The notes beneath the pieces are model-generated. The model saw nothing but the letters and a program-made list of their open reading frames with translations, made no database searches and was not told the DNA's origin. A DNA stretch of 64,000 nt, from IMG/VR virus record IMGVR_UViG_3300033066_001625, positions 25,906 to 89,905 of that record; one strand, 5' to 3'. Both the position numbers and the translations under genes were made by a program. Below, piece after piece: positions 1-64,000 of the stretch (position 1 is its first letter; each line of letters opens with the position of its first letter). The DNA is from a virus. Taxonomy: Duplodnaviria; Caudoviricetes.

Positions 1-1
1 A

Positions 2-1360
2 TTCCAATATTCATCAGAAATAAATGATGACTTATTTGAATCAACCTTGTATGGTAATACCAAACCACCTGCTACTGTTTTTACTTTTCCAAATCGTAGA
101 AAAAGTAGATCTGATACATTAAGTTTGACTTTAGCATCTCCTAATTATTTGATGGAGACTATCAAGGGAACTGTTGTTGATATTTTCGGAAATATCTTAG
201 ATTTGAATAGGGTTCCATTACCTATTGGAAAAGATCAGAATACGCTTCGTGCGGCAACTAGTACAGATAAGGTAAAGTCATTTCAATTAATCAAAGCTTT
301 AGAGAGAAAAAGTCTTGCTTATCATTTTGAACTTAATGCCAGAAAAGATCTGACTGGTCAAAATGGACAGATGACATTACCAGATATTACCTCTAATAAT
401 GACTATGCTAGAAATAGAAGCCGCTTCTTTTTCGATATTGATAAAGAAGGCGTATTCAAATGGAACGTTCCAGCTTCCAGTGAAACGGGAAACGTACCAT
501 TACTAACAAGATACGAAAATTACTCTTCATTTGGTCCAGAGGACAACAATAATCCAAATAAGTTAATTTTCAGAGATGATAATCTAGATATTTTCCAGGA
601 TAGTTTTGCCGCCTCCGCTTTTGATATCAATGATGGCACATTTGCTGAGGACAGGGGTTCTATTAAATTGGATAGTGATGGCGCCGATGGCGCGCCACTA
701 GATAGGATTACAGAATCTCATATCAAGCATGGAACGGCTTATCATGACATTTTGGCGACATGCTACACGCACCAAAAATCTGACTTCTTACAATATTGTG
801 CTGATGATACAAATCCAGTATTTAGTAAGAGTGCAGTGGCTAAAATTCCTTTGATAACTAAAGTGGCTCTTGATACTATTACAGTTAGTGGAGATAGTGC
901 TAATGCTGGTGGTCGTAGCGGATCTATTAGTTTGGATGGTTCTTTAGATTTGAATATTGGAGCCAATACTTCTGATAGACAATCTTTATGGGCTGATTTG
1001 GCTGGTGGTATGGTGCTTAATGTTGGTAGAGATATAAACAACATGAGCGGTGCCCTCTCTATGAATGGTGATGTATTTGTTCAAATAGGTGGCATGGGTG
1101 TATCAACAGACAGCAGATTTGTTAAACAGAACAATGGACATATTGGGGCAGCATTGGATATTAGGGTATTCAATTCTGGCTTAAGAGTAACAATGATAAG
1201 AATAGATGATGAAGGGGTGAAGATTTTAACTCCAAGCAATTTGGCTATTCATTCTGGTCAAAATATGCGCATTACCGCAGATGCAGACATTGTTATTGAA
1301 TGTGAAACTCTAACTGTGCAAGGAAGAATGGTTAAGAAGGAATTTGGAGGATCTTTATGA
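2..1360 (+). CDS. 5'-truncated tail spike/hub-like virion protein (gp5/VgrG-like C-terminal beta-rich region)
   Basis: Frame is open from position 2 (track TTG start at 47 is internal); C-terminus is alternating beta-strand-like (NLAIHSGQNMRITADADIVIECETLTVQG); upstream of gp25-like and baseplate-J-like genes. Confidence 0.5.
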   Translation, partial: FQYSSEINDDLFESTLYGNTKPPATVFTFPNRRKSRSDTLSLTLASPNYLMETIKGTVVDIFGNILDLNRVPLPIGKDQNTLRAATSTDKVKSFQLIKALERKSLAYHFELNARKDLTGQNGQMTLPDITSNNDYARNRSRFFFDIDKEGVFKWNVPASSETGNVPLLTRYENYSSFGPEDNNNPNKLIFRDDNLDIFQDSFAASAFDINDGTFAEDRGSIKLDSDGADGAPLDRITESHIKHGTAYHDILATCYTHQKSDFLQYCADDTNPVFSKSAVAKIPLITKVALDTITVSGDSANAGGRSGSISLDGSLDLNIGANTSDRQSLWADLAGGMVLNVGRDINNMSGALSMNGDVFVQIGGMGVSTDSRFVKQNNGHIGAALDIRVFNSGLRVTMIRIDDEGVKILTPSNLAIHSGQNMRITADADIVIECETLTVQGRMVKKEFGGSL

Positions 1361-1707
1361 GATTAAAGGTAGGAACATACAATAAGTTAAAGTTGCAAGC
1401 AAATGAAGCTAGGGAACAAGGAATGGAGAAATTAGCTGAGGCTGTAGACACTGCTATTGGCGCTTCTCCACAGTTTGAAGTTTCAGAGTATTCATCATCA
1501 GATTTGGACAAAGATGTTCATAAAGATTTGTGGAGGATTGCTGCCAAAGTATTAGCATTTCATGATTTAGATGGTGCCAACATTGAACAAATAGATCAAT
1601 CTTTATCTGTATGGGCAGAAAAGATTATTAATGATTTAGAGAAAACATTACAAGTAGCCGATGTGGTAAGAGGTCCGTTAGAGCCTAAATTGCCTGGTGA
1701 AAAATAA
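1357..1707 (+). CDS. hypothetical helical protein in baseplate operon
   Basis: 116-aa ORF with ATGA overlap on previous stop. Confidence 0.7.
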   Translation: MRLKVGTYNKLKLQANEAREQGMEKLAEAVDTAIGASPQFEVSEYSSSDLDKDVHKDLWRIAAKVLAFHDLDGANIEQIDQSLSVWAEKIINDLEKTLQVADVVRGPLEPKLPGEK

Positions 1708-1727
1708 CCTGATATATAGTAACACAA

Positions 1728-3905
1728 ATGCCTTGTTCGCCTAACGATGTGTCAATAAGCCCCCCTGATGGTCCGTCTGGTCCTTCCATTCCTGGATTTG
1801 GTGTTCCTTTTGCTTTGGATTTGCCAAATATCAATCCATTTCCAGCAGGGTTTCCGGAAGATTTATTAAGTATTCTTAATGCTTTACAGTTATTGATTCC
1901 TCCTGGTGCTTTATTACCAACATTAAGTTTGAATTTCGGCAAAGATATTTTCGATGCCATCATGAAATTGCTTGATCAATTCATGCCATTCTTGATGTTG
2001 TATAAATTCTTCTTACCCATTTTGAAGATCATTGTTTGTATTATTGAAGTTATTTGTGCCATCGCTAATCCATTCAAATTAATACCTGCAATTATTAAGC
2101 TGTTTACAGATTGTATTCCAGCTTTCTTGCTATTATTTCCGATCTTTGCAATCATAATTATGATCATATCTTTGCTATTATTGCTGATAGCATTGATTGA
2201 ATATATTGTTGCACAAATTTTGAAATTCATTTCGGCTATCTTGAGAAACATTTTCATGTTAATAAGTGCATTTCAAGAAGCCAATATCAACTCTGTTCTA
2301 GCAATCGCCAAGAAGTTGGGAGCCATGTTATGTGTATTCCAGAACTTGTTTGTATTGTTAGCTATCTTCAATATTATCATTCAGGTTATTAAGGACATTT
2401 TAGGAATGGCATTTGCTATTCCACCATGTGATGACAGCGATTGCTGTACATCTGACGTATGTCCAGCTTTCATTAAGAATGCGCCATATACTAATTTTAC
2501 AGGTCAACTACAGTATTTGAGAGGGGTTGGAGTTAAAACAAATGTAGAAATTCCATTGCCGCCTCCAGCAGACCCAATTTTCTTCAGTTATCAATTAAGA
2601 AATGAAGTTTGGCAGTTGTACGATCCTCAGCAAACAATAATTCAACAATTTATGAATATTGTCAATGCTTTCGATGTATTGCCTACGGATGATGGTCCAG
2701 ATCCATTCTTCAAGACAATCTTCTTTCCAACAGATTCTTTCTTCTCTGAGAAGACTCCTGCTAAACAAGCTGCCTATACGGTAGATTTGAGATTGTTCTA
2801 TAATCCAGCAGATTGGGGACGTGTAGGTGTAGCAAGATACGTTAGATTCAAGGATTGCATTGTGTTGGCAATTCCAACCCAAATAGTCAATACATACAAC
2901 AATGTCCCCGAGATTGCATTAAATGGTGTATTGAATTTGGCAGGCGGTAAGGGATATGAAGATGATGGTAAAACTAAGTTAAAAGGATTTGATACAGATG
3001 GCGTCACCCCCATTAAGAAGCAAGCTACCCTCAATAACTTTTTCCACAAAGAAGATAATGTTTCTGCTACTCCAAGTTATTCTCCAAGCGATGCACATTT
3101 GTTCGCTGATATCGAGTATACATTCAAACCTGGAATGGCTACCCTATTATCAAAGGAATTGGTAACTGCTGGTTGCATGCCTGATCTTTCCTTGGCTAAA
3201 GGATTTGTGAACAATGCCTTAGCAGGTGATGTGGCTTTGAAAACACAGTTATTGAAAGATGTTTTCAACAAGCCAGACTTCCCAAATCCTGATGCTGCTC
3301 AACAATGTTTGTCAACTGCATTATCAGCTTTGAGAGCTAACTTGACACCACAAGGCGTGGCAGAATTCCAAACCACCGCCCTATTATGTTTGCAAAAGTT
3401 GAGAGATGATACAACTAGTGCGCTTTCCTCTATCATTGGTATTGGAAACGATCCTTGTAAGTCTTCATTTAAGGCAGTTCCTCAAACTCAATTTACCAGT
3501 AAGCCCATTGTGGTTAAGGTTGATATCAATGAGAATAACGGCATTTCATTAACCAATGGAATTCCTGCTGACATTGCGTCTAACCTAGCAGACAGAATCA
3601 AGGGGCACGTTACATTTGGTGACATATCAAACTTTACATACGATGGATATCAATCTTTCACCGCTAATTTGACCAGCAAAGATGCTGGTGCGGGACAGCT
3701 AATGATATCGTTTGATAATAATACTTTCTGTACAAATGATACGACTGCTTTGACACACACATTGCAAGTTGTAGACTATCAATTTGTATTCACTCCTGCT
3801 GTCATCTCTACACCAATCGGTGATGAATCTGACGGCACTCAACCAAGAAGAGATGCGGGTGACTTGGGAGATATGGGTGATGTTGGTGGTAAGGATGGCT
3901 CCTAA
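1728..3905 (+). CDS. virion/baseplate-associated protein with long hydrophobic N-terminal helical region
   Basis: 725 aa; about aa 75-235 strongly hydrophobic, then Cys cluster PPCDDSDCCTSDVCP; baseplate context. Confidence 0.6.
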   Translation: MPCSPNDVSISPPDGPSGPSIPGFGVPFALDLPNINPFPAGFPEDLLSILNALQLLIPPGALLPTLSLNFGKDIFDAIMKLLDQFMPFLMLYKFFLPILKIIVCIIEVICAIANPFKLIPAIIKLFTDCIPAFLLLFPIFAIIIMIISLLLLLIALIEYIVAQILKFISAILRNIFMLISAFQEANINSVLAIAKKLGAMLCVFQNLFVLLAIFNIIIQVIKDILGMAFAIPPCDDSDCCTSDVCPAFIKNAPYTNFTGQLQYLRGVGVKTNVEIPLPPPADPIFFSYQLRNEVWQLYDPQQTIIQQFMNIVNAFDVLPTDDGPDPFFKTIFFPTDSFFSEKTPAKQAAYTVDLRLFYNPADWGRVGVARYVRFKDCIVLAIPTQIVNTYNNVPEIALNGVLNLAGGKGYEDDGKTKLKGFDTDGVTPIKKQATLNNFFHKEDNVSATPSYSPSDAHLFADIEYTFKPGMATLLSKELVTAGCMPDLSLAKGFVNNALAGDVALKTQLLKDVFNKPDFPNPDAAQQCLSTALSALRANLTPQGVAEFQTTALLCLQKLRDDTTSALSSIIGIGNDPCKSSFKAVPQTQFTSKPIVVKVDINENNGISLTNGIPADIASNLADRIKGHVTFGDISNFTYDGYQSFTANLTSKDAGAGQLMISFDNNTFCTNDTTALTHTLQVVDYQFVFTPAVISTPIGDESDGTQPRRDAGDLGDMGDVGGKDGS

Positions 3906-5572
3906 TGGTTGATCAAATCCCTAATCAAGCTAATTATCAGGATGCGCAGAACTTCAATATTGATATCAATAAGGTCTACAGTGACTTTATCTCTGCCATA
4001 GATAAAATTAGGAGTTATACCAATTGTGCCGCAGTCTCCGATCAAGCTGCTATTACAGCTTTTCAAGCTGGAGACCCCACATTGGCTAAGTTGAAACAAC
4101 AAACAACTATTAGCTCAACACCTCAAGAAAGTAGATGTCATGCTTTCTTTAGAATCATTGGATTTCCAGTGGTTTCTAGTGCTAATAAAATCTACAATCC
4201 TGGGCACGATATAGTTTATGATTCATCTAGAACTATTGGCGCCGCTGTTAGTGCAGCCAAACTAAGTATTGCCGCCAGCCCGATAGCTAAATTTAGAAAC
4301 TTATCTCTACAAAGAGAAAGTTATGTAACAGGTATAGCCAGTATTTTCAGTATCCCCAATTCTATTGATGCTGCTACTTTAGCTTTATCTTCTGGTTTCA
4401 AAATTAGACAATTCGCCGCCCCTATAATCAATAGTGCTGACGCTTTGGATATGGACCCAAAGAGTCAACAGTATAAAATTGATTTTAGTAGCTTAGTGGG
4501 AATCAATGATAAGAAACTAACTGAATATGTAGATGTTTCAGGAAATACACCCACTCAATTACAAGCTCAAAGAACTCATATAATCAAGCCATTTATAGTG
4601 GATCCTGTTATTGATTTTACCGTCAATGATGCATCTAAACTTGTAGCCGTGCCTTTCGTGCCTACTAAGAATCATTTGATGGTCAAAGATGGCGTATTTG
4701 TTAACAGACCAATTATCGAGCAAGTTATTAGAGATAGATTTACTGTTGCTAATCAGGTGGATTCTACAGGAACAGCTGATAAATCGGTCATTGATTACAT
4801 CAAGAGTATCCCCGCCATTCAAGATGAAGCCATTATCAGTAGTATCAGTAGTGGTGATGTGTATAAACTAGCGGAACAAACTCAATTCGTAAAGTTTATC
4901 AATATTATTAGAGCAATGGTTGCTAAGCTGGTAGAATCACAGATCACTATTTTCACTGCACAATCTAAGTATTATTGGGTTCCAGTTCCATCTACTTTTG
5001 GTCCTGAAGGTGGGTGTACAGTACAGGGTGTGTTTCTTTCTACCAATGTTCCTAGCGATTTTATTACTCCTCGCGACCAAGCTATTATTGAGGCGAAAAT
5101 TAGGACTACAATTAATGCTATCAATGCCCAAACTGCCAATATACAAGGCATTCCAGATGTGGGTGGATTTTCTTTTGATAGCTTCAAGACAACTTTTGGT
5201 CCAGATTCTAGTACTGCATTAGGAGATACTAGTGTTCAAACATTGCAAGACCTAACTAACAAGAGAAGTGTAGATTTACAAAAAGCTGGTGATGCTTTAA
5301 GAACGATAGAAATAATTATGGGAGAATTTAGCGGTCTGGGGTTGTGTGATATCATAGCAACTATGGGGGCGCTTTATATCATGCCCAAAAATGATTTACT
5401 TGGATTTTTGGATGATGATGCTATTAAAAGGATGAATACTTCCTTGCAATTAAGCCAATCTAGCCCCGGAATCCAAAAAGCCATGAAATCTTTCATTTCT
5501 TCAGTGAAAGACTATTACAACCTGATGGATAAAATTTATCAAGATCAGTCTCAAAATAATGGTTTGCAATAA
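3905..5572 (+). CDS. hypothetical virion protein (baseplate operon)
   Basis: 555-aa ORF, TAATG overlap with previous gene. Confidence 0.6.
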   Translation: MVDQIPNQANYQDAQNFNIDINKVYSDFISAIDKIRSYTNCAAVSDQAAITAFQAGDPTLAKLKQQTTISSTPQESRCHAFFRIIGFPVVSSANKIYNPGHDIVYDSSRTIGAAVSAAKLSIAASPIAKFRNLSLQRESYVTGIASIFSIPNSIDAATLALSSGFKIRQFAAPIINSADALDMDPKSQQYKIDFSSLVGINDKKLTEYVDVSGNTPTQLQAQRTHIIKPFIVDPVIDFTVNDASKLVAVPFVPTKNHLMVKDGVFVNRPIIEQVIRDRFTVANQVDSTGTADKSVIDYIKSIPAIQDEAIISSISSGDVYKLAEQTQFVKFINIIRAMVAKLVESQITIFTAQSKYYWVPVPSTFGPEGGCTVQGVFLSTNVPSDFITPRDQAIIEAKIRTTINAINAQTANIQGIPDVGGFSFDSFKTTFGPDSSTALGDTSVQTLQDLTNKRSVDLQKAGDALRTIEIIMGEFSGLGLCDIIATMGALYIMPKNDLLGFLDDDAIKRMNTSLQLSQSSPGIQKAMKSFISSVKDYYNLMDKIYQDQSQNNGLQ

Positions 5573-5630
5573 AACTTGATATTTTGCTATTTGTCTATAA
5601 TTGTGCATATCTGAAAGTGGAGAATTATAG

Positions 5631-6062
5631 ATGTCATTTGATCTTAAGATAAAAAACGGTAATTTAGTTGTTAACAACGGCGCCCTACAAACTGTTGTAG
5701 ACAGCGAAAAATTGATTCAAGATATCCTTAAAATCTGTTTAACAACAGCTGGAGCGAATCCATATCAACCGTGGTATGGTTCTTTTTTATCTAGAACTAT
5801 TATAGGAAATCCTAGCTACACTTCTGTTTTAGTACAGGTATCCAAATCTCAATTGAATACAGCATTAGATAATTTGAAGAATCTACAAAATGCGCAGACG
5901 CAATCATTTCAGAGAGTTAGTGCAGATGAGCAAATTAATTTTATTTCAGATATATCTATAGTAAGGAACCAAATTGATCCTAGACTGTTTGATGTAGTCA
6001 TTAAAGCTACAACTAAAGGATTGAAACCTATTACTACAGCCTTCAAAGTTTCTACTATATAA
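5631..6062 (+). CDS. baseplate wedge subunit, gp25/GPW-like
   Basis: 143 aa; EKLIQDILKICLT...P..PWYGS.L pattern; directly upstream of baseplate-J-like gene; GGAG SD. Confidence 0.8.
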   Translation: MSFDLKIKNGNLVVNNGALQTVVDSEKLIQDILKICLTTAGANPYQPWYGSFLSRTIIGNPSYTSVLVQVSKSQLNTALDNLKNLQNAQTQSFQRVSADEQINFISDISIVRNQIDPRLFDVVIKATTKGLKPITTAFKVSTI

Positions 6063-6075
6063 TTTCTGAGGAAAC

Positions 6076-9000
6076 ATGGTTACAATACGCTCTGCAAATG
6101 AAATCATACAAAGTCTAGTGGACTTCTTCAGACTAGCACAGCCTGATTTGGATACCAAACAAGGCACGGTTGCTAGAGATTTATTCATTGAAGCTCCTGC
6201 CAGTCAAATTTCGCTCCTTTATGATCAAATGGGAGACATATCTAGCAAGCAGTCCATGAGATTAGTAGTAGGATCAGATTTAGATAAGCTGGCTAAAAAC
6301 TTTGGTATTGTCAGAAGACAAGCAACTCCATCTACAGGCACAGCCCTATTAACCTTTGCTTCGATCAATGCTCCAATTAATATCAACCAGGGAGATACTG
6401 TCATTGCTAACAATGGTATCTCATACTCTGTTACCGCGGGCGTTGCTGTTGCTCCCGCTAATGCTAACTTCTATAAATCAGTAGCTAGCAAGTTTGCTGA
6501 TCAATTAGCTACTGCTGGTATTTCTGATCAATATGCTGTACAAGTTACTTTAAGAGCCACCTCTGCTGGTTCTGCTGGTAACATTGGAACTTACTCTCTT
6601 TCTAGATCCACTACTCCAGGAGTATCTAACGTCACTAATGTCAATCCATTTTCTGGCGGTACTGATCAAGAAGATGATGCATCTTTCAGAAATCGTGTCC
6701 TAGCTTCGTTCAGTGGTTCTAGTGTAGGAACTTCTTTAGGATACTTGAACGTAGCTTTGAGTACCACGGGCGTATCTGATGCTTATGTTGTTGAACCTGG
6801 TGATCCCTTAATGACTAGAGACGGCACCATTGTTAAAGTAAATAGCGATGGTTCTAGAACTATTGTTTCAGAGGGCTCTGGTGGTAAAGTAGATATTGTA
6901 GTATTAGGAACAAACCTAATAGAGAATAAAGATAGCTTTATCTACATAGACAAAAGCAACAGTAATGATCCAACTAGTCCTAAGAACAATATCGTTCTTG
7001 GACAAATTCCGGCAGATGCTAACAAAACTATCAATAGAAAAAGAATTGATAATCTTGCTAACGGTGTTTTGCCAACACAACCAATTGATGGAATTCTTGA
7101 AGTTACAGGTTCGGGCAGCGGATCTAACTTCTTGCCAAAATCTGTTGATTCATTAGGTAGAGTGTCTGGAAACTATGATTTAGTAAAAGATACTGGCATC
7201 TATGGTGGTAGTCCCTGGGGATTTGATACATTTGTTTGGGTTAATAATCAAATCGCATTCAGCGAAGATATTATCAAAGGTCAGTTAAATGGACAAGATG
7301 CCGTTACATTTACAGATGTTTTAACCATACCACAAGTGCAGCAAAATATCTCTATCACTAATGAAAATAGCATTGTTACCTCTGATAGATCAATTATTCA
7401 ATTACTGCACACCCCGGCAACCAATGTTACCAGAGTATTCAACGTTCACACGGGCGAAAGATACATTGTAACAAATCAAAATTTGGACAGTACAGGAACC
7501 TTCAATACCAGTGGCAGAATCCAAATTTCTGGAAACACTTTACCTTCTCCAAGTGATCAGTTGCAGGTAGATTATAGTTGGATTGTTAATTATGATCAAT
7601 ACTCTGATTATGATGGTTTGTACAATACTCAAAATACTAGACCAGTTACCGACAGCATTGATTGGGGATTTGCCTCAATAGTAAATAATGAGAAAATTCC
7701 TTTTACAAGGGATCTTTCCAATGGATTTTTCACTGGTGTAGCTAGCCATCCAATCAGCACAGTGTTAAATGCTAGAACATTTTTGGAAGTAAACGGAGTA
7801 GTCTCTAAGATTACCTCTGGAATATTCGTTAATAGATTGTCCGTTACTATTAATAATTTGGCTATTCCAACACAATCTATTGATAGCATAACTTTCAAGA
7901 ATAACAATTCTGAATTGTATGCTACTGCTCAAGGTAATGGAAGTTTCAGTAACGTAACAGTAGTGTCCGGTATCAATATTGTATACAGCACAACTATCAT
8001 CTTACCAAATGATACAGTGGCACAAAATGGTGATAATGTAACTGTTATCCTGAATAGTACAGATGTGTTCCATAGCACCGATATTAACGGTAGTTCAAGC
8101 GGCACGCAAATTACTATTCCAAGTTCTTTGGTGAACACCACTGCCAATACAATTATATTGAAAGTAACTTACATTGCCAATATCTCAGACTTATTTTCCT
8201 TAGCAACTACTGGACTTCCAATCAGTAGAATTGGCAATGGATTCATATTGAATTCTAATGCTGGATTCAACAATTTTAGTCCAGTCAATTTATCAAGAAG
8301 AGAACATCAATCTATTCAGAAAAATACCAGCAATCAACTCTACATAGATTTAACTGCTTTGGTTATTGATTTCTCATTGTCGCCATCACAGGTTATCTCA
8401 GTTATTAGACTTTCTGATAATCTAGAGCTATGGAATTCTGACAATCTGGGTAGCGTCATAGTTAGTAACACCGGAAATTATCAATTAGTCTTGAATGGTG
8501 CGCACACTCCGGCAGTTGGAGATAAGGTACTGGTCATTTACTATACTTATGATTTAAGAAAATTCCAACCATTTAGCTACTACAATAGTTTAATCAGCAA
8601 CAGAATAGATACTTTGAAAGTAGATCCTGGCACCAACAAGTTTTTCGTATCAATCAATAAGTTTACCACACAATCATCAGTTAGTTTTTCTATCATAGAA
8701 CCAAATACAGATATTGCTTTGTTTACTGTTTCTGATGGTCAATTAACAGACAATGGCGCCTCAGCATCCTTAACAAGCGCCACTTCTTTTTCTACCTTGT
8801 TAGATTTGACAAACAAAAAGGTGCGTATTACAGGAGCTGCCGACCTATTCAATAATGGATTGTATGACATTACTGGATATGATTTGACATCAAATACCTT
8901 AACTATCACCAATATCGTTGATAAGATTACTACTGACCAAATCTGTATTATTAGAGTAGCAGATGGAAAAGAAGTTTGGAATTACAGTGGGGTAATTGAT

Positions 9001-10164
9001 GTCAACAATAACAAGTTGCTTTTGCCTGCTACCAACTTCGCTAGTGCAAATGATAAGGTTTATGTCATGTTGTTTAATTTTAACAACTTGAGAAAAACTC
9101 CAACTAAAATCACTGGTGTCACAGTTGATCAGGTAGTAAATACTGGTGTTATTACCATCGCCGGCACTACTTTGTTCAAAGCACAAGATATTGTTTTTAC
9201 AGCCACCAACACTGGATTGAAGTTGAACATCTCTGAAGCTTTAAGAAAAGCTTTGAATATTTCCAGTGCCACCACAATACCTAATAATATAAGGATAGCT
9301 AGAGTAACCAAACTAGAAAAAGTAATTACAGCTAGCGCAAGTAATGATGAAGTCTTGCAAGTACTTACTACATATGATTTGAAAAACACTACCATTCAGA
9401 ATAACTTGTTGTATGCTAATGAGTTATTAGCGGATCCAACACTTCACAATTTGGATATGGTATTGCCAAATACTAGTAATAATACATTGAATACTAGTAC
9501 TCATAATCTACCTACGTTAGGAGATAAAATTAGAATTACCTTCTATTATACAGTTGATGGTGACTCTGAAAATCTTTCTTATACTAGAAATGGCGCGTTA
9601 TATACTAACAAGAAATTCTCTTCAATTAATAAGGTCTATATTTCTAGCGGATTTAAGGCTTCACAATCTACCAAATTTACCGGAACCTCCTTTACACAAC
9701 CCAGCTTAGGATCTAGATACAAGGTATTCTACAACTATCTTGGACCAAAACCAAATGAGAGAATTGTGGTTAGATACAACTACAACAAAATTATTACTGA
9801 TGTTACTTTTAGCATCGAAAATACTAGACCTATCAATGCCGACGTGTTGGTACGTCAAGCAAAGCAAGTCCTAACAGATTTGACTATGAATGTTGTTATT
9901 GCAGACAGCTTCCTTTCTTCTACAACAACTGTATTGCAGAACTTGAGAGACCAGTTAATTTCCGCTATGACTACTACCAAGCTTGGTCAAATTGTTGATG
10001 CACCAACGCTGATTAACGTAGCGCAAGCTGTTGATGGTATTGCAAGAGCAAGAATCTTGTACTTCAATAAGACTGGTAGCCAAGGTCAAGTTCAAAGTAT
10101 CCAAGCACAGAAAGATGAATATCTAATTCCTAATAATGTAGTTATCAACACAGAGACTAGATAA
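6076..10164 (+). CDS. baseplate J / gp6-like wedge protein with large beta-rich insertion
   Basis: N-terminal baseplate-J motifs (DLDKLAKNFGIVRRQAT.STG, A.SAGSAGNI, GGTDQEDDASFRNR); C-terminal J-like region. Confidence 0.85.
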   Translation: MVTIRSANEIIQSLVDFFRLAQPDLDTKQGTVARDLFIEAPASQISLLYDQMGDISSKQSMRLVVGSDLDKLAKNFGIVRRQATPSTGTALLTFASINAPININQGDTVIANNGISYSVTAGVAVAPANANFYKSVASKFADQLATAGISDQYAVQVTLRATSAGSAGNIGTYSLSRSTTPGVSNVTNVNPFSGGTDQEDDASFRNRVLASFSGSSVGTSLGYLNVALSTTGVSDAYVVEPGDPLMTRDGTIVKVNSDGSRTIVSEGSGGKVDIVVLGTNLIENKDSFIYIDKSNSNDPTSPKNNIVLGQIPADANKTINRKRIDNLANGVLPTQPIDGILEVTGSGSGSNFLPKSVDSLGRVSGNYDLVKDTGIYGGSPWGFDTFVWVNNQIAFSEDIIKGQLNGQDAVTFTDVLTIPQVQQNISITNENSIVTSDRSIIQLLHTPATNVTRVFNVHTGERYIVTNQNLDSTGTFNTSGRIQISGNTLPSPSDQLQVDYSWIVNYDQYSDYDGLYNTQNTRPVTDSIDWGFASIVNNEKIPFTRDLSNGFFTGVASHPISTVLNARTFLEVNGVVSKITSGIFVNRLSVTINNLAIPTQSIDSITFKNNNSELYATAQGNGSFSNVTVVSGINIVYSTTIILPNDTVAQNGDNVTVILNSTDVFHSTDINGSSSGTQITIPSSLVNTTANTIILKVTYIANISDLFSLATTGLPISRIGNGFILNSNAGFNNFSPVNLSRREHQSIQKNTSNQLYIDLTALVIDFSLSPSQVISVIRLSDNLELWNSDNLGSVIVSNTGNYQLVLNGAHTPAVGDKVLVIYYTYDLRKFQPFSYYNSLISNRIDTLKVDPGTNKFFVSINKFTTQSSVSFSIIEPNTDIALFTVSDGQLTDNGASASLTSATSFSTLLDLTNKKVRITGAADLFNNGLYDITGYDLTSNTLTITNIVDKITTDQICIIRVADGKEVWNYSGVIDVNNNKLLLPATNFASANDKVYVMLFNFNNLRKTPTKITGVTVDQVVNTGVITIAGTTLFKAQDIVFTATNTGLKLNISEALRKALNISSATTIPNNIRIARVTKLEKVITASASNDEVLQVLTTYDLKNTTIQNNLLYANELLADPTLHNLDMVLPNTSNNTLNTSTHNLPTLGDKIRITFYYTVDGDSENLSYTRNGALYTNKKFSSINKVYISSGFKASQSTKFTGTSFTQPSLGSRYKVFYNYLGPKPNERIVVRYNYNKIITDVTFSIENTRPINADVLVRQAKQVLTDLTMNVVIADSFLSSTTTVLQNLRDQLISAMTTTKLGQIVDAPTLINVAQAVDGIARARILYFNKTGSQGQVQSIQAQKDEYLIPNNVVINTETR

Positions 10165-10165
10165 T

Positions 10166-13100
10166 ATGCAAAATCTTAGAATAGTTAACGTACAGATAAA
10201 TGACAGCTCCAATATTGATGTCACTTTTACAGAAAATTTGACAATGGGTCTTGTCACATCTAACGTTGCTATCATATCAGAAACTACAGGTGTACCAGAT
10301 TCAGATCCATTAATTCTTAAAGTTACTGGAAATGTTCTAAGTATTACTTGTCAGCCTTTGACTCCACTTGCCTCATATTTCATCGTTTTCTCTTCTACAC
10401 CAACCAACCCATTTACCTCTGTAAATGGAGAGGCTAAGATGTTTGAAGATGGTGTACAAAATAGATATCTAATTACTGGTCCTTTACCTTCTGATAATAT
10501 TGTAAGAGAATATTTCAAATCATATTTCCAAGACAATATATATGATTTGGCTGATAGTAATGGGCTAATCTCTAAATATATTGATTCTTTGTCAATCGCT
10601 TTATCTAGAGCTTTATATGATATCAATCAAGTTAAGAATGAAAACTATTTAAGTTTCACTGTTACTGATGAGCCACAAACCAGAGGAAGTGGTCCTACTG
10701 ATAGGCTTAATCAAGAGTGCGCATATGAAATTACTAGAGTTGGTAGAGGCGTTAGCACAGCAAATGCCAAATTGGTATTTCCTATTGACAATTTCCCAGC
10801 TTTCCCTATTACCTTACAGAAACAAGATAATGTAGAGCAGTTAAAACCTAGCTCAACTGATCAGATAGGCTATTTCAATATTAATAGTTTAGTTTTGACA
10901 CTATCAGCTTCGCCAGTCACAAAAGTAAATAGCATTGTGTTTACCTTGTTGACCACAAATCCTACTTACACTTATGATATTGCAAAGTATGGATATCAAA
11001 TCAAAAATTCTAGATATGATCAAGAATTTGCTTTTGATTATGCTTTACTATCTGATAATCAAATTAGAATAAGTGATAAGATATTAGAAGATCCCAACTT
11101 TTCCTTAACTGACATTTTTAATGTTCAAATAGAATATGAATCCAAAGATTTAGGCAGAGTAGTGAATGAGACTACGGTAACAGTTACTACTGTTAAATCT
11201 TCTTCCAGAGAAGTTCTTCCTCCTGTTATCAATATTTTCAATCTACAACACGCCCCCATAACAAATTTCAACGGTGATATTATTACTACCACTGGAGGAA
11301 TTTCTTTTATTGATCCGAATGCTGCCGGAAGCACCAAACACCCAGCATTTCTATACGAGTTACCATTTAGATTAAATGGTCTTCCATTTAGCCCAGGTCA
11401 ATACAGTGTTGATTATACTACTGGTACAGTTTATGTTTATGGTGCTGATTTAACCAACGATGGTACAGGACCATATCCACCATTAGCTACATATAATTAT
11501 CTATTGACATACAAACCAGAACAAGATTATGTATATGATTCTGATTTATTGGATTTAGTTACATTGCCAAATGGAAATCTGAGGGGCGCCCAAGGAAATG
11601 TTAATTTCAACTACGAGGAAGTTTTAGTTCCAGGTATAGATTATGTAGCAAATATACATCAAGAAGTTTTGGCTGAAAGAGTTGCAAACAATCTAGTTGC
11701 TGCCAACGCCGTTAGAGTACAAAATGCCCCTGTCACTAATGTATTCAGAATCTACAATGAAACATCTGGAGAAATTTATACATTAGATAGATGGAATAAT
11801 GATAAGGTCTATTTCAGATATAATACTCCGCCAGCCATAGAACAACTGATTGGGGAAAGAGTTAATTTCAATAATGTTATCAATGAGTTATTGTATATTA
11901 ATACTTCTATGGTCAATTCTGGCGCATTAGATGTCATCAAAATATTTCTAGCTAATAACTCTATTATTGGAGGAACAGAAGATGGTATTGCGTCTTCTTT
12001 CAATACTAGCTTAACATTCTCTGATGTAACTATTTTCTCTTCTGAGAAGTGGTTCAATAGACAATTAGATGAAGCTACCAATATTAATAGGCTATCTAAT
12101 TTAGGAGAGTACCTTGTTGATTATACTCATGGTATCATTTACTGTGCCGTAGCAAATCCACAAAACTTTAACATTGGTACAGCTTCTTACAAAAATAATA
12201 GAATTATTCCGCAGTTCCCACACTTGATCAGCGTAGATGATATCTATTATCAAATCAGTGTGTTGGATCAAAAGAATAAGAAATTCTCCTATGATTCTTT
12301 CGGAGATGGTTTTATTATTCCACAGACTTTAGATTACTCTGATGAATTGTCATTGAACAATGATACAAATTCTGTTTATCAAATAAGCAATAAGACTGTT
12401 GGAACTTTCGTAGATGCTAGTTTTATTACAGGAGTAACAAATCAAGTTAAGTTTGTTAGATCAGTATTTGAATATGAAGATTTGTTCTTCAGCACAAAAC
12501 CTTTGAATTTTGCTTTCGCTAGCACCAGCAGCGGATTTAATATCCAAGTAAATTCATTGACGGGGCAATCATTCGAAAATGTACAATTTGATGGATCTGA
12601 TTACTATGTAATTATTGATCAAAATATTCCATATTTTTCATCAAATATCAGTTACTCTTTTCAAATTACCAGATTATCTGATTCCGTTTCTTTGTGGAAC
12701 GGTTCTGGAACTATAGTTCCTGGAAACCCCGTTAAGTTGATTTTGCCAGGCATCGGTTCACCCGTGGCTGGCGATTTGGTTGATGTAACCTTCACTTTCA
12801 CAATCAATGATCTTTCAAGAGTCGTTGTAGATTACAACAAGGGCGAATACTACATTGACTACACTTATGTAGCTGATGAAATCATTCTTAGCTATGAATA
12901 TGGCGATAACGTTATTGATTTCAGAAAAAACAAGAATCTTCCTGCCAACACTCGTTATTTTGTTAGCTACAAGGTTGGAGCACTTAGAGATGCTTTGTTA
13001 AGAAATTTCGGTACATTGGTTAACGTGCCGGAACTAGCAAACTTCGACATAGATTTCAATCGTGAAAGATATCGTGATGCTTTGACGGCAGCCCTAACCT

Positions 13101-16100
13101 CTTTTATTCAGGGACCTACTTTAACAGCCATCAAAAACATAGGTAAGACTATTTCTCATATTGAGCCAGAAGTAATAGAATCTGTTTTCCAAAACTGGTC
13201 TTTGGGCAGCAGCTTATTGAATCCAGAATCTATTACCACTACAGGTTCATTTCAATTGTTACCAACTAAATATGAAAATGGCGTTCTGATAGATTCAGCA
13301 GACCAATCAATTAGTTTCCCCTTCAACTCTAATATCAGATTGGAAGAAGGAACTTTTGAAACTTGGATTAGTCCGTCTTGGAATGGATTAGACAATGATG
13401 CTGCCTTAACTTTCAATATTCAAAAAGATGGTTACACGGTTAATCCGGCTTTTGTGTTTATTGGGGCGGGTGAAAATCACCCACAAATGAATGATGGAAT
13501 CTTTTCACTTACTAAATTGAGTGATGCTGTGGGTGTACCCAATAAAAACAAAGATGGAATTTTTATTTACTATGATAAAGACATCTCTGGTAGTTTCTTA
13601 AGATGGTATGTAGAAATTATTGATGGATATGTCGCGCCTACCAGTTCTAACTACAGTTTCAAAATTACTTCTACCGGTGCATTTTATGATGCCAAGAGTT
13701 TGGTAATTCCAAAACCTTCAAATCTTAGAATTACTACCGGAACTAGCACAATTAGTTTCAGTATAGTAGGTGGACCGCCAATTGACGAAGGTCTTACTTT
13801 CGTTTCAGATGTTGATCATTACATCCTAGATGCCGGAGAAGAGAAAAGTAGAAACAGAATTTCCATCTTCAAGGATATCAGTGGTTATTTGAACTTCAGA
13901 GTATTTGATAAAGATAAAACGCCTTACATAGTAAGTGCAGATGTATCTGGATGGAAAGCGGGCGATCTACATCATGTAGCCGCTTCTTGGAAATTGAATA
14001 CCAGAAACGGTAGAGATGAAATACATTTGTTTGTGGATGGTTTTGAAGTTCCTAATATCATAAAATCGGGACAAAAACTAAGACCATACCTACATGAAAA
14101 ATTCAGAACAGTTAACCCAGAAGAAATAGTTGGTTCAACCAGTGGTGATATAATTGCCTCAACTGATTTACAAACCAATGCTGGAAGCACTATCGTTACA
14201 TCTAGCATAAATTTCAGTGCCTATAATATATTTGTAGGTAACACGATTTATATAGATGAAATTGGATTTTCCAATTCTGGATACACCATATTGGTAATTG
14301 ACGGACAAAATTTAACCCTATCTTCCCCAATGCCACAAACATTGACCAATGGTAGGTTCTCTGTTAACAGAACCCAATTTACTGTAGTATCTGATATTGA
14401 TGTATCTCCAAACATTGCGGTATCTACTATCAATTCATTTATAGTTGGTTCAGATATCAATGGTTTTATCGGCTCCAATGTCGTCACATCTACATCATTA
14501 GATTTTGGGGCAGCAGAAGTACAAGTGGGTTATTTATTAAAGATAGAAGACACGTCAGTTACCGATGTGTATACTATTTTACAAGTATCAGGAAACGTTT
14601 TAACAATCAATGGTGAATTGCCAATTAATATCACCAATACATCATACATTATCTACAATGTAGATACAGAACAAGAAATACCAGGCGTTCGCGCACTGAG
14701 CCCAGCCTATAGCATATCTAAGGACGCTAATTTCAACAATATATTAACCATTTCTGATAAGGTAACTATCTATGATTTGATTCTTATCAGAACACTTGGA
14801 ATCAATCACAGAAGAGTGAAGAGAAATTACTATGTATGGAGTAGTGGTGTTGAAAACATTTTGATGACTAGACTGCCCGCTCCGATTTCATTGGATGAAG
14901 TAGATATCACAAAAGTGATTTTGCAAAATACTTCTATTAGCGCTTCCAATTCAACAGAATCAGGCGGTATACTTACTTCTTTTGATTTGGTAGTTGATCA
15001 GCCCTCTCTTTCTTTAACTGGCAGAACATTGAGTGCTACTATTGCTGGAACTAATGTAGACTTTTCAACTGCCGTTCAAGTTACTGTTGATGGAACTACA
15101 ATCAGTGGACCAACTAGCGAAATAATCACTTTCAATGACTATGGTACATTAGATTCTGTAAATCAATATCTTTCCGTTAATTTTGTCAATGTAGTTGTTC
15201 AACCATTGATGCTCAACAAGGCGGCATGTACCGTTACAGTGAAAGAGAAATACTCAGTTATTCACGCAGAAAATAATGATGGCTATGCTCCAATTGTTAG
15301 ATTCAGCTACCCAATTGGATATGGTTACACTTTGTATCAAAGCTCCGTGAACTCCGTCACTGATGATAATAAGTTGTTCAGTGCATTAGATATAAATAAC
15401 TACTTGGTTATTTCAGCTCCATCAGGTGCTGCGGGATTCTATTTGATTACTGATATTTCTTCAGATAGAAAAACTTTATTCGTGGAACCAACATTAGGTG
15501 GCGATGTTCCAGTCTTCAGCAATGGAACATATCAAATTCTTAATGCCAATGCTTATAGAAGTGGTTTGCAAAATGGATTCTTTACTTTTGAAATTAAAGA
15601 TATGCCGGGAGTACCTTACTATTTGAATAAGGGATTCTATGAATTTGAATATTTCACTTATACAAGAATGAGTTTGGATCCAATAAACACCAAGGTATTT
15701 GTGGGTAGTGATTTCAATGGTCAATTACAACTACATGGATTGATGGATCAAGTTAAAATATACTCAGTAATGTTAACTGATACCAGAATTGGAGAAAGCA
15801 TTCCAACTAATCAGCGCTCTATTACCAAAGATTTCAACTCTTTGAAGGCGTTAACCAAAGACTCTAATACTTTGATGTTAATTAGTTTTGATACTTTTCC
15901 ATTCTCTAATCAAGCTGATTTCTATGTTTCCCCCACCCCAACCAAAAACCATTTCTATTCTTCTTTGGTAGTAAATGAAAACTTTGGAAATAGTTTGGTT
16001 TTGTTGGATGAACCTATTATTTTGTCCAATGATGGTATTTTGAATACCAGAAAAGAAGGCACTATAGAGTTTTGGATGAGTCCATTGTTTGATACATCCA

Positions 16101-17302
16101 ATGATCCTCATAAGAGATTTTATTTTGATGCTTTTGGAGCTGTAACAGAAGATGTAGTAAGTGTCAACAGTGTTTCATTGAAGCTGTCTGCCCCTGCCAG
16201 CCAAATTTTAAGCGTTCACTTGAAGAGCGGAGACCCCCGTATAGATTACTTTGCTGGAGGAAAGATAGAAATTGATACGCAAAACGCTATGCAGGAAGCT
16301 AGTACCAGTGTAGGTAATAACTCAGTAGCCGTCTCTCATCCAATTCTACAAGTGATTACTGTTAAAATAGCCAATGACCCAACCAATACAGATTATTTTG
16401 TTGATGGTGCTATTGGTACAGATATGAAGACTATCTATTTAGGAAAGTTGTTGCCAGCGAACAATGTACCAGTTGTTGTAACTTATCAATCTACAGAGAA
16501 TAACAATCAAAACATCAATACACAAGTTGTAAGACTTAATAGAAAACTGCCATATCATAAGTCACATGTGACTGTAAATTATGTGCCAAAAGGATTGCAA
16601 GGCGATCGTATAGCTATCTTCAAAGATGAAGTAGGATACATAAACTTCGCTATTACTGCTTCGGGCAAGGACTATGTATTAAGGGCACCAACGTATTGGT
16701 CTAAAAATACTTGGCATAGAGTAAAAGCTAGTTACCGTGTGAACAGCGGATCAGCTACCGATGAAATGAGATTGTTCTTAGATGGTTACCAGTACAACAA
16801 TGTTCTATTTGGAACTGATTTGATATGTGGCACTTCACCAGCCATCATGGGATCTGTTATAGTAGGAGATGGTTATGCTGCTCTAGGAAATATCAAATTC
16901 AAGGACTCCATTAATCAATTGTTTATTGGAACTCAATTTGATGAGCAGTTCCCGACATTCACTTTGTTGGATAACTTGAGAATAAGCAATATGTCTAGAC
17001 CTATCTATGCTCCGTATGGTGAGGCAATAGATGTCAATTACTCTTCCAATTTGGATGTAGTGTTCCCTGTAACAGCAGATCTATTTACAACGTATTTATT
17101 AAATTCTGATATAGTGTCCTCAATCAATACCGATTTCGCTATATTAAAGAATAGAGAAACTGGTTTATTTGACTTTTCGGTAAATATAATAGATTCTTTA
17201 GGTATAGTTAATAGTAGTATAAAGTCTAAAGAGGCTCTAGAGAAATTGATACGAGTTTTGAAGCCAGCCAACTCTAGGGTGTTTATCCAGTATACTAGAT
17301 GA
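10166..17302 (+). CDS. giant baseplate wedge/receptor-binding protein with LamG (concanavalin A-like) elements
   Basis: 2378 aa following baseplate J; EGTFETW/EGTIEFW, HHVAASW/WHRVKASY, LFVDG/LFLDG, MDQVKIY/LDNLRIS motifs; ends LIRVLKPANSRVFIQY like P2 gpI/gp7-type wedge proteins. Confidence 0.65.
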   Translation: MQNLRIVNVQINDSSNIDVTFTENLTMGLVTSNVAIISETTGVPDSDPLILKVTGNVLSITCQPLTPLASYFIVFSSTPTNPFTSVNGEAKMFEDGVQNRYLITGPLPSDNIVREYFKSYFQDNIYDLADSNGLISKYIDSLSIALSRALYDINQVKNENYLSFTVTDEPQTRGSGPTDRLNQECAYEITRVGRGVSTANAKLVFPIDNFPAFPITLQKQDNVEQLKPSSTDQIGYFNINSLVLTLSASPVTKVNSIVFTLLTTNPTYTYDIAKYGYQIKNSRYDQEFAFDYALLSDNQIRISDKILEDPNFSLTDIFNVQIEYESKDLGRVVNETTVTVTTVKSSSREVLPPVINIFNLQHAPITNFNGDIITTTGGISFIDPNAAGSTKHPAFLYELPFRLNGLPFSPGQYSVDYTTGTVYVYGADLTNDGTGPYPPLATYNYLLTYKPEQDYVYDSDLLDLVTLPNGNLRGAQGNVNFNYEEVLVPGIDYVANIHQEVLAERVANNLVAANAVRVQNAPVTNVFRIYNETSGEIYTLDRWNNDKVYFRYNTPPAIEQLIGERVNFNNVINELLYINTSMVNSGALDVIKIFLANNSIIGGTEDGIASSFNTSLTFSDVTIFSSEKWFNRQLDEATNINRLSNLGEYLVDYTHGIIYCAVANPQNFNIGTASYKNNRIIPQFPHLISVDDIYYQISVLDQKNKKFSYDSFGDGFIIPQTLDYSDELSLNNDTNSVYQISNKTVGTFVDASFITGVTNQVKFVRSVFEYEDLFFSTKPLNFAFASTSSGFNIQVNSLTGQSFENVQFDGSDYYVIIDQNIPYFSSNISYSFQITRLSDSVSLWNGSGTIVPGNPVKLILPGIGSPVAGDLVDVTFTFTINDLSRVVVDYNKGEYYIDYTYVADEIILSYEYGDNVIDFRKNKNLPANTRYFVSYKVGALRDALLRNFGTLVNVPELANFDIDFNRERYRDALTAALTSFIQGPTLTAIKNIGKTISHIEPEVIESVFQNWSLGSSLLNPESITTTGSFQLLPTKYENGVLIDSADQSISFPFNSNIRLEEGTFETWISPSWNGLDNDAALTFNIQKDGYTVNPAFVFIGAGENHPQMNDGIFSLTKLSDAVGVPNKNKDGIFIYYDKDISGSFLRWYVEIIDGYVAPTSSNYSFKITSTGAFYDAKSLVIPKPSNLRITTGTSTISFSIVGGPPIDEGLTFVSDVDHYILDAGEEKSRNRISIFKDISGYLNFRVFDKDKTPYIVSADVSGWKAGDLHHVAASWKLNTRNGRDEIHLFVDGFEVPNIIKSGQKLRPYLHEKFRTVNPEEIVGSTSGDIIASTDLQTNAGSTIVTSSINFSAYNIFVGNTIYIDEIGFSNSGYTILVIDGQNLTLSSPMPQTLTNGRFSVNRTQFTVVSDIDVSPNIAVSTINSFIVGSDINGFIGSNVVTSTSLDFGAAEVQVGYLLKIEDTSVTDVYTILQVSGNVLTINGELPINITNTSYIIYNVDTEQEIPGVRALSPAYSISKDANFNNILTISDKVTIYDLILIRTLGINHRRVKRNYYVWSSGVENILMTRLPAPISLDEVDITKVILQNTSISASNSTESGGILTSFDLVVDQPSLSLTGRTLSATIAGTNVDFSTAVQVTVDGTTISGPTSEIITFNDYGTLDSVNQYLSVNFVNVVVQPLMLNKAACTVTVKEKYSVIHAENNDGYAPIVRFSYPIGYGYTLYQSSVNSVTDDNKLFSALDINNYLVISAPSGAAGFYLITDISSDRKTLFVEPTLGGDVPVFSNGTYQILNANAYRSGLQNGFFTFEIKDMPGVPYYLNKGFYEFEYFTYTRMSLDPINTKVFVGSDFNGQLQLHGLMDQVKIYSVMLTDTRIGESIPTNQRSITKDFNSLKALTKDSNTLMLISFDTFPFSNQADFYVSPTPTKNHFYSSLVVNENFGNSLVLLDEPIILSNDGILNTRKEGTIEFWMSPLFDTSNDPHKRFYFDAFGAVTEDVVSVNSVSLKLSAPASQILSVHLKSGDPRIDYFAGGKIEIDTQNAMQEASTSVGNNSVAVSHPILQVITVKIANDPTNTDYFVDGAIGTDMKTIYLGKLLPANNVPVVVTYQSTENNNQNINTQVVRLNRKLPYHKSHVTVNYVPKGLQGDRIAIFKDEVGYINFAITASGKDYVLRAPTYWSKNTWHRVKASYRVNSGSATDEMRLFLDGYQYNNVLFGTDLICGTSPAIMGSVIVGDGYAALGNIKFKDSINQLFIGTQFDEQFPTFTLLDNLRISNMSRPIYAPYGEAIDVNYSSNLDVVFPVTADLFTTYLLNSDIVSSINTDFAILKNRETGLFDFSVNIIDSLGIVNSSIKSKEALEKLIRVLKPANSRVFIQYTR

Positions 17303-17309
17303 GAAAACG

Positions 17310-20300
17310 ATGACAAAAAGAAGCCCAATTTCTGCTCCACAAAATATCTGGTTCGATGCTCAACAGGTTGACGATACTGATTTAACTTTGGAGCAAAACT
17401 ACAACAATACTATAACTTCTGGTATAATCGGTAACCATGTTGGTTCTGGTGTATTGCCAGAGGTATTAGAACAGAATATTATTTTTGATTCTACGTTGTC
17501 TACGGGCTTTTTAGATGGTACAATAGTTCAAGCTCAACATCAACCAGCTGATAATAATCTGGGAAATCAACTTGAGATTGAATTAACGGGTTCTCAAGTT
17601 GCAGGAAAAAAAGCCATCAAGGTTTGCATTATTGGTTTGGATTTTGAAAGCAATCTACAATATGAAACTTTCTATTTCAGAACCAATGAAATACAAATTA
17701 GTCATAAGCACTTTACCAATATTTTGCTTATTCTTTTCAATGATTTTGTAGGTGATCCTACTTTGTCATTAAATTTGGGCGGTAGAATTATTATTCGTGA
17801 AGCCAATCCATTTTCATTATCTAGAAGCCCTTTGATGATTGCTCAAGATGTTGAGCCTAATCTATTCTTCAGAGATTTCTTTTTGGAAGGATATCTTTCT
17901 TTACAAGCATTGCTAAGTGCCGCTCTTCCATTTTACAATATAGATACTTTGGGGATTTTCACTGCTCCATTAGATAATCAAGTTTTATTGAAAGGAGATG
18001 TTACTACACAAATTGGACAAAAATTTGTCGCATCTACCAATAATATTCAAAAGGTTAGCCTACTACTTTCTGTTAGAAATACAGATGTAGGAGACGAAAA
18101 TGATTTGGTTTGGAATGGTGATTTAGTAATAAGCATTTACCCACTACAATCCACTATTGAATGCGCTTCTGATATCGCACCAAGTCTACCAATAGATTTC
18201 TCACCATCCAATATTCCAGTAGCACAATTGAGTGTCAACTATAATACATTGCAGTCTTCTGGCATAATCTTAAGCTCTGTGCCACAACCTGTTGATTTTG
18301 TATTTAGCAATACTTTGGTTGCTTCTGGAAATGTATTAACTGTCGGACACTATTATGCTGTAACCATTAAGAGATCTGGTTCTGCAAATAAATGCGACAT
18401 TCTAATAGCCGTTGGATCTGATAGAGTTCCAGATTCCAGAATTACGACTTTTACTGGTACTTTGTGGGTAGATATTCCAGACCAAGATTTGTGGTTCAGA
18501 GTTTGGACTGATGCTGCAAAAGTATCAGACGGACAAATCTACGAGAATGGTCATGGCGTTGTTCTTCCAAAAACCGCTCAAGATCCAAATACTTTGGCAA
18601 CTGTGGATTACTCTTTAGAAGATTTACAATTCACTGGTAACGGTGTATTTAGAGCTGTAGTTGCAGCTTCCACCGAAGAAACTACTCCTGTACCAGATCA
18701 GCGCACAGGTAATCCAATTTTATCTAGACAACAGTTTGTACCAGATGTCAAGTTGTTAAACACAATTGATATCACCAATTTAGAAAAAGCTTCTGAACCA
18801 TTGGTTGTCGGCGCAATTGCAGATAAGAATATCAAGTTTTTCGATTCTATCTCATCTATCATCAATTCTAATTTATACTCCGCTACTATGGTACACGACG
18901 AATTGATTATCAAAATTGTAGATGACTCAACAGACACAGTTAGATTTGATTCATCAGTTAACGGATTGATTACCAATTTGTTGAATGGAGATTTTGTTGG
19001 CGCCCAAATATTCCCAAATGCAAGCAACACTGGAAATTACTTCAGAATTGCGTCAGCCAAATTAGCATCATGTATTTTGGGAGATGTTGATGGTAATGGA
19101 ATCATTGATATCAATGATTTGAATATCTTAAATACATATCTAAATTACGATTTGAATACTGGTTTGCCGGCTAATACAATAGTAAATACTGATGGTATCA
19201 CTACTACTTTCACCAATGGCTACAATACTTATACCGCCCCATTTAGCAATGCCTTCGGTATTAGTTTCCAATTAGTAGACCCTGCTACAGGTACCGTAGT
19301 AACCAGTGGAAGCGATGGAGTTTTAGTAGCCAATCCAAATGATAATAGACTGGCACAATTCACTAGTGCTAGCGTTTCTTTTAACACCATTATTGGTTTA
19401 GGTTCTTACAAACTTGTTCTTCTAATACCATCAAATCAAGAGAATTATGGAGGATTTGATATTACTTCCATAGATTCTTTGACAGATGTTTTGACACTTA
19501 GAAAGGTCTTCTTGACTGGCGATGTGTTGATGCAAATGTTGAGAGCAGATATTGATGGAGATTTCCATATCACCTATACAGATGGATATTTGCTACAGAA
19601 TTACATAGATAGAGAGGTATTAACTTCATCTCCAACTAGCACTTATCCGGGACCTTCTACCAATCCGTTCACAAAAATTGGTACTAGATTCAATGTTATT
19701 AGATTCAAATTAGAAGAGTTTATAGATAGGGCAGACGATTATTCTTCAGTGACTATAGATAGAGCAATGGCAGTTCATCCTGCCCCAGATATTTTCTTAT
19801 CAGATGGATATTTTGCAAGTCATGACTTCTACATAAATCCCGTTGCTTGGTCAGTTCAAAAGCAATTGACTTGGGACGAATCACTTATAGTTACTAATAG
19901 CAAACCACGTCCTGTTCCTACCGTTTTCACCAGCTTATCTGGATTTCAAAGCAATAGCTGTCATATAGATGGTGTAACTATTGATGTATATGAATCACAA
20001 CCAGATTTTGACCAAGGTCGTGTAGATGTATTTATCCCAAATAACTTAATCATTGGTAGGGGTGGAGAGTTACATAGACCAGATGGCAATTTCTATAAGG
20101 TAGATTTTGAAGTTGGAACTATCGTTCTAGAAATTCCTGATGGATTATTTGGTTCTGAACGCACCATTAATGTCCTGGATGACTTTATTGCTGACTATAC
20201 TGGAGATGGAAGAACTCGTTTGGGTTTCCCTTCCATGAGATTTGCTGATTGTTCATTGGTTAAGGCAGACGCTTTAACTAATGATCAACTAAGATTCTCT

Positions 20301-21308
20301 GTAGCAGTACAGTCTTTCTCTCCAAATACAAATGGATTAAGTGTCGATGGATATGGCGGAGCCATTGTAGATGGTAAGATTGGTGTCTCCATTGATTATA
20401 GTACCGGATTGTTAACACTTAACTTTACAAACTTATATCAAGATGCCGTTCTACAAACTTTAAGCACCAAGATTCAAATTAACGTCTTCTTGAAAAAGGG
20501 CGGATTTAACAATCAAACACTGTTCGTAGATTCTGGAAAAATGCAGAATATGTTGAAGCTTATCAGCGTATTCAGTGGTAACGTGGACGGCGGACCATCA
20601 GCTTTGGTAGATTTACAAAATGATGTAGCGGGCGTATTACCAATCATTCATGGTGGTACTGGATTGAATGACGTAGGTACTTTCGGAACAGTATTGACCA
20701 GCAACGGAAGCGGATTGAGCTATCAGTTCATTTTTGATATGGTTGGTGTTATTCCATTCTCCACTGGTATCCCTGATGCTGATAGAATTCCAAAAACAGA
20801 TGGATATGGATTATTGGATCCAAGCTTCATGTATAAGAACCCGATGTACGTCTATGGTACTGCCGGAATCTTTTCAAATGATAGCGCTACTCCAATTGTT
20901 ATTGGAGCATTTCCATTTAGATTTGATTCTTATATCTTAGAAGGATTGCAGAGTATCAATCTGGAAGTAATATTGGAAACCACCAATAGCTTGAATACAG
21001 CGCAAATTCAATTGTTTAATGTTGCCACGGCTTCTTATGTTAATATCAGCGGTGGAACTATTTTGTCAACCACAAATACGTCACCAACTTTATTAACATC
21101 TAATGATATCAAATCTCTATTATCTGGGGGTGCAACGAACTTTGTGTACGAAGTTCATTTGAGCTTATCTCCATCCAGCGGATCAGATATTGCAGTCTGT
21201 AAAATGGCACGTTTGGTAATGACTTATAACAATCCATATGGAGCAGCCCCGCCATTGGCTCATAGTTCCAATTTTGTTCCTTATCTACCATCTCCAACTC
21301 CAATGTAA
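17310..21308 (+). CDS. virion structural / tail-fibre-like protein with two dockerin-like Ca-binding repeats
   Basis: 1332 aa; GDVDGNGIIDINDL (19080) and ADIDGDFHITYTDG (19545); fibre-type motif VAGVLPIIHGGTG near C-terminus. Confidence 0.6.
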   Translation: MTKRSPISAPQNIWFDAQQVDDTDLTLEQNYNNTITSGIIGNHVGSGVLPEVLEQNIIFDSTLSTGFLDGTIVQAQHQPADNNLGNQLEIELTGSQVAGKKAIKVCIIGLDFESNLQYETFYFRTNEIQISHKHFTNILLILFNDFVGDPTLSLNLGGRIIIREANPFSLSRSPLMIAQDVEPNLFFRDFFLEGYLSLQALLSAALPFYNIDTLGIFTAPLDNQVLLKGDVTTQIGQKFVASTNNIQKVSLLLSVRNTDVGDENDLVWNGDLVISIYPLQSTIECASDIAPSLPIDFSPSNIPVAQLSVNYNTLQSSGIILSSVPQPVDFVFSNTLVASGNVLTVGHYYAVTIKRSGSANKCDILIAVGSDRVPDSRITTFTGTLWVDIPDQDLWFRVWTDAAKVSDGQIYENGHGVVLPKTAQDPNTLATVDYSLEDLQFTGNGVFRAVVAASTEETTPVPDQRTGNPILSRQQFVPDVKLLNTIDITNLEKASEPLVVGAIADKNIKFFDSISSIINSNLYSATMVHDELIIKIVDDSTDTVRFDSSVNGLITNLLNGDFVGAQIFPNASNTGNYFRIASAKLASCILGDVDGNGIIDINDLNILNTYLNYDLNTGLPANTIVNTDGITTTFTNGYNTYTAPFSNAFGISFQLVDPATGTVVTSGSDGVLVANPNDNRLAQFTSASVSFNTIIGLGSYKLVLLIPSNQENYGGFDITSIDSLTDVLTLRKVFLTGDVLMQMLRADIDGDFHITYTDGYLLQNYIDREVLTSSPTSTYPGPSTNPFTKIGTRFNVIRFKLEEFIDRADDYSSVTIDRAMAVHPAPDIFLSDGYFASHDFYINPVAWSVQKQLTWDESLIVTNSKPRPVPTVFTSLSGFQSNSCHIDGVTIDVYESQPDFDQGRVDVFIPNNLIIGRGGELHRPDGNFYKVDFEVGTIVLEIPDGLFGSERTINVLDDFIADYTGDGRTRLGFPSMRFADCSLVKADALTNDQLRFSVAVQSFSPNTNGLSVDGYGGAIVDGKIGVSIDYSTGLLTLNFTNLYQDAVLQTLSTKIQINVFLKKGGFNNQTLFVDSGKMQNMLKLISVFSGNVDGGPSALVDLQNDVAGVLPIIHGGTGLNDVGTFGTVLTSNGSGLSYQFIFDMVGVIPFSTGIPDADRIPKTDGYGLLDPSFMYKNPMYVYGTAGIFSNDSATPIVIGAFPFRFDSYILEGLQSINLEVILETTNSLNTAQIQLFNVATASYVNISGGTILSTTNTSPTLLTSNDIKSLLSGGATNFVYEVHLSLSPSSGSDIAVCKMARLVMTYNNPYGAAPPLAHSSNFVPYLPSPTPM

Positions 21309-21323
21309 TTTAATTTCGCCCAC

Positions 21324-21351
21324 TTGACAGGTAATTTGCGAGAATTACCTT
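21324..21351 (+). promoter_or_regulatory. sigma70-like promoter TTGACA-N16-TACCTT
   Basis: Intergenic after baseplate operon; same 16-nt spacing as three other intergenic TTGACA sites. Confidence 0.5.
21329..21350 (+). other. hairpin AGGTAATT-(T-GCGA-G)-AATTACCT, GNRA tetraloop; possible terminator/stabiliser
   Basis: Perfect 8-bp stem plus U-G pair; no U-tract follows, so not a classic intrinsic terminator. Confidence 0.5.
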
Positions 21352-21368
21352 GGTGGGTGGGTAAAGCT

Positions 21369-21605
21369 ATGATTTACGGAAAAGTCAGAGAAAAGATGGA
21401 AAAAGTATTGCCATACTTTTTGTTCGCTTTTAATCCAAATGACAAGACACTCATTATGGTTTATACGGAAAGTTTTAACAAAATAACTCCGAACACCAAG
21501 CCATTTGTTGTGCAAAATACGGTAAACAATACTTTCGAGTATGAACAAGAAACTTATTCTGAGGATGAGTTTTGCAGATTGCTTGATCTATTAGTTTTTA
21601 CCTGA
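21369..21605 (+). CDS. small hypothetical protein, weak member of the C-terminal motif family (...EDEFCRLLDLLVFT*)
   Basis: ATG at 21369 preferred because the track TTG start at 21324 is the -35 box. Confidence 0.55.
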   Translation: MIYGKVREKMEKVLPYFLFAFNPNDKTLIMVYTESFNKITPNTKPFVVQNTVNNTFEYEQETYSEDEFCRLLDLLVFT

Positions 21606-21621
21606 TGATATAGGATTCGAC

Positions 21622-22758
21622 ATGAAAGTATGTTGGTTTGGATTTTTAGGCAAAAATCATAGTTGGTCTATTGTTGCCCAAAATATCTCTAGAGAATTGA
21701 TCAGATTGGGGCATGAGGTAGATTTGTTTTCTACCAATGGTTTAGAACACTTTCCAGAAGACCTAAAACCATATCTCAAAGGTTCTATAGAAGAATCTAC
21801 ACAAGTCACAGCAAACAATTATCAATCTATAATCGGCGGCAAATTAGACACCAAGTATGATATGCAACTATCATATACTGCTTTGAAGAATTTTCCTCAC
21901 TATTTTGTTAGAGGAAACAAAAACAGATTTGGTATTTGGAATTACGAAACCACCGTATTACCAACAGCTTTTGCCAAGTGCTATAAAGCTGTGGATAAAG
22001 TATTGCCCTCTTCTTCTTTTTCGAAGAAGATATTCATGGACAATGGTATTCCTGCCGAAAATCAAGTGATGATACCACATGGTATTCATTTGGATAGATT
22101 TCAAAACCTATCTAAATATCCTCTTAAAACTAAAAAGAAGTACAAGATACTTGCCAATATCGCTCAGCCGCATCTGAGAAAAAACATTCCTAATTTGTTG
22201 AAAACCTACGGTAAGGCATTCACTAAAAATGATGACGTATGTTTAGTTTTGAAGATTTCAAAACGCAATAGTAAAACTTCTTTCGAAGTCAATTTTGATG
22301 AGATTTACAAAGACTTCAAAACTAAATTCAAAAACCACGGAGATATAGAGATTTTGGATAAGTTCATTGTAGATATTGAATGTCTTTACAATGCTTGTGA
22401 TATGGTAATTACTATGGCTAATAGTGAGTGTTTTTGGATGCCAGGTTTAGAGGGATTTGCTGCCAACAAAATTGTGGTTGCACCTCGTTACGGCGGGCAG
22501 CTGGATTACATGAACGATGACAATTCTATTTTGATTGGTGGAAAAGAGATTCGCGCCGATATTAAGATGCAATATTGGGAGCCATCTGCTTATGCAAAAG
22601 TATTTGCTCCGGATGTTGATGAGTGTGCAGCCAAATTGAAAGATGTTATCGCTAACTATGATGATTATCTAGCTAAGTTTTCTCCCAAGATGCAAGAAAT
22701 ATTGCCTCAGTATACTTGGAGAAATGTCACTGAGAGAATTGTTTCTTTGTGTGAGTGA
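21622..22758 (+). CDS. GT-B fold glycosyltransferase (GT4-like)
   Basis: IPHGI, RKNIPNLLK, YNACDMVITMANSECFWMPGLEGFAANKIVVAPRYGG resemble GT4 C-terminal signature. Confidence 0.85.
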   Translation: MKVCWFGFLGKNHSWSIVAQNISRELIRLGHEVDLFSTNGLEHFPEDLKPYLKGSIEESTQVTANNYQSIIGGKLDTKYDMQLSYTALKNFPHYFVRGNKNRFGIWNYETTVLPTAFAKCYKAVDKVLPSSSFSKKIFMDNGIPAENQVMIPHGIHLDRFQNLSKYPLKTKKKYKILANIAQPHLRKNIPNLLKTYGKAFTKNDDVCLVLKISKRNSKTSFEVNFDEIYKDFKTKFKNHGDIEILDKFIVDIECLYNACDMVITMANSECFWMPGLEGFAANKIVVAPRYGGQLDYMNDDNSILIGGKEIRADIKMQYWEPSAYAKVFAPDVDECAAKLKDVIANYDDYLAKFSPKMQEILPQYTWRNVTERIVSLCE

Positions 22759-22761
22759 ATT

Positions 22762-22980
22762 ATGGAACCTATTAGACAAGAATTGGTTGTTTTGCCGGCT
22801 GATCCTGGTGTAGTTCATTTGGCAGCACATCGTCGACTTGTGATTACATCTGATGGCAAATTCCGCGTCAAGAAAAATACTGGCAAAATAGGGTTTACAG
22901 TCAGAGAAACAATAGGCATTGCAGTTATCAATACCAGGGGTGTTTCAAAGGGCAACAAATCTGTTATTATTGGTACATAA
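22762..22980 (+). CDS. hypothetical protein
   Basis: 72-aa ORF tightly packed in operon. Confidence 0.55.
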   Translation: MEPIRQELVVLPADPGVVHLAAHRRLVITSDGKFRVKKNTGKIGFTVRETIGIAVINTRGVSKGNKSVIIGT

Positions 22981-23010
22981 ATTTCATATTCATAATTTGG
23001 AGATTATATT

Positions 23011-23874
23011 ATGCCTGAAGGCGTTGAAGTAAAGATTAGTGGTGAACTAATAAAACCATTAGTTCAAAACAAATATGTAAGTAAAGTTCGTTTTGATGAT
23101 GATAGTAGATATGGATACAATAAACCAGAGGCAGAAGGTCATAAAGAGTTTCTAGATTCTTTTAGGAAATTAGAAAATATTGGATATGTTGTTTCACCTT
23201 TGAAGATTATTGATGTCAAATCAAAAGGCAAATTCATGTACTGGCAATTTGATAATGGCTGGTACATGTTTTGTACTTTTGGGATGACGGGGCAATGGTC
23301 TCCAAATCCTGGCAAACATATTTGTATGACCATGAAACTATATGATGATGAAGGTAAGTTTAGCGAAGTCTATTTCAATGACCCTAGACACTTCGGTTCT
23401 ATTAAATTTGTTTCATCTGAGAAAGAACTCAAAGAAAAGCTTGGAGAATTTGGTTGGGATCCTTTACAAACTCCATTAGATAAGTGGTCAGATTGGATAA
23501 AATCCGAATTGAAAAAATCAAAGAAGCCAATTGGACAAGTTCTATTGGATCAATCTGTCTTTGCAGGAGTTGGCAATTATATTAGAGCGGAAGCTTTGTA
23601 TGATGCCAAGATTTCTCCTTGGAAGTTGTGCAAAAACATGTCAAGTACAGAAGTTGATACTTTGTGTGAGTCAATCATAAAAGTTATGAAAGAATCTTAC
23701 GATCATCAGGGCGCAACGCTTCTCACTTACAAAGATGCTTATGGCAATGAAGGCAAGTATTCTTCCTGTTTTAAGGTTTATGGTAAAACCAAAGATCCAT
23801 TGGGCAATTCCATAAAATCTGAATCGACACCAGAAGGAAGAACTATTCATTGGTGTCCCGCAATCCAAAAATAA
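23011..23874 (+). CDS. Fpg/Nei DNA glycosylase/AP lyase, zincless-finger type
   Basis: N-terminal PEG.E, KGK, FGMTG, D.RHFG, H2TH LLDQSVFAGVGNYIRAEAL, C-terminal RTIHWCPAIQK without four-Cys finger. Confidence 0.9.
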   Translation: MPEGVEVKISGELIKPLVQNKYVSKVRFDDDSRYGYNKPEAEGHKEFLDSFRKLENIGYVVSPLKIIDVKSKGKFMYWQFDNGWYMFCTFGMTGQWSPNPGKHICMTMKLYDDEGKFSEVYFNDPRHFGSIKFVSSEKELKEKLGEFGWDPLQTPLDKWSDWIKSELKKSKKPIGQVLLDQSVFAGVGNYIRAEALYDAKISPWKLCKNMSSTEVDTLCESIIKVMKESYDHQGATLLTYKDAYGNEGKYSSCFKVYGKTKDPLGNSIKSESTPEGRTIHWCPAIQK

Positions 23875-23924
23875 TCTTTAATCACCAGATATAGAGGTAG
23901 CGAACTTTCATGAAGAGATGAAAT

Positions 23925-24890
23925 ATGTCGCTATCAACTAAGATATTAATTGCCCTCGGAGTAATCCTAGTCATTCTTGGACTAGGATTCATCATCTATA
24001 AACAAAACGAAATCTCAACTCGTCAACAAGCCATTGAAACACAAATTATTCGGCAAAAAGAATTGGCTGACAATATCATGCGTTCGCAAAGTGGTTATGC
24101 CACCAAAGATGATATTGAAAAATTTATCAAAGACAATGGTGTAAATCTAAAAGCTATTCAAGATGATTTGAATAAGCTACACGCTTCTATTAGTGCAGCC
24201 AATACAGTAGTAGTGATGAGTTCTGGACAAACAGCAGGTAATTTGCCTAGTAGTTCAACTGGTGTAGTTAATCCCACTCCTACTACCGTAGATACTTATG
24301 GCTATTTGAAAAATGCACAATTACTAAATCTTCACGAAGACTTTTCGGGAACTCCTGTTCCGATTGGTCAAGTGGGATTTTCCGCATGGCAACAAAATCC
24401 ATGGAATATTAACATCTCTCCAAGAGCATATAAAGTAACAAATGTTATTGGAACAGATGACAATCAAAGAACATATGTGTATAATAAATTCATAGTAACC
24501 GTTGACAACAAGGACTATGAGGTTAAGATAGCTAAGGCAGAAACTAAGCAAGAGTATCCAACAGCTAAATGGAGTTGGTGGAATCCTAGATTGTTTATTG
24601 GTGCCGATGGTGGAATTACAGTTAGTAAAGTTAAGGGAGAGTTTACCCCTAGCCTTAACTTAGGTATTATGTCTTATGGTCAGTACAAGACTTCACCTGA
24701 CTTCTCCGTACTACAAGTAGGTGTGGGTATAGGAGTTGTATCACAAAGACCACAATTCATTCTTACTCCTGCGGCTTATAATATTGGTAAACATATTCCA
24801 TTGATGAATAATACTTACATAGCACCTTCTGTGCAAGTTGGTACAGACGGTAGTGTTTCAATTATGGCGGGATTAAGGGTAGGACTATAA
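23925..24890 (+). CDS. membrane-anchored protein (N-terminal TM helix, coiled coil, C-terminal amphipathic beta strands)
   Basis: ILIALGVILVILGLGFIIY helix; Q/E/K-rich coil; Gly/aromatic alternating C-terminal strands. Confidence 0.7.
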   Translation: MSLSTKILIALGVILVILGLGFIIYKQNEISTRQQAIETQIIRQKELADNIMRSQSGYATKDDIEKFIKDNGVNLKAIQDDLNKLHASISAANTVVVMSSGQTAGNLPSSSTGVVNPTPTTVDTYGYLKNAQLLNLHEDFSGTPVPIGQVGFSAWQQNPWNINISPRAYKVTNVIGTDDNQRTYVYNKFIVTVDNKDYEVKIAKAETKQEYPTAKWSWWNPRLFIGADGGITVSKVKGEFTPSLNLGIMSYGQYKTSPDFSVLQVGVGIGVVSQRPQFILTPAAYNIGKHIPLMNNTYIAPSVQVGTDGSVSIMAGLRVGL

Positions 24891-24895
24891 CAAAT

Positions 24896-25093
24896 ATGGA
24901 ACTTGGAATTTACAGACATTACAAAGGAAAACTATACGAAGTAACCTCAGTTGCTAAACATACTGAGACTTTGGAAGAAATGGTTGTTTATAGGGATCTC
25001 AAAGACCAATATTGGGTTCGACCTTTGTCAATGTTTTTAGAACAAGTGGAGGTTGACGGTTCTTGGATTCCTAGATTTGAAAAGGCAATATGA
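24896..25093 (+). CDS. DUF1653-family small protein
   Basis: GIYRHYKGKLYEV...HTET.E.MVVY....WVRP..MF signature. Confidence 0.85.
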   Translation: MELGIYRHYKGKLYEVTSVAKHTETLEEMVVYRDLKDQYWVRPLSMFLEQVEVDGSWIPRFEKAI

Positions 25094-26049
25094 GTAGGAA
25101 AAAAGTCTTAATAACTGGTTCTTGTGGTTTCATTTTTGGCAATTTTGTTAGAAAAGCCATCTATGAGAAACACCCATATCAATTCGTCAGCTTAGATAGG
25201 GTAAGTGCCAATGCCATTAATTCTATGTATTGGAATAAGAATCATACTTTCCATGTCGCTGACGTAAGAGATCAACATATCATAGATGTCATCTTTCAAT
25301 TCGAGAAGCCTGATATTGTGATTCATGGGGCAGCCGAAACTTTTATAGATTCATCTTTAAATGACCCCAATTCTTTCGTCACTTCTAATGTTTTGGGAAC
25401 ACAAGTTATTATCAATGCTTGTTTGAAACACAAAGTAGAGAGATTAATCTATGTGTCTACAGATAGTGTTTATGGGCACTTAGAAAGTGAACATGATCCT
25501 CTCTGGACCGAGGACTCGCCCTTAAATCCAAGAAATTCTTACGCTGTTACCAAAGCCGCCGGTGAGATGTTGGTTAAAGCTGCCCACCAATCTCATGGTC
25601 TAATTTATAACATTACTAGAAGTTCCAGTAACTATGGTCCACGCCAAACGCCGGAGAAATTGATTCCCAAGGCGATTAAGAGCATTCTACATGGGGAGAA
25701 GATTCCTATCTATGGTCAAGGATTACAGATAAGGGATTGGACGCATGTATTTGACAATTGTTCAGCAATTTTGACGGTTCTGAATAAAGGGGATCCCAAC
25801 CAAGTCTATAATATTTCTGCCAATCAAGAATTGACTAATCTAGAGGTTATTCAAAAGGTTTGTAATGCGGTAGAAAAAGGTCATGAATTGATTTCATTTG
25901 TGGAAGATCCTCGTGTGGGGCATGACTTTAGACATGGCGCAGACTCTTCAAAGATCAGGTCTTTAGGTTGGGAGCCCAAATACAAGTTTAAGGATGGCGT
26001 TATAGAGACCGTCGGATGGTATTTGAATAATCAATGGTTTTTGAAGTGA
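25090..26049 (+). CDS. NAD-dependent NDP-sugar dehydratase/epimerase, RmlB(RfbB)-like
   Basis: ITGSCGFI, HGAAET, STDSVYG, YAVTK, NYGPRQ.PEKLIP, GQGLQIRDW, DPRVGHD.RH motifs. Confidence 0.88.
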   Translation: MSRKKVLITGSCGFIFGNFVRKAIYEKHPYQFVSLDRVSANAINSMYWNKNHTFHVADVRDQHIIDVIFQFEKPDIVIHGAAETFIDSSLNDPNSFVTSNVLGTQVIINACLKHKVERLIYVSTDSVYGHLESEHDPLWTEDSPLNPRNSYAVTKAAGEMLVKAAHQSHGLIYNITRSSSNYGPRQTPEKLIPKAIKSILHGEKIPIYGQGLQIRDWTHVFDNCSAILTVLNKGDPNQVYNISANQELTNLEVIQKVCNAVEKGHELISFVEDPRVGHDFRHGADSSKIRSLGWEPKYKFKDGVIETVGWYLNNQWFLK

Positions 26050-26056
26050 GGGAAAT

Positions 26057-26314
26057 ATGTCATTAAAATCTGCTGTAGAACTATTACAAATAGCGCATAA
26101 TAGTATAGAAATCAAGAATGGTCCTTTCGGTAAAGGTAAGCATGCTTTAACGTTGGAAAATGGCACTTTGGTACTCACAATTAACACAGGTTATGAGTTC
26201 AAAAATTTCCTATTAGATGAGGCAGACCTGGTAAAAGATCCGCAAGAGTTAATTCTGGAAATCGTGGGATTTTTGGAGAGGGAAACGGCAGACCTTTTGA
26301 AAGAGATGAATTGA
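26057..26314 (+). CDS. hypothetical protein
   Basis: 85-aa ORF with GAGGG SD. Confidence 0.6.
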   Translation: MSLKSAVELLQIAHNSIEIKNGPFGKGKHALTLENGTLVLTINTGYEFKNFLLDEADLVKDPQELILEIVGFLERETADLLKEMN

Positions 26315-26315
26315 A

Positions 26316-27683
26316 ATGTCAGTTAAACATTCTATACAACAAGACAAACCAGAAGAAGTGATTGATGATATGACAGATAACAACGAAGAAAAAGAACAAC
26401 AAGATAAATTAGCCGCACTTAAAGCAAAAAGTCAAGCAAGACAACAAGAAAATCAAGCAAAAGCCGAGGCAAAGATGGCATCTAAGATTGTTTCAAAGAA
26501 GGAAAGAAGTCTAGCACTAGGAGTATTAGGTTCCGGTCAAGCTGGTTCAAGAATTGCAGAAGCGTTTTACAAACTTGGATATGATTCAATAGTAGTAAAC
26601 ACTGCTATGCAGGATCTTAAGTTTATTGATATTCCAGATTCTAATAAGTTATTGTTAGAGTATGGTTTGGGTGGTGCAGCCAAGGAAATTGAAATTGGAA
26701 AAGCCGCCGCCGAAGCTCATCGTGGTGAGATTTTGCAATTGGTCAACGATAAACTAAGCTCTTCTCAAGTCAATCTATTGTGCTTGAGTTTGGGCGGTGG
26801 TTCTGGTGCAGGTTCCTGCGAAACTTTGGTTGAGCTATTGTCAGAATTAGGCAAGCCATTGATAGTTATTACCGTTTTACCAATGGACACGGAAGATGCT
26901 CAAACTAAAAGCAACGCTTTGGAAACTTTATCTAAATTGGCTAAGATGGCACAATCTAAGAAAGTAAACAACTTGATTGTGGTAGATAATGCCAAAATAG
27001 AAACCATTTATCATCATGTTAGCCAAATGGATTTCTATAGTGTAGCCAACAAAGCCATTGTAGATCCAATTGATATGTTTAACACTCTTTCCTCTATGCC
27101 ATCTTCAACCAAGGCATTAGATCCTATGGAGTGGTCAAAGCTCTTTATTGATGGTGAAGGTTTAAGTGTCTATGGAGAATTCTCTGTAGAAAACTATCAA
27201 GAAGATACTGCCATTGCTGAGGCTGTTATCAACAATCTTTCCGGCAATCTTTTGGCAGAAGGATTTGATCTCAAGCAATCAAAGTATGTTGGATTCATTA
27301 TTGCCGCCAATAAGAATGTTTGGTCCAAAATTCCAGCATCTAGTGTTAACTACGCCAGCAGCATGATCAATGATTTATGTGGAAATCCAAAGGGAGTTTT
27401 CAAAGGAATGTATGTCATTGATTCTCCAGAAGATACAGTTAAAGTTTATTCTATGTTTTCTGGATTGGGATTACCTTCTGTCAGAGTTGAACAACTTAAG
27501 AGTGAGACCAAAGAATTGCAATCCAAGGTTAAGACCAAGGATGAATCCAGAAATCTAACTCTACAGTTGGATACTGGAACCAATGACACTGTGTCTGCCG
27601 CTCAGAAAATCAAGGAAAAAATTGCTGCTAAGTCCTCTGCATTTGGCAAGCTTATGGGTGGCGTGGTAGACAGAAGAAAGTGA
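26316..27683 (+). CDS. tubulin/FtsZ-superfamily GTPase (PhuZ/TubZ/CetZ-like)
   Basis: G.GQAGSRIA, VNTA..D, SLGGGSGAG signature loop, VVDN. Confidence 0.9.
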   Translation: MSVKHSIQQDKPEEVIDDMTDNNEEKEQQDKLAALKAKSQARQQENQAKAEAKMASKIVSKKERSLALGVLGSGQAGSRIAEAFYKLGYDSIVVNTAMQDLKFIDIPDSNKLLLEYGLGGAAKEIEIGKAAAEAHRGEILQLVNDKLSSSQVNLLCLSLGGGSGAGSCETLVELLSELGKPLIVITVLPMDTEDAQTKSNALETLSKLAKMAQSKKVNNLIVVDNAKIETIYHHVSQMDFYSVANKAIVDPIDMFNTLSSMPSSTKALDPMEWSKLFIDGEGLSVYGEFSVENYQEDTAIAEAVINNLSGNLLAEGFDLKQSKYVGFIIAANKNVWSKIPASSVNYASSMINDLCGNPKGVFKGMYVIDSPEDTVKVYSMFSGLGLPSVRVEQLKSETKELQSKVKTKDESRNLTLQLDTGTNDTVSAAQKIKEKIAAKSSAFGKLMGGVVDRRK

Positions 27684-27716
27684 TATCTGCCGCAGAATAA
27701 TTGATATTTTGTCGAG

Positions 27717-27753
27717 ATGTGGGTACTAGTTATATATTGACTAGTACCCATAT
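27717..27753 (+). promoter_or_regulatory. 11-bp perfect inverted repeat abutting the helicase start codon
   Basis: TGGGTACTAGT (27720-27730) / ACTAGTACCCA (27740-27750), 9-nt loop; ATG at 27752. Confidence 0.6.
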
Positions 27754-29269
27754 GACTAAGATAATCATCAAAGGCAACAACTCGCAAATTACCGAAGAAT
27801 CTGATGTCAATCACATTCTCGCATTAGATAAACATTTGTCATTCAAGGTCCAAGGGGCAGAGCATACTGCTGCCTACAGAGGATTTTTTAACAAGGGTGG
27901 CGATTTCGTAAAGTGGGATGGCATGAAAAAACTGCTGACTCCCACTTTGCTTTTTCCATCTGGACTATTAGAAAGAGTTAAGGCGTTCTATGACGAAGCA
28001 GGAAAAACTTATGAAGTCGTGGATAAGCGCCCCGCCAAATCCATTGGAACTGAGAGACACATATTAGAAAATTTGAAGAAATTGGAGAAGGAGCCGCGCC
28101 CCTATCAGATGGAAATTCTCAAGGTCATTGACAACAATGATCGAGGAATTATTAAGGTAGCAACGGGTGGAGGTAAGAGCCTGATCGCCGCCCTTATTGC
28201 CGCAAAATTGGGCAAGAAGACCATAATCTATGTAATTGGTAAAGATTTGCTTTATCAATTTTACGACTTTTTCTCTGAAGTGTTTGACGAAGAAATTGGC
28301 ATCATTGGTGATGGTAAATGTATCATCAAAGATATCAATATCGCCAGCATTTGGTCTGTGGGTCAAGCCATTGGTTTAGACAAAAAAGATATTCTGTTGG
28401 ATGAAAATGGAGACGAAAAAGAAGTTGTAAAAAGCAAGTACATTGAAATCAATAAGATGATGAAAGAAGCTAAAGTTCACATCATTGATGAGTGTCACAT
28501 GTCGGCTTGCGATACCATTCAACAGATTTTCAAAACATCTAAAGCAGAGCACATTTATGGATTAAGCGGTTCGCCTTGGAGAGATGATGGTGCTGATTTA
28601 CTGATCGAATCAATATTAGGTAAGTACATTGTTAATATCTCTGCTTCACAATTGATTAAGCAAGGGTTCCTAGCACAACCTTTAATCAGATTTAGAGTTG
28701 TGCCACCCTATCCATTGTTCTTGGACAAGGTTTATCCTTCTGTGTACAAGAAGTATGTGGTTGAGAATGAAGTAAGAAATGGTTTGGTTTTAGATGCTGC
28801 CAAAACCATGGTTGAGAAGGGATACCAGACATTGGTTCTTTTCAATAGCTTGAAACATGGTAAGATTTTATATGAGTTGTTTCAAGAGCATATGAATTGT
28901 GCGCTTCTTGATGGTAATAATGATCAAGAAGAAAGAGATAAAGTCAAGAAAGACTTAATGGAACACAAGATAGATTGTGTTTTAGCATCTAAGATTTTTG
29001 ATATTGGCGTTGATATACCCAGCTTATCTGGCTTGGTGATAGCTTGTGGCGGTAAATCTACAGTCAAAGCTTTACAAAGAGTAGGTAGAGTTATTAGAAA
29101 GTATCCTGGAAAAAAGTTTTCTGTCATTATAGATTTCGTAGACCAGGCTCATTTTTTGCAAGAACATTCTAAGATTAGATACAAAATCTATTCATCCGAA
29201 GATGGCTTTGATGTTCAGCTTCCCAGCTCTGTAAAGTGGAGAAAAGGCAAATTGTCTAGCGAACAATGA
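27752..29269 (+). CDS. superfamily 2 DNA helicase (UvsW/XPB-like)
   Basis: Motif I ATGGGKS, motif II DECH, SGSP, DIGVDIP, QRVGR; ATG 27752 preferred over track TTG 27701. Confidence 0.9.
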   Translation: MTKIIIKGNNSQITEESDVNHILALDKHLSFKVQGAEHTAAYRGFFNKGGDFVKWDGMKKLLTPTLLFPSGLLERVKAFYDEAGKTYEVVDKRPAKSIGTERHILENLKKLEKEPRPYQMEILKVIDNNDRGIIKVATGGGKSLIAALIAAKLGKKTIIYVIGKDLLYQFYDFFSEVFDEEIGIIGDGKCIIKDINIASIWSVGQAIGLDKKDILLDENGDEKEVVKSKYIEINKMMKEAKVHIIDECHMSACDTIQQIFKTSKAEHIYGLSGSPWRDDGADLLIESILGKYIVNISASQLIKQGFLAQPLIRFRVVPPYPLFLDKVYPSVYKKYVVENEVRNGLVLDAAKTMVEKGYQTLVLFNSLKHGKILYELFQEHMNCALLDGNNDQEERDKVKKDLMEHKIDCVLASKIFDIGVDIPSLSGLVIACGGKSTVKALQRVGRVIRKYPGKKFSVIIDFVDQAHFLQEHSKIRYKIYSSEDGFDVQLPSSVKWRKGKLSSEQ

Positions 29270-29279
29270 TTGGTGAAAT

Positions 29280-29885
29280 ATGGTTAAGAAAAAAGAAGAT
29301 GTAACTGGCGGTGAATTAACAGATGTTCCTAACGAACAATACAAGAAGTTTTTTGATAAATTCGCCGAAGTGGATACTCTAAGTCCGGAGAATTGGAAAC
29401 CAGTTCATATACTAGGATATTTCTGTAAGAAGTATCAAGAGACTTATGATAAGAAATATCAGTTTAAGTTTAATAGTCCATCTCCCATGAAGTGTTTTGA
29501 AGTCTTTCAAGTAAAGAAACTGGCGATGCATTTGACTGCTAATCCAACTCTGTTGAAAGAATACATAGATTGGGTGTATGATAACAAAGTAGTCAAAGCT
29601 AAAAGAAGGTTAACTTCTATTTCTTTTATGACTAATGAAGGGATTGTAAATGAATACAAATTCAACGTACTTCTTGCGGGCAAAAGAAATCTCAATGTCG
29701 ATAGGTCAACACCTTTACCCGATAAGTATAAGACCATTTTTTCAGGAGCCGGCGTATCAATTAGCACTTATGGTGATTTGGCGTTTGTTTCTCAAATGAG
29801 CGACATGTCTGATGAACTCAAAACAGCTTTCTCTACTATAGAGGAAATGGGTTTTGATAAGGAAGTCTTGGGAAGAATTGTATGA
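29280..29885 (+). CDS. hypothetical protein, possible replication initiator/loader partner
   Basis: 201 aa, upstream of DnaC-like and DnaB genes; function inferred from context only. Confidence 0.45.
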   Translation: MVKKKEDVTGGELTDVPNEQYKKFFDKFAEVDTLSPENWKPVHILGYFCKKYQETYDKKYQFKFNSPSPMKCFEVFQVKKLAMHLTANPTLLKEYIDWVYDNKVVKAKRRLTSISFMTNEGIVNEYKFNVLLAGKRNLNVDRSTPLPDKYKTIFSGAGVSISTYGDLAFVSQMSDMSDELKTAFSTIEEMGFDKEVLGRIV

Positions 29886-30223
29886 TCTTAGAATCTTATG
29901 CCAAACATGCAAAAAGATTTAGTGGCATGTCACCTCATCAAATACTACCCTCTTTGAATATTAAATGGGGGATGGCGACCACCAAACTAGAAACAATAGA
30001 AGAAGATGTTAAGAGTTACATACAAAGTAATATGAAATTCTTAACAACTTTTATGGATTTCCCCGATGATTTAAATCAAAACCTCGATAAGATTATCTGC
30101 TTCTATATTAATGATTTATTAATATCAGATGATGTGATTTGTTGTTTTGTATACACTGAGGAAACTCTTGATGATTTGCTTGTGAAAATGGAAAGAATAG
30201 TAAACATAAAGGCATTCATATGA
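29882..30223 (+). CDS. small protein with C-terminal motif (...MERIVNIKAFI*)
   Basis: 113 aa; ATGA overlaps at both ends. Confidence 0.7.
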   Translation: MILESYAKHAKRFSGMSPHQILPSLNIKWGMATTKLETIEEDVKSYIQSNMKFLTTFMDFPDDLNQNLDKIICFYINDLLISDDVICCFVYTEETLDDLLVKMERIVNIKAFI

Positions 30224-30540
30224 TTGTTTACAATAAAGAAGTAAGTGGGGCATTAGAAAAATTCTTAGCTGATAATAACTTAAAACAACCTGATGTATCA
30301 ATGCTTTTTTCTTTTACTCATATTGAAGCAACTGGAGTATTCAAGGCTGATTTTCAAGAAGAAAATAGATATTATGATGCTCGAATATTTTTTATCGTGC
30401 CCGAACAAGTTGCTGGCACATGCTTTCTACTTCCTTCTGAATACAATAGTGATATGAATGTAATGTATTTCATTACTCTAAGCCCAGAAGAAATAATGAA
30501 GTTTTTGGATAAGTTTCCAAAGATAAAGGTGTTTTTATGA
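30220..30540 (+). CDS. small protein with C-terminal motif (...LDKFPKIKVFL*)
   Basis: 106 aa; ATGA overlaps at both ends. Confidence 0.7.
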   Translation: MIVYNKEVSGALEKFLADNNLKQPDVSMLFSFTHIEATGVFKADFQEENRYYDARIFFIVPEQVAGTCFLLPSEYNSDMNVMYFITLSPEEIMKFLDKFPKIKVFL

Positions 30541-30941
30541 CTCCACAAAAAGGACAGCATATTAGATGTTTATTGCGCAACAATTTGATAATTGATGGAA
30601 TTGTAGAATCGTGGTCAGATGCCAAATCCGTATTACGATCTTTAGATGATACATCTATTTCTGTTATCCAACACTCGGCGCAGGATATAGTGGTGATCAA
30701 AATTATACTGAAAGAGCCTGTCAAAGTAAAAATTGATTTATCCACTCAATTTGAAGAGGAATTAGCCAAGCCAAGTAATGATGAATTAAGAGTCAAAAAC
30801 ATGGCGGAGCTGAAAACACTTTTGAATGAACAAGAAAAGAAAATCATTGCGGAGAAGCTCAAGGATCATCATGTTAATGGTGATGTAAAGAAAGTGACCT
30901 ATGGACAACCTGGATTTTTCAAGAAGCCGCGCCCTCAATAA
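30537..30941 (+). CDS. hypothetical protein (Sm/SH3-like N-terminus, coiled C-terminus)
   Basis: 134 aa; overlaps 5' end of DnaC-like gene. Confidence 0.6.
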   Translation: MTPQKGQHIRCLLRNNLIIDGIVESWSDAKSVLRSLDDTSISVIQHSAQDIVVIKIILKEPVKVKIDLSTQFEEELAKPSNDELRVKNMAELKTLLNEQEKKIIAEKLKDHHVNGDVKKVTYGQPGFFKKPRPQ

Positions 30942-31605
30942 CGTTCCACAAAAAAAGCTACAAGAAAAGCTGAATGAGATTAATAATTCTGAATTGGATT
31001 TATCTTCCAAGAATATTAAACTGATTGCTATCAATAGATATGCCGAAAGCAATATTCCCATTGAATATTGGGGATTGAAAATGGAGAGAGATTTTCATGG
31101 AGATCCCAGATTACTAACCAAGTACAATGAATATATTAGTGACTTGAAAAGTTCATACATCAATGGCAATTCCATTTGTTTTGCCGGAGGTCACGGTTTA
31201 GGTAAGACTATGACCGTATGTTGTATTCTCAAAAAAGCATGTGGCAAGAACTATAGTTGTTTGTATACTACGCTTAGTGACATTGTAAATGTATTAACTC
31301 AATCTTCTGGAGAAGACAAGTATCTTTCCAGAAGAGAGTTGGCTTTAGTAGATTTCTTAGTGATTGACGAGTTTGATTCTAGATTCATGCCTTCCGAAAA
31401 CGCAGCAGATTTATATGCCAGAAGTTTGGAGGGAGTTTTTAGAACGCGCAGTCAAAACAAACTACCTACCTTGATGTGTACAAATAGTCCTAATATTGTG
31501 GAGTCATTCAATGGACCTTTGAAGCAAAGCATAGATAGTTTGATGAAGGGTTATACAAAAACATTTCCGGTCTTGGGCGAAGATTTTAGAAAGAAGAGAG
31601 CATGA
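30901..31605 (+). CDS. DnaC/IstB-like AAA+ helicase loader
   Basis: Walker A GGHGLGKT, Walker B FLVIDE, R.R..NKLPTLMCTN; adjacent to DnaB. Confidence 0.85.
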   Translation: MDNLDFSRSRALNNVPQKKLQEKLNEINNSELDLSSKNIKLIAINRYAESNIPIEYWGLKMERDFHGDPRLLTKYNEYISDLKSSYINGNSICFAGGHGLGKTMTVCCILKKACGKNYSCLYTTLSDIVNVLTQSSGEDKYLSRRELALVDFLVIDEFDSRFMPSENAADLYARSLEGVFRTRSQNKLPTLMCTNSPNIVESFNGPLKQSIDSLMKGYTKTFPVLGEDFRKKRA

Positions 31606-33011
31606 ATTACAATTTAGATTTGGTTATCTTAAAAACCCTTATCACCAACAAAAAACATGCCTTGGATTTTGCTAATGAGTGCGATCCCAAGTTGTTTTCT
31701 CCTGATGTATGGAACTTTGCTAATCTTGTTGTAGGATATGTTAAAACCTACAAAGAATTACCTACGCTAAGAGTAATTGTAGAGAAGTTAGAAAAAGGAT
31801 CCAATGACAGACTAATTGAAAGCGTCAAAAAAGTCTGGTCATCTCTAGATGGCGTGGAGTACAACGACAAAGAATATAAACACGATCTGGAGAAAATCAA
31901 AAAACGTTTTGCTGAGAAACAGATCATAGCTGTTAAAGAGAAGTTGGCGTCTATTGAGCCCGGTTCAATGGACATTAACCGCGCAGTTGGTGAACTTCAA
32001 AAAACAGTACAATCTATCAAAAGCCTTAATCAAACTAGAGCTTATGAAAGAAAAACTCTAAAGGAAGCTGTACCTATCTTTAGAGAAGAATATAATGCCA
32101 AGATGGATGATCCTCATTTTGATCGTGGTATCAAAACAGGATATTCCTATTTTGACCATGTAACCGATGGTTTGAGACCTGGTGAGTTGGTACTGATTGG
32201 TGGTGAATCTGGTGGTGGTAAGTCCATGTTACTGATGAACATGGCAGTTCAGCTTTGGATGCAAGAGAATACTATCTATACAGATGAAGCCAATTTTACT
32301 GGCGGAAACAGTGTATTGTATTTTTCGCTAGAAATGCCTTTTAAGCCCTGTTTGAATCGTGTTCTAGCCAGGATGTCATCTGCCCCTTCAAAATTGATTA
32401 GAAACGCCAAATTGAACCCGGAAGAGGCTAGTAAGCTAAAGAGATCTCTCAAGTTTATTACCAAGTATCCTCATCAATTTGAAATAGTAGATATTCCTAG
32501 AGGGGCTACTATGGAAAATTTGGAATTAATATATGAGGAAGCGAAGGTTCATTACGACCCCAAGATTGTGGTTATCGACTATCTAGGTTTAATGGATTAT
32601 GAGAGTGCCGATTTGGATGACTGGTTGAAATTAGGAAAAATTGCCGAAAAGATTCACGAGTTTGCCAGAGTTCATAACCTTATTGTATTAAGCGCTGTTC
32701 AGTTAAACAGAGCAAAAGGTGGTAAAGAAATGGAAGATAAGATTGGTTTACACAGAATTGGTCGTTCTGCTTTGATTATGCAGAATGCTAACATTGCTAT
32801 TCAAATTGAAACCCGCCCAAATGAGAAACAATATCCAGATATGTATTATCATTTGATCAAGAATAGAGATGGTGAATTAGGTAAGGGCAAACTTATCAAG
32901 AATTTAGCTTGCGGTACTTTGCTAGATGATAAGATTGACGATGATGATACAGAATTCTACGACAGAGACCCAGATGATATTTCTGAGAAATTAGATTTGT
33001 TAGATTTATGA
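31602..33011 (+). CDS. dnaB: replicative DNA helicase, DnaB family
   Basis: GIKTGY..FD..TDGLRPGEL, GESGGGKS, FSLEM, VVIDYLGLM, QLNR, KNRDG. Confidence 0.92.
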   Translation: MNYNLDLVILKTLITNKKHALDFANECDPKLFSPDVWNFANLVVGYVKTYKELPTLRVIVEKLEKGSNDRLIESVKKVWSSLDGVEYNDKEYKHDLEKIKKRFAEKQIIAVKEKLASIEPGSMDINRAVGELQKTVQSIKSLNQTRAYERKTLKEAVPIFREEYNAKMDDPHFDRGIKTGYSYFDHVTDGLRPGELVLIGGESGGGKSMLLMNMAVQLWMQENTIYTDEANFTGGNSVLYFSLEMPFKPCLNRVLARMSSAPSKLIRNAKLNPEEASKLKRSLKFITKYPHQFEIVDIPRGATMENLELIYEEAKVHYDPKIVVIDYLGLMDYESADLDDWLKLGKIAEKIHEFARVHNLIVLSAVQLNRAKGGKEMEDKIGLHRIGRSALIMQNANIAIQIETRPNEKQYPDMYYHLIKNRDGELGKGKLIKNLACGTLLDDKIDDDDTEFYDRDPDDISEKLDLLDL

Positions 33012-33025
33012 TGTAAGGCAAATGT

Positions 33026-33370
33026 ATGAACGAAATAGTATGTGTATCATTTTTTGATATGATTGAGAAATACGTTAATCATCTACGAATAGAATCTGTT
33101 GATCATAAATTCTTATCAAATGATCAGTATAAAAGATTATTGATTGGTTTTAGTTGCTGTGATGAACTTTATCTATTTAGATTAACCGATCTTAGGCGAA
33201 GAAAAATGTTTCCAGAGAATACTGAAGTCAGTGAACATTGTAGGGCATTTCTAGAAAGCCAAGCAACCTCTTCTGAAAAAAGAGTAGAGTTAGCTAACAC
33301 AGTTGATCTGTGTGTTAAAACCTCCGTAAAAGATCTAGAAAGATATTTTGAATTGAAAGCATTTTGGTGA
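33026..33370 (+). CDS. small protein with C-terminal motif (...LERYFELKAFW*)
   Basis: 114-aa ORF. Confidence 0.65.
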   Translation: MNEIVCVSFFDMIEKYVNHLRIESVDHKFLSNDQYKRLLIGFSCCDELYLFRLTDLRRRKMFPENTEVSEHCRAFLESQATSSEKRVELANTVDLCVKTSVKDLERYFELKAFW

Positions 33371-33377
33371 GGGAAAA

Positions 33378-33560
33378 ATGAAACCTGATCAGGAAATAAT
33401 AGCAGAAGCAGTTCGCATAGAATACGAAGAAAAAACTGGTCAGTTATTTATTGTATTTGAGGTGACAAACGAAAAGCTAAAACAAGATATAAAGAAGAAC
33501 TGGACCAAAGATATTGAATATAAGATTGTAGATAAACATTTGGTAAAAAACGATGAGTGA
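33378..33560 (+). CDS. hypothetical protein
   Basis: 60 aa, GAGGG SD. Confidence 0.6.
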   Translation: MKPDQEIIAEAVRIEYEEKTGQLFIVFEVTNEKLKQDIKKNWTKDIEYKIVDKHLVKNDE

Positions 33561-33876
33561 AACATACAAATGCAATTTATATACAGATCTTTGTGAGTTA
33601 TTTTTTGATATGAAAATGACAGCACAGGGCATTATATTACCTTGTGATGATTCTTTGAATTTATCATTTGATTGGGTAAGTGATGAAAATCATAATTTTT
33701 ACAGCATCAAGATTAAAGATGCAAATAAGTGTTTGAATATAGACTCAATGTTTTCTTCTTTAGAAAAAGAAGAGTTAAGAAGATATTTTGCTAAACCTAG
33801 AATATATGAAAATACTTGCAAAATATTACAATTGCCTATCTTTAATAGAATGGCTAATTTAAAGTGTTTTATTTAA
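33553..33876 (+). CDS. small protein with C-terminal motif (...NRMANLKCFI*)
   Basis: 107-aa ORF. Confidence 0.65.
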   Translation: MSETYKCNLYTDLCELFFDMKMTAQGIILPCDDSLNLSFDWVSDENHNFYSIKIKDANKCLNIDSMFSSLEKEELRRYFAKPRIYENTCKILQLPIFNRMANLKCFI

Positions 33877-33888
33877 GGAGTGTTAGTT

Positions 33889-34197
33889 ATGCCAACATAT
33901 GAACATAAATGTCAATCATTAGAGTGCGGATATGAATGGGAAGATGAATATTCTATTAAACAAGATCCTCCTAAGGTCTGCCCTAAATGCCAAAAAGAAA
34001 CTGCTAAGAGATTAGTTAGTGGTGGCAGCGGTAGAGGCACAGTAGAACTTGGCGCCAATGAACTTATAGCTAAGTTAAAAGATGACGCTAAAACTCTACA
34101 AAAAGATGCCGCTAAAAATGAAAAGGTATATGCTAACCTTTTGGGAGAAGATAGGTATCAATCCATGCAAACAAGAATGGATAATAGAAAGCGCTGA
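33889..34197 (+). CDS. FmdB-family zinc-ribbon protein
   Basis: MPTYEHKC...C and CPKC; AAGGAG SD before ATG 33889. Confidence 0.8.
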   Translation: MPTYEHKCQSLECGYEWEDEYSIKQDPPKVCPKCQKETAKRLVSGGSGRGTVELGANELIAKLKDDAKTLQKDAAKNEKVYANLLGEDRYQSMQTRMDNRKR

Positions 34198-34240
34198 TGA
34201 TATTAAAAATCTTTGAGGAATAAAAAAAGATTGCGGCGAA

Positions 34241-34268
34241 TTGACATCCTAAAAAAACAATTTACATT
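34241..34268 (+). promoter_or_regulatory. sigma70-like promoter TTGACA-N16-TACATT
   Basis: Intergenic, A-tract upstream (possible UP element), 28 nt before ATG 34297. Confidence 0.65.
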
Positions 34269-34296
34269 ATGCTGTGAAACCGGGAGACTGTAGAAA

Positions 34297-34488
34297 ATGC
34301 CCACATATTTGTACAAATGTGAAAAGCATGGAGAATTCGAGATTGAACACTCCATTAAAGATAAACTAGAAACTTGTCCTAAGTGTGAAGAGGAAGGATC
34401 TGATCCACATACTGTAGTTAGACTTATTTGTAATAGTGGTGGGTTTATCCTAAACGGATCAGGTTGGGCACGAGACAATTATAGTTGA
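34297..34488 (+). CDS. second FmdB-family zinc-ribbon protein
   Basis: MPTYLYKCEKH, CPKC, C-terminal GGFILNGSGW. Confidence 0.8.
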   Translation: MPTYLYKCEKHGEFEIEHSIKDKLETCPKCEEEGSDPHTVVRLICNSGGFILNGSGWARDNYS

Positions 34489-34490
34489 AC

Positions 34491-34637
34491 ATGGCTTCTA
34501 GTAAAATAAGTCAAAAGACTAAAATTAAACAGATTATTGATCTGCTTAGATTCGTTCTAACATTAGATGATGAAGAGCTAATCAAATCAACTATTGAATC
34601 CGTTATTGAAAGTTTAGAGGACATAAGTAACAAGTAA
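34491..34637 (+). CDS. 48-aa helical ORF not in the track
   Basis: Hand translation MASSKISQKTKIKQIIDLLRFVLTLDDEELIKSTIESVIESLEDISNK*; fills gap 2 nt after previous stop. Confidence 0.55.
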   Translation: MASSKISQKTKIKQIIDLLRFVLTLDDEELIKSTIESVIESLEDISNK

Positions 34638-34699
34638 TAACGTGTATCAATAATTGAGTATAACAGATACTTCCATTGGCTTAAAGAGCGAGAATATAA

Positions 34700-35323
34700 A
34701 TGTTAACAGAACAAGAAGCACAAGACTTAATGATCAAATTGATAGATTTGAGATCTAAATCTAAGACTGATCCTCAAATTGAGGCAGAGCTTAAAAAACA
34801 TGAGAAGATTTGTATTCAGAATTTCAAGTATTTAGTTACTATGAAAACTGGTCGCTATAAAGCATTCAGCAATTATGATGATTTGAATCAAGAAGGTTTT
34901 GAGGCTTTGATTAAAGCCATGAATAATTACAACCCAAAAAAGGGTTCTTTCTTCTGGTGGGCGCACAAATATATTGACACTCGTATTTCTAGAAGTGCCA
35001 ATTTGCATACTACCATTAGATATCCTTTGAAGGTTGCTAAGCAAAATACTCCACACAAAGAGGCTATCATGCCTACTTTGGTGGAAGAAAGATATTGTCC
35101 AGATAAAGAACTGGAAGAGTCTCAATTGAATAATGCTATTCAAGGTGCTTTTTCTGTGTTAACAGATGAGCAAAGAGAGATTATCAATTTGGCATATGGT
35201 TTTGATGGAGATAAACCAATGTCTATTAATAAGATATGCAAAAAGTTAAGCATATCTAGGCTGAGTTGCATTAAAACAATCAACAGCGCGCTCGCCATCA
35301 TGAAAAACAATATTGCAGTATAA
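34700..35323 (+). CDS. phage RNA polymerase sigma factor (sigma70 family, regions 2 and 4)
   Basis: DDLNQEGFEALIKAMNNYNPKKG (region 2); LTDEQREIINLAYG...SINKICKKLSIS (region 4 HTH). Confidence 0.88.
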   Translation: MLTEQEAQDLMIKLIDLRSKSKTDPQIEAELKKHEKICIQNFKYLVTMKTGRYKAFSNYDDLNQEGFEALIKAMNNYNPKKGSFFWWAHKYIDTRISRSANLHTTIRYPLKVAKQNTPHKEAIMPTLVEERYCPDKELEESQLNNAIQGAFSVLTDEQREIINLAYGFDGDKPMSINKICKKLSISRLSCIKTINSALAIMKNNIAV

Positions 35324-35373
35324 GCAATTACACAACATGAATTTCAAGGAACTTAATTCTCACAAGGTGAATT

Positions 35374-37896
35374 ATGCAGGGATACACTTACGCTCAGGTT
35401 TTAGAAAAGTCCACAGAATACTTTAATGGAGATGATTTTGCTGCCAAAGTATTCGTCGACAAATATGCGTTGCAGACTACAGAAGGTGAATATTTAGAAC
35501 TAACCCCTGTTGACATGCATCATCGTTTGGCAAAAGAGTTTGCTAGGATTGAGAAGAAGTATCCTAATCCTTTATCAGAAGAACGTATTTTTAGCCTAAT
35601 CGATCGTTTTCAATACATAGTTCCACAGGGCAGCCCTATGTCTGCTATTGGAAATCCCTATCAACTACAAAGTTTATCCAATTGCTTTGTGGTTCAGGGG
35701 GTTTACTCTAACAAACTAGACTCCTATGGCGGAATTATGTTAGCTGATCAAGAGCTAGCTCAAATCATGAAACGTCGTGGCGGGGTTGGTCTTGATATTT
35801 CTGGTATTAGACCCAAGGACACACTAACTGCTAATGCCGCTAAAACTACTGATGGTATTGGTGTATTCATGGAAAGGTTTAGTAATACCTGCCGTGAAGT
35901 AGCTCAAAATGGTAGACGTGGCGCCGAAATGATCACCATTTCTGTAAACCATCCAGAAATTGAAACGTTTATCAATATCAAAAGAAACTTGAAGAAGGTC
36001 ACTGGAGCCAATATTTCTATTCGTTTCAACGATCAATTCATGAAAGCCGCTAAGAAGAATGAAAAGTACACCCTTCGTTGGCCAGTTGATGCAACACCCG
36101 AAAACGCCAAAATCACTAAGATAGTCGATGCTAAAAACATTTGGGACCAAGTGATCGATGCCGCCTGGACTTCTGCCGAACCAGGCGTTTTGTTTTGGGA
36201 TAATGTTAAATCTACTACGCCAGCCGATATTTATGAAGAAGAAGGATACGGCTCTATCTCCACCAATCCTTGTGGAGAAATCGTATTGTCAGCTTATGAT
36301 GCTTGTCGTTTGTTAGTATTGAATTTATCCAGTTATGTAACAAATCCATTTACAGCTGATGCTAAATTCGATTTTGATTTGTTTCATGAACATACAATTA
36401 TTGCGCAGAGATTGATGGATGATATTATTGATCTAGAAATTGAATGCATTGATCGTATTATTGAAAAGGTCAAATCAGATCCTGAGCCCGAAGAGGCAAA
36501 ACAAACTGAATTGAATCTTTGGAGAAAGATTCGTGCTGCCAATATTGGTGGTCGTAGAACAGGTTTGGGTATTACTGCCCTAGGCGATTGCATTGCTATG
36601 TTGGGTGTTAGATATGGTTCTGCAGAATCTATTGAATTAACCCGCAAGATTTATCGTGCTTTGGCAGTTGGCGCTCATACTTCATCATGTGTAATGGCAA
36701 AAGAAAGAGGAGCATTTCCAACTTTCAGTTATTCTAAAGAGAAGGATCATGCTTACCTAAAGAGCATTATGACTGATGCTGGTAAATCAGTTGGTACAAT
36801 GTGGAAAAAGTATGGTCGTCGCAATATTGCCTTGACTACCACAGCCCCAACTGGTTCTGTCTCTACATTAACTCAAACAACATCTGGTATTGAGCCGGCT
36901 TATCTTTTGTCTTATGTAAGACGTAAGAAGATAAATCCATCGGATAAAAACGCTAGAGTGGATTTTGTGGATACCCTGGGTGATAGGTGGCAAGAATTCA
37001 CCATTTACCATCATGGTGTAAAGAAATGGATGGATGTTACTGGCGAATCAGATATTGCCAAATCGCCATATTGGAAAGCTACTTCTAATGATGTAGATTG
37101 GGTTGCATCTGTAGATCTACAAGCAGCCGCACAACAATCTGTTGATCATAGCATTAGCAAGACTTGTAACTTGCCAAATGATGCAACAAGAGATATTGTT
37201 TCTCAAGTTTATATGAGGGCTTGGGAGTCTGGTTGCAAAGGATTTACAGTTTACCGTGATGGTTGTCGTACTGGCGTATTACTTAGCGAAGAATCTGCCA
37301 AGAAGGTTAAAACTCCTGGCGAGAGACCTGCTGACGTAGACTATGTTATGGCTCCCAAGAGACCTATAGAATTGCCTTGTGACATTAAGAAAGCCAAAGT
37401 TAATGGAGAGGCTTGGACTATATTTGTGGGATTGTTAAATGGTAAACCTTATGAAATCTTTGGTGGTCTTTCCAAGTTTTTGGATATTCCTAATAAATAC
37501 AAGACTGGAAAAATCCTTAAGAATGGGAAAAACTCTGATGGATTAACTACTTACAATTTAGTGATTGGAGAAAATTCACCAGACGATAAGATGGTCATTA
37601 AAGATATTGCCAATATCTTTGAGAATAAGACTCATGAAGCTTTCACTAGAATGATTTCTTTGAATCTTAGACATGGCACTCCAATACAATATGTAGTGGA
37701 GCAATTAACCAAAGATAAATATGCAGAAATGACATCATTTTCTAAAGTTGTAGCCAGAGTATTGAAGTCCTACATCAAGGATGGAAGTAAAGCTGCTTCT
37801 GAGAAAGTTTGTGTTTCCTGCAATGCAGAGGGAACTTTGGTGTATCAAGAAGGCTGTATAACTTGTACTTCTTGTAAGTATAGTAAGTGTGGATAA
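35374..37896 (+). CDS. nrdJ: class II (adenosylcobalamin-dependent) ribonucleotide reductase
   Basis: SLSNC, RRGAEM, TNPCGEI, RRTGLG, APTGS, SISKT.N, VYRDGCR, C-terminal CxxC...EGC..C..C zinc ribbon; no small subunit nearby. Confidence 0.88.
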   Translation: MQGYTYAQVLEKSTEYFNGDDFAAKVFVDKYALQTTEGEYLELTPVDMHHRLAKEFARIEKKYPNPLSEERIFSLIDRFQYIVPQGSPMSAIGNPYQLQSLSNCFVVQGVYSNKLDSYGGIMLADQELAQIMKRRGGVGLDISGIRPKDTLTANAAKTTDGIGVFMERFSNTCREVAQNGRRGAEMITISVNHPEIETFINIKRNLKKVTGANISIRFNDQFMKAAKKNEKYTLRWPVDATPENAKITKIVDAKNIWDQVIDAAWTSAEPGVLFWDNVKSTTPADIYEEEGYGSISTNPCGEIVLSAYDACRLLVLNLSSYVTNPFTADAKFDFDLFHEHTIIAQRLMDDIIDLEIECIDRIIEKVKSDPEPEEAKQTELNLWRKIRAANIGGRRTGLGITALGDCIAMLGVRYGSAESIELTRKIYRALAVGAHTSSCVMAKERGAFPTFSYSKEKDHAYLKSIMTDAGKSVGTMWKKYGRRNIALTTTAPTGSVSTLTQTTSGIEPAYLLSYVRRKKINPSDKNARVDFVDTLGDRWQEFTIYHHGVKKWMDVTGESDIAKSPYWKATSNDVDWVASVDLQAAAQQSVDHSISKTCNLPNDATRDIVSQVYMRAWESGCKGFTVYRDGCRTGVLLSEESAKKVKTPGERPADVDYVMAPKRPIELPCDIKKAKVNGEAWTIFVGLLNGKPYEIFGGLSKFLDIPNKYKTGKILKNGKNSDGLTTYNLVIGENSPDDKMVIKDIANIFENKTHEAFTRMISLNLRHGTPIQYVVEQLTKDKYAEMTSFSKVVARVLKSYIKDGSKAASEKVCVSCNAEGTLVYQEGCITCTSCKYSKCG

Positions 37897-37941
37897 AAGT
37901 TTTGCGGTTGGGTTACTAATTAAAAGATATTGTTTAAGTAA

Positions 37942-38331
37942 ATGCAAGCTATCATCCAACTCAGATACAATGAAAATCTCCAGCAGATTGAGAAAGAAGA
38001 GAAAAACAGATTTCTCCGATATCTGCTGGAGGAAATGGGTCTTCCAATTCAAGAATTTTGGAAAGAAGATGAATTAACATTATCTATTGAGCAAAAAATG
38101 AAATTGAGAAGTATACTCTCTAATTACGCTGTCCAGGTTATAGATGATTCGGACGGATACCTAGGGGTGTACGTTGAAAAAGAGTTAGTTGGAGAATGGC
38201 GTAGGTGTAACTACAAGTTAAAAAGGGATCTTAGTCAAATTGATCCCAAGAAGCAATTATATCTAGAAATGGAAATCAATTGCTGGTCATTATTCGAAGA
38301 GCAAGAAGAACCCACAGAAGAGAACCTTTAA
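37942..38331 (+). CDS. hypothetical protein
   Basis: 129-aa ORF, TAATG overlap with phoH. Confidence 0.65.
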   Translation: MQAIIQLRYNENLQQIEKEEKNRFLRYLLEEMGLPIQEFWKEDELTLSIEQKMKLRSILSNYAVQVIDDSDGYLGVYVEKELVGEWRRCNYKLKRDLSQIDPKKQLYLEMEINCWSLFEEQEEPTEENL

Positions 38332-39656
38332 TGAGAAAAACATACGTCTTAGATACATCCGCATTGATTCAAGACCCTGGCGCTTACAAGCATTTTTCGC
38401 ACAGCGATGTTGTTATCCCTATTGCTGTATTAACCGAACTAGATAAGTTGAAGAAACAACTTAATGAAGCCGGTAAAAATGCAAGAGTAGCTTCTCGCAT
38501 GTTAGATGAGATTTCTAACTTGGGAGACATTAGCACCGGAATATTGTTAGATAATGACATCTTATTGAAAATAGATGCTACCTACTATGATCTAGGTAAT
38601 CCAACCTTTTCTGGATTTGGAGATCCTGATTATGGAGATACTCAGATTTTAGCTTGCTTGTACATTACTTGGAAAGAACATCCATTCCGTGATGTAACCC
38701 TAGTAAGTAATGATATCAATCTAAGAATCAAAGCTAAGTCTAGGGGTGTAGATGCTCAATCTCACGAAGATGTTAAGTATTCTTTAAGTGAGCTATATAC
38801 TGGTCTTCAAATAATAGTTAATGAAGAGGCTGGATATGCTATTCAACAGTTTGGCGCCATTAATCCCAAAGATTTTGGGTTAACAGAGTTACATCCTCAT
38901 GAATGTGTTCTATTCCAAAATGAACAAGGCGATGGCATTGCCATGGGTCGTAAGATGCCCGGCGATAAAGTTAAGCTGTTGAAGAAACATTTCCCATGGG
39001 GTATTTCATCTAGAAACAAAGAACAGTCATTTGCTGTTGATTTGATGATGGATAGAAGTGTTGATTTGGTAACCTTAATCGGAAAAGCTGGTACTGGTAA
39101 AAGCTTAATGGTATTGGCTACTGCTCTTGAATTGGTATTGAATAGAAAAGAATACGACAAATTTGTTATCTATAGACCAATTCAACCAGTTGGTAATGAT
39201 ATTGGATACCTTCCTGGTACTATGGAAGAGAAGCTAGCTCCTTGGTTCCAAGCTATCATGGATAACTTTGAATTCTTATTTGCTAACAAATCAGCAAAGG
39301 GCGGATCTCATGATTGGCGTAAAGATTTGGAAATGTTCCAGAAAAAGGGCGCCATTGAAATGGAAGCAATTACCTATATTCGCGGAAGAAGTATTCCAAA
39401 TTCAATCATTTTGATTGATGAATGCCAGAACTTGACAAAGGATGAAGTCAAGACTATCTTGACACGTGCTGGTGAGGGTACAAAAATAATCTTGACAGGC
39501 GATATAGAGCAAATTGATAATTCAGCATTGGATGCTACCAGTAACGGCTTAACCCATGTAATTGAAAAGTTTAAGGATTCTGAATTAGCGGGACATGTTA
39601 CTTTCGTACAGGGTGAAAGAAGCAAGCTGGCATCTAAAGCAGCAGAAATTTTGTAA
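38331..39656 (+). CDS. phoH: PIN-PhoH family ATPase
   Basis: YVLDTS (PIN), GKAGTGKS, YIRGRS, IDECQN, LTR.GEG.K, GDIEQID; ATG at 38331. Confidence 0.92.
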   Translation: MRKTYVLDTSALIQDPGAYKHFSHSDVVIPIAVLTELDKLKKQLNEAGKNARVASRMLDEISNLGDISTGILLDNDILLKIDATYYDLGNPTFSGFGDPDYGDTQILACLYITWKEHPFRDVTLVSNDINLRIKAKSRGVDAQSHEDVKYSLSELYTGLQIIVNEEAGYAIQQFGAINPKDFGLTELHPHECVLFQNEQGDGIAMGRKMPGDKVKLLKKHFPWGISSRNKEQSFAVDLMMDRSVDLVTLIGKAGTGKSLMVLATALELVLNRKEYDKFVIYRPIQPVGNDIGYLPGTMEEKLAPWFQAIMDNFEFLFANKSAKGGSHDWRKDLEMFQKKGAIEMEAITYIRGRSIPNSIILIDECQNLTKDEVKTILTRAGEGTKIILTGDIEQIDNSALDATSNGLTHVIEKFKDSELAGHVTFVQGERSKLASKAAEIL

Positions 39657-39666
39657 GGGGTTTAAG

Positions 39667-39939
39667 ATGACTTCAGAAGAGAAAGAAACAGCAGTGGTTG
39701 AACAAGTAGTAACACCTAGACTGCAAGAAATAGATAGAATGGCTTTGGAATTAGCTAAAGCTAATCGTAAGGTAGCCTTAGCTAATGCTGAGAAAGCATT
39801 AGCTCAAAATGAGACTTCTGAAATAGCATACAAATATGTAGTTCTTCAACTCTATATGAAGTATGGTTTGACAGAGGTTGATGCTATTTCTGAAGCCGGC
39901 GAGATTATCAAAGGCGGAGCAGTACCAAAGGCGCAATAA
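39667..39939 (+). CDS. hypothetical coiled-coil protein
   Basis: ATG 39667 in frame with track ORF. Confidence 0.6.
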   Translation: MTSEEKETAVVEQVVTPRLQEIDRMALELAKANRKVALANAEKALAQNETSEIAYKYVVLQLYMKYGLTEVDAISEAGEIIKGGAVPKAQ

Positions 39940-40184
39940 TGGATCTCAAAGAATTAACCGATCTGATAGCTATCAGACAGTACGTGGTGAATTCCACTGG
40001 TAATATGACCCTAGATAGACCAACAGTGAATGAGTTAAATGGAATACTCATTCTTCTGGATAAGAAAATTGTTGGAATCTTGAAGGGTGCTGAGTTTAAG
40101 GATTACATTGGATATCAAGGCGTCAAGCAAGCGATTGAAGATGTAGTTCGTATCACAAATATCAAATCAGGTCTCAAAAAATAA
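39939..40184 (+). CDS. hypothetical protein
   Basis: 81 aa, TAATG overlap. Confidence 0.6.
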   Translation: MDLKELTDLIAIRQYVVNSTGNMTLDRPTVNELNGILILLDKKIVGILKGAEFKDYIGYQGVKQAIEDVVRITNIKSGLKK

Positions 40185-40209
40185 GATCTTTCATTTAAGG
40201 TAAGTTGAA

Positions 40210-41013
40210 ATGAGAATCTCGTCCCATGGGGCATTTGCCTCCGATAGTTTTGTTACACTCAAAGATCGGGATTGGCTTGAAAAACAAAGGGTTGCCGGCA
40301 AGGTAGTAGCTGGCGCCCTTTTGTTATTGCAAGATCTGGTTAAATCCAAAACCGATCTTTCTTTAACTGAAATGAATCAACTAGCAGAACAGTTTATTCT
40401 TGATCAGGATTGTGAATTAACTTTCAAAGGATACAAAGGATTTCCAGCAGGAGTCTGTATCTCTGTCAATAAACAATTAGTACATGGCATTCCTACAGAT
40501 TATCACCTACAAGATGGTGATGTAGTCAGTTTTGACTTAGGTGCTACCCATAAGGGGGCGATTGCTGATTCAGCAATCACATGTATTTTTGGAGAGCCTA
40601 AATCCTCAGTTCACACATCACTTCTTCAAGCTACAGAAGAGGCTTTGATGGCAGGAATAAATGCTATTCAAGTGGGTAAGAAGTTAGGATGTATTGGAAA
40701 TGCTATCTCTAAAACTAATAAGAAATATGGTTTTGGATTAATCACCAAGTATGGTGGACATGGATTAGATTGGAATCATCCCCATGCCGCACCATTTGTA
40801 GATAATAAAGCTGATCCGGAACAAGGTATTAGAATTCAACCGGGATTAGCTATTGCTATTGAACCTATGTTGGTGATTGGGGATACCTATACTTATGTTG
40901 ATAAAGATGGTTGGACAGTGTGGGGGCAAAATATCAGCGCTCACTTTGAACATTCGATTTTTGTCCATGAAGATAGGGTTGAAATAATCACAAGGAGAGA
41001 TAGTGAAATCTGA
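40210..41013 (+). CDS. map: methionine aminopeptidase type I
   Basis: CISVN..VHGIP, SFDLG, ADSA, GGHG, AIEPM, SAHFEHS; all five metal ligands apparent. Confidence 0.92.
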   Translation: MRISSHGAFASDSFVTLKDRDWLEKQRVAGKVVAGALLLLQDLVKSKTDLSLTEMNQLAEQFILDQDCELTFKGYKGFPAGVCISVNKQLVHGIPTDYHLQDGDVVSFDLGATHKGAIADSAITCIFGEPKSSVHTSLLQATEEALMAGINAIQVGKKLGCIGNAISKTNKKYGFGLITKYGGHGLDWNHPHAAPFVDNKADPEQGIRIQPGLAIAIEPMLVIGDTYTYVDKDGWTVWGQNISAHFEHSIFVHEDRVEIITRRDSEI

Positions 41014-41365
41014 TTTGGTATTTGTGTCCGGAGAAAATTCTCCGGACAAAATCAAAGAAAGAAAGGGAAAGTATTTTGATTGCTTATACTGCAAAAGCAG
41101 TATAAAAGCTCATTTACTATCACCGATCAAATCATACTACTATTGTAAATCTTGTAGTTGTCAATATATTGGCTGGAATGATATTTTAGTTAAAATAGAA
41201 ATTGATACTCAAATTAATGAAAAGAATTACACTGTAGAATTGGATTTGATGAAAAACAAAACCAATCTGATTCAAGGTGGCATAATATATTCGTACGATC
41301 AATGTTTAGCAATCTCACCAACAAATGTAAGGAATAAGGTGTTGACATGGCTGATGATGTTGTAA
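41003..41365 (+). CDS. zinc-ribbon-containing small protein
   Basis: CLYC and CKSC pairs; hydrophobic C-terminus ...NKVLTWLMML*. Confidence 0.6.
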   Translation: MKSDLVFVSGENSPDKIKERKGKYFDCLYCKSSIKAHLLSPIKSYYYCKSCSCQYIGWNDILVKIEIDTQINEKNYTVELDLMKNKTNLIQGGIIYSYDQCLAISPTNVRNKVLTWLMML

Positions 41366-41706
41366 TTTATACAGAAGATGATGAAAAGTATGGCGAAGAG
41401 CATCGAGAGGCGCGCAGAGCGAACAGGCTCATCGACGAGGAATTGTCGAAGTTCTCCTGGAAAACTATAAGAAAGTTTGAAGAGCTTTTCCCATGCAAGA
41501 ATCCAATTCATACTATAGAAGTGAAAAACAAAGAGTATGTAGCAGAACAGAATATCATTGCTGTTAAGATGAAAGTAGCCAGAAATCAAGGTGTTGAAGT
41601 AAAGACAATTAAAGAAGAATACACTACTGAAAATATCAGATATGAAACTCCAGAAGAATTTTGGAAGAGATGGAAGAAGTTTTCCAGAGTGAGGTCTTTT
41701 GTATGA
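41347..41706 (+). CDS. small protein with C-terminal motif (...WKKFSRVRSFV*)
   Basis: 119 aa; ATGA overlap with next gene. Confidence 0.65.
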   Translation: MADDVVIYTEDDEKYGEEHREARRANRLIDEELSKFSWKTIRKFEELFPCKNPIHTIEVKNKEYVAEQNIIAVKMKVARNQGVEVKTIKEEYTTENIRYETPEEFWKRWKKFSRVRSFV

Positions 41707-42023
41707 ACGATTCGTGGGCTGAAATCAAACAAGAAATAGAAAAACATCCTCATGAACTATGGGTTGAGTTTATGAAACTTTTGCCATGTGAAAGAAAGAA
41801 CTACTTCTTACCTATTCCCAAGAAAGTCTTCAAACCCGATCCTAATATCAAAGTGATTGTCAAAGGACGACAGGTGGGAGCCACTACATTTCACACTGGT
41901 CATTTACATCCTTGGTTATTGCAACTTCCGATGGATAGAAAAGAAAAACATGTCATTTGCGCAGATATCAAAGATTTTTGGTACAGATGGAATAGATTCA
42001 AAAAGATTAAGTTGTTCTTATGA
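41703..42023 (+). CDS. small protein with C-terminal motif (...WNRFKKIKLFL*)
   Basis: ATG 41703 in ATGA overlap; contains KGRQVGATT, reminiscent of terminase Walker A-region motif. Confidence 0.6.
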   Translation: MNDSWAEIKQEIEKHPHELWVEFMKLLPCERKNYFLPIPKKVFKPDPNIKVIVKGRQVGATTFHTGHLHPWLLQLPMDRKEKHVICADIKDFWYRWNRFKKIKLFL

Positions 42024-42229
42024 AAAATATTGACCTGATTGATAAACACATAAAAACAATCTCTCAAGCTCTTTCTAATGGTATGAAAGAACAGGATATT
42101 ATTGATGGCTACTTAAATGACGGATGGTCGGGCGATGATATACATTTGTTGTTAACAGCTGGAAAAATATTATTCGATGATTTGATGTCTTTTATCCCGC
42201 CCAAACCAACATTCAAAAGAGTAATATGA
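42020..42229 (+). CDS. hypothetical protein
   Basis: 69 aa, ATGA overlaps. Confidence 0.6.
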   Translation: MKNIDLIDKHIKTISQALSNGMKEQDIIDGYLNDGWSGDDIHLLLTAGKILFDDLMSFIPPKPTFKRVI

Positions 42230-42402
42230 AAATTCAATTCGATGATAAAAGCTATATAGATTGTCACAAATCGGAAGATGGTAAGATGATAGTCATTGTT
42301 ATTTCCGCCAAAGATTATGACAATCCATTGAAAAAGATTACCAATTCAGTTGAATTATCAATTGAAGATTTTAAGAAATTGATTTCAGATGTCCAGACGT
42401 AA
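42226..42402 (+). CDS. 58-aa ORF not in the track
   Basis: Hand translation MKIQFDDKSYIDCHKSEDGKMIVIVISAKDYDNPLKKITNSVELSIEDFKKLISDVQT*; ATGA overlap. Confidence 0.6.
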   Translation: MKIQFDDKSYIDCHKSEDGKMIVIVISAKDYDNPLKKITNSVELSIEDFKKLISDVQT

Positions 42403-42871
42403 ATCACTAAAACATAATGATGAGTTCATAAATCAAAAAGCCGAAGACAGAGCCAATGATTTGTGGCGAGAGTTAACATCTAAGTATTTATTGATAGAAT
42501 CATTACCTATTACTGATTTATTGAAGAGCAGAAAACCTATTACTTATGGATACTTAAAAGAGTTCGTAGATTTTCATAAGAAATTTGATGAAAATTTCTG
42601 CATCACGGCTATTTATAAGACTCAGGACAAAGTAAATGCTGGTAAAGATATATTACAATGTTTGAATAAAAGAGGTTGGTCAGGATCTGTTTATGAAAAG
42701 TATGGTAAGGACAAAATACCTATATATTATGTCGATTATCAATTCGCACGTAACTATGATTGCCCATATGGCGATGAATACAAAGACGTGTACTTAATGA
42801 TGTTTACATTAAGTGAAGATGAAACTCTCTACATTCTACAAAAATTTGAAAAGCTAAAGGCGTTCGTATGA
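42389..42871 (+). CDS. small protein with C-terminal motif (...LQKFEKLKAFV*)
   Basis: 160-aa ORF. Confidence 0.65.
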   Translation: MSRRKSLKHNDEFINQKAEDRANDLWRELTSKYLLIESLPITDLLKSRKPITYGYLKEFVDFHKKFDENFCITAIYKTQDKVNAGKDILQCLNKRGWSGSVYEKYGKDKIPIYYVDYQFARNYDCPYGDEYKDVYLMMFTLSEDETLYILQKFEKLKAFV

Positions 42872-42918
42872 ATTTAGTTTTTCCAGCAGAACAACTACCA
42901 ATAATTTGATATTTAGAT

Positions 42919-43752
42919 ATGAAAAAATACACATGGTTAACCAAAGAACTATTAGAACAAGCCTATCGGCAATTGGGTGATTTCAAAAAAATATCTCAGA
43001 AATATGATGTGCCGCGTACAACGATTGAAAAATATTGTAAAGATTTTGGTATAAAAACAAAACCTAAAATACATTATAATGTTGATGACAATATATTTGC
43101 AAATGATACCGAAACAAGTTTTTATTTGGCTGGATTCATCGCAGCAGATGGATGTATTGTTCAACATAAATGTAATGAACCAAATTGTTTATCTATTTGC
43201 TTATCTGAAAAAGACAAAGATCACTTATTGAAATTGAAAAATATGTTTCAATTTACTGGTCCTATTAAAACGAATGTTGCGAAACATTCCAACAAAAATG
43301 AAAATTGGAAAGATGCGCGACAATCAAAAATGAATATTTATTCCAAACAAATAATAAGTGATTTAAAAAGATTTGGTATTGGTCCGAGAAAAAGTTTAAC
43401 CTATGAATTTCCGGAATGGTTAAAATCTCATATTCTAGTTAATCATTTTATGAGGGGATATTTTGATGGAGATGGATCATTATTCAAAACTAGAGAATGT
43501 CGTCGTACACAAAAATATGGACCTAGATTGTATGAAAAAATGTCTTTCGGATTAAGAGGAACAAATGCTTTTTTGTTATCTTTTAAGAACATTTTAGGAA
43601 GTCAAAGTATTACTGTTCCAAAATTTAATAATGGTATAGATCAATTAGTGTTTTCTGGAAATAAACAAGTTAGAGAAATTGTCAAATTTCTCTATAAAAA
43701 TTCGACTATCTATATGGATAGAAAATATAATGTAGCAAAGGAATTATTATGA
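42919..43752 (+). mobile_element. free-standing two-motif LAGLIDADG homing endonuclease with N-terminal HTH
   Basis: YLAGFIAADG and FMRGYFDGDG motifs; very AT-rich; no flanking exons evident. Confidence 0.88.
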
Positions 43753-44297
43753 AAGTCTATATGTGTGGCGCGCATTCGGTTGGCAAAACAACATTAGCAC
43801 GTTATGTTTCAGAAACGTATAATGTGCCTATGATCACAGAGGTGGCTAGAATGATTCTATCAGAAAAAGAATTACATCTGGATTCTTTGAGGACCAATCT
43901 AGATGTAGTTGATGACTATCAATCTAAGATATTCTCTAGACAAGTTGAACAAGAAAGCAAATTCGATAGTTTTGTATCGGATAGAAGTTTTGATTGTTTG
44001 GCTTATGCTGCCCAACATTCTAGAATACTTCCCAAATTGTTGAAATCAAAAGAATTAGAATTGTATATCAACTCATTGAAATCTCTTGATTCATATATTT
44101 TCTTTGTCAGACCTTCTAAGGCTACCTTAAAAGAAGATGGAATAAGAGAGTCTCTTTCATGGGATGGTATTATCGCTATTGATGCACAAGTTAAATTCTT
44201 ATGCGAAATGTTTGAATTAAGATATTTTCAGATCAATACTGATAGTATGCGGGAAAGAGTTAGATTAATAGATTCTATCTTGTCTTTAAGTAAGTAA
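43749..44297 (+). CDS. P-loop NTPase, NadR/AAA_28 nucleotide-kinase-like
   Basis: GAHSVGKTT, FVSDRS.D..AY. Confidence 0.75.
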   Translation: MKVYMCGAHSVGKTTLARYVSETYNVPMITEVARMILSEKELHLDSLRTNLDVVDDYQSKIFSRQVEQESKFDSFVSDRSFDCLAYAAQHSRILPKLLKSKELELYINSLKSLDSYIFFVRPSKATLKEDGIRESLSWDGIIAIDAQVKFLCEMFELRYFQINTDSMRERVRLIDSILSLSK

Positions 44298-44350
44298 TCT
44301 ATGCTAAAATTCTCATATAATAAAGAGTCTATACTCTGTTATGAGGAAAT

Positions 44351-46564
44351 ATGGCAAATATATTACAACCAGGATATGTCAGGTGGGATGGTACTAAATA
44401 TGTTACTGACCCTGATGTAGAAATAGTAGGACCAGCCGGACCGCAAGGTTTAATGGGTCCTAAAGGAGAGCGTGGTGAGGATGGAGTTTCCGGAGTTTCT
44501 GGAAAAAATGCCTATAGCCAGGTTACTGCTGATTTTATCATACCAAATAGAAATAATACTGTTATCATTTCCGTTGATGATTCTGGTTGGATGGCAGTCG
44601 GTCAAGAAGTTTTTATTGCAACTGCCGGATATTTCGCTGTTAATTTGATTGAAGGTACTTCAGTTACTATTACAAATCTTGGGCTATTTACCACAGCCCC
44701 TGGCACAAACATAACTGCGCCACAAGGCATTTCTCCATCTGGTGGTCCAGGTAGAAATTCCTATTCACAAGTAATGAATGATTTTATACTGCCAGATAGG
44801 AATAATAGTGTAGTTGTTACAGTTGATTTTTCCGATTGGATGTCCGTTGGTCAAGAAATTTTTATAGCAACTGCGGGGTATTTTGCTATTACAAACATTT
44901 CTAATACCAGTGTTACAATTGAAAATTTAGGACTATATACTACTGTCCCAGGCACCAATATTACTGCCCCACAAGGAATATCACCATCTGGTGGTCCAGG
45001 TAGAAATTCCTATTCACAATTAGCAGCTAATTTTACTGTGCCAAATGCAAATAGCACTGTTGTAATTACAGTTGATTATTCTGATTGGATGTCTATTGGT
45101 CAAGATATTTTTATTGCTACAGCAGGATATTTTACTGTTAGCGCTATAGCGGGCGTATCAGTTACTATCACAAATCTAGGATTATATCATATCTCTCCAG
45201 GCACCAACATTACTGCGCCGCAAAATATTTCTCCAGCAGGCGTTCCAGGACCTATTCAGCCACCATTAACTAATTTACTTTTTGTAGATTGTAATTTGGG
45301 AGATGATGTAAATAATACTGGAAGCATCAATTTACCATATAAAACAATTTCTAAAGCCCTATCTGTTATACCTGCATCTCCAACTGGCAATGCTATTAAT
45401 TCGTATCAAATATTAATTTCACCAGGTATTTATGATGAAAATTTAACTTTTAATTCAGTTAATACCTATGTGGCTTTGGTGGGATTTGGCGGCGCATGGA
45501 CTTTGGGTCATCCATCTTATCTCGGAGGATCTCCGACAACTCGCAATATTACGTGGACCTTTTCAGATACTGGAAGTTTTACTTCCTCCACTCCCGCCAA
45601 ATCTGGATTGGCAATTGGCACATTATTTGATCCGGGTACCGAACAAAATTCTAACAATCAATTTGCAACAGGCGCCATCTTAACAGGTAAGATAATCATT
45701 TATGACAATGGAGGAACTGGTGGTTCAGGCTGTACAAAAGACGTATATTTACAGGTATCTGTTTTGGATCAATTAAGTAGCGGATCGGCATTTGTAGTCA
45801 CGGGAGCTACACCTGATATTGGTACGACAAATGTATTTGCTCAAAAAAGTACTTTTGCTTCTGCGGTATATGGTCCCCCTTCAGGCGCTGGTACTGGAAT
45901 TCATTTGCAAATGGCAAACAAATGCCATTTCACGGGACTATTAACCATTGGTAGATATTCAAGAATAGAGAATAGTGTAATATCATTAGGCATGACTATT
46001 ACAGATGATATTCAGGATATGAAGCCAAACGGATTAATTAATTGTTGGTTTTCTGGTACATTTACGGGTCCAGCCAGCTCTGCCAGGATGGATGGAAATA
46101 CTTATTATTGGTTTACTCAAAACGGTGGATCTTTGGCTGGCGGCGCAACAATTACTGTACAAGATTTAAGATTGGCACCAACCAAAATAATATTTCCTGG
46201 AGTTTCTGGATTGCAACAAACCACCAATACTGGTGCAACAGAAATAGGAACTACATTATTTGATCCTTCTGCTATTTATTTGGGAAATGCTTATACTAGA
46301 ACTATAAAAGCCATTGCAGAATTAGAAGTTAATACTGGTGGTGAATCAGCAGTATTAGAATTGTATAATATCACTGATGGTTTAACTGTAACCACATTAA
46401 CCGGCACAACCACTACTGCTGCAACATATTCAACAACACTAACTGTGCCAACTAATTTACCAAATTCTTCAAAACTATATGGTTGGAGATTACATCGTTC
46501 GGGGGCAACAGTTTCAGATCCAGTAACATGCAAGATGGCTTATTTGGAGGTTACTTACTCATGA
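44351..46564 (+). CDS. tail fibre/appendage protein with short collagen-like segment and three 83-aa repeats
   Basis: GPAGPQGLMGPKGERGEDG; triple repeat; beta-helix-like VD...GDD..N.GS...PYKTI..A motif. Confidence 0.7.
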   Translation: MANILQPGYVRWDGTKYVTDPDVEIVGPAGPQGLMGPKGERGEDGVSGVSGKNAYSQVTADFIIPNRNNTVIISVDDSGWMAVGQEVFIATAGYFAVNLIEGTSVTITNLGLFTTAPGTNITAPQGISPSGGPGRNSYSQVMNDFILPDRNNSVVVTVDFSDWMSVGQEIFIATAGYFAITNISNTSVTIENLGLYTTVPGTNITAPQGISPSGGPGRNSYSQLAANFTVPNANSTVVITVDYSDWMSIGQDIFIATAGYFTVSAIAGVSVTITNLGLYHISPGTNITAPQNISPAGVPGPIQPPLTNLLFVDCNLGDDVNNTGSINLPYKTISKALSVIPASPTGNAINSYQILISPGIYDENLTFNSVNTYVALVGFGGAWTLGHPSYLGGSPTTRNITWTFSDTGSFTSSTPAKSGLAIGTLFDPGTEQNSNNQFATGAILTGKIIIYDNGGTGGSGCTKDVYLQVSVLDQLSSGSAFVVTGATPDIGTTNVFAQKSTFASAVYGPPSGAGTGIHLQMANKCHFTGLLTIGRYSRIENSVISLGMTITDDIQDMKPNGLINCWFSGTFTGPASSARMDGNTYYWFTQNGGSLAGGATITVQDLRLAPTKIIFPGVSGLQQTTNTGATEIGTTLFDPSAIYLGNAYTRTIKAIAELEVNTGGESAVLELYNITDGLTVTTLTGTTTTAATYSTTLTVPTNLPNSSKLYGWRLHRSGATVSDPVTCKMAYLEVTYS
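44507..45253 (+). repeat. three tandem 249-bp (83-aa) coding repeats
   Basis: Units start at 44507, 44756, 45005; shared WM.VGQE.FIATAGYF and PGTNITAPQ.ISP.G. Confidence 0.9.
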
Positions 46565-48192
46565 CAACTCAATACGCAATGAATTTTGTACCAAGTAACG
46601 TCACTAGCTCTAGTTATTTTCCTACTTTATGGAAATTAACACGAGTTATGAAGGCTGCTGGTTGGATTTATAAGGCTAGTGGAGATGGTAATAATAAAGA
46701 TACCACCGGAACCGCAACTAATGATTTGTGGGGCGGCAGCGCCGATCCATTAACAGACACTTATCCGTCTACTACTATATCTGCTTCTTCTGATGGCGCG
46801 CCCTCTAACAGTTCTACGATTAACGTGGCAAGCACAGCTGGATTTCCAAGTTCAGGAACATTTTATTATGTTACTGCTGGTCAAAATATTACTTATACGG
46901 GTAAAACTGCAACATCATTCACTGGATGTACTGGTGGAACAGCATTTGTTATGCATACTGGTAATCCAGTAGTATTTTTTGACACTCATAATGCCTGGTG
47001 GTGTGCAGAAGGTCCGAGTACAGTAAAATTAAGTTTAACATCTCCGTCAACAGGTACTTTTCAGCGTGGTGAAATTGTTACGCAAAGTTCAACAGGCGCC
47101 ACTGGAGAGGTCCTTGGTTATGTATTTGGGACAATCAATCAGGTAGGATGGATTGGTATCATGCCACAAACAGGTACTTTTGATGGAACTCATACTATTA
47201 CTGGTGGTACCTCTGGAGCAACCGTTACACCATCTGCTTATACTTTAATTAGAAGACAGTTTGTTTTTGCCAAAGATACTACCGGATATGGAGGTTGGGT
47301 TTTTTATCAAGCCGTAACTGATGCTGAAATTGCCGCCTCTTCAAATACTTTATTATTTTCAGATCTAGCTGCAAACGCAGCAAATTGTACGGCTACTACT
47401 GCACCAGGAAATAGCAACTCGGGATCCAATAGATTTCCGTCTATTGCAATATCATTAGTAGGATTAGCAGAAGGTGCTGCGGGAGCTTTGTTTGGATTTG
47501 GATCGGGATTTGCTTTCGGTAAAGCTCAAATGGCATGTGTTAATTCCACACCGTCGACAGGTGTTTCTGCCGATGGATCTTTCTTTTGTTCATTTTACAT
47601 GGGCAATACAGATTATAGAACTTTTTCTTTTATGAGAGTTGATAATACTGAGCCGGGCGATGTAGATCCATATATTTGTTGGTGGGCATCATCTAGTGAT
47701 ATTTATACATTAAATATCGGTTCAGTTTCAGCAAGATTGAATGCTAATATGTATGGTAACAGCAATGCTTGGACTGGCGGATTTTTAACTGTTCCAGCTA
47801 ACACTGCTGCTAAAGGATTTTGTGCAAGAACACATGGACCTACGGGATTTAATTCTGGATATGATAGATTTTGTGGATTTTCTCTTTCTATAGTTGGAGC
47901 AAATATAAGCAGCACCCCAGCACAAGGGTTAGTATCTACATTAAAAATAAGAAATCACCCAGATAGTGGCGGTACCCCTCCAGTGCCAATTGAAATGTTT
48001 CATGTACAATCACCAACAGTTGGTTTAACCTTTAGAAAGGGCATATGTCGATGGTTAGGAACTGTTCCGCTTGGGGCATTAAATGATACTGTAGATAATA
48101 AAAAATGGTTAGTAGTTTTAGCCAACGGTGTAAATACACCGGCAGTAGTTATAGGTCCCATAGATGGTTCTACTACACCGGCTACTACTTAA
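46561..48192 (+). CDS. putative virion appendage protein, paralogue 1 of 3
   Basis: ATG 46561 in ATGA overlap; conserved blocks shared with next two genes. Confidence 0.7.
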   Translation: MTTQYAMNFVPSNVTSSSYFPTLWKLTRVMKAAGWIYKASGDGNNKDTTGTATNDLWGGSADPLTDTYPSTTISASSDGAPSNSSTINVASTAGFPSSGTFYYVTAGQNITYTGKTATSFTGCTGGTAFVMHTGNPVVFFDTHNAWWCAEGPSTVKLSLTSPSTGTFQRGEIVTQSSTGATGEVLGYVFGTINQVGWIGIMPQTGTFDGTHTITGGTSGATVTPSAYTLIRRQFVFAKDTTGYGGWVFYQAVTDAEIAASSNTLLFSDLAANAANCTATTAPGNSNSGSNRFPSIAISLVGLAEGAAGALFGFGSGFAFGKAQMACVNSTPSTGVSADGSFFCSFYMGNTDYRTFSFMRVDNTEPGDVDPYICWWASSSDIYTLNIGSVSARLNANMYGNSNAWTGGFLTVPANTAAKGFCARTHGPTGFNSGYDRFCGFSLSIVGANISSTPAQGLVSTLKIRNHPDSGGTPPVPIEMFHVQSPTVGLTFRKGICRWLGTVPLGALNDTVDNKKWLVVLANGVNTPAVVIGPIDGSTTPATT

Positions 48193-48204
48193 CTTGGAGA
48201 TATT

Positions 48205-49845
48205 ATGGCAAATCAATATGCAATAAACTACAATATGGACATTAATACTCCAAACAATGCTTTCTCTACTATCTGGAAATTAACAAGATGTATGAAAGCT
48301 GCGGGCTGGACTTATAAGGCTAGCGGCGATGGTTTAAACAAGGATACTACAGGTGTTGCTACTAATGATTTATGGGGTGGAAATGTAAATCCAATGTCTG
48401 ACATTTATCCTGTTACTATTATTGCTCCAGGTTCTGATAACGTATCAGCAGCCGGTGCAACAATAAACGTAGTGAGTACCACGGGTTTTCCATCTTCTGG
48501 CAGATTTAATATAGGAACTATTAACACTAACGTAACTTATACGGGTAAAACCGCCACTTCTTTTACTGGCTGCTCTGGAGGATCAGGTACCATGCGTTAT
48601 AATCAAGCTGTATCTCTTCTTGATACGTATGCTGCTTGGTGGTGTGCAGAAGGTCCAAGCACTGTAAAATTAGGTATCAATACGGTTTCAACTGGTACTT
48701 TTTCTCGTGGAGAAATTGTATTTCAAGCGGGCACAGGCGCCACGGGGGAGTTATTGGGTTATGTTGTTAATTCAGCCGGAAATAGTGGCTGGATAGTTAT
48801 CATGCCGCAAACTGGCACATTTAATAGTTCTGGTCAAATTACTGGAACTATTTCTAAAGCCGTAATAACTCCAGTTTCCTACAATTTAATTAGGAGACAA
48901 GTAGTGATTGCTAAAACAACTAACGTGACAGATGGTTGGATCTTTTACGAAACTTTATCCGATACAGAAATCACCGCCTCTTCAAATACTGCTTTATTTT
49001 CAGATCTAGCTGCAAACGCAGCAAATTGTACTGGAAGCGTAGCACCAGGTAACAGTTCGTCCGGATCAAATAGATTTCCTCTTTATGGAATTGCCTGTAT
49101 TGGGACGGCAGAAAGCACTGCTAAAACATTTTTTGGACATACTGGATTATATGGTAAATCTCATATGGCTGCTGTTAACGCTACTCCTGGTGTTAGTACA
49201 TCCGCAGATGGATCTTTCTGGATAACTATTTGGGATGCAAACCAGGGATCAGCAACATATAAGGCTTTTGGTTTACAAAGACTTGACAATACAGAGCCGG
49301 GAGACGTAGATCCGTTTGCATTTTATTGCGGATATACAACTGATTCTGCTGGCTCTTTAGCCAGCAGATTAACAGGAACCACCGCAGATACACCGAGCGT
49401 CTGGAATAATAATAGTTTTGGCGGCGCGGCACAAACTCCAGTAGCTACACCATTTAAAGGATACTGTGCCAGAACAACTGGTACCATAGGTATTGGAGCA
49501 GATCAATATGTTCCACTATGCGCTGGTGTTGTATCCAGCTCTCCATTAGCTGCTTTTACGGCACAATTTACAAATAATGCAGCCGTCATGAGAATAAGAA
49601 ATCATCCAGATAATGCTACAGCTAATTCACCAATGTACATAGAAATGTTATCTGTACATTGTATTATAGGTGGTTTATCTATTAGAAAAGGAACTTGTCG
49701 ATGGTTAGGAATAGTATCAACAGGTTGGTATAACGACATATATAATGGGCAATGGCTTACTATTGGGGCGGGCGGATACAATGGTGTTTCACCGGCAATA
49801 GTAATTGGTCCTTTGGATGGCGTGACTATTCCGGTGGTATCATGA
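48205..49845 (+). CDS. putative virion appendage protein, paralogue 2 of 3
   Basis: 546 aa; WKLTR.MKAAGW.YKASGDG, WWCAEGPSTVK, IRNHPD. Confidence 0.7.
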   Translation: MANQYAINYNMDINTPNNAFSTIWKLTRCMKAAGWTYKASGDGLNKDTTGVATNDLWGGNVNPMSDIYPVTIIAPGSDNVSAAGATINVVSTTGFPSSGRFNIGTINTNVTYTGKTATSFTGCSGGSGTMRYNQAVSLLDTYAAWWCAEGPSTVKLGINTVSTGTFSRGEIVFQAGTGATGELLGYVVNSAGNSGWIVIMPQTGTFNSSGQITGTISKAVITPVSYNLIRRQVVIAKTTNVTDGWIFYETLSDTEITASSNTALFSDLAANAANCTGSVAPGNSSSGSNRFPLYGIACIGTAESTAKTFFGHTGLYGKSHMAAVNATPGVSTSADGSFWITIWDANQGSATYKAFGLQRLDNTEPGDVDPFAFYCGYTTDSAGSLASRLTGTTADTPSVWNNNSFGGAAQTPVATPFKGYCARTTGTIGIGADQYVPLCAGVVSSSPLAAFTAQFTNNAAVMRIRNHPDNATANSPMYIEMLSVHCIIGGLSIRKGTCRWLGIVSTGWYNDIYNGQWLTIGAGGYNGVSPAIVIGPLDGVTIPVVS

Positions 49846-51506
49846 GCAATAAATACGCACTAAATTATTCTTTGGACTTTAGATCTGGAAACAATTCATT
49901 TTCAGCATTATGGAAATTGACCAGATGCATGAAAGCTGCTGGTTGGACCTATAAAGCTAGTGGTGATGGCACCACTAAAGATACTACAGGTACAGCTACA
50001 AATGATAGGTGGGGTAGTAATGTAGATCCTATGACTGATGTATATCCAGCTACCAATATCGCACAAGCATCTGGTGGTCAATCCGCTGCTGGCGCAACAA
50101 TTAACGTATTAAGCACAGATGGATTTCCATCTTCTGGCAGATTTAATATAGGAACATTAAATACTAATGTTACTTATACGGGTAAAACAGCAACCTCTTT
50201 TACTGGCTGTTCAGGTGGTTCTGGAACAATGGTAATGGGATATACTGTCACCTTATTAGATACATACGCCGCCTGGTGGTGTGCAGAGGGTCCAAGCACT
50301 GTAAAAATAGGAATAACTGCCGCATCTTCTGGAACTTTTTTAAGTAATGAAGGGGTATCTCAAGCAGGTTCAGGAGCAACTGGCGAAATTTTGGGCTATG
50401 TTATTAATTCCGCTGCAAATAGTGGCTGGCTTGTAATCATGCCTAGAACCGGCACATTTAATAATTCCGGAGTAATAACTGGGGCAACTTCTGGCGCCAC
50501 TGTGACTGCTACTTCGTATAACTTAATCAGGCGACAAGTAGTGTTTGCAAAAGATACCAACGTTACCAACGGATGGATATTTTATGAGGCTTTATCGGAT
50601 ACAGAAATCGCTGCCTCTTCAAATACTGCTCTCTTTTCCGATCTGGCTGCAAATGCAGCAAATTGTACGGCTACAGTAGCTCCAGGAAATTCTGCAGCAT
50701 CTAATAATTTATTTCCAGTTTATGGTATTTCATGTTTAGGAACATCTGGAGGTGGAGCTTCTACTTTATTATTTCAAAAAGGAAGTAGTTTTGGAATGGC
50801 TCAAATAGTAGCTGTAAATGCAACTCCGTCTGCTGGAGTTTCAGCAGATGGAACATTTTGGGCAGCTATTTTTAGTACGGATGGTTCTGTTGGTACTCCT
50901 AGTAATTACTGTTTAATATCTTTTCAAAGATTAGATAATACTGAACCGGGTGATGCTGATCCTTTTATTTTTCAGGCTGGAACTACAGAATTAGTTACAT
51001 CTAGTACTGGAAGAACGCAAGGCACTGCACCTAATGCTTCTCCTTCATGGGGTAATCAACAATGGAGTTCTGGTACTCCAGCAAAAGGATATTGTGCTAG
51101 AACAACTGGTACTATGGGTTCTGGTTTAGATGTATATTCTGGATTTTCTTTTGGATTAGTTCAAGGACCAGGAACACCACCAGCTATAATTTCTAATGCC
51201 CAGGAAGGCGGCAGCGGTTGGAATACTGATTATCCAAGAATAAGAAATCATCCAGATGCATTGACCCAAGGATTAAGACCAATAGAAATGTTTTCTGTTA
51301 TTGGCTCCTCTTCCAGTATTCAAATTCGTAAAGGAGTATGTCGTTGGTTAGGCGCGGCGCCTCCAGGATTTGTCAATCAAAATTTAGATAATAAAAGATG
51401 GTTAATTGTTTTGCAACCATCTATTAATACTGTTGCAGGAAATAATCCTGGTCCCGCTGCAATTATCGGACCACTAGACACTACAACCACACCGGTACCA
51501 ATATGA
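49842..51506 (+). CDS. putative virion appendage protein, paralogue 3 of 3
   Basis: ATG 49842 in ATGA overlap; same conserved blocks. Confidence 0.7.
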   Translation: MSNKYALNYSLDFRSGNNSFSALWKLTRCMKAAGWTYKASGDGTTKDTTGTATNDRWGSNVDPMTDVYPATNIAQASGGQSAAGATINVLSTDGFPSSGRFNIGTLNTNVTYTGKTATSFTGCSGGSGTMVMGYTVTLLDTYAAWWCAEGPSTVKIGITAASSGTFLSNEGVSQAGSGATGEILGYVINSAANSGWLVIMPRTGTFNNSGVITGATSGATVTATSYNLIRRQVVFAKDTNVTNGWIFYEALSDTEIAASSNTALFSDLAANAANCTATVAPGNSAASNNLFPVYGISCLGTSGGGASTLLFQKGSSFGMAQIVAVNATPSAGVSADGTFWAAIFSTDGSVGTPSNYCLISFQRLDNTEPGDADPFIFQAGTTELVTSSTGRTQGTAPNASPSWGNQQWSSGTPAKGYCARTTGTMGSGLDVYSGFSFGLVQGPGTPPAIISNAQEGGSGWNTDYPRIRNHPDALTQGLRPIEMFSVIGSSSSIQIRKGVCRWLGAAPPGFVNQNLDNKRWLIVLQPSINTVAGNNPGPAAIIGPLDTTTTPVPI

Positions 51507-51841
51507 CTGATCAAGGAACAACTACAAAAATAAATATTCGTAATGTATATTCGTCCCCACAAGTAGATGCATCTGGTCCTACTCCAGGTTTACCTACAAC
51601 TAATCATGGACAATATGGTAGACCAATAGTTACGGAAGGTGCTATTAATTTACCAACAGAGCAGCAAACATATCATACATTGACAGTTTTAACACCTGTT
51701 AAATATAAAATGTGCGGACAGGATGCGTCAGTTAATGGCTTATTTGATACATGGGTAGTTAGTAATGCTCCTGATTTCACTGGAAGTCAATATACTGGTT
51801 CATTAGCCACACCATTAAGAGATATTTTTGTTTGTGGATAA
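51503..51841 (+). CDS. small structural/adaptor-like protein
   Basis: 112 aa; ATGA overlap; motif shared with next gene. Confidence 0.55.
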   Translation: MTDQGTTTKINIRNVYSSPQVDASGPTPGLPTTNHGQYGRPIVTEGAINLPTEQQTYHTLTVLTPVKYKMCGQDASVNGLFDTWVVSNAPDFTGSQYTGSLATPLRDIFVCG

Positions 51842-51868
51842 TACTTTAAACAATAGGATAAATACGTT

Positions 51869-52336
51869 ATGTCATTAAGATATTACATGAGAGCATATAA
51901 ACATACTGTTCCAAAACAATATGTATTTTGGACTGTTATAGGGGGTCCCGATACTACTGGTGCATCTTCTGGATATTCTCCTTCATCTTTATCAAGTATC
52001 TCTGTGAATAACATATTTGATGATGGATATGGCTCTGGAACGTTATTCAATAATATAAGTATAAGTAATGTAGACTCTCCTTATTTTCCATCAATAACTT
52101 CTGGTATTAATATATTGAATGTTGATAGTAGTGGAGGCGCGATCATTATAACTTTACCCGCATCTCCAATCATTGGTTCATCCATAATAATTAAAGATAT
52201 TATGGGCACCAGTGAAACCAATAGCATTACTATACAGGGTAATGGAAAAACCATAGATGGAAATTCAGATGTAATCTTAGCACTTAATGAATCTTCAATA
52301 TGGATACAATTTAATAGTGAGTGGATAATAATATGA
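51869..52336 (+). CDS. small tail-fibre-associated protein
   Basis: C-terminal VDSSGGAIIITLPASP..G..IIIKD..G....N.ITI.GNG..IDG module typical of phage fibre proteins. Confidence 0.65.
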   Translation: MSLRYYMRAYKHTVPKQYVFWTVIGGPDTTGASSGYSPSSLSSISVNNIFDDGYGSGTLFNNISISNVDSPYFPSITSGINILNVDSSGGAIIITLPASPIIGSSIIIKDIMGTSETNSITIQGNGKTIDGNSDVILALNESSIWIQFNSEWIII

Positions 52337-53232
52337 GTTACGTAATATCTCCAAATGTTAGAACAATCGGTGGAAGAATTGAATGTCAATGGACAGATGT
52401 CAATGTTGACGGATATGTTATTCTTGACGGATATCGTGCTGACTATGCAAGTGTTGTGGGCGGAGAGAAAGTTGATATTCGAGTAAATTCTCCAACAGAT
52501 CCAATTACTACTATCACATTAAGTCCAGGAGATAACACAGTAAATGCAATAGTAAATAGAATAAATAGTTTTATTCCTGATTTAGCAACTATCCCCGCTC
52601 TAGCTGATACGCCAGCTATTAGGTTACGTCATCATACGTATTTAGAAGTAGTTAATATTTATAGTAGAACAGTTGACTTTGCTAGAATTGGATTGCCGCT
52701 TGCAACTAGGGATGGCAGAGACGGATACTCTATCAATTCTTATAAACTTATAGATGGTACTGCAACAAATTTATCTGGTGGAGGGACTGGTATAGATCGT
52801 TTTGATGATTTATCTATTCCTATAGATATAGATCCGGGATCTAATACAGTTACTATGTGGGCAACTATTACTAATATAGATATTAATTGTTTGTGCGGAA
52901 TTCAACTGTCTGCCTGGTGGAGTAATGGATTTGAGGGTGAACCCGATGCCTCCATGATAGCAGTTATTCAATTACCCGGTAGCGCAGTTATTACTACCCC
53001 GCCAGTAATTAACCCCTTCATCACGACTGTGGGAAGCATAAAGCAAATATTCTTACTTGATGTTCTTCAGGTAGATAAAGTGTTTTTTAATCCAATTACT
53101 ATACCAGTTCCTAGGGGTGCCACAAAATTAAGAGTTGGGGTTGCTCTTGGACAAGTCAACAATGACAGTACATTTAATTCATTTATAGAATTACCGAAAG
53201 TAACTGTTGCAATGTATCAAGGCGCTTCTTAA
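52333..53232 (+). CDS. putative structural protein (beta-rich)
   Basis: ATG 52333 in ATGA overlap; three DGY tripeptides. Confidence 0.55.
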   Translation: MSYVISPNVRTIGGRIECQWTDVNVDGYVILDGYRADYASVVGGEKVDIRVNSPTDPITTITLSPGDNTVNAIVNRINSFIPDLATIPALADTPAIRLRHHTYLEVVNIYSRTVDFARIGLPLATRDGRDGYSINSYKLIDGTATNLSGGGTGIDRFDDLSIPIDIDPGSNTVTMWATITNIDINCLCGIQLSAWWSNGFEGEPDASMIAVIQLPGSAVITTPPVINPFITTVGSIKQIFLLDVLQVDKVFFNPITIPVPRGATKLRVGVALGQVNNDSTFNSFIELPKVTVAMYQGAS

Positions 53233-53241
53233 AAGGTAAAA

Positions 53242-54810
53242 ATGACAACTTATCCCGCACAAATAGATACATCTGTAACTTTACCTACTGCTATTGATGG
53301 ACAGACCCCTGTTCATGGAATCATTTTCAATAGGTTAAGAGATGCTGTAATGGCTATAGAAGCAGAACTTGGAACGAAACCAAGTTCTGTATATACTAAT
53401 GTTAAAACAAGATTAGAAACAATAGAGGCAAACCTTACCACCATTGCTGCTATCAATTTAAGTGGAGATGTGATTGGTTCTTTTAATGCTACAGAAGTTG
53501 CATCTTTGCATGGTAGACCACTATCATCTGTAACCCCAACATTTAATCAAGTTTTGGGGTGGGATGGTATTGCTTGGTCTCCTGTAACCCCAACATATTC
53601 TAATGTTGTAGGTGGAGATTTAACTGGAATAATGCCCAATCCATTTGTGAAAGGATTGTTTGGATATCCAATAGAAAATACTCCACCTAATTTATTAGAT
53701 GCATTGATATGGAATGGAAGCGCTTGGGTACCGGCGCCACCCTTCACTGTTGGTAATGGTTTATACGCTTCTGGAAATACTATTAATGTTGGTATGAATG
53801 CCGATCAAACTATTATAGTAAATTCTGCAGATATACAGCTTAATCCAAGTTTTTATTCTATTAATCCAATTAATGGAACTTTAGTACAGAGAGATACTAA
53901 TTTTGGTTACATTAATGTTAATGATGCTGCTGGTAGTGCTAGATACGGCGCTGGAATTCTTTTAACTGCTGCGAGCGTATTTACATTGCAACAAACACAA
54001 ATGTTTTCTGATTCTCCCGTACATGACATGAGAATTTTTCCACAAGCTCCATACAATTTAGCTACTGGCTCTAATAGATTGCCCGGCAATTTAATTATTG
54101 ATATTCCATCTGCTGCCGGCGCTCTTTCCTCTACAACTAGTGGAAAAATTAGTATACAATTTGGCAGTATAGAGCGTATAAAATTTGAATCTGATTTGAC
54201 TGCCCCCGCCGGAAAAATCAATTTTCCCGGAAATGGTCAAATGTTTGCCAATACTAATTTGAATTTGAATTCTGGAGCCCACACTATAATTACTGCTTCT
54301 GGAAATATTAATCTTGGTTCCGATCAAACTATTAATATAACCGGAGGCGTGAATATTACTGATCCTAGTGGAATTGGTATTGTTATTAATTCTAACGGCG
54401 GTGGAGATTTGAATTTAATTTCAAATAGTGGAATGACTATTAATACTCCATCAATTGGATTATCAAATCATACTGTAGGAAATGATATTACTATTGGGGT
54501 GTCTGATAATGGTACTTCCAATGGTGAAAGCTTAATTATTGTTGGGGGAACCGCTTCTGTTGGTAGCGGCGTTGGAGGAAATCTTAATTTGAAAGCTGGT
54601 TTTGGTGCTAATTTTAGCGGTAATATAGGTATTAATATGGATGCCCCTGATGGTGATACAACTACTGGAACATTTTGTATTTATATTTCTCAAACTGCCG
54701 TTGTACCATCAAGTAATCCAGTGGGCGGAATTGTTTTATATGTAGATACTTCTGGTAATTTAAAAGCGAGGACATCAGCAGGTAATATTAGAACAATAGC
54801 TGCCGTTTAA
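53242..54810 (+). CDS. tail-fibre-like protein
   Basis: Two LSGD/GGDL...L.G.P.....P....L.W.G.AW.P repeats, Gly/Asn/Ile-rich shaft, C-terminal G..LY....G.LKAR...G tip. Confidence 0.65.
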   Translation: MTTYPAQIDTSVTLPTAIDGQTPVHGIIFNRLRDAVMAIEAELGTKPSSVYTNVKTRLETIEANLTTIAAINLSGDVIGSFNATEVASLHGRPLSSVTPTFNQVLGWDGIAWSPVTPTYSNVVGGDLTGIMPNPFVKGLFGYPIENTPPNLLDALIWNGSAWVPAPPFTVGNGLYASGNTINVGMNADQTIIVNSADIQLNPSFYSINPINGTLVQRDTNFGYINVNDAAGSARYGAGILLTAASVFTLQQTQMFSDSPVHDMRIFPQAPYNLATGSNRLPGNLIIDIPSAAGALSSTTSGKISIQFGSIERIKFESDLTAPAGKINFPGNGQMFANTNLNLNSGAHTIITASGNINLGSDQTINITGGVNITDPSGIGIVINSNGGGDLNLISNSGMTINTPSIGLSNHTVGNDITIGVSDNGTSNGESLIIVGGTASVGSGVGGNLNLKAGFGANFSGNIGINMDAPDGDTTTGTFCIYISQTAVVPSSNPVGGIVLYVDTSGNLKARTSAGNIRTIAAV

Positions 54811-54838
54811 ACATTCTGAATTTGAACAAGGAATTACG

Positions 54839-55315
54839 ATGAGATCATTATATAGTTTGGCTAATTATTTTGAACAAAAAATTAAAAAGGAAGCTCAGGC
54901 AAATAAGGAGGTAGATAGTACAAATGTAACTTTAGCTGTTAGACCTACAGTTAATACAATTACTGCGCAAAATCCTGGCTTGGCTACTGCCTTGCAAGCT
55001 GCGGCTAACAAAATAGCTGCTGCTAATATCAAGGGAGGTTTAGCAATTAATAGTTTTATCACCAACGCAAGCTTAGTTGGTGGAAAATGGAAGATCAATC
55101 CTCAAACTAGTGGATTGAAGATTACAGGATCACTAGCCAATGATAAAGCAGCCAATAGTATAGTCAGAAGCGCATTGGCTACACTGAACGCTAAGATAAT
55201 TGCCGCTCTTGAGAAAGAGTTTAATAGATTATCCCAAATGGATAAAGAGGGTTGGGCGGGCATAACCATTACCAATCATGAAACCGAAGTAAGTGGAAGT
55301 AATTTTGAGATTTGA
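54839..55315 (+). CDS. hypothetical helical protein
   Basis: 158 aa, AAGGA SD. Confidence 0.6.
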   Translation: MRSLYSLANYFEQKIKKEAQANKEVDSTNVTLAVRPTVNTITAQNPGLATALQAAANKIAAANIKGGLAINSFITNASLVGGKWKINPQTSGLKITGSLANDKAANSIVRSALATLNAKIIAALEKEFNRLSQMDKEGWAGITITNHETEVSGSNFEI

Positions 55316-55378
55316 ATAATTTCATTAGTCTTGCGATATAATATGGGTGTAATCGTACCCATTTATCGTAGGAACTGC

Positions 55379-56587
55379 ATGACAAATTTTGATATCGGCA
55401 TCATAGGCGCTGGAGTGGCTGGCGCCTTTGCTACCTTAAAAATAGCAAAAGATTATAAGGATTCAAAAGCTATAGTTTTTGATTTGGGTCGTCCACCCAT
55501 GAAACGTCGTAGACAGTTAGAAGGTTGGTTAGGATGTTTCCCAAATAGTGATGGTAAATTATATCTTAACAATATCAGTAAGGTCGCCGATCTTACAGGA
55601 TTAAGAAAAGCCAAGTCTGCCAATACTTGGTTTTCTAATGTTCTATCTAATGTGGGAAATTTCAAAGTAACAAAAGATAAATCGCCCTTGGTATCTTTAG
55701 ATAAGAAGCTAAAAAAAGCAGGATATGATGTATCATTGAATGATTACATTCAAATCTATCCCAAAGATATTCATGCTCTTTCTAAATATATGGCGGAAAC
55801 AATTGAAAATTGTGGAAATGTAACTTTTAGTTTTGATAATGAAGTAAAAAGCATATCCAAACAGAAGAATATGTTTATTATCACAACAGAGCAAGAAGAG
55901 TATAAATGCAAGAAGATTATTCTAGCTGTTGGCAGAAGTGGTTGGAGATGGTCTAAAGACTTATATAATTTCTTAGGAATCATCGAAAATAATGATATTG
56001 CCAGATATGGTATTAGAGTAGAAATTAATGCCTCTTACATGAAAGATTTCAACAAATCTAATTGCACACTTTTGAAAGAAGATTTGGAAATTGGTCCTTT
56101 AAATTGGTTCGGAACTGTGATTCCAGAAGATCATGTTGATTTGGCTATTTCAGCTTTTAGATCAAATGAAAATAGATGGAAAACTGATAAGGTTTCTTTC
56201 TCTATGATTGGAAAGAGACCATTTCCGAAAAATGGATTTGAACAAACAGATAGAATAGGTAAATTAACTTTCGTTTTATCTAATGATAGAATTATTAAAG
56301 AGAGGGTATCTACTATTTTAAGTGGCAAAAGTAAGATTTCTATTATTCCAGAGTATGATTGGTTGAAAGATTCGGTTGCTGAATTATGTGCGGTCCTTCC
56401 AGAAATAAATAATAAGGGTTATTTTCACGTTCCAACTATTCTTCCTATGGCACCTAAGATAAATGTTGGATCCAATTTAGAGACAGAAATAGATGGAATG
56501 TTTGTGGCTGGTGAAAGTGCTGGAGTACACGGTATATTATCAGCGGCAACTATGGGTATTATCGCTGCCGACAATGCTTGTAAATAA
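55379..56587 (+). CDS. FAD-dependent oxidoreductase (uncharacterised COG2509-like)
   Basis: IGIIGAGVAG Rossmann motif, NSDGKL, ILAVGRSG, ET.IDGMFVAGESAG. Confidence 0.78.
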   Translation: MTNFDIGIIGAGVAGAFATLKIAKDYKDSKAIVFDLGRPPMKRRRQLEGWLGCFPNSDGKLYLNNISKVADLTGLRKAKSANTWFSNVLSNVGNFKVTKDKSPLVSLDKKLKKAGYDVSLNDYIQIYPKDIHALSKYMAETIENCGNVTFSFDNEVKSISKQKNMFIITTEQEEYKCKKIILAVGRSGWRWSKDLYNFLGIIENNDIARYGIRVEINASYMKDFNKSNCTLLKEDLEIGPLNWFGTVIPEDHVDLAISAFRSNENRWKTDKVSFSMIGKRPFPKNGFEQTDRIGKLTFVLSNDRIIKERVSTILSGKSKISIIPEYDWLKDSVAELCAVLPEINNKGYFHVPTILPMAPKINVGSNLETEIDGMFVAGESAGVHGILSAATMGIIAADNACK

Positions 56588-56596
56588 GAGATATCA

Positions 56597-56974
56597 ATGA
56601 AAAATAATCAAGTTAATAATTCCTCTTCATCAAATCAATCCGAACCTTCGGTTCCCACTATAGGTGATGAATTCAAAGATCAGAATTTGAAATACAATTT
56701 AAGCAAATTTGAGTATGATCTTTATCATGAAGAAGATGATGTAGTAGAAAAGGTTATTAGAGTCAAAAGGATTTCTATGCCTAATAAAGGTGAAAAGTGG
56801 AAAATTTTTGAAGATACTAAACTTATCTTCACTGTTGAAGGCGCCAAGCTAACTAACAAAGAAAAAGAATTCTTGAGAACGGTAGAAGGTGTAAACTTTT
56901 TGATATCTCAATATAAGCAAGGACTAAAGTCCATCAATTTTCTCAAAACCGAGATTAAGAAAAGAATAAAATAA
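56597..56974 (+). CDS. hypothetical protein
   Basis: 125-aa ORF. Confidence 0.6.
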   Translation: MKNNQVNNSSSSNQSEPSVPTIGDEFKDQNLKYNLSKFEYDLYHEEDDVVEKVIRVKRISMPNKGEKWKIFEDTKLIFTVEGAKLTNKEKEFLRTVEGVNFLISQYKQGLKSINFLKTEIKKRIK

Positions 56975-56980
56975 GGCGTC

Positions 56981-57008
56981 TTGACAGGTAAATTCACGTG
57001 ATTATACT
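56981..57008 (+). promoter_or_regulatory. sigma70-like promoter TTGACA-N16-TATACT
   Basis: Intergenic, 36 nt before ATG 57045. Confidence 0.7.
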
Positions 57009-57044
57009 CTACACCAAGGCTACAAGCACGACAGGTGTAATTTA

Positions 57045-57635
57045 ATGGAATATGTGATTTACTTAGCAGATACCGAGACTACAGGGTTAGATTCCCGAGA
57101 CAATGATATCATCGAATTGTCATTATACAGATTGAATGATGATGTACAGAAAACTTGGTTTGTTAGACCAATCAATATAGAAGCTATTGATTTGGACGCT
57201 CTTAGAGTCAACGGTCACAAAATGGAAGATTTGAGACTCGAAACGAAATATGGTCGAGAAACATATCAAGATCCAATGAAAGTAATTGTTGAAGTAGAAA
57301 ATTGGATTGCCGAGGATGGAGTGCCTACAAATAATAGAATTCTATGTGGTCACAACGTACATTTCGATAAGAATATGTTAGAGCAACTTTGGATCAAATG
57401 TCAATCTCATGATTCTTATCCTCTAAGTAGAAAAAGAACTTTAGACACTATGCAAATTGAGTTCTTCTTGGATTGGTGCAAAGGTTCTATGGCGGATGGT
57501 TACAGCCTTTCCAACCTTACTAAAAAGTATGGTGTAAAGAATGAGAAGGCACATTCCGCCGCTGCTGATACTAAAGCCACCAAAGAAGTACTTCAAAAGC
57601 AAGTGGAGATCTTCAAAAAGATATTGAATGCTTAA
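57045..57635 (+). CDS. DEDDh 3'-5' exonuclease (DnaQ/epsilon-like)
   Basis: DTETTG, HNVHFD, HSAAAD. Confidence 0.9.
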   Translation: MEYVIYLADTETTGLDSRDNDIIELSLYRLNDDVQKTWFVRPINIEAIDLDALRVNGHKMEDLRLETKYGRETYQDPMKVIVEVENWIAEDGVPTNNRILCGHNVHFDKNMLEQLWIKCQSHDSYPLSRKRTLDTMQIEFFLDWCKGSMADGYSLSNLTKKYGVKNEKAHSAAADTKATKEVLQKQVEIFKKILNA

Positions 57636-58623
57636 AATTCTATATGCTGCCGGCAATAATGAAAATGCCAAAATACAGCTTTCAAGATTTATTCAATCAA
57701 TCGAAGGCAAACCGTATTTTATCAAAGTAGCAGCATATAAAAAATCCAGTCCAACTATTAACATAGATTGGACCCTCGATTCTCTCCTTAATATGTTCAA
57801 CCCCGAACATATCTCTATTGATAACAACGACAATTTAATAACCTACTTTGAACAAGTGAAGTATTTCAATCCTGATTTGATTATCAGTGATTTGGAGTAC
57901 TTCACTTCTTACATTGCTAACATTCTCAATATTGAATTGTGGCAATGCAGTTCATTATTATTGAATGTGGCGTTGACCCAAGAAGAAAAGTACAACTTGG
58001 GCTTATTCAAGAATTATTCCTACCTAACTAACAAAAATCCCCAAACATCTCAAAGAATAATCCACATGGTGGATAACTCCGCCAAGAACTTTGTTTATTC
58101 ACATTTTGGTGACACTTTAGATGTGCCCAAGATAAAAGACAATTTTGAATGGATAAGACCCTATCATCAATTAGGTAAATTGTCCATTCCATGTCAGCAC
58201 AATATAGTGGCGGGGATGTTATCCAACAATAAAAAAATCTTTTCACTTCTCAGCAAATATCCAGACTGTGTTACTTTTAGCGAATTTGACCAAGAATCTT
58301 ACGCGAAAGTATCTTTGAAGTCTTACTCCAATCAAGAAGAATACTTTTGCAACTTAACAAATTGTAATTTATTTGTCTGTGAAGGTCAAGCCAGTTTCTT
58401 GGCGGATGCTTTCTACAATCACAAATATTCTGTTATAATGCCAAATTTGAAAGATATTGAGTGTATTACCAATTCTCTTTTTTCGAGTAAAAGGGGTTTA
58501 AGCTTCTCGATATATGAGGAGACACAAGTAGATTTGAATGACCATCTTGGATTAAGTGTGCCCGGGAATAAGAATGATAAAATCAAATTCTTGCATGAGC
58601 ATCTAGAAGAAACTCACTCCTGA
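57628..58623 (+). CDS. divergent GT-B glycosyltransferase-like protein (MJ1255/GT28-like)
   Basis: PDLIISDLEY and GQASFLADAFY..K....P resemble PDLVISDFE / GFTLISEALY.GKP. Confidence 0.55.
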   Translation: MLKILYAAGNNENAKIQLSRFIQSIEGKPYFIKVAAYKKSSPTINIDWTLDSLLNMFNPEHISIDNNDNLITYFEQVKYFNPDLIISDLEYFTSYIANILNIELWQCSSLLLNVALTQEEKYNLGLFKNYSYLTNKNPQTSQRIIHMVDNSAKNFVYSHFGDTLDVPKIKDNFEWIRPYHQLGKLSIPCQHNIVAGMLSNNKKIFSLLSKYPDCVTFSEFDQESYAKVSLKSYSNQEEYFCNLTNCNLFVCEGQASFLADAFYNHKYSVIMPNLKDIECITNSLFSSKRGLSFSIYEETQVDLNDHLGLSVPGNKNDKIKFLHEHLEETHS

Positions 58624-58663
58624 GGATATATCTATTTTGGTAGGAGTTAATAAAAGGAATAAT

Positions 58664-59128
58664 ATGAACAAATTTCAACCACAAGGCAAGATGAAAATTA
58701 TCAAAGGCACTATTCTAGCTCCTGAGAATGCCGGACTAAGATTTGTATTGTCAGTCAATAACGTACTTGGTAAAGTAGATGGCAACTGGTATAAGGTTTT
58801 TGATAAGAGATGGAGAAGAGTTAAGGAAGACGCCAAGGGTTGGTTCAACACTAGAACCGGAGCCTATAAATTGGGTGCTGTTAACACTACCGCCGTACAA
58901 AGCGACACCTGGGTTATTCATATGTTATGTCAAGACGACAAGCTAGCCACGGATACCAAAGGACTGGAAGAATGTCTTAAAAAGGTTTGCTCAATGGCAA
59001 AATATGAAAAGGCAACAGTCCATGTTCCTAGTTCCATCACAGAGGCGGTACCAGAGCTAACTGAAATGCTTTCGAAGCACCTTGTAGATAATGGAGTTAG
59101 TGTTTACTTCTACGAAGAGCCGGCATAA
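58664..59128 (+). CDS. divergent macro-domain protein (Poa1p/DarG-like fold)
   Basis: IIKG.I, VNN.LG, KRW..V, YKLG.V, WVIHMLCQ, GLEECLKKV...A....ATVHVP; AAAGGA SD before ATG 58664. Confidence 0.6.
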   Translation: MNKFQPQGKMKIIKGTILAPENAGLRFVLSVNNVLGKVDGNWYKVFDKRWRRVKEDAKGWFNTRTGAYKLGAVNTTAVQSDTWVIHMLCQDDKLATDTKGLEECLKKVCSMAKYEKATVHVPSSITEAVPELTEMLSKHLVDNGVSVYFYEEPA

Positions 59129-59143
59129 TTAAGTATTCTAGTC

Positions 59144-59530
59144 ATGGCTAGACTAAAAATCGGTGATCGTATTATCTGTCGTCTTAGAGAAAAAACCGTC
59201 GTTAATCCCTACACCGCAGATTACGATGAGGAAATCTCACTCGATATCATAGCCGTAGATAACTTTGGGTATTACCTATATATTCCACCCTACACCTTCA
59301 TGAAAGGAAGTGTCAGGGTGGATTCTTTTTTGCTCAAACAACTATCGTTACACAAAAAATTTCTAGGCGACGATATCCTATACATTCGCGAGGGCTTTGT
59401 CTATAAAGTCAAGTCCGTCGTTGATGGCTGCTTCTGTGACAAGTGCAAAGACTTTTTCTACCAAGCTGCTCCAAATCAAGAAAATGGCGGACTCATATGT
59501 TGGTCTTGTCGTAACGACCCCTACAGATAA
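59144..59530 (+). CDS. hypothetical protein with C-terminal zinc ribbon
   Basis: CDKC and CWSC pairs. Confidence 0.65.
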   Translation: MARLKIGDRIICRLREKTVVNPYTADYDEEISLDIIAVDNFGYYLYIPPYTFMKGSVRVDSFLLKQLSLHKKFLGDDILYIREGFVYKVKSVVDGCFCDKCKDFFYQAAPNQENGGLICWSCRNDPYR

Positions 59531-59555
59531 CTATCGTTAATTCGATATTCATGTT

Positions 59556-60251
59556 ATGAAATCTTTTGCCTTTGACGATCTCGACAATCTATTAAATGGC
59601 GTTCTCCAAAGTCTACATGGCGGAGGTGCTATCGAGGAAGATGATCCCTATAAATTGCTTGAGAAATCTCCTAACGAGGAGCGCCAACCAACTGGCGGCT
59701 TCGGCAGCCAAGTATTAGCCAATGCCAAAGCTGATTTAGGCGTGCGCGAGGATTTGGGTAAAAATGATGGTAAAAGAATCAGAGAGTATTTCAAATACTT
59801 CAATATGGGCGGGGGACAAGATTGGTGTGCTGCGGCGGTGTCAGCTTGGATGAGGGAAGCGGGGGGCGGACCTATTCCTGGTGCTGTCGGAGCTAGAAAT
59901 ATTGCCGGACAATTTGCTCAAATAGGCAAATGGGTTTCAAAAGATAAGATTACCCCACAGGCTATGACACCAGGTAATATTGTGGTGTGGAGCCGTGGAG
60001 GTCCTGATTCTTGGAAGGGACATATAGGAGTATTAGAGTCATTCGATGGTCGCAATGGCTTTACTTCCATTGAAGCTAACTCTGGTCCACGCTCGGATGC
60101 GGTAGTTAGCAACAGTCATACCATCAATGACTCTAATTTTCTTGGGGTGGGGATTTTATCTGATTATGTTCCAGATAACTCTAAGAGAGCATCTGTAAGA
60201 AAAGTTGAAGGGCTGATTAAGATTTACTTAGAAAAATGCTTTGAATTTTAA
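59556..60251 (+). CDS. CHAP-domain peptidoglycan amidase/endopeptidase
   Basis: QDWCAAAVS (Cys), WKGHIG (His), IEANS. Confidence 0.82.
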   Translation: MKSFAFDDLDNLLNGVLQSLHGGGAIEEDDPYKLLEKSPNEERQPTGGFGSQVLANAKADLGVREDLGKNDGKRIREYFKYFNMGGGQDWCAAAVSAWMREAGGGPIPGAVGARNIAGQFAQIGKWVSKDKITPQAMTPGNIVVWSRGGPDSWKGHIGVLESFDGRNGFTSIEANSGPRSDAVVSNSHTINDSNFLGVGILSDYVPDNSKRASVRKVEGLIKIYLEKCFEF

Positions 60252-60575
60252 GACGTTGGTGATCATATCCAACATTTCTGGCAAGTTTTCTAATTCAGTA
60301 TTCTTGTAGTTATTATCAACTACCAATTTATTCTGTTGTTTATAGAATACAAATGGTCCAAGACCAATACTACTGTATTCTAATTCTATCATTTGCTCTT
60401 CTACGTATTTAACAATAGCAAGCGCGGCAAGTTTCTTATTGCCTGATATCTTGAGTATTGAGGCATCACTATCAGTTAGAACTTCATATTCTGGACCGTG
60501 AATTTTTATTTCACTTTTCGTTCTAAAACCATAGACACCCGGAATTGTTCCAGTCCAACCGGGAAAATTAGCCAT
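60228..60575 (-). CDS. small protein with C-terminal motif (...ITNVLKFKAFF*)
   Basis: ATG 60575 overlaps thyX stop; 3' end overlaps convergent CHAP gene by 24 nt. Confidence 0.6.
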   Translation of the reverse strand: MANFPGWTGTIPGVYGFRTKSEIKIHGPEYEVLTDSDASILKISGNKKLAALAIVKYVEEQMIELEYSSIGLGPFVFYKQQNKLVVDNNYKNTELENLPEMLDMITNVLKFKAFF

Positions 60576-61215
60576 TAATCTTATCCTTAGTCCAACCAAA
60601 AGCATTCAAAGACAAATCAAACTGACCCGTTTTGGATATCTCTTTTAACATTTGATGAGCTAATTCACGAATCTCTAACTGGGCATGTTCGGAATTTCTT
60701 AAACTCTGAAAATGCATAAAAGATCTGAAATTGAACATGACATCACACGTCAGTTGATTAGCATATGGCAAATAGAAACGAGCACTTTCTTTGGCGCGTT
60801 TTCTACTCATACCAGAATCAACCAATCTCTTAAGACAAGCGTGATACTTTTTTATGGATTCTTCCATGTGTTTGACTAAAAGTACCTGTTCATCTTGTGA
60901 CCAATCTTGTGGAATATAGAATTTATCGTCCTTCAGTTCTTTATATCTGGCGGATTCACCATTGATGGAGACTCCTATTCTATGCTTGAGCAATTGAATA
61001 TGAGTAGCGATATCTGTGGTAACTAGAAAATGCATGCTGGACTTTTCAAAAGGCGTATGATGACCTTCTGAACCCAGCATGTTTAATAGTTTATCCATTC
61101 TTTGTTTTTTCTCGTCGTTTATCTCTCTTGCTGTGGAAGTCCAGGCAGAAAGAGCATGCGTTTCATCAGATCCGTAAAAACCAACCAACTCTACTTTATT
61201 TGTATGATCTTTCAT
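60568..61215 (-). CDS. thyX: flavin-dependent thymidylate synthase
   Basis: H.TPFE, KHRIGVSINGESARY (RHRx7-8SxR), ESAR.YLP, NFRSFMHF..LR....AQ.EIR. Confidence 0.92.
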   Translation of the reverse strand: MKDHTNKVELVGFYGSDETHALSAWTSTAREINDEKKQRMDKLLNMLGSEGHHTPFEKSSMHFLVTTDIATHIQLLKHRIGVSINGESARYKELKDDKFYIPQDWSQDEQVLLVKHMEESIKKYHACLKRLVDSGMSRKRAKESARFYLPYANQLTCDVMFNFRSFMHFQSLRNSEHAQLEIRELAHQMLKEISKTGQFDLSLNAFGWTKDKING

Positions 61216-61249
61216 TTATTCCTCTATTGTCAAATGACATAGAAATTCC

Positions 61250-61420
61250 TTATCTAAATTTTCTCAAAACCTTGTCGTACAAAACACCCATTACAAAACC
61301 TACAATTAGGATAACTAAACCCCACCAATGATGATAGGCGTGAGCACGATAAATAGCATGAGTGCATACGGTGATAAAGAATACCCAAGCTGTCCATTGA
61401 AACCATTTAGATTTTCTCAT
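61250..61420 (-). CDS. 56-aa two-helix membrane protein not in the track
   Basis: Hand translation MRKSKWFQWTAWVFFITVCTHAIYRAHAYHHWWGLVILIVGFVMGVLYDKVLRKFR*; starts 2 nt after upstream stop. Confidence 0.6.
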   Translation of the reverse strand: MRKSKWFQWTAWVFFITVCTHAIYRAHAYHHWWGLVILIVGFVMGVLYDKVLRKFR

Positions 61421-61422
61421 AA

Positions 61423-62478
61423 TTACCTTAGGATTACATCATGTGCGTAGGACTCCTTTAATCCAGCACTAGTGATCCTAATAAATATGGGATTATCCTT
61501 CAATTTTTCAATACTATTAATGCCCTGATAAGAACATCCAGACTGAATTCCTTCTAGCATTTTGGTTATGATAACCTTGAAACTTCCCTTGGCTGGAACA
61601 ATAGCTGCCACACCTTCTATGTGATTTGCCTTATGGGTTGATGACCCAACATATTCTTTATACTTTCTGCCCTCAATGGTTAAAGTTTCTCCAGGAGTTT
61701 CTTCACAACCAGCAAACATATTACCAATCATAACCAAGTCGGCAAAGCACAGCGCCTTAACTATATCTCCGGTATTTTTGATACCACCATCTGAGATTAT
61801 AAGACATCTCTTATTTTCATTTATTGAACCACCAGTTCTTAAGAAATGAGACTCCACTTCTTCCTTAGCCTCTGCCGCTTCAATCAAGGCAGTTAATTGA
61901 GGGACTCCGTTGCCGGTTTCTATTCTAGTAGTACAAAGTGATCCTGGACCAACGCCTACTTTCACTATATCTGCTCCAGAATACCACAAATCGGCGGCGG
62001 CTCTCCCCGTTGCTACATTACCAGCAATCAATAAGACTGATGGATGATGATATTCTATGTACTCACACATTTTGAAACATAAATCTGAATCACCATGAGC
62101 AATATCTATACAAAGTATTTTCGCGCCAGCTTTAACTAACTCATCCACATTTCTTGTGTCTTCTGGCTTAACACCAACAGAAAATCCAATATAATCCCAA
62201 ACGTATTCATTGTAATTATGCTGCAATCTTTTCAAGATCGCAATTTGATCTTCTAAAGGCATAAATCTATGAAGGATCCCTAAACCACGAGAATTGTAGA
62301 TGGCTTCTGCCATTTCATAATCTATGATAGTTTTCATATTTGCTGGAATAATCGGATGACTGATGGTTCCGATTTTAGGAAGCGAAACCATAGTTGAAAC
62401 TAATGACCTACTTGTTATTTCCGAATGACGAGGCACCAATAATACGTCGTCAAACGTCAATCCCTCTTTAATCAGCAT
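61423..62478 (-). CDS. IMP dehydrogenase/GMP reductase family enzyme, CBS-less
   Basis: [35 protein letters not shown] (catalytic Cys), DGGI..GD..KAL; guaB vs guaC not resolved. Confidence 0.9.
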
Positions 62479-62516
62479 TTATTTTCTCCATATTTGAGCA
62501 TACTAATAGCTTACAC

Positions 62517-62544
62517 ACTATAAATGTGCGGAAATAAATGTCAA
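62517..62544 (-). promoter_or_regulatory. sigma70-like promoter TTGACA-N16-TATAGT driving the minus-strand IMPDH-thyX operon
   Basis: Reverse complement of divergent intergenic region; GGAG SD before ATG 62478. Confidence 0.7.
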
Positions 62545-62575
62545 GCCCGCATATTAAAAATGATATGAGGAAATC

Positions 62576-63295
62576 ATGGACGCACAATCTTGGATAAATT
62601 CATTACCAGAAAATCCCTCCCCTGCCAGGGATCAGGCAGTTTTGGATGCTATCAATGGCGGACTTGTAGTATGTAATTGGGTTCCAGTTGTTTCAACTAT
62701 TAATGGGCACACTGCTACCTTTCAAGTTTGTGATGATGCTGCTCGCGTCGAACTGGAAGACGGTACAAGATTTAGATTTCAGGTTTCTGCTACTCTGGCT
62801 CAGAAATGCGCCGATCTAATGGATGCTTCCTTTGTTACTTCCAAAGTAAGTGACCTTGCCTATAAAGCCGCTGAAGTTGTCGTAGGAGTTACCACATTGC
62901 CTGCCGGACCAGACATGGTTACTACTTCCAAATCTAAACAATGGAATAAATCAGTTGAAAGTAAACGTGCCGGTAAAACCGGACTATTTCGTGATTGCGG
63001 AAAGGCTTGGATTTTAAGTAATCGTTTGACTACTTCCACTAGCGCCATTAATTATGGTTTCTATGACAAGTCCGCCCCTTACATTGGACCAGGTGGATTG
63101 AAGATGTGGCAAACTATAGGAACTAGACACGACAGATCACATACTGATTATAGTCAAACACTTATTCTTATGAGTAACACCTGTGAAGTAGATAGTCAAT
63201 CTATGAATGTCGTAGATGTTATGAAAAGTCCAACTTTAGCTCCGCTCCTAAGCTATGAAGGAGTATTACGTTTCACTCGTCAGCCTGGAGTATGA
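62576..63295 (+). CDS. unknown protein, paralogue A
   Basis: 239 aa; motifs shared with next ORF; GAGG SD. Confidence 0.7.
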   Translation: MDAQSWINSLPENPSPARDQAVLDAINGGLVVCNWVPVVSTINGHTATFQVCDDAARVELEDGTRFRFQVSATLAQKCADLMDASFVTSKVSDLAYKAAEVVVGVTTLPAGPDMVTTSKSKQWNKSVESKRAGKTGLFRDCGKAWILSNRLTTSTSAINYGFYDKSAPYIGPGGLKMWQTIGTRHDRSHTDYSQTLILMSNTCEVDSQSMNVVDVMKSPTLAPLLSYEGVLRFTRQPGV

Positions 63296-63299
63296 TTAA

Positions 63300-64000
63300 A
63301 TGAGTTTCAAAGATGAATTCATGAAACTGCCTCCTGGCGCCGCCAGAGAGGAATTAGTTTACCAAGCTGCTATTAAGCAAGGTCCGCCTAAAAACTTAGT
63401 CCCTGTAACCGTAGATGGTCCCGGAGGAACTAAGATAACCTATAAAACTATGGCAGACTATCTTATCATTGATGGTATTAGAGTGCCTATGACACCTATC
63501 ACAGCACAAAGAATTGCCAATCATTTTGGTATGGTATTGCCTACATCTAAAATGTCTAAACAGATTTATGATGCAGCTAAAACTAAAGTTAGAGCTGCTC
63601 CACTTTCTGGAACTGGATACACTAGTCCATTAGACGGAAAACATTATTCTGCTAGAGATGTAGTAAAGAATAGAATTAGCCAATCTGACGCCGCCGTATA
63701 TTACAGTAGTTTGACTGATCAAGAATTGGCTAAACATAAGAATCCTGGACTAATTGGCGGTCACGGTAAAGAAATAACTGAACCTGGTAAGGATGCTAGT
63801 ACACAAGATGTTAGCTTTGGAGGTTGGCAAGGATCTGCTGGAGATCCTTTGCAACCTTATACTTATGCTCATAGAGGTCAAGCCGGCGCACATACTGAAT
63901 ATGCGCTGAATGCTCGCTTTGTCGATGGTGATGTTATTGTTACTTTGCCAAATGGTAAAAAAGTTACTTCCACTATGGAGAAATTAAGAGCAAATCCTAA
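63300..64000 (+). CDS. 3'-truncated unknown protein, paralogue B (not in the track)
   Basis: Hand translation from ATG 63300 (MSFKDEFMKLPPGAAREELV...) stays open to window end; GGAG SD. Confidence 0.75.
   Translation, partial: MSFKDEFMKLPPGAAREELVYQAAIKQGPPKNLVPVTVDGPGGTKITYKTMADYLIIDGIRVPMTPITAQRIANHFGMVLPTSKMSKQIYDAAKTKVRAAPLSGTGYTSPLDGKHYSARDVVKNRISQSDAAVYYSSLTDQELAKHKNPGLIGGHGKEITEPGKDASTQDVSFGGWQGSAGDPLQPYTYAHRGQAGAHTEYALNARFVDGDVIVTLPNGKKVTSTMEKLRANP

What the first reader, a model, noticed from the sequence alone, without database searches (positions are those of the whole stretch)
21369..60575. Dispersed family of dissimilar small proteins sharing one C-terminal signal: acidic cap, amphipathic helix, [LIVF]-[KR]-x-F-hydrophobic-COOH
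Seen: eight small ORFs (~105-160 aa) with no evident body similarity end alike: 29882 RIVNIKAFI*, 30220 KFPKIKVFL*, 33026 RYFELKAFW*, 33553 RMANLKCFI*, 41347 KFSRVRSFV*, 41703 RFKKIKLFL*, 42389 KFEKLKAFV*, 60228(-) NVLKFKAFF*; weaker 21369 RLLDLLVFT* and 41003 KVLTWLMML*. Phe is always penultimate with a basic residue two before it, and most have an upstream S/T-x-E/D-E/D helix cap (LSPEEIM, LSEDETL, TPEEFW, SEDEF). None of the recognisable enzymes or structural proteins end this way. The genes sit in clusters between core genes and on both strands. Inference: a portable address tag shared by accessory proteins, e.g. a ligand for a common hub or PDZ-type protease (timed degron), a membrane-targeting helix, or a sorting signal for capsid loading or a phage compartment. 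I know of no description of such a system; this is the best candidate for an undescribed one here.
Basis: partly seen in the sequence, partly recalled or inferred. Interest (0 to 1): 0.82.

Follow-up and report, generated by a model that had tools for sequence, protein, structure and literature searches.

The report
Shared C-terminal tail on megaphage proteins
A clade of uncultured giant bacteriophages ends 2-4% of its genes (small, soluble, otherwise unrelated proteins and at least one enzyme) with the same 9-12-residue peptide [RK]-h-x-[KN]-[LM]-K-[AV]-F-[WLIV]-stop, which looks like an undescribed portable handle whose reader is still unknown.

Summary
Eight of about 80 genes on the contig end in [ILVFM][KR]xF[ILVFWM]-stop against 0.04 expected (P 4e-16). 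Three complete 433-452 kb relatives carry 12-22 strict members each (P 1e-14 to 1e-30). The back-translated KLKAFW-stop hits 84 IMG/VR stretches against 8 for a residue-swapped control.

The conserved unit is 9-12 residues; Arg/Lys at -9, which was not used for selection, is present in 60 of 67. The bodies are not one domain. There are 54 BLAST clusters among 72 members. Two confident AlphaFold models differ: an orphan alpha/beta fold and a MORN-like repeat. A dNMP kinase carries the tail as a 17-residue add-on that its orthologue lacks.

The RBS or stop-start overlap explanation fails genome-wide. The genes are AT-rich, acidic, without membrane segments, turn over fast, and sit beside homing endonucleases.

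No reader was found. The phages encode no PDZ domain, S41 protease, beta-clamp, PCNA or proteasome. Each complete genome has tandem ClpP genes but no Clp unfoldase.

Portability is supported. The hub, degron and sorting mechanisms remain inference. I found no description in Pfam, PHROGs, PDB, GenBank phages or the literature. The scan has noted other, different shared tails in other phages.

The parts
29882..30223 (+). Tail gene g29882, 113 aa, ends ERIVNIKAFI; stop overlaps the next start (ATGA)
   Evidence: orthologues with the tail in L002, G001 and G002
30220..30540 (+). Tail gene g30220, 106 aa, ends DKFPKIKVFL; a one-gene cassette absent from the 99%-related L002
   Evidence: no homologue found in viral contigs
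33026..33370 (+). Tail gene g33026, 114 aa, ends ERYFELKAFW; lies directly after DnaB, a slot that holds a tail gene in many relatives
33553..33876 (+). Tail gene g33553, 107 aa, ends NRMANLKCFI
   Evidence: orthologue G003_374499 ends DRLTELKSFL
41347..41706 (+). Tail gene g41347, 119 aa, ends EEFWKRWKKFSRVRSFV; paralogue of the next gene
   Evidence: (aligned to g41703 over 102 aa, E 3.5e-5)
41703..42023 (+). Tail gene g41703, 106 aa from the ATG at 41703 (120 aa if the TTG at 41661 is used), ends DFWYRWNRFKKIKLFL; the same body type occurs in a 47%-GC phage (L148)
42389..42871 (+). Tail gene g42389, 160 aa, ends QKFEKLKAFV; orphan alpha/beta fold in which the tail forms the C-terminal helix 143-159
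60228..60605 (-). Tail gene, 125 aa (start uncertain), ends NVLKFKAFF; last gene of a minus-strand unit; lacks R/K at -9
   Evidence: 54-aa orthologue in G001
21324..21605 (+). Diverged member, up to 93 aa, ends YSEDEFCRLLDLLVFT (Lys at -4 replaced by Leu)
   Evidence: (G003 counterpart ends YSEKEFLRVLDLLIFV)

Best explanation
The eight ORFs belong to a large, fast-turnover library of small, soluble, mostly acidic accessory proteins of a clade of uncultured ~440 kb phages. Members share a portable C-terminal module. It is an amphipathic helix of about 12 residues that leans on whatever body precedes it and ends in a basic-aromatic tip, K-[AV]-F-[WLIV]-COOH.

Shown: the module is real, is selected as a peptide, is strictly terminal, sits on unrelated folds, and can be added to an enzyme.

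Inferred: it works as a docking handle. One shared partner, from the phage or the host and not yet identified, recognises the free carboxyl end with Phe -2, Lys -4 and Arg/Lys -9. That partner would recruit, sort or dispose of all these proteins as one class.
For: - Enrichment: P 4e-16 in the contig and 1e-14 to 1e-30 in three complete relatives. IMG/VR scan: 84 stretches against 8 for the swapped control, and 95 tail genes of 1236 in hit loci against 1 of 115 in control loci.
- Independent position: R/K at -9 in 60 of 67, although not used for selection.
- Unrelated bodies: 54 BLAST clusters of 72. Bodies include helical, Zn-ribbon, MORN-like repeat and alpha/beta types.
- Two confident models with different architectures: pLDDT 84.9 and 94.2. 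One has no PDB neighbour; the other is MORN-like.
- A dNMP kinase (PF21448, 55.9 bits) carries a 17-residue tail that its 52%-identical G003 orthologue lacks.
- The huge HRxDGPA repeat family is mostly tail-less, and only a subset carries the tail.
- The tail is better conserved than the body in homologous pairs (68 against 42%, and 76 against 57%). It is 47% identical between unrelated bodies, against 7% at a control position.
- In the best model the last three residues, AFW, leave the helix and lose confidence.
- Conserved residues cover most of the helix circumference (my own helical-wheel reading).
Against: - No reader was found. The phages encode no PDZ, S41, beta-clamp, PCNA or proteasome/HslV.
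- No recurrent protease or ATPase neighbour appeared.
- No solved structure resembles the tail.
- In both models the tail helix has high confidence, so it is docked on its own body. That also fits a purely structural role.
- The last residue varies (W, L, I, V) within every genome, with no genome-wide switching that would point to a co-evolving pocket.
- Comparable shared-tail findings elsewhere in this scan had their 'one reader' reading priced at 5-33% on later checks.
Confidence: 0.45

Rival explanations
1. There is no common reader. The tail is the conserved last helix of one very fast-evolving paralogue superfamily. It was inherited by descent and duplication, and is kept because it caps and stabilises small beta-rich domains. 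The bodies have diverged, or been swapped, beyond recognition.
For: - Tandem arrays of up to 9 genes, and adjacent paralogues such as g41347 and g41703.
- Similarity often extends to a preceding beta-strand plus helix cap.
- Both AlphaFold models place the helix on the body at high pLDDT.
- In the HNH case the 'tail' is largely that family's own terminal helix.
Against: - A complete dNMP kinase gains the tail as a 17-residue extension that its orthologue lacks.
- All-helical and Zn-ribbon bodies also carry it.
- The invariant residues include charged and likely surface residues (K -4, R/K -9), and the position is strictly at the C-terminus.
- The MORN-like and alpha/beta bodies are different architectures.
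Confidence: 0.25
2. The tail is a C-terminal degron. It delivers this class of (probably early) proteins to an AAA+ protease, for example a host ClpX/ClpA-type unfoldase working with the phage's own tandem ClpP pair. That would give timed removal.
For: - Each complete relative encodes two adjacent full-length ClpP genes at about 160 bits.
- The tail is terminal, with basic residues followed by non-polar ones. From my own knowledge, this loosely resembles the MuA-type ClpX signal RRKKAI.
Against: - No Clp-class unfoldase is present in the phages. Only a weak 370-aa AAA_5/AAA_2 protein was found.
- The tail matches no known ClpX, ClpA or Lon signal.
- An enzyme (dNMP kinase) carries it.
- The helix is docked on the body rather than exposed.
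Confidence: 0.12
3. The tail is a membrane- or surface-targeting amphipathic helix of the MinD/FtsA type, which concentrates the proteins at the inner membrane.
For: - It is a C-terminal amphipathic helix with Lys/Arg and terminal Phe/Trp.
- The bodies are soluble, with no membrane segment in any of 72.
Against: - Sequence conservation is position-exact and covers more than one face of the helix, which is unusual for lipid-binding helices.
- The helix is predicted packed on the body.
Confidence: 0.06
4. The tail is a by-product of nucleic-acid constraints. It would encode the Shine-Dalgarno sequence and start codon of the next gene (AAGG-N7-8-ATGA), or a recombination site for cassette shuffling.
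For: - In the window 5 of 8 tails end in ATGA, with AAGG or GAGG 7-8 nt upstream, which is the phage's usual RBS geometry.
- g30220 is a precise one-gene indel between two tail-coding direct repeats.
Against: - Genome-wide, Lys -4 is AAG in 23% against 25% overall.
- None of the 29 Trp-ending members overlaps a downstream start.
- ATGA overlap is only 29% against 15%.
- Same-codon use at identical residues is 0.56 against 0.49 expected.
- Members at operon ends keep the motif.
Confidence: 0.03

Closest known systems
T4-family clamp-binding C-termini of gp43, gp55 and gp33 (review PMC2988020)
   Same: A short C-terminal peptide shared by otherwise unrelated phage proteins. It is read by one hub and is interchangeable between carriers.
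   Different: The T4 tails are hydrophobic and acidic, sit on flexible linkers and occur on three proteins. Here the tail is basic, continues a docked helix and occurs on 15-27 proteins per genome. No clamp gene was detected in the phages (the gp45 model was uninformative).
PIP-box, Qxx[ILM]xx[FY][FY], often C-terminal in archaeal and viral clients (own knowledge)
   Same: Same spacing of an aliphatic residue at -5 and an aromatic/hydrophobic pair at -2 and -1, at the extreme C-terminus.
   Different: The defining Gln is replaced by a hydrophobic residue. The invariant Lys -4 and Arg/Lys -9 have no PIP counterpart. The hosts are presumably bacteria, and no PCNA was found.
HbYX motif of proteasome activators (own knowledge)
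   Same: A strictly penultimate aromatic residue preceded by a small or hydrophobic residue, with a free carboxylate required.
   Different: The residue is Phe, never Tyr. The conserved part is much longer. No proteasome or HslV is encoded in the phages.
T4 capsid-targeting sequence of internal proteins (own knowledge)
   Same: A portable address peptide shared by dissimilar accessory phage proteins.
   Different: It is N-terminal and removed by the prohead protease. Nothing here links the tail genes to the virion.
PeSL mobile regulatory cassettes of T4-type phages (PMC2839356, PMC4122927)
   Same: Small, variable ORFs in hyperplastic regions, gained and lost as single-gene cassettes between repeated flanks, next to homing endonucleases.
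   Different: PeSLs are conserved DNA (promoter plus stem-loop). Here the repeated element is coding and is conserved as a peptide.
MORN-repeat proteins (applies only to the HRxDGPA/WYxNG body type)
   Same: A 23-residue beta-hairpin repeat. All top Foldseek hits are MORN proteins, with probabilities of 0.82-0.97 among the leading MORN hits.
   Different: E-values are only about 0.05-0.1. No Pfam model matches. The tail is not a MORN feature.

Membership tests
PIP-box (PCNA-interacting peptide) | Gln at motif position 1 | tested here: not met
   The equivalent position, -8, is I/L/F/M/Y in 50 of 67 members. Gln is not among the seven commonest residues there.
PIP-box (PCNA-interacting peptide) | Aliphatic residue at position 4 and an aromatic pair at positions 7-8 | tested here: inconclusive
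   L/M at -5 in 45 of 67 and F at -2 in 67 of 67. The last residue is W in 29 but L, I or V in 37.
PIP-box (PCNA-interacting peptide) | A PCNA-type clamp available to bind it | tested here: not met
   PF00705 is absent from three complete genomes, and the control rang in 4 archaea. The host is unknown.
Bacterial beta-clamp-binding motif QL[SD]LF | The Q-L-x-L-F pentapeptide, and a beta clamp | tested here: not met
   The logo has no Gln and has Lys where Leu or Ser is expected. PF00712 is absent from the phages. The host clamp could not be tested.
T4-type clamp-binding C-termini | Hydrophobic and acidic C-terminal epitope (PMC2988020) | tested here: not met
   The tail is basic: K/R at -4, K at -6 and R/K at -9.
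T4-type clamp-binding C-termini | A gp45-type clamp gene in the phage | tested here: inconclusive
   PF02916 found nothing, but the control rang nowhere.
HbYX proteasome-activator motif | Hydrophobic-Tyr-X at the free C-terminus | tested here: not met
   The penultimate residue is Phe in 67 of 67, never Tyr in the core set. A few KAY[IL] variants exist.
HbYX proteasome-activator motif | A proteasome or HslV-type ring | tested here: not met
   PF00227 is absent from three complete genomes, and the control rang in 10.
PDZ / tail-specific protease ligand | Hydrophobic last residue with a free carboxylate | tested here: met
   The last residue is W, L, I, V or F in 67 of 67.
PDZ / tail-specific protease ligand | A PDZ domain or S41 protease in the system | tested here: not met
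   PF13180 and PF03572 are absent from the phages, with positive controls. Host proteins could not be tested.
Clp C-terminal degrons (ssrA LAA type; MuA RRKKAI type) | Sequence class of the last 3-6 residues | tested here: not met
   K-[AV]-F-[WLIV] matches neither class (the classes are from my own knowledge).
Clp C-terminal degrons (ssrA LAA type; MuA RRKKAI type) | Clp protease components present | tested here: inconclusive
   Two ClpP genes per complete genome, but no ClpX, ClpA or ClpC-class unfoldase.
MinD/FtsA-type membrane-targeting sequence | C-terminal amphipathic helix that is free to insert into lipid | tested here: inconclusive
   The helix is amphipathic, but it is predicted docked on the body at pLDDT 82-96. 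No experiment was possible.
PeSL mobile regulatory cassettes | Conserved non-coding DNA (promoter plus stem-loop) flanking the cassettes | tested here: not met
   The repeated element is coding. Codon identity is near expectation, 0.56 against 0.49. Lys codon use equals the genome's.

The most novel reading that the evidence does not exclude
The tail is an address label. A single reader protein, from the phage or the host, grips the K-x-F-hydrophobic-COOH tip of 15-27 unrelated accessory proteins (and occasional enzymes) per genome, and handles them as one client class by recruitment, sorting or timed disposal. This would be a client-library system specific to a widespread clade of uncultured giant phages.
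Probability: 0.3. Interest if true: 0.8.

Novelty: new variant of a known kind. Interest (0 to 1): 0.62.

Why it matters
Giant phages carry hundreds of small genes of unknown function. A peptide that labels 2-4% of them (3-6% of the small genes in the complete genomes, and nearly a quarter of those on this contig), across many uncultured phage contigs, gives a way to treat these genes as one class.

If the tail is a docking handle, one pull-down with one peptide would identify a hub of giant-phage infection biology and assign a shared pathway to dozens of orphan proteins at once. The tail would also be a ready-made 12-residue tag for delivering cargo to that hub.

If it is only a structural cap, it is still a useful marker of a fast-evolving accessory gene family, and an example of a mini-module that can be added to an enzyme.

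Tried and rejected
1. RBS or ATGA-overlap by-product. It looked plausible in the window but was rejected genome-wide.
2. One homologous domain. Rejected by body clustering, two different folds and the kinase with and without the tail.
3. Known families. Pfam and PHROGs on the 10 window ORFs and on 65 members found only one HNH protein. In that protein the tail is mostly the HNH family's own terminal helix.
4. Phage-encoded readers. S41, PDZ_2, beta-clamp, PCNA and proteasome/HslV are absent. The gp45 model was uninformative. The M50 protease is detected in only two of the three complete genomes and not in G002, the genome richest in tail genes. The AAA_2 hits are a weak 370-aa AAA_5-like protein.
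5. Recurrent neighbours. They are homing endonucleases and the DnaC/DnaB/Zn-ribbon/sigma module, not a candidate reader.
6. Tail profile against 5.8e9 proteins. It had low power: 8 hits at E up to 10.
7. Tail profile against PDB sequences: no hit at E up to 10.
8. Cultured phages. No DNA or tail match in GenBank phages. DnaB is at most 26% identical to any cultured phage.
9. Literature. Searches for the motif strings and for related concepts found no description.
10. Structure neighbours of g42389. None in the PDB. One uncharacterised uncultured-phage protein in BFVD.
11. ESM Atlas. It returned only unnamed viral clusters.
Full report
**Where the window lies.** The window is bases 25906-89905 of an 89.9 kb IMG/VR contig that CheckV rates 21% complete. 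Using the DnaB-like helicase (31602-33011) as an anchor, I found relatives in IMG/VR. They include three complete or near-complete genomes of 433-452 kb, one with terminal repeats. No cultured phage is close: DnaB is at most 26% identical and there is no DNA match. I fetched the three large genomes whole and analysed them alongside the contig.

**The observation.** All eight C-terminal strings are present.
- The strict pattern [ILVFM][KR]xF[ILVFWM]-stop ends 8 of 80 called genes. The expected number, from the frequency of the same pattern inside proteins, is 0.044 (P 3.6e-16). None of 310 non-gene ORFs carries it.
- The complete relatives have 16/690, 22/686 and 12/712 strict members, each with about 0.4 expected (P 2e-20, 1e-30, 4e-14).
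- With looser variants the family is 2-4% of all genes and 3-6% of genes of 170 aa or fewer in the complete genomes.
Arg/Lys at -9 is present in 60 of 67 and was not used to select members. Position -8 is hydrophobic, -6 is K/N, -5 is L/M, -4 is K/R (67/67), -3 is A/V/S, -2 is F (67/67) and -1 is W/L/I/V. Positions -11/-12 are weakly hydrophobic. Glu at -16 occurs in only 21 of 67, and nothing is conserved further upstream.
- Non-family genes show no terminal bias.
- 21369 is a diverged member with a G003 counterpart. 41003 is not a member.

**Is it a nucleic-acid artefact?** In the window, 5 of 8 tails end in ATGA with AAGG or GAGG 7-8 nt upstream. That is the phage's normal ribosome-binding geometry, so this had to be tested across all 72 members.
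- Lys -4 is AAG in 23% of cases against 25% genome-wide.
- None of the 29 Trp-enders overlaps a downstream start.
- ATGA overlap is 29% against 15%.
- Where unrelated members share a residue, they share the codon 56% of the time against 49% expected.

The peptide is what is conserved. The overlap is an opportunistic use of it.

**Are the bodies one domain?**
- After removing the last 22 residues, the 72 members fall into 54 BLAST clusters, and only orthologues group together.
- By eye the bodies include coiled-coil or helical, CxxC...CxxC Zn-ribbon, HRxDGPA/WYxNG repeat and beta-rich types.
- Pfam and PHROGs recognise essentially none of them.
- AlphaFold on g42389 with its six homologous sequences (five database homologues plus the G001 orthologue) gives pLDDT 84.9 and pTM 0.77. 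It is an alpha/beta domain whose last strand (133-139) is followed by the tail helix (143-159, pLDDT 93 then 82). It has no PDB neighbour: Foldseek E is above 0.7 and the best VIA Z is 4.1. Its only relative is one uncharacterised uncultured-phage protein in BFVD.
- AlphaFold on a repeat-type member with 41 sequences gives pLDDT 94.2. It is a beta-hairpin repeat followed by helix 84-94. The final A-F-W is non-helical and less confident. Its neighbours are MORN-repeat proteins.
- The clearest case is a 213-aa dNMP kinase (PF21448, 55.9 bits) on a contig from the same sample as the 99%-related L002. It ends ...SADEFRRILKLKSFL. Its 52%-identical orthologue in G003 stops 17 residues earlier, without the tail.
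- An HNH endonuclease also matches the logo. Its homologues share the preceding helix and differ only in the last five residues, so that case is weak.
- In homologous pairs the last nine residues are better conserved than the body (68 against 42%, and 76 against 57%). Between unrelated bodies they are 47% identical, against 7% at a control position.

**How widespread is it?**
- A profile of the tails found, outside the clade, 85-88-aa HRxDGPA-repeat proteins ending CSSQEEFEKL[IL]KLKAFW.
- Their soil contigs carry 7 of 37 and 8 of 15 tail-ending ORFs, including non-repeat bodies.
- The repeat family itself is huge, with 22,448 representative clusters, and is mostly tail-less. Its last repeat is normally followed by an [ST]xEEF helix.
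- The back-translated K-L-K-A-F-W-stop hits 84 IMG/VR stretches, against 8 for K-L-K-F-A-W-stop.
- In the hit loci, 95 of 1236 genes carry the tail, against 1 of 115 in control loci. GC ranges from 29 to 47%, and arrays reach nine genes. About half are repeat type; the rest fall into at least eight other body types, including the window's g41347/g41703 type.
- No GenBank phage has it.

**Genomic behaviour.**
- Tail genes are more AT-rich than other genes, including other small genes (for example 0.31 against 0.40 in G001, P 4e-8). Their bodies are acidic (median pI 5.5), and none of 72 has a membrane-like segment.
- Their number and position between the same core genes change even among close relatives. 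More distant relatives have none at the DnaB locus.
- g30220 is a precise one-gene indel relative to the 99%-related L002, between two tail-coding direct repeats.
- The most frequent neighbours are GIY-YIG homing endonucleases and the DnaC/DnaB/Zn-ribbon/sigma module.

They behave as accessory cassettes in hyperplastic slots. This is reminiscent of PeSL cassettes in T4-type phages (PMC2839356), but the repeated element here is a peptide.

**Search for a reader.**
- The three complete genomes encode no S41 protease, PDZ domain, beta-clamp, PCNA or proteasome/HslV, all with positive controls.
- The gp45 model was uninformative.
- An M50 protease is detected in only two of the three complete genomes and not in G002.
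- Each complete genome has two tandem full-length ClpP genes but no Clp-class unfoldase.
- No PDB sequence resembles the tail.
- The last residue varies within every genome, without concerted switching.

**Interpretation.**
- Shown: a real, peptide-level, strictly terminal, portable module on unrelated folds.
- Inferred: its function.
- The helical wheel places -12, -8, -5 and -1 on one hydrophobic stripe. Phe -2 and Arg/Lys -9 lie on one flank, and Lys -4 and hydrophobic -11 on the other. More than one face is therefore constrained.
- Together with the enzyme add-on and the frayed A-F-W tip, this favours a docking handle (confidence 0.45) over a purely structural cap of a diverging paralogue family (0.25).
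- Degron (0.12) and membrane-helix (0.06) readings are special cases without direct support.
- The closest known principle is the interchangeable clamp-binding C-termini of T4 gp43, gp55 and gp33 (PMC2988020). The spacing resembles a PIP box, and the penultimate aromatic resembles HbYX. The defining features of all three are not met.
- This scan has met other, different shared tails in other phages, and later checks priced their 'one reader' reading low. I therefore put the bold reading at 0.3.

Noticed in passing
L028:10327-11509 (G001:310327-311509); also G002:66562-67706 and G003:217515-218653: Two tandem full-length ClpP genes (about 160 bits each) in every complete relative, next to a DksA/TraR zinc-finger gene. 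No ClpX, ClpA or ClpC-class unfoldase is present in the phage.
   Followed up: partly
window 30220-30540 against L002:4866-5000: g30220 is a precise one-gene insertion or deletion between two tail-coding direct repeats (ATAAAGGnnTTynTATGA). Both states keep the ATGA stop-start overlap with the next gene.
   Followed up: yes
L097:2002-2640: A dNMP kinase (PF21448) with a 17-residue KLKSFL tail. The contig comes from the same sample as the 99%-related L002, so it may be another piece of the window's own phage population. The G003 orthologue lacks the tail.
   Followed up: yes
L026:8758-9871 (G001:268755-269871), and 8 IMG/VR loci: A sigma-70 region-4-like HTH gene (160 aa) is consistently paired with the 'DLYDIL..KLKLKAFW' type of tail gene.
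   Followed up: partly
L005:4226-6004 and L012:4226-6004: The DnaC/IstB-like loader gene is 592 aa here, against 234 aa in the window (30901-31605). It probably carries an inserted element, either an intein or a fused endonuclease.
   Followed up: no
L004:9562-12226, L005:11154-12131, L008:9287-11975, against window 35374-37896: The 840-aa ribonucleotide reductase of the window is split into two ORFs (about 320 and 565 aa) in some relatives.
   Followed up: no
L083:4794-6983: An IMPDH gene interrupted by an intein (Hom_end_hint, Intein_splicing) lies on a soil contig where 8 of 15 ORFs carry the tail. An IF-1-like gene and a SET-domain gene lie nearby.
   Followed up: no
window 41661-41706: The start of the sixth tail gene is ambiguous: TTG at 41661 or ATG at 41703. 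The ATG overlaps the stop of the preceding paralogue as GTATGA and is the more likely start.
   Followed up: partly
all tail genes of G000-G003: Tail genes are markedly more AT-rich than other genes, including other small genes (GC 0.27-0.32 against 0.34-0.40). Their bodies are acidic while the tail is basic.
   Followed up: yes
L030:5677-6786 (G001:345674-346786): A 370-aa AAA_5/AAA_2-like ATPase lies 1-3 kb from a tail gene (ending ...LDEVSRALEQKMFL) that is conserved in all three complete genomes. RNA-repair genes (two PNKP-like, RlaP) lie between and around them.
   Followed up: partly
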